Position numbers and translations under genes: made by a program
In this document: piece after piece, positions 1-24,094 of the stretch
How the letters are laid out: every line of letters starts with the position of its first letter
Position numbering within the stretch: position 1 is the first letter of the stretch
Virus record (IMG/VR): IMGVR_UViG_3300014914_000538
Coordinates: 1-24,094 of that record
Origin: a virus
Length of the DNA stretch: 24,094 nt
Direction: 5' to 3' (one strand)
Notes under the pieces: generated by a model
Databases searched by the model: none
Seen by the model: only the letters and a program-made list of their open reading frames with translations
What the model was told of the DNA's origin: nothing

Positions 1-1
1 A

Positions 2-496
2 TGGGATGAATCTCTGAGAATTTATGCTCACATTCTTAATGGAATACTAAGTACTAAAGTAATGATAGGAGAATTTACTAAAGATACGTGGCACTCTATT
101 GTACTCGGAGCATATAGACATCCTTCTCAGGGATGGTATAAAATTTATGTAGACGGTAAATTAGTTTATTCTAAAGAAAACATTAACAATGTCAATTGGC
201 TAAATTATCCTTGGGCAATAGGAGGAGGAGCAACTGGATCTTATGTGAACACTTGGGAAACTAATTGGATGGATTGTTTTGCGGTTTCTAATCAATACTT
301 ATCTCCAGGAGCTGCAGATCCTCCGCCTCCTGAGTTATCTGTTTTCCAATCCCTTCTCTTTTATTCAAAAATAGCCTTGTCACCACGGCCTTTAATTTTA
401 ACTTCACTTAAACTCTTAAGTAAGATCTTACCTTTCTATTTCAAGAAAGTATTAAAAGAAGAAGAAAAAGAGCTAATATTTGAGGTGAATGCCTAA
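2..496 (+). CDS. 5'-truncated LamG/concanavalin-A-like domain protein, putative virion appendage
   Basis: The frame is open from position 2 (WDESLRIYAHILNG...), so the ATG at 62 is probably internal. WHSIVLG...YKIYVDGKLV...WAIGGG...WMDCFAVSNQYL fits the C-terminal half of LamG-type lectin domains. It ends in a basic/hydrophobic tail. Confidence 0.65.
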   Translation, partial: WDESLRIYAHILNGILSTKVMIGEFTKDTWHSIVLGAYRHPSQGWYKIYVDGKLVYSKENINNVNWLNYPWAIGGGATGSYVNTWETNWMDCFAVSNQYLSPGAADPPPPELSVFQSLLFYSKIALSPRPLILTSLKLLSKILPFYFKKVLKEEEKELIFEVNA

Positions 497-2748
497 TGCC
501 CACACTAGGGAACTGTGTACCGCGATCTGAAGCTTCTTGTCTCGTGTTAACTAACTGGAGAACAGTCTATCTTTTCCAACAAAAAGTCGAGTTCTCACAT
601 TCTGTGAAAATTACCGAATTTAAATGGCTGGGTTGTAGTTCTGCTGGAGGTACTAAATGGATTAAATGGATTCCTGTAATTTATAAATATTCTGAGCCTT
701 CTAACACCGCTTCTCTTGTCTATGTCCATCCCACACAAATCTCTTCTTCTTGGACCGAAACAACCCCTGTAGAAGTTCCTGCCACTCTCAATATTTTCCT
801 TGCCCCTGGTTCCTATATTTTTGGACTTGTTTGTTGTTCTCGAAGTTCAACCGCTGTTTATATTTCTGAAGGAGATTCAGCAGCTCCGAATACCAAATTA
901 CAAGTTCTAAGTAAAACTCTCTCGGACTGTTTTTCCTTACCAGATCCTTTTGGCTCTCCTGATTCAGAAACTGGAAGCCATTATTGGTACTACTGTATTT
1001 CTTATACAACCCCATCTTTAACCGAAATGGAAGTTACTTCAAATGCTAAAGATGCACCTTTTGAAATTTCAAGTACGGGAGTATTTGGTTTAGAAGATTA
1101 TTATATTACAGACTTTGCAGAATCATTTCCTACTGGACAAACTTTTACTCTAGAAGCCTCTAAAGTTTTTATGCCTTTTGAATTTGATGAAATTGGTCCT
1201 TCTTCAGTAGCAGTAGCCAACCACAGTTATTCAATAAGATGGCAAGATAAAGTTTTCTATGCAAATGACAATTATTGGGTATTTTGGACAGAAGATGATT
1301 ATAAAATGTATTATAAAAGCAGTCCAGATGGAATAAACTGGAGTGAGAAAAAAACTATTAGAAATGTAAATTATAAATATGGGGAGACAGCAGGAGTTAT
1401 TTATGATGGAACTTATTTTCATATCCATGTCAAGAGGGATTGGGATCTTTGGTTAGGAATTTTTAAACCAGAAAGCTCCGGCACTCTAACTATGAAAAGT
1501 CCGAGCTGGCAAAAAATGCATTATGCTGGTTGTTCTGGGGACTTTCCCTATGTTCTTACAGACCATTCTTATGACTTCTCTCATGATGGTGGAGCTATGA
1601 ATGTTTGGCATCATGCGAAACAGTCTGGAGTTGGAGCCTTAAGGCCAAGGTTTAGACATGATCCACATGACTTAACTGAAGATTTTGAATGGACTGCAGG
1701 AGAATGTTATCCTGGAACTATAGATCCATATGATTTTAGAGGTAACTTAGTTTTAGCATTACCAGATGGCAAGTTCCTAGTTTTAATGGTTAAACTTAAT
1801 GAAACTATTAAAGCTTATCTCTGGGACGGAAGCTGGGGCTCACAAGAAAAAGCTTCTAAAACTGGCACGGTTTGCCAATATGCTTCTGGCGGAGAGAATT
1901 GGGCTTATAGTGCAGTCGTAGATAACGAAGGAAATGTTCATTTAGTATATTTGAATTCATCTTATGAAGTTAGATATAGAAAACGGTTGTATAGCTTAGG
2001 TAAGTGGACAGATGAGAAGATTCTGTTTTCAGGAAGTAGAAAAGATCATGATACTAGGATAGTATTAGACCCTGAAACCAATGATCTCTATGTTTTTATA
2101 GCCCATGCCCCGACTACTAATCATATAGGTCTTATCAAGTATTATGCAGAAAAGAAATCTTGGTTGCCAATAATAGACCTAATAGACGAGAGTTCAACCG
2201 GTCTTTCAACGAGAACACGCTCGGATGACTGGGGAGGTCTTATTAATGCAGACAGGAAAGTTCGAGATGGTAGGTTAACTTTAATTTGGACCATAAATCA
2301 TGAAGGCAAGCATAAGATAAAGTTCATGTGTTTGAAGTTACCAAAATGGAGATGGAAATTCCAAAAGTGGGATAACGGGTCTACCGACACAGAAAGAACA
2401 ATTGTATTGACAGGATCTACATTTTCAATGAATTATATCAAAGAACTTCCTCTTAATGAAGAACTTAAATCTTCAAGAGTTTTAAGAGGGTACTGGATTA
2501 GGAAAGTAGTCAAATTAAGAGGAACACCGATTAAAGATACCTTTAAATCTACTTTTGAAGTTTCTCATTTCCTTGACAAAGTTCTAAAATTTCAAACTTT
2601 GAAAAGAATTCAAGAAAAGATTTTCTTATTTTCCCAACTTGTTCCATGGAAAGCAATAGTTAAAAAATTCTCTGCTAATATTCTTTTAAGACCTTATTTT
2701 GTTAAGATTCTTTTAAAATGGAAAGAAATCTCTAAGAAGGTGAAATAA
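496..2748 (+). CDS. Putative virion appendage/adhesin: N-terminal beta-sandwich, Asp-box beta-propeller inserted in a B-repeat/PEGA-like domain, basic-hydrophobic tail
   Basis: GAGGTGA SD at 482-488 and a TAATG overlap. Asp-box-like YYKSSPDGINWS and propeller-type blades (DNEGNVHLVY, VRYRKR...KWTDE). A split module is seen as EVTSNAKDAPFEI...FTLEAS plus WKFQKWDNGSTDTERTIVL. Confidence 0.6.
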   Translation: MPTLGNCVPRSEASCLVLTNWRTVYLFQQKVEFSHSVKITEFKWLGCSSAGGTKWIKWIPVIYKYSEPSNTASLVYVHPTQISSSWTETTPVEVPATLNIFLAPGSYIFGLVCCSRSSTAVYISEGDSAAPNTKLQVLSKTLSDCFSLPDPFGSPDSETGSHYWYYCISYTTPSLTEMEVTSNAKDAPFEISSTGVFGLEDYYITDFAESFPTGQTFTLEASKVFMPFEFDEIGPSSVAVANHSYSIRWQDKVFYANDNYWVFWTEDDYKMYYKSSPDGINWSEKKTIRNVNYKYGETAGVIYDGTYFHIHVKRDWDLWLGIFKPESSGTLTMKSPSWQKMHYAGCSGDFPYVLTDHSYDFSHDGGAMNVWHHAKQSGVGALRPRFRHDPHDLTEDFEWTAGECYPGTIDPYDFRGNLVLALPDGKFLVLMVKLNETIKAYLWDGSWGSQEKASKTGTVCQYASGGENWAYSAVVDNEGNVHLVYLNSSYEVRYRKRLYSLGKWTDEKILFSGSRKDHDTRIVLDPETNDLYVFIAHAPTTNHIGLIKYYAEKKSWLPIIDLIDESSTGLSTRTRSDDWGGLINADRKVRDGRLTLIWTINHEGKHKIKFMCLKLPKWRWKFQKWDNGSTDTERTIVLTGSTFSMNYIKELPLNEELKSSRVLRGYWIRKVVKLRGTPIKDTFKSTFEVSHFLDKVLKFQTLKRIQEKIFLFSQLVPWKAIVKKFSANILLRPYFVKILLKWKEISKKVK

Positions 2749-2772
2749 TGAAAGAATTAGGTGATAGACAAA

Positions 2773-3912
2773 ATGGGTTGGTTAACAGGTTGGAAATATA
2801 GAAAGTCACACATAATTAATAGTGCTTCTGATGCCGGGCAAAACTATCAGATAAGAATTACAGTTCATTATGGAAGTGGCGACGATAATGGAGAAGATGT
2901 TTATTTAAATACGAAATGTAAACCAGACTTTGGAGATATAAGATTTACATCTGATGATGGTTCTGCGCTTCTTAGCTCTTGGAGGGAAAAAAAGATCGAT
3001 TCTGACTATGCGATTTTTTGGGTAAAGATAGCTGATAATTTAAGTAGCAAAGATGTAACAATATACATTTACTATGGGAAAGAGGATGCAACTTATCCCT
3101 ATTTATCAAGCGATCAAGAGCATGGAGAAGCAACATTTGTGTTTTTCGATAATTTTGAAGATAATAATTTTGATGATGAAAAATGGCAAACATGGGGAAA
3201 TGGCGGTAATGTTAACGAGGAAAACGGAAAATTAATTGTCACTTCTGGAAAATGGGCTAATGAAAATAGATTTGTTGCAACTAAAAATATATTTCCTGTT
3301 CCCTTGGCGTTAGAAGCAAAAGTTAGAAGAGGGAATGAATATCACGAGGTTTGTTTTGGCATGTGTAGTCACGACCAAATAAATAATAATAATATTATCA
3401 ACAAGTTTTATTCTGCCCCTTTTGATGTGCGTCCAGATTCTGATAAAATTTCATATATAAATGGAAATGATGTAAATGCGACTATTGGACATTATTCATT
3501 TGATGAAGATACAGAACCTCACAGAGTGACCTTGATTAGAATGGGAACAGATTATGATAAGTTCTTTTGTGATGGGGAAGAAAAAAGCGTTGGTCATACA
3601 ACTTCTGTTGATAGACATATATTTGCTTTCGCAGAAAGATATCATGGACAAAGCATTATAGAATTAGACTGGGTAGCAGTTAGAAAGTATGCAGAGCCCG
3701 AACCTAGTCATGGTACTTGGGGTAGCGAACAAGGATTTTTTGTTTTCTCGGAAATACTTTCGCTAACTACAAGCTTAGAAATAACTTTAAGTAAAACTCT
3801 CGTGGGTGTTTTTCTTGCGAGAGTTTTGCTAGGAATTAACTATGTAAGAACTTTAAAGAGAAAATTCTTAGCTCGAATCGAAGAACAAGAAAAAGGGCTG
3901 AGAACAAAGTGA
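2773..3912 (+). CDS. DUF2341-domain protein with lectin-like beta-sandwich, putative virion appendage
   Basis: WLTGWKYRKSHII...NYQIRITV...DFGDIRFT...AIFWVKI...IYIYYG is the DUF2341 signature. The track start GTG 2761 lies inside the GGTGA SD (2760-2764), so ATG 2773 is preferred. Confidence 0.75.
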   Translation: MGWLTGWKYRKSHIINSASDAGQNYQIRITVHYGSGDDNGEDVYLNTKCKPDFGDIRFTSDDGSALLSSWREKKIDSDYAIFWVKIADNLSSKDVTIYIYYGKEDATYPYLSSDQEHGEATFVFFDNFEDNNFDDEKWQTWGNGGNVNEENGKLIVTSGKWANENRFVATKNIFPVPLALEAKVRRGNEYHEVCFGMCSHDQINNNNIINKFYSAPFDVRPDSDKISYINGNDVNATIGHYSFDEDTEPHRVTLIRMGTDYDKFFCDGEEKSVGHTTSVDRHIFAFAERYHGQSIIELDWVAVRKYAEPEPSHGTWGSEQGFFVFSEILSLTTSLEITLSKTLVGVFLARVLLGINYVRTLKRKFLARIEEQEKGLRTK

Positions 3913-3918
3913 GAATTC

Positions 3919-3928
3919 TTAAATATAA
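3919..3928 (+). promoter_or_regulatory. Archaeal TATA-box-like promoter element TTAAATATAA
   Basis: Lies in the intergenic gap, about 27-36 nt upstream of ATG 3955. The same motif recurs in other gaps. Confidence 0.55.
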
Positions 3929-3954
3929 TCTTCAAAATCTTATAAGTGATAAAG

Positions 3955-4269
3955 ATGAGCAGAATCGAAATAGTAAGAGGAGATAGAAATTTCTATTTGG
4001 AATTTACGATTCTAGACGCAGATGGAAATGCAGTAGATTTAACAAATGCTACTCCTAAACTAAAGTGGAAAAATTATTCAGATGGAAGTGTTAACTGGAT
4101 AATAGGAGAAGTTGTTAATGCAATAGAAGGTACTTGCAGGTTTTTAGTTCAAGATGAATTTTTAGGAGTTACTGGTGAGTTTAAGGCAGAAATAGAGATT
4201 ACGTATTCAGATGGAAAAATAATTACTGCTCCTAATTTATGTATAAAAGTTATTCCTGATCTTGCTTGA
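3955..4269 (+). CDS. BppU N-terminal-like Ig-fold protein (virion structural)
   Basis: IEIVRGD...LEFTILDADGNAVDLTNAT...GTCRFLV...GEFKAEIEITYSDGKIITAP matches the BppU/DUF2479-like pattern. ATG 3955 is preferred over GTG 3946. Confidence 0.65.
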   Translation: MSRIEIVRGDRNFYLEFTILDADGNAVDLTNATPKLKWKNYSDGSVNWIIGEVVNAIEGTCRFLVQDEFLGVTGEFKAEIEITYSDGKIITAPNLCIKVIPDLA

Positions 4270-4278
4270 GGAATTAAT

Positions 4279-4602
4279 ATGACTGATTGGGTAAAGGAAG
4301 TTGAAAAAGAGAAAGAAAAAATTAAAAAATGGAAGATAGAAGACAGACTAAGCTACTTAGCTAAACTTACTTTCATGAATGGAACAGTTGCTTCTTCAGT
4401 AGCAGGATGGCAACAGTGGCTTTCTAATGCAATTACTATGCAAAACTTCTCAGAAGAAGAATTGAAGAAGTTAGTAGATGAATTTGAGAAAATAACTCTT
4501 GCCTTCTTAGATCTTGACATTAAATATACAAAGTTTCTGAAAAACAGATTAGAAAAGAAAAAGAAGAAAGAGAATAAAGAGCAAAAATCTTATATCTCGT
4601 GA
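4279..4602 (+). CDS. DUF2153-like small helical protein
   Basis: DWVK...DRL...WQQWLSN...FSEEEL...LDLDIKYT resembles the archaeal DUF2153 family (WVK, DRL, FDQWL, LELDIKHT). Recognised by eye only. Confidence 0.55.
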   Translation: MTDWVKEVEKEKEKIKKWKIEDRLSYLAKLTFMNGTVASSVAGWQQWLSNAITMQNFSEEELKKLVDEFEKITLAFLDLDIKYTKFLKNRLEKKKKKENKEQKSYIS

Positions 4603-4607
4603 TAAAA

Positions 4608-7600
4608 ATGTCTCTAAAAGTTCTAGGAACTCGAGGAGAAATTGAGGAAACCTCGAAAAAACACAAGAAACATTCTGGTATTTTAATAGACGATGTTCTC
4701 TTCGACTTGGGCGAACCTATTTATCTTGATTTACATCCGAAAGCGATATTTCTTTCCCACCTACATCCAGACCATTATTTTCCAGAAAAGTATAAGAAAG
4801 AAAAAAATCCATTGAGAGAACATAGCAAGATTCCAATCTATAGTATTGAGAAACCCAGAGGAGCAGAGAATTGGATAAAACTTGAGAAGGGGAAAGAATA
4901 CAAAGTAAATGATTTAATAGTTATTCCAATTCCGACTGTTCATAGTAAGAAAGTAAAAACTACAGGGTTTCTAATCAAAACAAAAGGGAAGCGGATTCTT
5001 TATACTAGTGATTTATTATGGATAAAGAAGAAATGGCATGATAAGATTAAAGACCTAGATGTTGTAATAACGGATGGTTCTAGTTTCGATAGAGACTTAA
5101 TAAGAAGAGATAAAGAAACCGGACAACCTTATGGCCATGCATCAGTTAAGAAACTAGTTAAGTTCTTTAAGGATAAAGGAGCCAAGAATATAATAATTAC
5201 TCACTATGGAAAATGGCTTGTCGAAGAGCCTAAAAAGGGATACATAAAAATAAAAGAACTAACAGATGAAAAGACAAAGGTAATTCCTGCTAAAGATGGA
5301 GATGAATTCTCCTTGGAAGAATTAATAACTACTGAAGAAATTAAACCTATGATTCCTAAAGTAATTGCTAAAATTAAGCCTAAATGGGGTTTATATTTAG
5401 TAAAGCCTCATGGAGAGCTTATTGCTTCTGGCAAGAAAAAACTTATAGTAAAATCTAAACGTTTCGAATCTCATATTAATGAGCCTTTGTATCTTTTGGA
5501 AGATAACCTTTGTTGGGGTATTATTTCCTTACAAGCTCCAGAAAAAATCTCCTGGGAAAAGTTCCTAGAACTACAAGAGAAGCATTTAATCTCTGAAGAA
5601 GAAGTTGAAGACTGGAACTGGAATAGAAACAACTTATATGCATATGAATTTCAGGTTCTGAAAGTTTTTGATCCTCCTCTTCCTGTTAAAGTTCCAAAAG
5701 GAGTTCAGGTTTTCGTTTCAAGTAAAAAGTTAAAATGGAAGAAGGAGTTTAGTCTCTTAGATCTACTTTCTTATGAAACAGAAATCCCCGAAGTTTTCTT
5801 AGAAATCAGAGAGGAGTTAAGTTCTAGAGGAGTCTCGTATCACTTAGAAGGTTTGATCAAAGAGAGTACAAAAGATTGGGTTAAAAGCTACATAAAGAAT
5901 CTTGAAAAATATACTAGAGCTCAAGTAGGTGATGATTGGAGAATTGTCTTAGGCTGGTATTCTTCTCTTAAGAGAGGAAAGAAACTGTACAAAGGAAAAG
6001 AGAAGATCCCGATTACTATCAAAGATTGTCAAGAGATAGGACTAGCAATTGTAAAGGAACTTATCAAAAGAGGTTGTACATTTAATGCTCCTTCTACTTA
6101 TAAGAAATATGCAAGAGAACTATTCGAATGGATAATAAAGAAAATAGGTGGAATAGAGAAAATACCTTGGAAGAAAGGACAAAAGCCTGAGAAGTTAGAG
6201 AATAAAAAGATAGATCCGAGTAAAGTTACCAGAGAACAGTTAGAGTTTATAGATGCTCCTTATTGTAAGTCTTTAAGTGATAAAGAACTTAAGGCTCTAA
6301 ACAAGCGCTTGCATGAACTATATCGTAAGATAGGGAAAGTAATAGAACCTCTAGAGAATGCTCATATCTTTACTTGGAATGAAATGAGAAGAAGAGGGAT
6401 ACCTCAAGAAATCTGGGATGGTCTAACAGAAGCTACAGCTTTAGAGGTTATCGAATATCCGGAACCTGAGTTTGGAAAACCTCAGAAGGTTCTTTCTGCT
6501 GACGAAGAAAGAACTTTGGAAGAAATAATTAATAGTTTTCCTGATAAAATCGAGATAAACTTTCCATATCATATTTACTTAGTTGGTGGAGTAGTTAATA
6601 GAGAAAAAGACTTGAAAGATCATGATATTGATCTTCTATTTAAACAGCCTTATCCTTTCATAAATCCTACTATCAAGAGTTTTCTTTATCAAATAGCACA
6701 AAAAGATCCAAAGTTAGCAGAGAAACTTCATTTAGTTTGGGATCCTCATGGTCCTCAAATTGGTTATTGTGTTCCTCTGTATAAAATGACTTTTGAAAAA
6801 GTTCCTGCTAAATATAGAAAGAGAAGTTCTCCTTATGAATGGCTTTCTGAGGTTCCTAAATTATTTAAGCCGAGTATAGGTATGAAACCTAGATCGGGTC
6901 TTCATAAAAATGAATTCTTTGATGTCAAAGAAATGTGGGAAAAATGGGGTAAGAAATTTATTGATAGAGGAATAGTCGTTCAGAAGAAATATGATGGTAT
7001 GAGATTTCAAATTCATGTAAAAGGAAATAAAGTAGCTTGTTTCACAGAAGATAGGAAACGTGATAGAGCTAGTGTCTTTAAGAAATCAATTAAAGAACTT
7101 CTTCAGAAGAAAACAGCAGATAACTTTATCTTAGATGCCGAAATGGTGGAATACGATTGTCATGGAAAAGAAGTGAAGAATGAGTTAGAAAAGATTTGTA
7201 CTCCACTTAAGAGAGAAGATATGATAAAGTGGATAGGGGCAACTAAGAAAGGTCTTGATGACGAGAATGTAGTTTTTCATGTTCATGACTGTCTTATGAT
7301 TAATGGAGAACCTATTCATAACAAAGGCTGTATAGAAAGATGGAAAGCTATAAGGAAATGCTTCCCTGATAAACTAAAACACTGGTCTCGAGTTCCTTCA
7401 GAATTGGCTACAAATGCGAAAGAGTTCTTTAGAGCTGTAGATAAAATGCGATCGATTCCTGGTTCAGAAGGTGTAGTATGTAAAGCTGCAGACTCTCCAT
7501 ATAGAATAAAGTTTAAGGGAGAAAATAGGCCTGACTACTGGTGTAAATTGAAGAACTTGAAAGAAATAGATGTTATGGTCTATAAAGTAATTCAGAAGAA

Positions 7601-8237
7601 AACTAAAGAAGGAAAGCCTTTGGATCAATACCTTTATGTTTCTGCCTTTAGAATACCATGTACTATGTATGAGAAATTCAAACCAGATAAAGTCTTCAAG
7701 AAAGGTGGAAAGTGTTATTCAATAATTGGAAGAACTTATGCTACTTCCGAGAAATGTAAACCAGGAGATATAATTACAGTAAGACCTATTAAGATAGATC
7801 ACTTTGAAGACAAAAAGACTGGGAAAATCTGGTATGTTTGGATGTTCCCACTTTATGCAGGTAAACATCCTGCTAAGAAAGAACCAGATTCCTTAGATGT
7901 GGTGAAGAAGATAGAAGCTGTAGGAACTGGACCAACCAAAGAACAAAGAGTAACTCTCTCTAAGTTAGTCTTCAAATTAGAGCCTTGTCCCTTCTGGAAT
8001 GATGAAAGGATCTGTCCTTTCAAGACAAGATTCTTCATACCTAGGGATAAAGAAAAGAAAGAACTTTCTGAGAAAATTGATAAGATAGAGATAGAATACC
8101 TTAAATTCCCGATAGTTTGTCGGTTTGCTAATGTGTATAGATGTAGGTTCGTAAAGCCTTATTATTATGATATAAAAGAGTTTAAGGTAAAAGAAATAGA
8201 TGAGGATACAGGTGAAGAAATTGAAGATAACTCCTAA
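4608..8237 (+). CDS. Multidomain protein: MBL-fold hydrolase + ASCH + helical repeats + Pol-beta-like nucleotidyltransferase + ATP-dependent ligase (adenylation + OB) + Cys-rich C-terminus
   Basis: MBL HLHPDH (4758-4775), YTSD, GHAS and ITHYG. ASCH GLYLVKPHGELIASGKK (from 5382). NTase YLVGG..DHDID (6576-6632). Ligase motifs KYDG (6987-6998), ILDAEMV, HVHDCL, EGVVCK (7467) and WCKLK (7539). GTG 4599 is an alternative start. Confidence 0.85.
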   Translation: MSLKVLGTRGEIEETSKKHKKHSGILIDDVLFDLGEPIYLDLHPKAIFLSHLHPDHYFPEKYKKEKNPLREHSKIPIYSIEKPRGAENWIKLEKGKEYKVNDLIVIPIPTVHSKKVKTTGFLIKTKGKRILYTSDLLWIKKKWHDKIKDLDVVITDGSSFDRDLIRRDKETGQPYGHASVKKLVKFFKDKGAKNIIITHYGKWLVEEPKKGYIKIKELTDEKTKVIPAKDGDEFSLEELITTEEIKPMIPKVIAKIKPKWGLYLVKPHGELIASGKKKLIVKSKRFESHINEPLYLLEDNLCWGIISLQAPEKISWEKFLELQEKHLISEEEVEDWNWNRNNLYAYEFQVLKVFDPPLPVKVPKGVQVFVSSKKLKWKKEFSLLDLLSYETEIPEVFLEIREELSSRGVSYHLEGLIKESTKDWVKSYIKNLEKYTRAQVGDDWRIVLGWYSSLKRGKKLYKGKEKIPITIKDCQEIGLAIVKELIKRGCTFNAPSTYKKYARELFEWIIKKIGGIEKIPWKKGQKPEKLENKKIDPSKVTREQLEFIDAPYCKSLSDKELKALNKRLHELYRKIGKVIEPLENAHIFTWNEMRRRGIPQEIWDGLTEATALEVIEYPEPEFGKPQKVLSADEERTLEEIINSFPDKIEINFPYHIYLVGGVVNREKDLKDHDIDLLFKQPYPFINPTIKSFLYQIAQKDPKLAEKLHLVWDPHGPQIGYCVPLYKMTFEKVPAKYRKRSSPYEWLSEVPKLFKPSIGMKPRSGLHKNEFFDVKEMWEKWGKKFIDRGIVVQKKYDGMRFQIHVKGNKVACFTEDRKRDRASVFKKSIKELLQKKTADNFILDAEMVEYDCHGKEVKNELEKICTPLKREDMIKWIGATKKGLDDENVVFHVHDCLMINGEPIHNKGCIERWKAIRKCFPDKLKHWSRVPSELATNAKEFFRAVDKMRSIPGSEGVVCKAADSPYRIKFKGENRPDYWCKLKNLKEIDVMVYKVIQKKTKEGKPLDQYLYVSAFRIPCTMYEKFKPDKVFKKGGKCYSIIGRTYATSEKCKPGDIITVRPIKIDHFEDKKTGKIWYVWMFPLYAGKHPAKKEPDSLDVVKKIEAVGTGPTKEQRVTLSKLVFKLEPCPFWNDERICPFKTRFFIPRDKEKKELSEKIDKIEIEYLKFPIVCRFANVYRCRFVKPYYYDIKEFKVKEIDEDTGEEIEDNS

Positions 8238-10488
8238 GATAATTAATTGGCTAGAACTTCTTGCTAAAGCTCCTCCTAAGAAAGGTGAGGGAGGAGAAGG
8301 CGGGTTCTTTCTTGCACCCTATATGGAATATCCTACTTGCAAGAAATGTAAATACGTTATGCAACATCATTGGAGAGGAGCTAGTGTTCATACTGACTGG
8401 AGAATGGAAGTAAACGACCATCTAGTAGGTTGGACTGTATTAGATAATCCAAAAGGAACTCCTACTGTTACTACAGTTAAAGAAGCTAGAAAAGTCTTTA
8501 ACGAATGGAAAAGTAAATTCAAATTCCGACCAGAGAAAAAGAATATTGGCTTAAGAGCAGAAACCAAATGTCCTTCAGAAGTTTGTGATGAATGGACTTA
8601 TTCTATAAAAGGAATCAAAGACGGTCAAGTCTTTATTGAGTATAAAAATATAGAAAAGCTTTCTTTAAGAACTTTAGAAGAATTAGCTAGACAACCTAAA
8701 GTTTGGTTAAACGTAGAAGGGATAGTTAAACCAGGAGAAGTAGGAGCCACGAAAGAATATCCTGGAGTTTTCTATATCATCGATAAGGGTCAAGTTTACT
8801 TTGGTGCTCAAAAACCTTACTTCCATGAGTACTTTATTAAATCAGAGAAGAAAGATGGTGTTTTCTCTAAGAAAGATTGGACAAGAGTAATAGTAAGAGC
8901 AGTTAATGTGAATATAATTGATCCAGAAACTAAGAAGCCTAAACCAGGGACAGAACTAATGTGGAGGATCTTGATTCCTGGAGATCAAACTCCGTATTGT
9001 CTAAAAAGAGGAATGAAAAAGAAATGGGTTCCACCTAAGAACTATATCCCAGTTCCACCAGAATGGAGAAAGGGAGAGCTCTATGAGAAATGGTATGAGT
9101 GGGTCAAAGAACAATGGAAAGGTGGCAAGAAAAGCAAAGAAAGCAAAAGTGAGCTGGCAGAAGCTAGTTTTGTTGTTCATTATCTATCTTGGATGGGTCC
9201 AGTACACGTAAGAGGAATACCTAGAATGAGATGGTTATTAAGATTAAAAGAAGGAGGCAAAGTAAGATCGTTCATTTCTGATTATGACTTTACTAGATTC
9301 CAACCTGTTCCTTTGACTGACGAAGGATATGTAGCTTCTAAGTGGTTTGATTATGAAGGAGAAATTAAGCCAGGAGAGAATCCAACTTATAATCCTACTA
9401 AAGAACTGAATGCTAAAATGAAAATAATTGACAAAGGAAAGGTAAATGTTAAAAGTGAAAAAGTAAATGGGACTGAGAAACTAATTTTAGAAATGAAAGG
9501 AAAGAAGTTAAAAGGTACGTTTGCTCTAATTCAAGAAGAGAAAGGTTCTAAAATCTATACTTGGAAAGTAGAAAAACTTAGTAATTTGAAAAAGGCTAAA
9601 TTTGTCTTACAAATTCATGAAATAGAAACACCAGAAGGTTTGAAAAAACATTGGGACGTTAGAGTTTCAGATGGCTGGGAATTTAATCTCTATGGAAATC
9701 CCGTAGAGCTTGAAAAAGGTGAAGGTGTTAAGGCTGTATATAAAAGATGTTTGAATATTGAGAAATGGATGAATATCAAAAAGCCTAAGACTAAAATGAT
9801 GATAGGTAACTTGATTACTTATGTCACTCCTATAGATGAGGGAGATGTAAGTATAATTGAATACAAACCACCAATATTTATCTCAATGGAATTTCATGGA
9901 AAGAAATTAAAAGGCTATTATGTCTATATAGAGAAAGATAAAGAAGCTGTCTTTAAGAAAGCAAAACTCCCTGAACCACTTTCTGGAACAGGAGATCCAA
10001 CAACAGGAGATTATTACAGACCTTTCAAAGTAGAGAAAAAGAAAACATGGGATTACTATTGGTTGTATCTTTACGATATTGGAGAATTTACAAGATGTGT
10101 AAAAGATCCTGAGAAATATATCCCTGCTTTGAAAGATAGGCCAAAAGAAGTTCTTGATGTCCTAGTGTGTCTTTATCCAAGACCAGGTACTATTCATGGA
10201 GCAAGAGTATGTGGGTTGAAAATATCAGAAGAATGGTCAGTAGATAAAGCTAGTGAGTGGATAAGGAAGAATAAGTTACATACTTGGGAAGGAGAATTAA
10301 TAAGAGAGCAAAGAAAGAAAACAGAAAGTGAGTTAGAAAAAGAAGTTGACTCTGCAGTACTTAAAATCTTAAAAGAGATAGAAAGAAAGGCATCAGAGAA
10401 AGATACTGAAGAAGAAAAGTTGAAAAAGGAGTTGCTTAAAAAGAAACTAGAATTAATAGAAAAATGGTTGGAGGTTAATAAGGAATGA
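8221..10488 (+). CDS. Protein with three tandem LigD-type 3'-phosphoesterase (PE) domains, an unknown domain and a C-terminal coiled coil
   Basis: PE1 YVMQHHWRGASVHTDWRME and PE3 FVLQIH...HWDVR match the LigD_N Q-x-H...H-x-D-x-R motif. PE2 is degenerate. C-terminal DxG motifs occur in all three domains and G-K-K-L-K-G in PE2 and PE3. TTG 8221 follows GGTGA at 8211-8215; ATG 8200 is an alternative start. Confidence 0.8.
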   Translation: MKITPKIINWLELLAKAPPKKGEGGEGGFFLAPYMEYPTCKKCKYVMQHHWRGASVHTDWRMEVNDHLVGWTVLDNPKGTPTVTTVKEARKVFNEWKSKFKFRPEKKNIGLRAETKCPSEVCDEWTYSIKGIKDGQVFIEYKNIEKLSLRTLEELARQPKVWLNVEGIVKPGEVGATKEYPGVFYIIDKGQVYFGAQKPYFHEYFIKSEKKDGVFSKKDWTRVIVRAVNVNIIDPETKKPKPGTELMWRILIPGDQTPYCLKRGMKKKWVPPKNYIPVPPEWRKGELYEKWYEWVKEQWKGGKKSKESKSELAEASFVVHYLSWMGPVHVRGIPRMRWLLRLKEGGKVRSFISDYDFTRFQPVPLTDEGYVASKWFDYEGEIKPGENPTYNPTKELNAKMKIIDKGKVNVKSEKVNGTEKLILEMKGKKLKGTFALIQEEKGSKIYTWKVEKLSNLKKAKFVLQIHEIETPEGLKKHWDVRVSDGWEFNLYGNPVELEKGEGVKAVYKRCLNIEKWMNIKKPKTKMMIGNLITYVTPIDEGDVSIIEYKPPIFISMEFHGKKLKGYYVYIEKDKEAVFKKAKLPEPLSGTGDPTTGDYYRPFKVEKKKTWDYYWLYLYDIGEFTRCVKDPEKYIPALKDRPKEVLDVLVCLYPRPGTIHGARVCGLKISEEWSVDKASEWIRKNKLHTWEGELIREQRKKTESELEKEVDSAVLKILKEIERKASEKDTEEEKLKKELLKKKLELIEKWLEVNKE

Positions 10489-10832
10489 AGATCTTCAAAG
10501 ACCCAGATTTAAAGGAAGAAATAAAAGCTATTAACTTTGGTAAAGTAAAAGTTGGTCAGAGTAAAGAAGTTACTGTTTGGCTTCTTAATGACTCAAAAGG
10601 GATTCTCACTAATTTGGCTTTTGAGTTTTCTAGTCCGTTGCCACCTTCTGAAAAAATAGAAGTAGTGAAAGCGCCTGTCACAATTCAACCCGGAAAAGCA
10701 GAACCTTTAACTCTAAGATGGAGACCTTCTGCTAAGTTTGAGCAGGCTCTTGAAATTGGAATTAGAGTAACTGGAGAAATAGTTTATGTTGCAAAAAGAA
10801 AAATAGAAGTAGAAGAGGAGGTTAAGAAATGA
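10485..10832 (+). CDS. Single Ig-like (ASH/PapD-like) domain protein
   Basis: INFGKVKVGQSKEVTVWLLND...TIQPGKAEPLTLRWRP fits the ASH/choice-of-anchor-D Ig pattern. ATGA overlap with the upstream gene. Confidence 0.6.
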   Translation: MKIFKDPDLKEEIKAINFGKVKVGQSKEVTVWLLNDSKGILTNLAFEFSSPLPPSEKIEVVKAPVTIQPGKAEPLTLRWRPSAKFEQALEIGIRVTGEIVYVAKRKIEVEEEVKK

Positions 10833-11323
10833 TAGGTATAGTTTCAGTCTTTCAGGTACATGACTTATTCGAAACAGATCCAAAATTGATTGAGAAAATA
10901 ATCTCTTTCTGGAGACTTAACATGAAAGCTTTCGGTGTAAAGAAACTGATTATAGTTAACATTGATGACCTTCCTGTTACTTGTGGGGATCTTGAAATAG
11001 AATTTGAAGTCTATAATACTCTTGAAGAAGTCCTAAAGAAATACTCAGATTATACTTTTGTCTTCCTTGAGTGTGCTCAGCAAATAGAGGGAATAGACTT
11101 TATACCTCTTAAGAGCTTTGAGCATCCAGCAGATAATGTTTTGTATGTCTTTGGTTCTGACTACTCTGTTCTCAATTTATCTGAGTTGAAAGAGAAGGGG
11201 TATTTAGAGGGTAACTTTGTAGTCTCGATTGAGACCGGATCAACAATACCTCTATGGGCTCACACTGCAATGTCTATAGTTCTCTATGACAGGAAGGTGA
11301 AACTAAGTGACAGTAACGAGTAA
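10829..11323 (+). CDS. SPOUT-superfamily (SpoU/TrmH/TrmL-like) methyltransferase
   Basis: WRLNMKAFGV (motif 1-like), VLYVFGSD (motif 2, around 11141-11161) and VSIETGSTIPLWAHTAMSIVLYDR (motif 3-like trefoil-knot region). Confidence 0.65.
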   Translation: MIGIVSVFQVHDLFETDPKLIEKIISFWRLNMKAFGVKKLIIVNIDDLPVTCGDLEIEFEVYNTLEEVLKKYSDYTFVFLECAQQIEGIDFIPLKSFEHPADNVLYVFGSDYSVLNLSELKEKGYLEGNFVVSIETGSTIPLWAHTAMSIVLYDRKVKLSDSNE

Positions 11324-12872
11324 TCTTACAACAATATCTAATTGTGATTCAGAAACTAACTGGGACTCTAACGATCCATCTTTTGGTACAGATGATATAA
11401 GAAAAGAAGGATCTTATTCTCTTTCAATGGACGTAGATATAGAAACAAGTTATATGCGTTATGATCTAGGCTCTGCTCAGGATTATTCCAATAGAGTTCT
11501 CTATGTCTGGATGATGTGCATGACTGCCTCCTTCTTAGATACAAAGGCAAATGGAGGTATGCAAATTTTCATAGAAGATTCTTCTGGCAATCAATCGTAT
11601 TGGTATGTAGGTGGAAGCGATACCTATAAAGGAGGTTGGAAATGTTTCTCAGTTTATTGCTCTTCAACTCCAGATGCAAATAATGGAACAAACGCAGATC
11701 CTTCACAAACTCGTTATATAGGAGTAAGATACAAAGGAGTGGCAAAGAGCAAACTAGCTGATAACTGTTATGTAGATTTTGTAAGATATGGATCTGCTAC
11801 TCAACCTGCAGTTAAGATAACAGGAGGGTCTGCCGCTTCTCCATTAACTTGGGAGGATCTTTTTTCAGATGATGATACTTCTGATATAGGTGTGATTCAG
11901 AAAGGAGAACAAACCTATCTTTTAACTGGAGGAATCCAGTTTGGTGATACAAGTTCTGGTGATGTCTATTTCTCTGACAAATTGCAAGTTGTTCAGTTTG
12001 AAGATTTACCTTCAATCCCAGATCAGTTCGAAATTTCTGTAGTAAACAACCCTAGTGGAATAGCCTCCGTTCTCTTTGGAGAAAAATCTGGAGAAGTAGG
12101 TCTTGCAGGTGGTTTAATTAGAGCAAAGAATACTATCTACCCCTATAAAGTGACTATCACTGATGTAGATGTTTCAACTTTCAAGCTATGTGGAGTTACT
12201 TTTCTAGATGCTTCAACTATAACTCTTCCTTCTGAGACAGTAGGAGCAGAAGTACTTAACTGTCTTTTTCAATCCTGTGCTAGAGTAGATCCTTCAAGTT
12301 CTACTTTTCGATATTGTACGTTCGTTGATGCTGATGATGTTGCTCTACTTTTGCCCTCTTCTCATAATGTCAAAGATTGTTCTTTCTTATCTAACCCCAA
12401 AGCAGTAGAAATAGATACGCCAGGGACTTTCACTTTTGACAATCTTACTTTTACTGGAAATGATATAGATATTTATAATACTTCTGGTGGAACAGTAGTA
12501 GTCCAGTGTGTCAATGGTTCAAACCCAAGCACTTCTTCTTCACCATCTGGTGGAACAGTAGAAATTCAAAACGTGGTTTACTTAAAAGTTTATGTCAAAG
12601 ATAGTGATGGAGTAGAAATTTCAAATGCAAGAGTTGCTATTTATAAATCCTCTGACATGACTCAACTAATGAATGAACTAACTGATGCAAACGGAAAGGC
12701 AGAAGAAACATTCCAATACCCAGGATCGGATGTAGAAGTTATTATCCGAGTCAGGAAATCTTCAGTAGGAGATACGAGGTATATTCCTGTTGAGACTATA
12801 GGAGTGATAGGAGTAGACGGTCTTACTCAATATGTTACTATGTATGAAGATACCTCTCTTGAAGGAGGTTAG
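11307..12872 (+). CDS. Putative virion structural protein: carbohydrate-binding-like beta-sandwich, beta-helix, C-terminal Ig-like domain
   Basis: GTG start with AGGTGA SD at 11295-11300. Beta-helix-type repeats (VLNCLF, FRYCTF, VKDCSF, FDNLTF) and a C-terminal VKDSDGVEISNARVAIY...TDANG motif. Confidence 0.55.
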   Translation: MTVTSNLTTISNCDSETNWDSNDPSFGTDDIRKEGSYSLSMDVDIETSYMRYDLGSAQDYSNRVLYVWMMCMTASFLDTKANGGMQIFIEDSSGNQSYWYVGGSDTYKGGWKCFSVYCSSTPDANNGTNADPSQTRYIGVRYKGVAKSKLADNCYVDFVRYGSATQPAVKITGGSAASPLTWEDLFSDDDTSDIGVIQKGEQTYLLTGGIQFGDTSSGDVYFSDKLQVVQFEDLPSIPDQFEISVVNNPSGIASVLFGEKSGEVGLAGGLIRAKNTIYPYKVTITDVDVSTFKLCGVTFLDASTITLPSETVGAEVLNCLFQSCARVDPSSSTFRYCTFVDADDVALLLPSSHNVKDCSFLSNPKAVEIDTPGTFTFDNLTFTGNDIDIYNTSGGTVVVQCVNGSNPSTSSSPSGGTVEIQNVVYLKVYVKDSDGVEISNARVAIYKSSDMTQLMNELTDANGKAEETFQYPGSDVEVIIRVRKSSVGDTRYIPVETIGVIGVDGLTQYVTMYEDTSLEGG

Positions 12873-12873
12873 G

Positions 12874-12884
12874 TTTAAATAAAA
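12874..12884 (+). promoter_or_regulatory. Archaeal TATA-box-like element TTTAAATAAAA
   Basis: Intergenic, 30-40 nt upstream of ATG 12914, with a GGTGA SD (12904-12908) in between. Confidence 0.6.
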
Positions 12885-12913
12885 AAATAAGTTAAAAGTA
12901 GTAGGTGAATTTA

Positions 12914-15097
12914 ATGGCTATATCTGATGAATGGAACATAGATGCTTTAAACAAAAGGATTTATACAACTTCTGGTCCCTCGACCTTTACTGTTAATGAT
13001 CTTTATTCTTGGCTAATGGATGAGTTCGACAGCCAACAATACATGGACGATCCTATACCTATGACTGCTCAGACACCTACAGAGTATACTTTAGTAAATG
13101 GCTGGTTTATTGATGAAAATTCTCTTAAGTACCTCAAAGGTGGTGCTATAAAGACTGATGGTTGGAATGAAGAGATTTACATTCTCTATTTACAATCTTC
13201 TGGCTATACAGACTGTGTTTCAGGAGACATTGGTAAATACGTTCAAGATGGTGGAGGAGACTTTGGTGTTCTATTATGGTACAATAATACAAAGAGAAAG
13301 TGGTGGATAAGAAAAACTGGTACAATTCCCTCTTGTGGAACTTCTATCTCAATCAATGGAGGAACTGGTGCTGGTACTCTCTTGTCTTCAAATTGTTCGA
13401 AAACGGGAGAAGATCTTTATGCAAACATCTACACCCTAGGTACTATTGAGTCGGGTACTAACATTTATGTTATACAAGCAGGAGAAAGGTATCCTACCTA
13501 TTGGGGTATTGGGAGTGAGTGGTGGCCTGCAGGGCACATTGATATTCTTGTTAAAGTTAAAGAAGCTGGTACCGAGGTTGACAATGGAGTTGTTACTGTT
13601 TATGGCAGAGAATATACGGATTACTATGACTTCTATGAAATTGACTTATCTGCTGGTGGTAGAAATGCTGTACCTTTGGCTACTTCAAATGACTTGGACA
13701 ACCAGACTGCAGAGTCTACTGTTGCTAATTATATAGAAAAGATCAAAGTTTGGTTTGTCCACGGAGATTTAGCCTACGACACTGGTTCAGGCACTCTACC
13801 AACTAATGTAGTATCACATGTCATCCATGACACTGCTTCACATGCTGTTGGAGTAGTTTTAGAACAAGTTTCTGGTGGTACAGTCTCTGGTACTTTTAAG
13901 CTTGGAAACACATCTGGCACATTTAATGATAATGAAGCTTTAGAGTTCTTGTCAGAATTGCAGTTCAACAATCCTTCAGGCACATTCTATGTAGGAGATA
14001 CAGTTACAGGAGAAAGCTCCAATGCTCAAGGAATTATCAGATATCTAGACCAAATAGATGGAGCAACAATAGGTTGTCTTTATCTTTCAGATAGAAATGC
14101 TAATGACTTCCAAGATGGAGAGAACTTATTAGTTTCTGGAAACACTATTGCTAAAGCTTTAGGGACTCAGACAGACTATAACTGGTCTGGGCAAACTGCT
14201 GGAACTTTGGTATTCGATAATACAATTAACAAAGACATAGACGATGGCCAAGGAGCGAAACCTTATAGTGTAGTCATAGACTTAGGCTCGAAAACTGTTG
14301 CTGAGTTATATGAGTTTGTGAAATATCTTTGTAGAAGAACTTCTAATTACATCCTTTATCCAACTGATGGGTCTTCAACTATCTATCAAATAGTGGGAGA
14401 GCAATATCAGAAAGCAGATACTTCTTATACACAAGTAAAGAAGACATCACCTCTAGGTACCTTTGCTGGTGGCAAGTTCTTTGGTGCTAGAGGAGTCTGG
14501 ATACAAAATATGGATATCAATGATATCAGAAACTATCAGTTAATAGATCATAATAACTCAACTCATGATCCTCCAAACTGGCAATCTTATGTGGTGACAA
14601 ACTTAGTTTCTGGAGACAGAGTAGCAATCTTTCCAACTACTGGAGCAGGATCTGAAACAATTAATAAGTCTCAGTTTACTCTAGCCGGTCAAAGTTCTGG
14701 TGTGGATTATATCCAAGTACAAGAATCAATTCCTGTAGATACTCCATATAAAGAAGAAGACATGCCAGGTGTTATTCGAGTTAGATATAATGTAGGACAA
14801 CCTACTGAAGGAGAAGATATCTATGCATACAACTCAATAGACTTTGACAACAAGAAGTTCATGATACAAGGAACAACTTCAAGAGCTTATACTTCTTCTG
14901 ACAAGGCCTATGTACCTTATCTTGATAGACAAGCAGATGCTTCTCAAGAGTCAGTAACAGTAAAGTATATAGCCGATAGATATGTCTTAGTAGTAGTCAG
15001 AAGGAAAGGAATAATCCCATTCCAACTAGCAGCTACTTTCACTGATACAGGATTGAGAGTTTCAGCGATTAGAACTTCAGATGGAATTGTGACTTAA
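12914..15097 (+). CDS. Large putative virion structural protein
   Basis: 730-codon Gly/Thr/Ser-rich ORF. It contains GTFYVGDTVTGESSNAQG-type modules seen in phage structural proteins and shares modules with both neighbours. ATG 12914 is preferred because GTG 12905 lies within the SD. Confidence 0.55.
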   Translation: MAISDEWNIDALNKRIYTTSGPSTFTVNDLYSWLMDEFDSQQYMDDPIPMTAQTPTEYTLVNGWFIDENSLKYLKGGAIKTDGWNEEIYILYLQSSGYTDCVSGDIGKYVQDGGGDFGVLLWYNNTKRKWWIRKTGTIPSCGTSISINGGTGAGTLLSSNCSKTGEDLYANIYTLGTIESGTNIYVIQAGERYPTYWGIGSEWWPAGHIDILVKVKEAGTEVDNGVVTVYGREYTDYYDFYEIDLSAGGRNAVPLATSNDLDNQTAESTVANYIEKIKVWFVHGDLAYDTGSGTLPTNVVSHVIHDTASHAVGVVLEQVSGGTVSGTFKLGNTSGTFNDNEALEFLSELQFNNPSGTFYVGDTVTGESSNAQGIIRYLDQIDGATIGCLYLSDRNANDFQDGENLLVSGNTIAKALGTQTDYNWSGQTAGTLVFDNTINKDIDDGQGAKPYSVVIDLGSKTVAELYEFVKYLCRRTSNYILYPTDGSSTIYQIVGEQYQKADTSYTQVKKTSPLGTFAGGKFFGARGVWIQNMDINDIRNYQLIDHNNSTHDPPNWQSYVVTNLVSGDRVAIFPTTGAGSETINKSQFTLAGQSSGVDYIQVQESIPVDTPYKEEDMPGVIRVRYNVGQPTEGEDIYAYNSIDFDNKKFMIQGTTSRAYTSSDKAYVPYLDRQADASQESVTVKYIADRYVLVVVRRKGIIPFQLAATFTDTGLRVSAIRTSDGIVT

Positions 15098-15111
15098 GAG
15101 AGTGAATAGCT

Positions 15112-15327
15112 TTGAAGTTTAAAGATCCAAATGGAAGAATACGAGAAGGACTATATTTCAAAAAAGTGAAGTTTGCTGTCAAAGATGCAGTAAACAACGA
15201 CACTCTTAAGCTAGAAGAGTATGTAGAAGTAATGATCAAAGGCAGAAATAGAAAGTGGATTCAGTGGTATAAATACAAAGAATTCAAGGAACTTAATCCA
15301 AGTATAGTGATACAGAATGACAATTAA
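15112..15327 (+). CDS. Small hypothetical protein
   Basis: TTG start with a GAGTGA-like SD upstream. It fills the gap between two genes and overlaps the next start. No family recognised. Confidence 0.5.
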   Translation: MKFKDPNGRIREGLYFKKVKFAVKDAVNNDTLKLEEYVEVMIKGRNRKWIQWYKYKEFKELNPSIVIQNDN

Positions 15328-16471
15328 TTTCCTTCCTTCTATGAAATGGATCCAAATCCTTTCTCAAAAGTTTACTATCTCAGAGGCAACAGTTGGATCC
15401 AATACAGTTACTGTAAATGAAACTATTCCTGCTGAGACACCTGATGAGGGACAAATAAGTCTAGCTTTGTCAAAAGCAGAATGTATGGGGACTGTAGATC
15501 TCTCGGGAGGACATGATTGGTCCTCCTCTCCTGAAAATTTTTATGTTTATTCTAAAGCTTCTTATAATCAGTTTACTCAAGTTACTCTTAATCAGAATTG
15601 TCCTGATTTAGATTCAATCGTAAGTCATATTAATCAACAACTCTCTTCCCCTTTTCCACATAATCAATACTTAGAGGCTTTTCATAATGGAGAAAGAGTT
15701 GGAATAAGATACAAGGAAGGATATGAAGGTGATGTCTATGCCTTTAGACTTAAGCCGGGGACTTCAGATGCTTTAGCTACTTTAGGATGGCCTGCTGGAA
15801 TTTATGTTGGAGAATCAGATAGATATGAATATTCTTCTTGGTCAGGGCAAAACTTTATTTTAAAAACTTCTTTAACAAGAACTTATACTCCTGGATATAA
15901 AGCTACTGTTCATCCAATAGAAATCGATGTTCAAGATATTTATAATCAAGCTATGGATTGGGCAGATAATCCAGAAGGGATTTCTTACTCTTGTCCGATG
16001 TCAGCAACAGGATATGCTCCTCTTGGAGGAAATGTTTATACGGATAAGATTTTCATGCTTACGAATGGATGGAAGCTAGCTCCTGAGGAAGGAAATTATA
16101 GATTAGTTTTAATCGGAACCATAATAACTGACGATGGTTCTGAAAGGATTGTCCTTCCTGGAGCAGGAGTTATTTCTATTACTTTTCAGGTTTCTTCTCA
16201 AGGAATTATCTCTATGACTTCTGGCCTTACTGAAAGTGACAAAACAGATATAGCTGAGAAAGTCTGGGATGTTGAAGATGGAAGTACAGTTAAGAGTAAA
16301 ATAGAGAACATAGAGAGTGATGTAACTCTTCTGAAGAAGGTAGAAACTGGAAGATGGAAGATAGAAGGAGATTATCTAATAATTTATGATACTGATGGTC
16401 AGACTATACTTAAGAAATTCTTGCTCAAAGGAGAACAGAAGAAAGCTTATTCAGAGAGGGTTCCTGTTTAA
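15317..16471 (+). CDS. Putative virion structural protein with nested domain insertions
   Basis: Shares two modules with the 12914-15097 protein. It has an IAEKVWD motif and a C-terminal GRWKIEGDYLIIYDTDG motif of the kind seen in phage structural proteins. Confidence 0.55.
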   Translation: MTINFLPSMKWIQILSQKFTISEATVGSNTVTVNETIPAETPDEGQISLALSKAECMGTVDLSGGHDWSSSPENFYVYSKASYNQFTQVTLNQNCPDLDSIVSHINQQLSSPFPHNQYLEAFHNGERVGIRYKEGYEGDVYAFRLKPGTSDALATLGWPAGIYVGESDRYEYSSWSGQNFILKTSLTRTYTPGYKATVHPIEIDVQDIYNQAMDWADNPEGISYSCPMSATGYAPLGGNVYTDKIFMLTNGWKLAPEEGNYRLVLIGTIITDDGSERIVLPGAGVISITFQVSSQGIISMTSGLTESDKTDIAEKVWDVEDGSTVKSKIENIESDVTLLKKVETGRWKIEGDYLIIYDTDGQTILKKFLLKGEQKKAYSERVPV

Positions 16472-16935
16472 TGAGTATAGTAACTAAGGGACTAGGTGGT
16501 TCTTCTCTTATTACTCAAGGCTATGGCTGGCTTAAATGGATAATTAAAGTTATTAAGAAAATAATTACTAGAGTAATTCCTGTTAGACGAAGAAAGTTCA
16601 GAGAAACAATTAAAGTCTTTGGTGATAAAGTATTTCCCTACAAAAGTTTTGTTTTAGTTAAAGGAGCTCCTTTTTCTCCTTTCTTTTCTAAGTTTCTAAT
16701 TACAGGCTTTCCGTCTTTAAGTTTTAGTAAAAGTCTTTCTTTAATTGGTTCGACTTCTATTCCTTTTGCTCATAAGTTCCCTCTAAGAGGGATCCTTTCT
16801 TATCCCGTAAAAATGGAATTAAGTCTAACGGGAAACTTAGTAGTTAGATTTGAGGAAGAATTAAGTTGTATTGGAAAGAAGGACTTTACTCCTATTCTAT
16901 GGGAGATATTAGATGATGAAGAAGAACTTAAATAA
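16471..16935 (+). CDS. Putative fibre/appendage protein with 14-residue repeats
   Basis: TAATG overlap. N-terminal IVTKGLG..LITQGYG motif, followed by seven repeats with Gly every 14 residues. Confidence 0.55.
   Translation: MSIVTKGLGGSSLITQGYGWLKWIIKVIKKIITRVIPVRRRKFRETIKVFGDKVFPYKSFVLVKGAPFSPFFSKFLITGFPSLSFSKSLSLIGSTSIPFAHKFPLRGILSYPVKMELSLTGNLVVRFEEELSCIGKKDFTPILWEILDDEEELK
16594..16887 (+). repeat. 7 x 14-aa (42-nt) degenerate protein repeat with invariant Gly
   Basis: Gly at residues 51, 65, 79, 93, 107, 121 and 135 of the ORF. Units are KFRETIKVFGDKVF, PYKSFVLVKGAPFS, PFFSKFLITGFPSL, SFSKSLSLIGSTSI, PFAHKFPLRGILSY, PVKMELSLTGNLVV and RFEEELSCIGKKDF. Confidence 0.8.
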
Positions 16936-16937
16936 AA
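16928..16937 (+). promoter_or_regulatory. Archaeal TATA-box-like element TTAAATAAAA overlapping the upstream stop codon
   Basis: Lies 33-42 nt upstream of TTG 16970, with a GGTGA SD at 16959-16963. Confidence 0.55.
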
Positions 16938-16969
16938 ATATTCAATTCTTTAAGAGTAGGTGAGAGATA

Positions 16970-18934
16970 TTGGATATTTCAGACTCATCTGGAATATTTG
17001 ATGTAATTAAAGCTGAGAGAGAACAATTAGAAAGATTATTGAAAACGGCTAAGAATATTACTCATGAGAAAGTAGAGTTTTCTCTTCCTTTTATTTCATT
17101 AGAAGAGAAAAAGGAGAAATTAATAATTTCGGGAGTAGCCTTGACTGAAGGAGTCTGGAAAAATGTTCTTTATCCGAAAGAGGAAATAGCGAAAGCAGTT
17201 AAGAGACTAGAGGGCAAACCTTTGAAAGTTGAACATGGTTTAGATGAACACTTTAAGGATAGAACTGTTGGCAAAGTCTTAGAAACTTATTATGATCCTA
17301 CTCTTAGGTCCTTAATCTTTAAGGCAGAAGTTACAGACCCAGAAGCTATTAAGAAAGTTAAAGATGGAACTTTCCCAGCAGTCTCTTGTTCAACTTGGTT
17401 AGACAAGTTCCCAATTAACTCTGAACAGTCTATAGGCTTTAATTACTTGTTCAACGAACTTTCTCTCGTAAAGTCTCCTGCATGTGATAAGTGTTTCATA
17501 TTTGCAGTAGAAGAACTGTCAAAAAGATTAAATATAAATATTGAAAAGAAAGAGGCAGTGGAAAAAATGTCAGAAAAAGAAGAAAAAGAAGAAGTCCTTG
17601 AAGAATTGAAAACTGAGGAAGAAGAGGAAGAGGAAGAGGAAGAAGAAATCGATCTCTCTGAAATAGAATCACCAAAACTCTATGCTGTTGTTGAACTAGA
17701 AGATCTTTCTGAACTAGAAGAGAATGCAAGAAAGAAAGTAGTGACTTATTACTATGGCTATAGATATCCTTATCCATACTATGGCAAATACCCATATCCA
17801 TACTATCCGTATTACCCATACTATCCTTACAAGCCAAAGAAGAAAAAGAAAGCAAAGAAACCAGAGAAGAAATCTCTTTGGGCTGTCTTAGAACTTGAGA
17901 GTCCTGAAGAAGTAGCAGAACTTAAGAAAAGAGGTAGAAAAGTAGTTTCAGTGTACTATGGCTATTATGGATATCCTTACTACAAATATCCTTACTACGG
18001 CAAAGGGCAATATCCTTACTATGGATATCCTTACTATCCTTACTACGGTAAATATCCAATGCCTAAGTCTGATGCAGACAAAGAAGACGAAGAGGAAGAA
18101 GAGGAAGAAGAAAAAGAAAAAGAAGAGAAACAAGAGAAGGAACCAGAATATAAATGCCCAGAAGGACAAGTTTGGGATCCTGAGCAGAAAAAATGTGTAC
18201 CTAAACCAGAAGAGAAATCAGCAGAAGAAGAACTTTTAGATCTTCTAGAATTAGCAGGTAATTACAAAGACTTTATGAAAAAGTGTATGAAAGAAAAGGC
18301 AGAAGAAATTCCGGATGTTGTTAAGAGAATGAAAGCTTGTGCTGCTGAATGGAAAAAAGAACAGAAGTCTGCTACAATTGAAGAACAAACAGAAGAAATA
18401 ACTAAGTCTCTTGAAGAGAAGTCGGCAACAGATATAAAGGAGTTAGGGAATGAAGTACCTGAGGTTACTAAAATGGAAGAAGCTCCTCAAGAAAAGAAAC
18501 CATGTCCTGAAGAACCTTGTGCTGAAAAGAAAGAGGAAATCAAAGAAGAGACACCAAAGGCAGAAGAAAGTAAACCAGTCGAACCTAAAGTCGAGAAAAC
18601 CGAGGAAATTCAAACAGAAGAGCCTAAACCAGAAGTGAAAGAAGAAATAGAAAAGACAGAACAACCTGTGGAACCTAAACCAGAAGTTAAAAAAGAGGAA
18701 GTAGCAACTCCAAAGGTAGAAGAGCCCAAAGTTGAATCTAAGCCTTCAGAAGAAAAACCCATAGAAGAGAAACCTGCAGAAACTAAGCAAGAAGAAACAG
18801 TCCAAGAAGAAGCTCCAAAAGCTGAAGAGCCTAAAGAAGAAAAGAAAGAACCTACTCCAGAAGAACTAGAGAAATTTGTCAGGGAAAACTACCCTGAGAT
18901 CCTTCTTGAGCTAATCAAGAAGAAAAAATTCTAA
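16970..18934 (+). CDS. Prohead (maturation) protease fused to scaffolding protein
   Basis: The N-terminal ~185 aa carry HK97/assemblin-fold protease motifs (ISGVALTEG, KPLKVEH, FPAVSCS, NELSLVKSPAC). They are followed by acidic, Tyr/Pro-rich and Pro/Glu/Lys-rich low-complexity regions. The gene lies just upstream of the capsid gene. Confidence 0.85.
   Translation: MDISDSSGIFDVIKAEREQLERLLKTAKNITHEKVEFSLPFISLEEKKEKLIISGVALTEGVWKNVLYPKEEIAKAVKRLEGKPLKVEHGLDEHFKDRTVGKVLETYYDPTLRSLIFKAEVTDPEAIKKVKDGTFPAVSCSTWLDKFPINSEQSIGFNYLFNELSLVKSPACDKCFIFAVEELSKRLNINIEKKEAVEKMSEKEEKEEVLEELKTEEEEEEEEEEEIDLSEIESPKLYAVVELEDLSELEENARKKVVTYYYGYRYPYPYYGKYPYPYYPYYPYYPYKPKKKKKAKKPEKKSLWAVLELESPEEVAELKKRGRKVVSVYYGYYGYPYYKYPYYGKGQYPYYGYPYYPYYGKYPMPKSDADKEDEEEEEEEEKEKEEKQEKEPEYKCPEGQVWDPEQKKCVPKPEEKSAEEELLDLLELAGNYKDFMKKCMKEKAEEIPDVVKRMKACAAEWKKEQKSATIEEQTEEITKSLEEKSATDIKELGNEVPEVTKMEEAPQEKKPCPEEPCAEKKEEIKEETPKAEESKPVEPKVEKTEEIQTEEPKPEVKEEIEKTEQPVEPKPEVKKEEVATPKVEEPKVESKPSEEKPIEEKPAETKQEETVQEEAPKAEEPKEEKKEPTPEELEKFVRENYPEILLELIKKKKF
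17675..18058 (+). repeat. Duplicated module ending in Tyr/Pro/Gly-rich tracts
   Basis: KLYAVVELE...RKKVVT-YYYGYRYPYPYYGKYPYPYYPYYPYYPY (17675-17830) and SLWAVLELE...RKVVSV-YYGYYGYPYYKYPYYGKGQYPYYGYPYYPYYGKYP (17873-18058). TATCCTTAC recurs at the DNA level. Confidence 0.9.
18475..18860 (+). repeat. Pro/Glu/Lys-rich low-complexity linker (PKAEE, PVEPKVE, PKPEVKEE, PKVEEPKVE)
   Basis: Imperfect short peptide repeats in the C-terminal part of the scaffold. Confidence 0.75.
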
Positions 18935-18958
18935 GCTTCTCTCTAAAGAGGAAGGACG

Positions 18959-19195
18959 ATGTCAGAAGAAAAATCTCTAGAAGAGCAAATCAAAGAACTT
19001 AAGAAAGCAGTAGAGAGTCTTGTTGAAATCCAAAAAATGCAAATTCAGCAACAGGTTTCTAAACCTTCAAATACAGAAGTAAAAGAAGATCAGCCTAGCA
19101 GAGAAGAAATAGAAGAGATGCTTCGAGAATACGATGTAGCTGAACTCTTGCACTATGCCCTTAAGCATGATCTTATAAAAAGAGGAAGAGAATAG
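18959..19195 (+). CDS. Small coiled-coil protein, probable second (mini) scaffolding protein
   Basis: GAGGAAGG SD. N-terminal heptad pattern (SLEEQIKELKKAVESL). The C-terminal helix resembles the end of the protease-scaffold. It lies between the scaffold and capsid genes. Confidence 0.6.
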   Translation: MSEEKSLEEQIKELKKAVESLVEIQKMQIQQQVSKPSNTEVKEDQPSREEIEEMLREYDVAELLHYALKHDLIKRGRE

Positions 19196-19205
19196 TAAGG
19201 ACTAC

Positions 19206-19217
19206 TTTTAAATATAA
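19206..19217 (+). promoter_or_regulatory. Archaeal TATA-box-like element TTTTAAATATAA for the capsid gene
   Basis: In the 75-nt gap before the MCP start, with a GGTGA SD at 19258-19262. Confidence 0.6.
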
Positions 19218-19270
19218 TTCTTTCTTTCTATATTACGTACTCTTGTAAATATACAAGGGTGAATATAAAA

Positions 19271-20305
19271 ATGAAAAGTTTAGAAGAACTGGCAAGTACA
19301 ATAAGTGTCTCTGCTATCACAGACTTGATACCAAAGGTTATCCTTGATGAAGTAGAAGAAGCTGCAAGGGCTCGTAGATTTGGTCGTAACTTGGTCCGAA
19401 TAAATGAAGACCTTGTTAGGACTAAAGGGCGTTCAATAGTAATTGGACGCAGAGGAACCTTGACAGCTCAAGATGTTTCAGAAGGAACAGAACTATCTAG
19501 CTCCAAAATAACTTATACTTCTAATACAATTACGCCCTCAAAGAAGGGTGTGGCAGTGCACATAACTCAAGAAGCTATAGAAGGCTGTGAACTTAACCTG
19601 ATAAGGGATGCGGTCACAGAAGCAGGAATTGCTTTGGCAGACAAAGAAGACTCTGATATTATGAAAGCATTGCTGGATTATACAGAGGATGCTCATACCT
19701 TTGGAGCTGCAGGAACTGCGACAATATCTGGCGGAGCTCTTGTCTATGTTGAAGAGTCAGAAAGTAACTTTGTAAAGGCAGATTACTATGATGGCAAAAT
19801 AGTTGCTTCAGGTGCTTGTACAATAACTTATTGGCAATCTGCTCATGGTAAGAGTTACTGTGTAGATGCTCTCTCTGAAGGCACTTGGTCAGTGAATGGC
19901 TATAAAGCAATAGTCAAAGCAGTAACAGCAGTTAAAGCAAGAAAATGGCGTCCTCAGTTCATAGTAATTCATCCTAATGCTTTGGGTGGAATTCTGAAGA
20001 GCAATATGTTCATTGATGCTGCTAAATATGGAACTAATGAACCAATAGTCAATGGTGAGATAGGTAAGATAGCTGGTCTGAAAGTCTTGGTTACAACTCA
20101 AATGCCTGATGGAGCTGCTCTAGTTATAGACCCAACCAGAGCTGCTTGGTTTGCAGTAAGAAGAAGGCTAGATATGAAGAGATGGGATAATCCTGCAACT
20201 GACTCGATAGAACTATACTTCTATGTGGAGTATGGTGTCAAGGTAACAGACAAAGATGCTCTGGAACTGATAGTTAACATAACAGACGGTTCAGCTGATC
20301 TTTAA
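19271..20305 (+). CDS. Major capsid protein, HK97 fold
   Basis: LIPKVILDEVEEAAR (N-arm/F-loop), DVSEG (E-loop), TITPSKKGVAVHITQE, IVIHP, GEIGKIAGLKVLVT and YGVKVTD follow the HK97-family motif order. ATG 19271 is preferred because GTG 19259 lies within the SD. Confidence 0.92.
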   Translation: MKSLEELASTISVSAITDLIPKVILDEVEEAARARRFGRNLVRINEDLVRTKGRSIVIGRRGTLTAQDVSEGTELSSSKITYTSNTITPSKKGVAVHITQEAIEGCELNLIRDAVTEAGIALADKEDSDIMKALLDYTEDAHTFGAAGTATISGGALVYVEESESNFVKADYYDGKIVASGACTITYWQSAHGKSYCVDALSEGTWSVNGYKAIVKAVTAVKARKWRPQFIVIHPNALGGILKSNMFIDAAKYGTNEPIVNGEIGKIAGLKVLVTTQMPDGAALVIDPTRAAWFAVRRRLDMKRWDNPATDSIELYFYVEYGVKVTDKDALELIVNITDGSADL

Positions 20306-20333
20306 GCTGCCAGTTAAAAGTTAAATAAAATTT

Positions 20334-20380
20334 AGGTTACGATCCTGTGTGATCGTTTAACCTTTTCTTTTTGTTTTTTC
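20334..20380 (+). terminator. Stem-loop plus T-rich tract after the capsid gene
   Basis: AGGTTACGATC-CTGTGT-GATCG(TT)TAACCT is an 11-bp stem with a 2-nt bulge (20334-20363), immediately followed by TTTCTTTTTGTTTTTTC. Confidence 0.7.
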
Positions 20381-20423
20381 TCCCAAATATTTTAAGTTCT
20401 AATTTGTGTGTTTTCTCATAAGG

Positions 20424-20430
20424 TTTAAAT
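20424..20430 (+). promoter_or_regulatory. Possible TATA-box element TTTAAAT for the neck/tail operon
   Basis: AGGTTTAAAT at 20421-20430 is identical to 12871-12880 and lies 33-39 nt upstream of ATG 20463. Confidence 0.45.
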
Positions 20431-20462
20431 GTGTGGTAGATGAAGTATTTCTAGTGAGGAAG

Positions 20463-21170
20463 ATGTATACTACTCCTCAAGAGATTAGAGACTTATTGGG
20501 TGTTACTATAGAAGATGCACCTGATGATATTCTAGAAGAATTTATAGATAAAGCTCAACACGTAGTAATTAAGTATTGGCAAGTTCAAATTAAAGATGAA
20601 ACCATGACAGGGTCTATAAATGGAAGTAATAATACTTTCTCTGTTTCTAATAAGTTCATAGCAGATACAGACTTTGATAAGAAAATAACTACTAACGATT
20701 TTACTATTTATTTATGGACTGATGAAGATGACCCTGGTTCAAGGGTAGAAGCTACTGTTTCTACTTTTTATCCCGAACATGGGAAATTTGTCTTAAGTTC
20801 TGCACCATCTACTGATGTGGAGAAAATAACTATAGATTATTCCTATTATACTAAAGCTATTGATTGGGATTTAGTTAATTTAGCAACAGCTTATTATGCT
20901 GGAATGCTTTGGGTTGCTAGAGAACAATATCTAGTGCCAGAAACTTTTGCAATTGGTGGGATAAGAGTAAGAAGTGTTCAACCATGGGAAAGATTAAGAG
21001 AAGAGTTCTTTAGAATAGTCAACCAAATAACTTCTGTTCCTATGGACTATGTCAGATATAGAAAAATGGTTCTTGCTCCTAGGATAAAAGGTAGATTCAG
21101 GGGACCAGGGACTGTAGTTGATTATGAAGAAAGTAGAGGTAGGAAACGCTATGTTAAAGATACCACCTAA
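20463..21170 (+). CDS. Head-tail adaptor (HK97 gp6/SPP1 gp15-like) with inserted beta-rich domain
   Basis: MYTTPQEIRDLLG...DDILEEFIDKAQHVV is the typical adaptor N-terminus, and the gene is first after the MCP. The track start at 20406 runs through the promoter region. Confidence 0.7.
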   Translation: MYTTPQEIRDLLGVTIEDAPDDILEEFIDKAQHVVIKYWQVQIKDETMTGSINGSNNTFSVSNKFIADTDFDKKITTNDFTIYLWTDEDDPGSRVEATVSTFYPEHGKFVLSSAPSTDVEKITIDYSYYTKAIDWDLVNLATAYYAGMLWVAREQYLVPETFAIGGIRVRSVQPWERLREEFFRIVNQITSVPMDYVRYRKMVLAPRIKGRFRGPGTVVDYEESRGRKRYVKDTT

Positions 21171-21528
21171 GTATGTCCTTAAGAAAATTCTTCGAAAGGA
21201 AGTTACTCTTACTAAATATTCCTATAGTGATGAAGAAGATGCTTATGGCCAAAGAGGTCGAAGTGTTTCTGGAACTTATACAATTAAAGCTGAAATTCAG
21301 GAAATAACTTCTGAGGACTTAGCTTATGTAGTTCCTGGCACTCTGAGCATAGGAGATGCTTTTGGCTTTTTTCTTCCATCATATTTAGTCCGAGGAAAAA
21401 CAATTAGTATTGAAGCTGAGGACGAAGTTACTTGGAACAGTAAAACTTGGAGAATAGATTCAATAGAAGACTATTATTATGGAGAAAAGATCTGGTACAA
21501 AAGAGCGGTTCTTAAGAGAGTGATCTAA
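21151..21528 (+). CDS. Head-closure/stopper protein (SPP1 gp16-like)
   Basis: EVTLTKY...DAYGQ...TIKAEIQ...EDEVTWNSKTWRIDSIED pattern and gene position. GAGGT SD before ATG 21151. Confidence 0.7.
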   Translation: MLKIPPKYVLKKILRKEVTLTKYSYSDEEDAYGQRGRSVSGTYTIKAEIQEITSEDLAYVVPGTLSIGDAFGFFLPSYLVRGKTISIEAEDEVTWNSKTWRIDSIEDYYYGEKIWYKRAVLKRVI

Positions 21529-22133
21529 TGCCAAGGAAAGTAAGAGTAATCGGGCTAGTACTTAAAGCACGTTATCCTAAACATCTTAAAGAGCCAATTG
21601 CTGAGGCTTATTTTAAAGCTTTCTCTGATTGGATTTATTCTATTTATCCAGAAGTAATTTCTGAAACACCAGTTTATAGTGGGAATAACCCTTCAGTACC
21701 TAAAGGATTAATACGAAAACATTTAAAAATTATAAGAACCACACATGGAAAGTATAAGTATAGAACAATAGGGATTCCAGGAGGAAGTATAAGAGGAAGT
21801 CCTGCTTATCATGCTTTGATGGCTTTACTCTCTCTACATTCTGGGAGAAGAGCAATTACCATTAAAGGAAAGGCAATGACATTCCCATTAGGAACTTTAG
21901 TCTTTAGAAATCCAAAAGTAGCTAGACCACCACCAGGTAAAAAAGGGGCGAAAACATGGGTAATTACAAGAAAGGTCAAACAACCTGCTAGAACAGGAAC
22001 AAATCCTTGGATCTATAGAATTGTAACAAGAAGACATAGAGAAATTCTTAAGTTCTTAGAAAAGGAAATTAAGGTCAAGAAGAGAACTATAATGAGAAGT
22101 AAAAGAGGGAAAGTACAAATTGTGGCTCGTTAA
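21528..22133 (+). CDS. HK97 gp10-like neck/tail-completion protein
   Basis: Basic protein with ETPVYSG...LIRKHL...PAY...KQPARTGTNPWI, fitting the gp10-like pattern. Lies between the stopper and terminator genes. Confidence 0.6.
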   Translation: MPRKVRVIGLVLKARYPKHLKEPIAEAYFKAFSDWIYSIYPEVISETPVYSGNNPSVPKGLIRKHLKIIRTTHGKYKYRTIGIPGGSIRGSPAYHALMALLSLHSGRRAITIKGKAMTFPLGTLVFRNPKVARPPPGKKGAKTWVITRKVKQPARTGTNPWIYRIVTRRHREILKFLEKEIKVKKRTIMRSKRGKVQIVAR

Positions 22134-22614
22134 TCTAACTACAGCTCTTGTCACACATCTGAGAAATAATATGCCAAATCCCCATGGAAGTGGGAATTGG
22201 ATTTACAGTGATTATCCTCGGATGGATGCTACTTTCCCAAGGATATCTGTTACTCAAACAGGAGCTATCTTAAGTCCTGCAGGAATCGGGGATAAAATTT
22301 CTCCAATAACAGAAAGTGGAAGTACATTTACTTTAGCAAAAGTAGCTATGATTGATTATGATATTGATGTTTGGGTTAAGATGAACGATAAAGCAACTTT
22401 TGATTCTACAACTTATGTAGGTACTAAATTGAGAGATTTCCTTGCTGAAAAAGTTATCAGAATCCTCGAGACGGGAAAAGAAACTCTAAAGAATAGTCAT
22501 GGAATTCTGGACATTGAAGAAATTGGAATGTTCTCTCATCCTCTAGATGAAGATAATCTTCTTCATAGAAAAACTATAACTATAAGAATAACAGTATTAT
22601 GGCCGAGGGAATAA
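22120..22614 (+). CDS. Tail terminator/completion protein (SPP1 gp17-like)
   Basis: IYSDYP..ATFPRISVTQ...YDIDVWVK...HRKTITIRI pattern. Lies immediately before the tube genes. Confidence 0.65.
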   Translation: MWLVNLTTALVTHLRNNMPNPHGSGNWIYSDYPRMDATFPRISVTQTGAILSPAGIGDKISPITESGSTFTLAKVAMIDYDIDVWVKMNDKATFDSTTYVGTKLRDFLAEKVIRILETGKETLKNSHGILDIEEIGMFSHPLDEDNLLHRKTITIRITVLWPRE

Positions 22615-22615
22615 A

Positions 22616-23020
22616 ATGCCAGTTTACAAAGGTTGGAACGCAAAGATACTAATAGATGGTACTGAAGTTGGCAAAGTCCAACAAGTAAGAATTGATATAG
22701 ATCATTCTTTAGAAGCTTATTTCGAAGCAGGGAATAGAAGTACCCTTCAAATAGTGGAAGGACCTATGAATATTACTGGCTCTTTCAAAAGAGCTTGGGT
22801 TGATACAACTTATCTAAGTTTGATTTCTGGTTCAGGAAGTCTTTCTTCTTTCGATCTCTATATTCAAGTCTGGAATAAACCTCCAGGGCAGTCACCTAGT
22901 TTTGCATTAGGATTATATGTCTATGACTGTAAATTTAGTAAAGGAACGATTACTATCCCTCAAGAAGGAGTTTTAACTGAAGATTATACTTTCATAGCTA
23001 AATCTGTGGCTGTTGTCTAA
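22616..23020 (+). CDS. Tail tube protein paralogue 1
   Basis: 134 aa. YKGWNAKILIDG.EVG...EAGNR...EG...ITGSF...DCKFS...VLTEDYTFIA fits the tube (XkdM/gp19-like) fold pattern. Confidence 0.7.
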   Translation: MPVYKGWNAKILIDGTEVGKVQQVRIDIDHSLEAYFEAGNRSTLQIVEGPMNITGSFKRAWVDTTYLSLISGSGSLSSFDLYIQVWNKPPGQSPSFALGLYVYDCKFSKGTITIPQEGVLTEDYTFIAKSVAVV

Positions 23021-23811
23021 TGCCAGTTTATAAAGGGTGGAAAGCAAAATTATTCCTTGATGGGATCGAAATAGGATATGTCGAAAACTGGAGATTAGAA
23101 ATAGAGGAAAACTCTGAGACTTATTTTGAAGCTGGAGCAAGGTTCCCTTCAACAATAATTCCTGGAGAACGTTTACTTCAAGGAAGTTTTAAGAAAGCTT
23201 GGGTTAATTCTTATTACTTTAACCTTTTAAATTCATCTAGTACCTTTGAACTAGATCTTGAAGTGGATAAAATGGGTATTTTGGTAGAAAATTGTAAACT
23301 ATCAAAAGGCTCATTCATAGGAGGACAAGGCGGGATAATCACTGAAGACTTTCAATTTATAGCTAAAAGCATTACTCCATATTATTTTTCGGGACAAATG
23401 TTTAAGAATAATTCTTTCGAAACTGGAGATTTCTCTTATTGGTCAAAATCTGGAACTTGGGAAATTGGTGACTTAGGAAAAGATGGAAGTAAATGTGCCG
23501 TAGGTTTTGGTACTTCCTCAATTGAGCAGAATTTTGAAGATATTTATGGAGTTCCTATTCCTGTTAATTTTATTAATGAACTTTATTTTTATGCCCGTAT
23601 TTGCGCAGAAACCTCATATATGAAATGGGTAGCTACCTATAGTGATGGTTCTTCTACCACAAAAGAATTTACTTTATATAACGACTGGACCAAATACAAT
23701 GTGAGACCTCATCTTGTTGAAGGAAAGAAACTATCAAAATTCAAAGTTTGGTGTTGGCATGCTATTGGTCAAAATTGCTTTTATCTAGATTATTTTATTC
23801 TTAATTGTTAA
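23020..23811 (+). CDS. Tail tube protein paralogue 2 fused to a C-terminal carbohydrate-binding-like domain
   Basis: The first ~120 aa align with paralogue 1 (MPVYKGW, YFEAG, GSFKKAWVN, EDFQFIAKS). FKNNSFETGDFSYW from 23398 is the typical start of CBM4/9-like beta-sandwiches. Confidence 0.7.
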   Translation: MPVYKGWKAKLFLDGIEIGYVENWRLEIEENSETYFEAGARFPSTIIPGERLLQGSFKKAWVNSYYFNLLNSSSTFELDLEVDKMGILVENCKLSKGSFIGGQGGIITEDFQFIAKSITPYYFSGQMFKNNSFETGDFSYWSKSGTWEIGDLGKDGSKCAVGFGTSSIEQNFEDIYGVPIPVNFINELYFYARICAETSYMKWVATYSDGSSTTKEFTLYNDWTKYNVRPHLVEGKKLSKFKVWCWHAIGQNCFYLDYFILNC

Positions 23812-23816
23812 GAGCG

Positions 23817-23827
23817 TTTAAATAAAA
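23817..23827 (+). promoter_or_regulatory. Archaeal TATA-box-like element TTTAAATAAAA
   Basis: Intergenic, 34-44 nt upstream of ATG 23861, with a GGTGA SD at 23848-23852. Confidence 0.6.
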
Positions 23828-23860
23828 CTTTGCTCCTTTTAATGTTAGGTGAAAAAGAGA

Positions 23861-24094
23861 ATGCCTGTCTATAAAGGTTGGAATGCAAAAATCTACAAGG
23901 ATGATGTAGAAATAGGGCATGCAGATTCAGCATCTGTTGAAATAGCTACTAATCTAGAAGCTTTCTATCAAATAGGTGGTAGACAACCAACTGATCTAGT
24001 CGAAGGGAATGAAGAGGTCACAGGATCTCTTTCTAAAGCTTGGGTCAATAAAACATACCTTCAACTAGTAACTGGTAGTGGATCTCTTAATGAG
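23861..24094 (+). CDS. Tail tube protein paralogue 3 (3'-truncated, not in the ORF track)
   Basis: My translation is MPVYKGWNAKIYKDDVEIGHADSASVEIATNLEAFYQIGGRQPTDLVEGNEEVTGSLSKAWVNKTYLQLVTGSGSLNE, open to the window end and aligning with both upstream paralogues. Confidence 0.8.
   Translation, partial: MPVYKGWNAKIYKDDVEIGHADSASVEIATNLEAFYQIGGRQPTDLVEGNEEVTGSLSKAWVNKTYLQLVTGSGSLNE

Follow-up and report, generated by a model that had tools for sequence, protein, structure and literature searches.

Two giant proteins of an uncultured archaeal tailed virus belong to a head-module family with DNA end-processing and sealing enzymes

Beside the capsid-assembly genes of an uncultured archaeal tailed virus lie the genes for two giant proteins, P0001 and P0002. 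The pair is a member of a large viral family without earlier description and is best explained as the two-gene version of a widespread head-module protein family of tailed viruses that combines DNA end-processing and sealing enzymes. In relatives these enzymes are fused to proteins of head assembly, so the kit is probably carried in the capsid and brought into the host along with the DNA. We favor, at a probability of roughly 55%, the reading of P0001 and P0002 as capsid-loaded cargo for the end-healing and sealing of DNA, of the polyvalent packaged effector type known from phages.

Domain organization of P0001 and P0002

The window, i.e. the whole stretch of DNA that was analysed, comprises 24,094 nt. 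The start of the P0002 gene overlaps the end of the P0001 gene by 38 nt in the +1 frame, and between 4279 and 12872 successive ORFs share 4-38 nt, forming one operon with structural genes. All domains named in the first-pass annotation were recovered where it had placed them, with scores well above chance (Table 1). Its statement that structural genes flank the pair on both sides was confirmed, with BppU_N and DUF2341 upstream and the HK97 capsid and tail-tube genes downstream, and it was also correct in reporting no replication genes, Ku or AEP polymerase, none of which was detected in any ORF of the window.

Table 1. Positions of the two proteins, their domains and selected neighbors in the window
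Feature	Position	Strand	Characteristics
DUF2153 small helical protein	4279..4602	+	Pfam DUF2153 6.5e-9; 4-nt overlap with P0001, translationally coupled
P0001	4599..8237	+	1212 aa multidomain protein; start GTG 4599 or ATG 4608; from ORF list and translation
MBL-fold hydrolase, RNase Z/PhnP/BA1088 type	4608..5318	+	HLHPDH at residues 54-59
ASCH (PUA-like) domain	5373..5738	+	model pLDDT about 90
Conserved helical region	5751..6458	+	invariant motif GDDWRI..W, residues 445-453
Minimal Pol-beta-superfamily nucleotidyltransferase, MNT-like (moderate confidence)	6504..6803	+	VGG at 662, HDID at 675, VWD at 713
ATP-dependent DNA ligase, adenylation and OB domains	6942..7883	+	KYDG 797, DAEMV 846, EGVVCK 957, KLK 983
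Four-Cys module	7986..8144	+	Cys 1130, 1139, 1174, 1182, near-invariant columns; followed by conserved YYY and acidic tail
P0002	8200..10488	+	762 aa; three LigD-PE-fold repeats; model pLDDT 81.9
PE repeat 1 with large insertion	8332..8985	+	conserved H57, H64, D66, R68, E121, K123, W169
Linker DQxPY...W.PP.G..P	8986..9129	+	Q263, Y266, P279, P284, P286, W298 invariant across the family
PE repeat 2	9151..9585	+	PE fold; metal ligands lost family-wide (ligand columns unconserved)
PE repeat 3	9589..9975	+	H473, H484, D486, K515, W523 invariant; R488 in 40/43
C-terminal beta-rich domain (598-700) and Glu/Lys-rich helical hairpin (710-759)	9991..10476	+	model secondary structure
654-aa protein (w654)	16970..18934	+	probable XkdF-type prohead protease N-terminus; scaffold-like Glu/Lys/Tyr-Pro-rich remainder
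HK97-fold major capsid protein	19259..20305	+	Pfam Phage_capsid_4 5.9e-18; phrog_267 8.8e-20

P0001 consists, in this order, of an MBL hydrolase, an ASCH domain, a helical region, a minimal nucleotidyltransferase (NTase), a complete ATP-dependent DNA ligase and a four-Cys tail. The MBL domain matched Pfam Lactamase_B_2 (1e-14) and phrog_392 (1e-15), and its family profile, when compared with the PDB, retrieved 1zkp (1.5e-6), RNase Z (2.5e-6) and PhnP (2e-3). For the ASCH domain, 2dp9 was retrieved in a sequence search with the family profile (4.6e-4) as well as with Foldseek (1.1e-5, TM 0.73), and VIA gave Z-scores of 11.0 to 5guq and 10.1 to 6kir. No convincing structural match was found for the helical region (best VIA Z about 6-7). 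We assign the NTase with moderate confidence, the structural match being middling (Z about 7): VIA aligned it with 1no5 (HI0073; Z 7.5, rmsd 3.2, 89 residues), 8xeh, the MNT of HEPN-MNT (Z 6.7), 2rff (6.2) and 1wot (5.9), and the motif GG-x11-DID with a later Asp is invariant in an alignment of 19 relatives.

The ligase has motifs I, III, IV and V of the nucleotidyltransferase core and matched Pfam DNA_ligase_A_M with 4.8e-23. Among solved structures the Thermococcus ligase 4eq5 aligned with the ligase profile across adenylation and OB domains (6.3e-17), whereas ligase domains of LigD reached only 0.16; the NCBIfam models for dnl1 and for NHEJ ligases scored the domain about equally. The four-Cys module in the tail is probably a Zn module.

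P0002 is built from three mutually homologous PE repeats (hhalign, repeat 1 to repeat 3 1.1e-9, repeat 2 to repeat 3 2e-15). Repeat 1 is the universal core of the family, its residues listed in Table 1 being conserved in 42-43 of 43 sequences, and the N-terminal motif of this repeat matched 3n9b in a profile search (0.006). The profile of repeat 3 retrieved the archaeal PE 3p4h (3.7e-12) and 3p43 (3.7e-9). Repeat 2 superimposes on 3p43 (VIA Z 16.2, rmsd 2.3, 120 residues) and 3p4h (Z 15.8), and all single-sequence Pfam and NCBIfam PE matches of P0002 fall into it; Pfam LigD_N on P0002 alone stayed below the cut-off (28.3 vs 31.1 bits). Repeats 1 and 3 retain the His-His-Asp-Arg site. In both, an invariant Lys apparently takes the place of His84 and an invariant Trp that of Tyr88. 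His84 is essential in LigD PE (PMC3300020), so the chemistry of the PE repeats may differ; as the Lys and Trp are themselves invariant, they suggest a working variant site. The C-terminal region of P0002, beta-rich domain and hairpin, has no known relative: neither the XkdF profile nor that of the w654 N-terminus matched it, and the Atlas gave no hit. It is a candidate for a capsid or scaffold anchor.

Relatives in the viral head module

For P0001 51 relatives were found and for P0002 114, and the family extends to 535 clusters (E<=1e-30) and to 70 loci in IMG/VR. The P0002 linker also served as search pattern in one of the scans. The uncultured ANMV-1 is the only GenBank virus with a relative; its ligase-PE gene is annotated simply as a ligase and lies apart from the head genes in the deposited record. 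The family splits deeply into two clades, the window's clade and a sister clade. In the latter, a prohead protease is fused to 16 of 30 non-redundant PE proteins (15 XkdF at the C-terminal end, one Peptidase_S78), MuF to one of the 30, and 15 of them contain the ligase. The protease fusion arose independently in at least 3 events, and fusion to prohead protease or MuF is the classic hallmark of cargo loaded into capsids. In the window's clade, both proteins lack a fusion to protease or MuF, and no capsid-targeting element was identified there.

Among the other fusion partners are the methylases Dam and Dcm as well as UDG, and some relatives pair PE with methylases without a ligase. Individual relatives encode MuF-PE after a Mu-type portal, Dcm-PE-XkdF, or UDG-ligase-PE directly upstream of XkdF protease, scaffold and capsid. 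In some relatives the P0001-type (P1) and PE proteins are fused, and one contains the same domain set in permuted order, showing that the domains form one functional unit. Inteins interrupt at least 8 conserved motifs of the relatives, located in ligase, OB, NTase, helical domain and PE repeat 1. They lie within the GDDWRI motif of the helical region in P0122 (junction DDWRI|C...HN|CLGWYSS), in the NTase motif GPQIGY| in P0127, in motif V and WMFP of the ligase, and at RG|SVH, GW|T and FG|AQKP in repeat 1, a placement typical of functionally constrained sites.

The gene order DUF2341 - BppU_N - DUF2153 - P1 - PE ... capsid is kept on contigs of 120-172 kb. Among 27 non-redundant close loci, 11 have a DUF2153 gene beside P1 or PE, and Atlas relatives of its product are mainly from Bathyarchaeota. 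Within the window's clade, 22 loci have a w654 homologue downstream, and in 16 of them the PE gene lies 1-2 ORFs before this homologue and 3-5 before the capsid gene; in most relatives the w654-type gene follows PE immediately. In the window itself, other genes occupying about 6.5 kb lie between the pair and the protease-scaffold gene. The probable assignment of w654 as a protease comes from a single hhalign match, to XkdF domains (probability 68%, E 4.8e-5, 105 columns), a Pfam search of w654 having found no protease; H89 and S139 are invariant. Among the three nearest upstream neighbors in the sister clade are 11 portals and 4 MuF proteins, and among the three downstream neighbors 9 capsid proteins, 5 proteases and 2 cement proteins. 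A related capsid gene occurs on 17 viral contigs; 15 of these also have the PE gene, and the remaining two are too short to tell. Homologues are thus positioned between portal and protease/scaffold/capsid genes and not mainly in replication modules or early operons, and this position, together with the frequent fusion to prohead protease or MuF, supports the proposed membership in the virion (head) module.

Proposed role and alternative explanations

The idea that MuF-fused and comparable multidomain enzymes are delivered by the capsid is established (PMC5512222). For P0001 and P0002 we infer packaging, ejection, substrates and timing of action as follows. Both proteins would be made late, from the single translationally coupled operon with the structural genes, be incorporated into the procapsid along with the protease-scaffold, remain in the head beside the DNA and enter the archaeal host together with the genome. 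Since ATP-dependent enzymes have no turnover inside the capsid, their action would have to follow ejection. In the host, PE repeats 1 and 3 would clean blocked 3' ends of the 3'-phosphate or 3'-ribonucleotide type, the NTase may add or fill in a nucleotide, and the ligase would seal nicks or join ends ahead of any viral gene expression, while MBL and ASCH may contribute nuclease/phosphodiesterase and nucleic-acid-binding or base-recognising activities.

Alternatively, the proteins could be head-associated but act in the producer cell, healing and sealing nicks, gaps and ends of concatemeric DNA during packaging as a quality control at portal or procapsid, without delivery to the next host. T4 packaging, which needs ligase and endonuclease VII first, follows a comparable logic. 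The position in the head module and the protease and MuF fusions would fit equally, and the producer cell provides the ATP that is absent from the capsid as well as the SAM needed by the methylase partners. However, a protein joined N-terminally to the prohead protease would already be inside the procapsid when DNA enters, and MuF-fused enzymes are generally seen as ejected effectors (PMC5512222). We consider this scenario unlikely. We consider it still less probable that the proteins are ordinary viral replication or repair enzymes, sealing Okazaki fragments or breaks, that are never present in particles and have structural neighbors by chance. Ligases are common in phages, this one is closest to replicative archaeal and Lig1-type enzymes, and the ANMV-1 gene lies away from head genes, but the head-module position recurs in two deeply split clades, the fusions to prohead protease and MuF are repeated and independent, and the window has no nearby replication genes.

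The domains exchanged among relatives, Dam, Dcm and UDG, indicate DNA rather than RNA as substrate, and this weakens the role in RNA or tRNA repair that the first-pass annotation had allowed. In a kit of this kind, MBL, ASCH, NTase, PE and ligase would heal and seal tRNAs cleaved by the host or by defence systems, similar to T4 Pnkp/Rnl1. Such a role would be in line with the similarity of the MBL to RNase Z/PhnP, with ASCH proteins that work on RNA (5guq ZmASCH, YqfB), with the activity of LigD PE on 3'-ribonucleotides (PMC3300020) and with a weak Pfam RNA_ligase match (0.003). It is nevertheless very unlikely, as DNA ligases match far better (6e-17, OB domain included), the swapped domains are DNA-specific, no kinase or 2',3'-cyclic phosphodiesterase was detected, and the supposed SPOUT gene nearby (10829-11323) had no match in Pfam, PHROGs, NCBIfam or PDB sequences. 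Least probable in our estimate is that the PE repeats are no longer enzymes but DNA-binding or structural spacers in the head, the other domains being the payload, e.g. an MBL that degrades cyclic-nucleotide defence signals. The lost site of repeat 2, the replacement of His84 and Tyr88 in repeats 1 and 3, the occurrence of PE with methylases but no ligase in some relatives and a weak precomputed Apyc1-family match on the MBL of many relatives would agree with this. Against it, the His, His, Asp and Arg of repeat 1 show no variation among 30 distant proteins or across about 70 divergent sequences overall, inteins occupy these motifs, the Lys and Trp replacements are invariant as well, and Apyc1 reached only 0.15 in the family-profile search of solved structures.

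Comparison with known systems

The closest systems to the capsid-loaded cargo that we propose are polyvalent and MuF-fused effectors (Iyer, Burroughs, Anand, de Souza, Aravind 2017, PMC5512222), T4 Alt and internal proteins, and P1 DarB. The first-pass annotation had not recognised the architecture; we found no paper describing it, but the concept itself matches these phage effectors (PMC5512222). Like them, P0001 and P0002 are large, join unrelated enzymes and are encoded among head genes of portal-terminase viruses, and in both groups fusion to head proteins such as MuF occurs and DNA methylase modules are found, packaging and delivery with the DNA being predicted or known for the effectors. 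DNA ligase, LigD PE, MBL and ASCH domains are absent from the list in the survey of polyvalent proteins, which describes such proteins as scarce in archaea (PMC5512222). Differences are that the recurrent anchor in our relatives is the XkdF prohead protease instead of MuF and that the pair in the window has no covalent anchor.

With LigD of bacteria and the NHEJ set of archaea (Ku, Lig, Pol, PE; e.g. Methanocella paludicola, PDB 5dmp) the pair shares a PE-fold 3'-end-healing domain, an ATP-dependent ligase and a nucleotidyltransferase, and P0002 keeps the LigD-like His-His-Asp metal site and the Arg. It differs in lacking Ku, in having a minimal Pol-beta-type NTase instead of an AEP primase-polymerase, in a ligase that, among solved structures, fits Lig1/archaeal replicative ligases far better than LigD, in a triplicated PE whose middle copy is dead and in which Lys and Trp apparently replace His84 and Tyr88, and in its location in a viral head module. 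The mycobacteriophages Corndog and Omega reportedly encode Ku and circularise their genomes via host LigD, so that there, too, end-joining functions are used by a virus at genome entry. These phages bring their own Ku and use the host ligase, whereas the family described here brings ligase and PE without Ku, and mycobacteriophage Ku is not known to be head-associated.

T4 Pnkp and Rnl1 share the logic of virus-encoded end-healing plus sealing; they belong to kinase-phosphatase and RNA ligase families, act on RNA and are encoded outside the head module. African swine fever virus particles carry Pol X, ligase and AP endonuclease, i.e. a Pol-beta-family enzyme and an ATP-dependent ligase that are virion-borne for repair of the incoming genome. 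This eukaryotic virus has an unrelated particle architecture and uses separate small proteins without a PE domain. The UDG-ligase-PE relative of our family fits a base-excision logic.

Domain composition of P0001 and P0002

The first-pass annotation had read two overlapping genes as a kit of MBL, ASCH, NTase, ligase and PE domains, and domain and profile evidence confirmed this composition. The MBL domain of P0001, a 1212-residue protein, has the HxHxDH motif (HLHPDH at residues 54-59), metal-binding His/Asp residues further along and the fold of this group, with a Pfam match of 1e-14. Its family profile matched 1zkp, 1y44 and 3g1p in the PDB and reached only 0.15 for Apyc1 (7u2r) in the search of solved structures, and by its sequence the domain belongs to the branch of RNase Z, PhnP and BA1088. 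A weak match to PF23023 (Apyc1) is precomputed for some relatives; P0001 itself has none in Pfam at E<=0.1. For the ASCH domain the family profile found TTHA0113 (2dp9) by sequence (4.6e-4). Structural comparisons of P0001 were based on a model of residues 235-794 (mean pLDDT 77), which resembled 2dp9 in Foldseek (1.1e-5, TM 0.73) and ASCH proteins in VIA (Z 11.0, 10.1 and 8.7), placing the modelled domain in the PUA-like beta-barrel ASCH fold. The helical region of P0001 (~235 residues) gave no convincing structural match; GDDWRI..W is invariant in it, and the same region occurs as a movable module of ~100 residues in distant members of the family.

The NTase domain (~100 residues) aligned over ~90 residues with HI0073 (VIA Z 7.5) and the MNT of HEPN-MNT (6.7), with further values of 6.2 and 5.9. 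Its motif, VGG(662)-x11-DID(676-678) together with D715, is invariant and corresponds to hG[GS]-x9-13-DxD plus a third carboxylate, and neither family X fingers nor thumb were recognised in it. As the Z values are middling, we assign the domain with moderate confidence to the minimal nucleotidyltransferases of the Pol-beta superfamily, as a predicted MNT-like enzyme. The ligase part contains KYDG at 797 (motif I), DAEMV at 846 (III), EGVVCK at 957 (IV) and KLK at 983 (V), followed by an OB domain. It is matched by Pfam at 4.8e-23, and its profile aligned across both domains of 4eq5 (6.3e-17), which identifies this part as an ATP-dependent DNA ligase with adenylation and OB domains and the core motifs I, III, IV and V. 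Among solved structures archaeal and Lig1-type enzymes scored best (6e-17) and LigD ligase domains reached only 0.16, and the dnl1 and NHEJ-ligase models of NCBIfam score the domain about equally. P0001 ends in a four-Cys tail.

P0002 begins inside the P0001 gene in the +1 frame, and some relatives fuse both in frame. In its model (mean pLDDT 82) repeat 2 resembled 3p43 and 3p4h (VIA Z 16.2 and 15.8) and was matched by Foldseek with a probability of 1.00 to 3p4h, 3p43, 3n9b, 5dmp and 2lj6. The family profile of repeat 3 matched archaeal PE structures at 3.7e-12, and repeats 1-3 proved mutually homologous in profile-profile comparison (hhalign). The repeats thus have the eight-stranded beta-barrel PE fold of the LigD 3'-phosphoesterase superfamily. 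In PaePE His42, His48, Asp50 and Arg52 bind Mn, and His84 and Tyr88 are essential (PMC3300020). Repeats 1 (H57, H64, D66, R68) and 3 (H473, H484, D486, R488) keep the Mn-site residues in 40-43 of 43 sequences, and repeat 2 has lost them across the 43 relatives. The counterparts of His84 and Tyr88 are altered: the E-x-H of beta4 became E-x-K (E121-T-K123 in repeat 1, K515 in repeat 3), a Lys-for-His84 equivalence read off the sequence alignment, not a superposition, and Tyr88 is replaced by W169 and W523. E121 and the K123/K515 and W169/W523 positions are invariant in the intact repeats. Of the three phosphoesterases claimed initially, repeats 1 and 3 therefore stand as variant-site copies and repeat 2 is degenerate, and the residues predict an active-type / dead / active-type pattern. 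The C-terminal domain of P0002 showed no hhalign relation to XkdF, to a PE repeat or to the N-terminus of the 654-aa protein whose gene precedes that of the capsid, and it had no match in an Atlas feature search; among viral structures, a fold search of BFVD returned no convincing relative.

Residues of catalytic type are conserved in MBL, NTase, ligase and PE repeats 1 and 3. Inteins with canonical junctions lie inside conserved motifs in many relatives (among them P0030, P0054, P0071, P0122, P0127, P0144 and P0149); they are strikingly frequent in both family proteins, come with LAGLIDADG homing endonucleases and occupy at least 8 sites, including RG/SVH.D, GW/T and FG/AQKP in PE repeat 1, GDDWRI/ in the helical domain, GPQIGY/ in the NTase, and motif V and WMFP in ligase and OB domain (slashes mark insertion points). 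Inteins typically persist at constrained sites, so their presence in the GDDWRI motif argues that the motif is functionally important, and GDDWRI..W is probably a functional site. An x-x-Leu-Ser/Ala cleavage motif was considered and the domain boundaries inspected by eye for it; their sequences show no consistent conservation across the aligned relatives.

Gene order in the contig and its relatives

The window is the entire contig C6 (24,094 bp, GC 0.355). The other contigs of its bin (G000, contigs C1-C12) bring the GC range to 0.36-0.60, indicating that the bin is mixed rather than one organism and that C6 is to be read alone; the biology of the bin should not be inferred from the viral contig, nor vice versa. 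All long ORFs lie on the plus strand, mostly overlapping or abutting, and several of their products are unassigned. The contig represents part of a tailed-virus genome, and neither portal nor terminase could be identified among its genes.

Features of the contig, with positions and strand
Feature	Position	Strand	Remark
Lectin / polysaccharide-lyase-like fragment	window	+	
DUF2341 gene	window	+	
BppU_N gene	window	+	baseplate upper protein
DUF2153 gene	window	+	
P0001 gene	4599-8237	+	1212 aa
GDDWRI..W region	5751-6458	+	P0001 residues 385-620
Overlap of P0001 and P0002 genes	8200-8237		38 nt
P0002 gene	8200-10488	+	762 aa, three PE repeats
Inserted block	10485-16935		Ig-like 115 aa, then 164, 521, 730, 71, 384 and 154 aa
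Ig-like protein	within 10485-16935	+	115 aa
Putative protease-scaffold gene	16970-18934	+	654 aa
HK97-fold capsid protein	19259-20305	+	
Two adjacent tail-tube paralogues	22616-23811		134 and 263 aa, each with a match to Phage_tube_2

This gene order is kept in relatives on contigs of 107-172 kb. Binned relatives occur in Bathyarchaeota, Thermoprotei, Ignisphaera, Aenigmatarchaeota and Jordarchaeales MAGs, which, together with DUF2153, indicates archaeal hosts. The inserted block of ~6.5 kb separates the PE gene from the protease-scaffold gene and is seen in a minority of relatives only. Its 730-aa protein gave no informative match among PDB sequences. Four libraries (Pfam, PHROGs, NCBIfam and PDB sequences) lent no support to the SPOUT gene proposed at 10829-11323.

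At its N-terminus the 654-aa protein aligned in hhalign with prohead protease domains of the XkdF type (probability 68%, E 5e-5), with His89 and Ser139 invariant, and this part is probably an XkdF-like protease. The assignment is provisional, because Pfam detected C2H2 zinc fingers and CBM_14 on 25 homologues but no protease family; a search of PDB sequences with the profile of the protein returned low-complexity matches only. Past its N-terminus the protein is scaffold-like, with Tyr-Pro tracts and Glu/Lys runs. The zinc fingers, present in 10 of the 25 homologues, are unusual for a scaffold.

A protein collection clustered at 90% contains 114 relatives of the PE protein. At E<=1e-30, 535 clusters of 50% identity match it out of 1.84 billion representatives, and 70 loci were found in IMG/VR but only 4 in a set with one genome for each prokaryotic species; an exact-protein contig lookup with P0002 itself gave no match. 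Among 50,697 GenBank phage records a relative was found only in the uncultured ANME virus ANMV-1, annotated simply as ligase. This 'ATP-dependent DNA ligase' (KP703175, 3200-5800) bears unannotated C-terminal PE-like repeats, and its gene has a MutT/Nudix-like gene before it and that of an unassigned 1166-aa protein after it.

ORFs were called in all loci and labelled with profiles built in this analysis, and a tree of PE repeat 1 resolved two well-supported clades (100/98). In the clade of the window (22 rows) the PE protein is separate, apart from two fusions to the P0001-type protein, and none is fused to a protease. Genes usually run in the order tail-fibre genes, DUF2153, P0001-type gene, PE gene, 654-aa gene, 78-aa gene, capsid, connectors and tube. 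Among the 22 loci with a 654-aa gene downstream, 16 have it one or two ORFs past PE, the window with its ~6.5-kb insertion showing the minority arrangement. Of the 30 non-redundant proteins of the sister clade 15 end in an XkdF protease domain, one has Peptidase_S78 and one MuF, and of the same 30 the ligase is present in 15, a Dam methylase in 6, a Dcm methylase in 2, UDG in 1 and the MBL in 1. Their three upstream neighbours include 11 portals, 4 MuF proteins and terminase pieces, their three downstream neighbours 9 capsid proteins, 5 proteases and 2 cement proteins. Examples are a MuF-PE gene after a Mu-type portal, a UDG-ligase-PE gene directly before XkdF protease, scaffold and capsid, a Dcm-PE-XkdF protein and an NTase-ligase-PE-XkdF chain, and on the tree the protease fusion was gained or lost at least three times. 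A viral protein of 1566 residues (locus L068, 6827-11527) combines ASCH, MBL, NTase-ligase, helical module and PE in an order unlike that of the window's pair, which shows domain shuffling within a fixed set. Scanning outward from the capsid gene, with the narrower alignment A8 because the broad alignment A7 was too divergent, we found the PE gene on 15 of 17 related viral contigs, the other two being too short to judge.

Possible packaging and alternative roles

The position between portal and protease, scaffold or capsid and the recurrent fusion to prohead protease or MuF favour packaging and release with the genome. Position and fusions together form the signature from which capsid-packaged effectors co-injected with DNA are predicted (PMC5512222). 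The family as a whole lies in the head module, fused or linked to head proteins; in the window linkage was found and fusion was not. For P0001 and P0002 we consider it slightly better than an even bet that procapsids take them up and that they leave the particle together with the genome. Since neither is fused to a head protein, the anchor is missing in the window; candidate anchors are the C-terminal domain of P0002 with its Glu/Lys helical hairpin and the Cys-rich acidic tail of P0001. After release in the host, 3' ends would be healed, a nucleotide perhaps added, and nicks or ends sealed. More broadly we propose, with a probability of roughly 0.4, that large archaeal tailed viruses (contigs of 110-170 kb) carry in the capsid a self-contained machine for repair of DNA single-strand breaks and ends, which would lack a covalent protease or MuF anchor and would mend or circularise the genome on entry. 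The variant Lys/Trp PE site would clean 3' ends before nucleotide addition and ligation, with the MBL nuclease and ASCH domain as helpers.

The enzymes might instead act during packaging in the producer cell and not be delivered, which would agree equally with the place of the genes in the head module and with the protease and MuF fusions; we regard this as unlikely. That they are ordinary replication enzymes, as a ligase could be, is less probable still, the neighbours in the family being portal, protease and capsid genes. An RNA repair kit, to which the RNase Z branch of the MBL domain might point, ranks lower again: the affinity of the ligase to DNA ligases and the Dam, Dcm and UDG partners favour a DNA substrate, the relative with UDG being suggestive of base excision or single-strand-break repair. 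Least probable of these is that the PE repeats are non-catalytic, a reading that the altered His84 and Tyr88 positions and the dead second repeat would suit and that is set against the retained Mn site and invariant Lys and Trp of repeats 1 and 3. For a packaged DNA repair kit, circularisation of the incoming genome and repair after nuclease attack are equally placed and either may apply. A rationale of thermal damage only was set aside, as relatives come from hydrothermal MAGs (Guaymas, Ignisphaera) and also from the marine methane-seep virus ANMV-1.

African swine fever virus (ASFV) particles carry repair enzymes, and the kit, if packaged, would be their counterpart in prokaryotic viruses and a new cargo class for packaged effectors. 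Virions of many uncultured viruses, archaeal above all, would then bring their own DNA-sealing and end-cleaning activity, and the first minutes of infection would have to be reconsidered with respect to how genomes circularise, how nicked or damaged virion DNA survives and how host nucleases are resisted. The family is also a source of compact, possibly thermostable ligase, 3'-phosphoesterase and nucleotidyltransferase modules, a naturally occurring variation on the LigD PE active site, with Lys in the place of His84 and Trp in that of Tyr88, and a clear test case for cargo targeting to HK97-type procapsids with and without protease fusion.

Comparison with LigD and polyvalent proteins

Like LigD, the kit would combine end healing with sealing. 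No Ku or LigD_Prim-Pol match was found in the window ORFs scanned, in agreement with the earlier statement that Ku and AEP polymerase are absent, whereas both belong to the LigD/NHEJ set; in addition, the kit ligase is nearest to another ligase branch among solved structures and the PE active site is altered. The kit is thus not a LigD/NHEJ system. Conceptually it belongs with the polyvalent and MuF-fused packaged effectors, the survey of which lists no ligase, LigD PE, MBL or ASCH and notes a paucity of such effectors in archaea (PMC5512222); if the packaging reading holds, the polyvalent-protein concept would come to cover archaea and the chemistry of DNA repair. In the literature searches no account of the family came up. 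New here are the split, anchor-less form in archaeal viruses, the added MBL and ASCH domains, and the triplicated PE with its predicted active-type / dead / active-type pattern.

Follow-up and report, generated by a model that had tools for sequence, protein, structure and literature searches.

A Leu-Ser/Ala dipeptide was found to be an oriented, conserved and non-random feature of the flexible linkers in two multi-enzyme proteins encoded beside the head genes of a putative archaeal tailed virus. The motif is common to six of these linkers and to two head substrates, at the end of a prohead-protease-like domain and at the major capsid protein (MCP) N-terminus, with looser P3 and P2 residues in the enzymes. 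The most likely explanation is that h-E-(E/Q)-L followed by Ser or Ala is the recognition site of the capsid-maturation protease, which would cut after Leu; as an account of the motif overall, this is possible rather than probable. Packaging, the occurrence of cleavage and its exact register are inferred.

Gene context and domain organization

The window (24,094 nucleotides; IMG/VR record IMGVR_UViG_3300014914_000538) most likely contains a late (virion) operon from a tailed virus of thermophilic archaeal type. Five coding regions are considered:

4599..8237, plus strand, 1212-aa multi-enzyme protein containing a metallo-beta-lactamase-type (MBL) domain and a ligase (Pfam, AF2, Foldseek)
8200..10488, plus strand, 762-aa triple phosphoesterase (PE) protein, its ORF overlapping the ligase ORF by 38 nt (AF2 model, homologue profile)
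16970..17524, plus strand, prohead-protease-like domain, ORF residues 1-185 (PHROG, invariant columns)
17525..18934, plus strand, scaffold-like rest of the protease ORF (alignment of 10 homologues)
19271..20305, plus strand, HK97-fold MCP (Pfam, PHROG)

Structural genes flank the ligase and PE genes on both sides. In the window the protease domain is fused to the scaffold, with the MCP gene next; at 10 related loci the protease is likewise fused to the scaffold or just 5' of it, and the MCP gene follows. In five relatives (L002, L003, L006, L009, L011) the MBL-ligase and PE genes lie directly 5' of protease-scaffold-MCP. One homologue, P0092, combines MuF, PE and PE-like domains with the same protease-type domain as the window ORF, while P0107 and P0112 are fusions of PE with an XkdF-type protease. 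The ligase and PE proteins are themselves fused in some relatives, with ..SEL-S.. at the junction. Gene context and these fusions to MuF and protease domains support a link between the enzymes and head morphogenesis. Pfam detected no MuF or other recognised head-targeting or peptidase domain in the window's own ligase and PE proteins.

The AF2 model of the ligase protein was divided into an MBL hydrolase (~1-243), a beta-rich segment (~260-375), a helical segment (~420-614), a small alpha/beta segment (~636-746) and the adenylation and OB domains of an ATP-dependent DNA ligase (~751-1113), followed by a C-terminal module with four invariant cysteines (C1130, C1139, C1174, C1182). Pfam matched Lactamase_B_2 (E 1e-14) and DNA_ligase_A_M (E 5e-23), and the best Foldseek matches were archaeal and human Lig1-type ligases and an ELAC-type MBL; the ASCH and NTase labels used in the original prediction found no confirmation in Pfam. 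The PE protein comprises a disordered N-terminal stretch (7-35), an insertion-bearing PE1 (~36-309), PE2 (320-457), PE3 (464-587), an additional domain (596-704) and, last, a tail of helices (709-759). A profile built from 53 homologues matched archaeal LigD-type phosphoesterase structures at PE3 (3P4H, E 8e-12; 3P43, E 4e-9), and PE1 and PE2 matched 3N9B and 2LJ6 weakly (E 0.002); the Pfam LigD_N match falls below cut-off.

Motif sites in the head proteins

All 17 motif tetrapeptides were located in frame at their predicted nucleotides. Five lie in the head genes:

17510..17521, plus strand, EEL-S at the protease-domain end, with a variable linker next (homologue alignments)
17648..17659, plus strand, IDL-S, closing the acidic linker right ahead of the scaffold's first PKLYAV unit (homologue alignment)
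17699..17710, plus strand, EDL-S in the scaffold, partly conserved
18245..18256, plus strand, LEL-A where the scaffold's conserved ..DYK.FMKKCMKE helical domain begins (alignment)
19283..19294, plus strand, EEL-A at MCP residues 5-8

Assignment of the protease-like domain to the HK97/assemblin type (MEROPS clan SH, S78/S78_2) is based on weak profile matches. PHROG head maturation protease families matched 9/10 and 7/10 members (best E 7e-5 and 4e-5), Pfam DUF2213 matched 7/10 below its cut-off (best E 6e-4; 17 bits versus 22) and Peptidase_S78_2 matched 1/10 at E 0.14; for this domain, NCBIfam and a PDB profile search gave no match. His89 and Ser139 (ORF numbering), 50 residues apart, were invariant in 10/10 members and are presumably catalytic, by analogy with H65 and S114 of HK97 gp4. 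Both align in P0092, to whose C-terminal domain the protease domain is homologous (hhalign 96.7%).

The EEL-S tetrapeptide does fall at the exact end of the protease domain, as had been predicted: E-x-L-S-K was invariant there in 10/10 homologues, and at the protease/scaffold junction of 21 further homologues P3 was Glu in 21/21, P1 Leu in 21/21 and P1' Ser in 20/21. This is the strongest candidate site, at which the protease would free itself from the scaffold (VEEL-SK). Beyond it, the ORF runs through an acidic linker into a pair of units rich in Tyr and Pro, then a helical domain that contains Cys, a spacer rich in Lys, Glu and Pro, and a basic C-terminus. The scaffold may be cut again at xDL-S. 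At the IDL-S position, 18/22 homologues had L-[S/T/A] and three more I-[ST]. Across the 10-homologue alignment, the EDL-S site varied (NLS, NFS, ALT, SLS, SLA) and was missing in several members; LEL-A retained L-A in most of the 10, yet it lies within a conserved, folded-looking block.

The MCP was identified by Pfam Phage_capsid_4 (66.5 bits versus a cut-off of 27) and by PHROG as a major head protein. A Shine-Dalgarno-like GGGTGA precedes ATG 19271 by 9 nt, and all homologues begin MK.LEEL. The gene therefore most likely starts at this ATG, making the N-terminus MKSLEEL, not MNIKMKSLEEL. A conserved 7-residue island is followed by 5-8 variable residues and then by the conserved N-arm. As anticipated, EEL-A was conserved here, in 10/10 loci. 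Among 60 representatives taken at 50% clustering, P4 was Leu or Ile, P3 was Glu in 38, P2 was Glu or Gln in 56 and P1 was Leu in 59; P1' was variable (A31 Q8 T7 S5 G3, also E and I). Cutting after Leu would trim seven residues (MKSLEEL) from the MCP, although such a propeptide would be unusually short, which counts against the proposal.

The motif thus occupies two classic capsid-maturation positions, which makes it a credible candidate cutting site for the head protease. That the protease releases itself, cuts the scaffold and trims the MCP is, in our judgement, an evenly balanced proposition. A different explanation, a serious competitor although somewhat unlikely in itself, is that Leu-Ser/Ala are uncut structural or docking residues, with Leu anchoring the next domain or forming part of a hinge or short binding motif. 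In the head, the acidic MKSLEEL would form an N-arm helix that binds the scaffold at its basic C-terminus, while the protease domain would have EELSK as its final structural element. The opposite charges fit this: the scaffold C-terminus is conserved as basic (..LIKKKKF, 10 homologues), whereas the MCP N-terminus is acidic. The tolerance of Q, T, E and I at the MCP P1' position also argues for an uncut role.

Motif sites in the ligase and phosphoesterase proteins

The remaining sites lie in the two enzyme proteins:

5313..5327, plus strand, LEEL-I, L242, bordering linker 244-259 past the MBL domain; P1' is Ile; not conserved
5811..5822, plus strand, EEL-S, L407, inside helix 397-409 (AF2); not conserved
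6486..6497, plus strand, KVL-S, L632, in the long linker 615-635; not conserved
6837..6848, plus strand, EWL-S, L749, in linker 747-750 just before the adenylation domain; conserved
7950..7961, plus strand, VTL-S, L1120, in linker 1114-1125 past the OB domain (AF2)
8058..8069, plus strand, KEL-S, L1156, in loop 1151-1164, flanked by the C-terminal module's two Cys pairs (AF2)
8254..8265, plus strand, ELL-A, L21, in the disordered N-terminal segment 7-35; Leu semi-conserved
8653..8688, plus strand, EKL-S and EEL-A, inside the PE1 insertion; short helices 151-154 and 159-162 in PE1 (AF2)
9148..9159, plus strand, SEL-A, L319, at the end of linker 310-317, directly before the first PE2 strand (AF2)
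9571..9582, plus strand, EKL-S, L460, in linker 460-463 joining PE2 and PE3; low pLDDT; conserved
9973..9984, plus strand, EPL-S, L594, in linker 591-594 past PE3, before the conserved ..GDP (AF2)

Raw counts were unremarkable; the original prediction had itself cautioned that L-S/A is common and that the evidence is one of position. The density of L-[SA] in the four proteins (7.6-11.5/1000 aa) was lower than in the MAG background (12.7, from 448,000 aa of long ORFs of the MAG's other contigs), and [EKD]-x-L-[SA] totalled 15, versus 13, 10 and 10 for order-permuted versions. Per-protein shuffles gave an excess of the motif in the ligase (p = 0.027) and PE (p = 0.003) proteins, and no significant excess in protease-scaffold or MCP. 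Counts at or below background and similar permuted-order controls are what chance or composition would give, with L-S/A common in Lys/Glu-rich proteins and boundary instances picked afterwards; the earlier list did take in most L-[SA] of the PE and protease proteins.

Position within the proteins gave a different result. Linkers were defined from AF2 models (pLDDT 82.8 for the PE protein, 80.6 for ligase residues 1-1200) as the 12 segments, whether internal or terminal, of pLDDT <50, amounting to 6.6% of residues in the two enzyme proteins. They held 7/19 L-[SA] (binomial p = 1.3e-4) and 6/11 [EKD]-x-L-[SA] (p = 2.8e-5). An unbiased scan of 256 dipeptides ranked L-S as the most linker-enriched (6/12, p = 5e-5, ~0.013 after Bonferroni correction; next best 0.01), and shuffling within linkers gave 1.6 expected L-[SA] versus the 7 seen (p = 5e-4). 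The same shuffles in homologues of <60% identity gave 76 expected versus 185 observed, whereas the reverse order, [SA]-L, was not enriched (70 versus 76). This bias, ~3-fold across >100 homologues, held below 45% identity too. The motif is thus concentrated in the enzyme linkers, as predicted, and it is oriented. Neither the dipeptide scan, nor the within-linker and reverse-order controls, nor the persistence of the pattern in distant homologues is explained by chance, which is largely refuted and to us highly improbable.

Conservation of individual sites was uneven: six linker sites were kept in 50-88% of homologues, and ligase L242, L407 and L632 and PE L21 were not conserved. The best-conserved site in the ligase protein was KEL-S (Leu 100% and L-[SA] 88% at the aligned column; L-[SA] in the loop of 38/44 homologues). 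EWL-S, where the low-pLDDT segment is exactly 747-750, had L-[SA] in 73% at the aligned column and in the linker of 32/44 homologues, divergent contexts included; VTL-S was half conserved (22/44 with L-[SA] in linker 1114-1125). For KVL-S the figures fell to 13% at the aligned column and 11/44 in the linker. Only 12/41 homologues had any L-[SA] in linker 244-259, where the conserved element is TTEE.EP..PK. In the PE protein, L-[SA] was kept in the ~12-residue EKL-S linker in 62/81 homologues, at either of two positions, and past PE3 in 42/79 at EPL-S. The linker at SEL-A is variable in length and had L-[SA] in 45/83, usually just ahead of the PE2 core. At the aligned column of ELL-A, L-[SA] reached 2%, most homologues having Lys as P1'; 19/74 had an L-[SA] somewhere in the segment. 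No candidate cleavage site was found near the ligase-protein N-terminus, and no N-terminal targeting propeptide with a conserved site was found in homologues of either enzyme protein.

Most of the conserved linker sites match the predicted placement at domain boundaries; others do not. The EELS at 5811 was rejected as a linker site, being in helix 397-409 with L-[SA] in 8% of homologues, and KEL-S (8058) was rejected as a domain boundary, its loop sitting within the four-Cys module, so that a cut at L1156 would split the module. The PE1 insertion carrying EKL-S and EEL-A (8653, 8677) occurs in only ~25/83 homologues, and the Ala of EEL-A is part of the PE fold's conserved ARQPK motif, so a cut there would split PE1. 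With two sites inside PE1 and the best-conserved ligase site inside a zinc-type module, the claim that the enzymes are cut into single domains is too tidy. What survives of the polyprotein proposal is an oriented, conserved linker motif, shared with two canonical substrate positions, and the tie of the enzymes to head morphogenesis; its unconserved and intradomain sites do not.

Several of the enzyme sites also bear on whether Leu is simply structural. Its positions in PE2 and PE3 are homologous, each 4-5 residues ahead of the F-V-(V/L)-(Q/H) core strand, indicating that part of the recurrence was inherited through domain duplication. EWL-S (ligase L5) is embedded in a conserved aromatic-rich block, SP(F/Y/W)E(F/Y/W)L, and L1156 lies within the four-Cys module. 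However, the sites share no secondary-structure context (strand, coil or helix comes next in the AF2 models), they fall in segments that the models cannot place (pLDDT <50), and the minimal solved PE domain begins at the core strand, without the upstream Leu (3P4H alignment). A structural role would also leave the preference for Ser/Ala after Leu, and the non-enriched reverse order, unexplained. Even without cleavage, an unusual oriented dipeptide kept in otherwise variable linkers needs explaining.

If the motif is instead a protease site in the enzymes as well, the MBL-ligase and triple PE proteins would be head-internal cargo of the 'polyvalent protein' kind, cut at about six conserved E-x-L-S/A linker sites (ligase L749, L1120 and L1156; PE L319, L460 and L594). 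The protease explanation is plausible, with the head proteins making its best case and the cutting of the enzymes into single domains a weaker one; packaging of the enzymes and their cutting at these sites we regard as doubtful. The conserved sites, some six to nine, are few independent events, which counts against it. Processing might be confined to protease-scaffold, and possibly the MCP, with ligase and PE as unpackaged intracellular late enzymes whose linker motif is unrelated. In its favour, conservation is far higher at the protease-end and MCP sites than at any other, P3/P2 residues are looser in the enzymes, and the window's enzyme proteins lack MuF or a known targeting domain. This restricted processing is nonetheless improbable in our view: the linker enrichment is itself significant and oriented, and the enzymes lie within a structural operon and have homologues fused to MuF and protease domains.

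Comparison with known systems

The cleavage rule in T4 is L/I-x-E. In T4, phiKZ, 201phi2-1 and SPN3US, one viral protease recognises a short motif common to capsid, scaffold or core, and packaged cargo (PMC10052503). The T4, phiKZ and SPN3US proteases cut after Glu (A-x-E in SPN3US), mostly removing N-terminal propeptides, and in T4/phiKZ-type processing Ser is preferred at P1', the protease cuts itself and cargo genes are late (PMC10052503). The likeness is in the proposed sharing of one motif by protease, capsid and cargo; the differences are the invariant Leu before the putative cut in place of Glu, and propeptide removal there rather than separation of enzyme domains.

Herpesvirus assemblin is an N-terminal serine protease fused to scaffold, whose release site, Ala-Ser, ends the protease domain; the scaffold C-terminus contacts the capsid protein. 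The protease-scaffold fusion, the conserved candidate release site at the protease-domain end and Ser at P1' are alike here, although P1 is Ala there and Leu here, herpesviruses are eukaryotic viruses, and the assemblin-like fold here is only putative. If correct, the proposal would provide the first cleavage rule for the capsid-maturation protease of archaeal tailed viruses, with Leu at P1, unlike Glu (T4, phiKZ) or Ala (herpesviruses). The motif would also predict the ends of mature proteins across a large group of uncultivated viruses; >1000 MCP relatives are present in public data.

The 80alpha capsid protein is cut after Phe by a host Prp-type cysteine protease. Short N-terminal trimming is known for MCPs of the HK97 fold without a delta domain, of 14 residues in 80alpha and ~10 in 0105phi7-2 (PMC10219371). 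The hypothetical cut here would differ in falling after Leu and only 7 residues in.

Polyvalent proteins of phages and conjugative elements carry unrelated enzyme domains in one chain, are encoded among virion genes, are linked to MuF/portal and peptidase domains and are predicted to be delivered with DNA (PMC5512222). At least two unrelated enzyme domains per chain among virion genes are found here too, as MBL, ligase and others, alongside three PE domains; the MuF/peptidase fusion is found in homologues P0092, P0107 and P0112, not in the window's two proteins. In-chain zincin-type peptidases were proposed there, a prohead protease here. The survey recorded few archaeal cases, almost no large ones and no association with DNA/RNA ligases, and a term search of it turned up no LigD-type phosphoesterase among polyvalent proteins (PMC5512222). 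It is conceivable, if unlikely, that an archaeal tailed-virus lineage packages in its capsid, as polyproteins, a complete set of enzymes for healing and sealing DNA ends (MBL nuclease, ligase and triple 3'-phosphoesterase). A clan-SH-like prohead protease with a Leu-P1 specificity not seen before (E-x-L-S/A) would cut itself, the MCP and this cargo at exposed linkers, and the host would receive ready-made repair enzymes along with the viral genome. Were this so, the polyvalent, head-delivered effector strategy would reach archaea, where it was considered rare, and DNA-end repair enzymes would be a new class of delivered cargo, distinct from anti-restriction or host-takeover factors.

A further practical lead from the motif would be thermostable fragments of the ligase and phosphoesterase, each a single domain. 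Bacterial LigD (ligase, phosphoesterase and polymerase) likewise joins ATP-dependent ligation to end healing by a 3'-phosphoesterase module. Here, by contrast, these functions are spread over two proteins (fused in some relatives), PE is triplicated, the primase-type polymerase domain is absent, MBL and other domains are added, and the genes are viral and lie within a structural operon.

Motif content and position in the two enzymes

The original prediction placed a recurring x-x-Leu-(Ser/Ala) motif, with a proposed cut after Leu, in four proteins. All are encoded on the + strand, which carries every long ORF of the window:

4599..8237, +, 1212-aa protein comprising an MBL hydrolase and an ATP-dependent DNA ligase (ligase protein)
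8200..10488, +, 762-aa protein with three LigD-type phosphoesterase-like domains, PE1 to PE3 (PE protein)
16970..18934, +, 654-aa putative protease-scaffold protein
19271..20305, +, HK97-fold major capsid protein, MCP (Pfam Phage_capsid_4, 66.5 bits; PHROG major head protein), followed downstream by head-tail adaptor and tail genes

All 17 of the 17 tetrapeptides listed by that prediction were present in frame where it had placed them. Plain over-representation was rejected as evidence, since L-[SA] was rarer in these four than in the long ORFs (448,000 aa) of the remaining contigs of the metagenome-assembled genome (MAG), and the loose [EKD]-x-L-[SA], with 15 occurrences, was on a par with order-permuted patterns (13, 10 and 10). 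By counting alone, only the tight EEL[SA] exceeded expectation, at one per protein in all four versus 0.33 expected (p = 2e-4, post hoc test). The 154-aa protein encoded upstream of the protease also has an EEELS, which was not conserved. A polarity-based linker proxy, applied to the MAG proteome, gave only a baseline (S/A after L in 12.5% of polar contexts); it was too crude because linkers are not separable from domain surfaces in Lys/Glu-rich proteins.

Linkers were instead defined as stretches with pLDDT below 50 in AF2 models of the two enzyme proteins, built on alignments of 53 and 31 homologues. Both models segmented cleanly, with low-pLDDT stretches at residues 244-259, 415-419, 534-536, 615-635, 747-750, 1114-1125 and 1151-1164 of the ligase, and 7-35, 310-317, 460-463, 591-594 and 705-713 of the PE protein. 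Although these stretches hold 6.6% of residues, they contained 7 of the 19 L-[SA] of both enzymes (p = 1.3e-4) and 6 of the 11 [EKD]-x-L-[SA] (p = 2.8e-5). The motif Leu lay inside a stretch at ligase L632, L749, L1120 and L1156 and at PE L21, L460 and L594; PE L319 and ligase L242 adjoined one. Among 256 dipeptides with at least three occurrences in the two enzymes of the window, L-S ranked first for linker enrichment (6/12, p = 5e-5), the next dipeptide reaching p = 0.01. Shuffling of residues inside each linker gave 1.6 expected L-[SA] against the 7 observed (p = 5e-4).

These tests bear out the positional claim that the recurring L-(S/A) motif is tied to linkers. Its placement at domain boundaries needed correction at four of the listed sites: EELS at 5811 belongs to a helix, the 8653/8677 pair lies inside an insertion within PE1, and KELS at 8058 is in a loop inside a four-Cys module. 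A helix N-cap or hydrophobic staple was rejected as a general cause of L-S, as conserved sites precede strand, coil or helix in the models, with no shared pattern.

Conservation of the linker sites

Conservation was examined in 10 related IMG/VR loci, in homologues of the PE (83), ligase (44) and protease-scaffold (22) proteins, and in 150 capsid-family representatives. In the linker columns of the enzyme homologues L-[SA] was about 3-fold over expectation, including below 45% identity. Within-linker shuffles gave 76 expected against 185 observed, while the reverse dipeptide occurred 70 times against 76. L-S was the fourth of 363 dipeptides in these linkers, the top three coming from a Cys-rich mini-domain in one PE linker. 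Because the homologues are related, the counts reflect a handful of retained ancestral sites, not hundreds of independent events. Chance is a very improbable source of the pattern.

Retention of L-[SA] at enzyme linkers (linker, motif Leu in the window, homologues with L-[SA])
Ligase L1-L4: 7-12 of about 40 each
Ligase L5, L749: 32/44
Ligase L6, L1120: 22/44
Ligase L7, L1156: 38/44
PE N-terminus, L21: 19/74
PE A, L319: 45/83
PE B, L460: 62/81
PE C, L594: 42/79

Judged from these alignments, about six enzyme sites are under selection. Of the claimed sites, ligase L242, L407 and L632 and PE L21 were not conserved by homologue counts, and neither enzyme alignment contained a conserved N-terminal site. 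In some relatives the ligase and PE are fused into a protein of ~1850 aa, with ..SEL|S.. at the junction in three; more distant ligase-PE fusions had no consistent L-[SA] there.

Two observations argue against cleavage of the enzymes at these sites. The best-conserved ligase site, L1156, would split the C-terminal zinc-type module, and the recurrence in the PE protein is partly inherited by domain duplication, since the Leu lies 4-5 residues before the core strand in both PE2 and PE3.

The linkers and their surroundings carry other features. Ligase linker 244-259 (window 5328-5375) has its own motif in most of 41 homologues, T-T-E-E-(I/V)-E-P-(I/V)-(S/T)-P-K, unrelated to L-S. The zinc-type module (window 7986-8150) has invariant C1130, C1139, C1174 and C1182 and two low-confidence loops; Pfam gave no match for it or for the other unassigned ligase and PE sub-domains, nor did a protein atlas search for the PE C-terminal domain. 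An acidic ligase tail, (I/V/L)-D-E-D-T-G-E-E (window 8190-8234), is conserved in all close homologues and is possibly a docking peptide. In many of the PE homologues P0012-P0045, the PE1|PE2 linker (equivalent of 9127-9150) holds an inserted Cys-containing mini-domain, ..LPFAGYKNFADCV...AYCGAIK.., sometimes with a second C-x-x-C unit; the window lacks the mini-domain.

The protease-scaffold junction and the capsid N-terminus

Upstream of the capsid gene lies the gene for the 654-aa protein, whose first ~185 residues matched head-maturation-protease PHROGs in 9/10 family members (E to 4e-5), with invariant His89 and Ser139. The match to Pfam DUF2213 was under the cut-off and an NCBIfam search gave none, so that the family assignment, made from sequence, is weak. 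The remainder is low-complexity and scaffold-like, rich in Tyr/Pro and Glu/Lys. It includes two units, L-Y/W-A-V-x-E ... KKVV-x-YYGY, followed by Tyr/Pro/Gly tracts (window 17675-18060); the units are kept in 9/10 homologues, some with three or four copies.

E-x-L-S-K closes the protease domain and is invariant in 10/10. In 21 further homologues the domain ends in (V/K/M/T/R)-E-(E/Q/K)-L-(S/A), with divergent sequence beyond it. In herpesviruses, too, a protease is joined to its scaffold and has a release site where the protease part ends. Whether the window's protease frees itself at EEL|S is, in our estimate, evenly balanced. Before the first scaffold unit, 18/22 homologues have a third head site, x-D-L-(S/T)-E.

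ATG 19271 is most likely the true start of the capsid gene and matches the start in all homologues; the listed GTG at 19259 falls in the GGGTGA ribosome-binding site (window 19255-19273). Most representatives of the family, even those below 50% identity, begin M-K-x-(L/I)-E-(E/Q)-L. The Leu was present in 59/60; the next residue was A (31), Q, T, S, G or another, and after it came 5-8 variable residues and a conserved N-arm. E-(E/Q)-L plus a mostly small residue is thus common to two independent canonical substrate positions. An alignment search of the capsid against genome contigs gave no match. A T4-like register, with the cut after Glu (L-E-E|L), was less consistent: a quarter of capsid proteins have Gln at P2, and the Leu does not vary. 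Very short N-terminal trimming of capsids has precedent (PMC10219371). Instead of being cut, the acidic capsid N-terminus could dock on the scaffold C-terminus, which is conserved and basic (..PE.L..L.KKKKF). Capsid trimming is plausible, but falls a little short of an even chance.

Association of the enzymes with head morphogenesis

The ligase and PE genes lie inside the structural operon, and in five relatives directly upstream of protease-scaffold-MCP. MuF-type proteins are head components bearing effector domains. More telling than gene position are three distant PE homologues. One of them, P0092, joins MuF (313-426), PE, PE-like and a C-terminal domain of the window's protease type (hhalign 96.7%, E 4e-10); it had no match in genome contigs or viral contigs. 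The two others carry Peptidase_S78_2, an XkdF-type prohead protease domain: P0107 (unknown N-terminus and PE) and P0112 (C5 DNA methyltransferase and PE). Profile comparison of the window protease with the P0112 domain detected no relation (probability 0.7%). The window enzymes resemble polyvalent proteins in being multi-enzyme and in virion gene context; a survey of those proposed their peptidase domains as processors and noted a paucity in archaea (PMC5512222).

The most economical reading of the L-[SA] pattern is a short linear motif, read by the sole protease encoded in the window. It is favoured because the oriented dipeptide persists in unstructured, otherwise variable linkers and recurs both where protease and scaffold meet and at the start of the capsid protein. 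In T4, phiKZ and SPN3US, a motif is known to direct the processing of capsid, scaffold and cargo; in SPN3US it is A-x-E with Ser at P1' (PMC10052503). Against this reading, characterised systems cleave after Glu and take off N-terminal propeptides; the cut proposed here is after Leu, and neither enzyme has a conserved N-terminal site. That the enzymes are cleaved at their six conserved sites is less likely than not, and the whole picture is tentative and somewhat doubtful. Head cargo processed by a protease is a known kind, as are polyvalent proteins; new, if true, would be the Leu-P1 rule, the lineage of archaeal viruses and a cargo for DNA end repair that is cut between its domains.

Genomic context

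The window is a complete contig (C6, 24,094 bp) within a 1.87-Mb MAG of 335 contigs. Labels of homologues include Ignisphaera, Aenigmatarchaeota and Jordarchaeales and many homologues contain inteins, which points to an archaeal, largely thermophile-associated virus lineage; a cluster look-up supplied just two organism labels. Contig GC is 35.5%; the MAG has a median of 40.5% and a 5th percentile of 37%, other large contigs of the bin reaching 49-60%. Because the contig's GC is below that percentile, the bin is not a safe basis for assigning a host; the MAG is heterogeneous and a virus-host link by binning is unreliable. A terminase match in the same MAG is on a 49% GC contig (C3) and was rejected as not of this virus.

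Inteins (PF14528/PF14890) interrupt the relatives' ligase beside the KKYDG adenylation motif and in the OB/C-terminal region, and also their PE protein (L002:2-4783; L012:1-3189 and 3176-6265; L008:3-1736; many homologues); both copies in the window are intein-free. The ligase and PE ORFs share 38 nt (8200-8237) in different frames, as in four related loci, and form a single protein in several relatives (for example P0288, P0295, P0304; ~1700-1880 aa); proteins noted for overlap or fusion are P0284, P0288-P0290, P0295 and P0304. This overlap may serve translational coupling or give an occasional fusion by frameshift.
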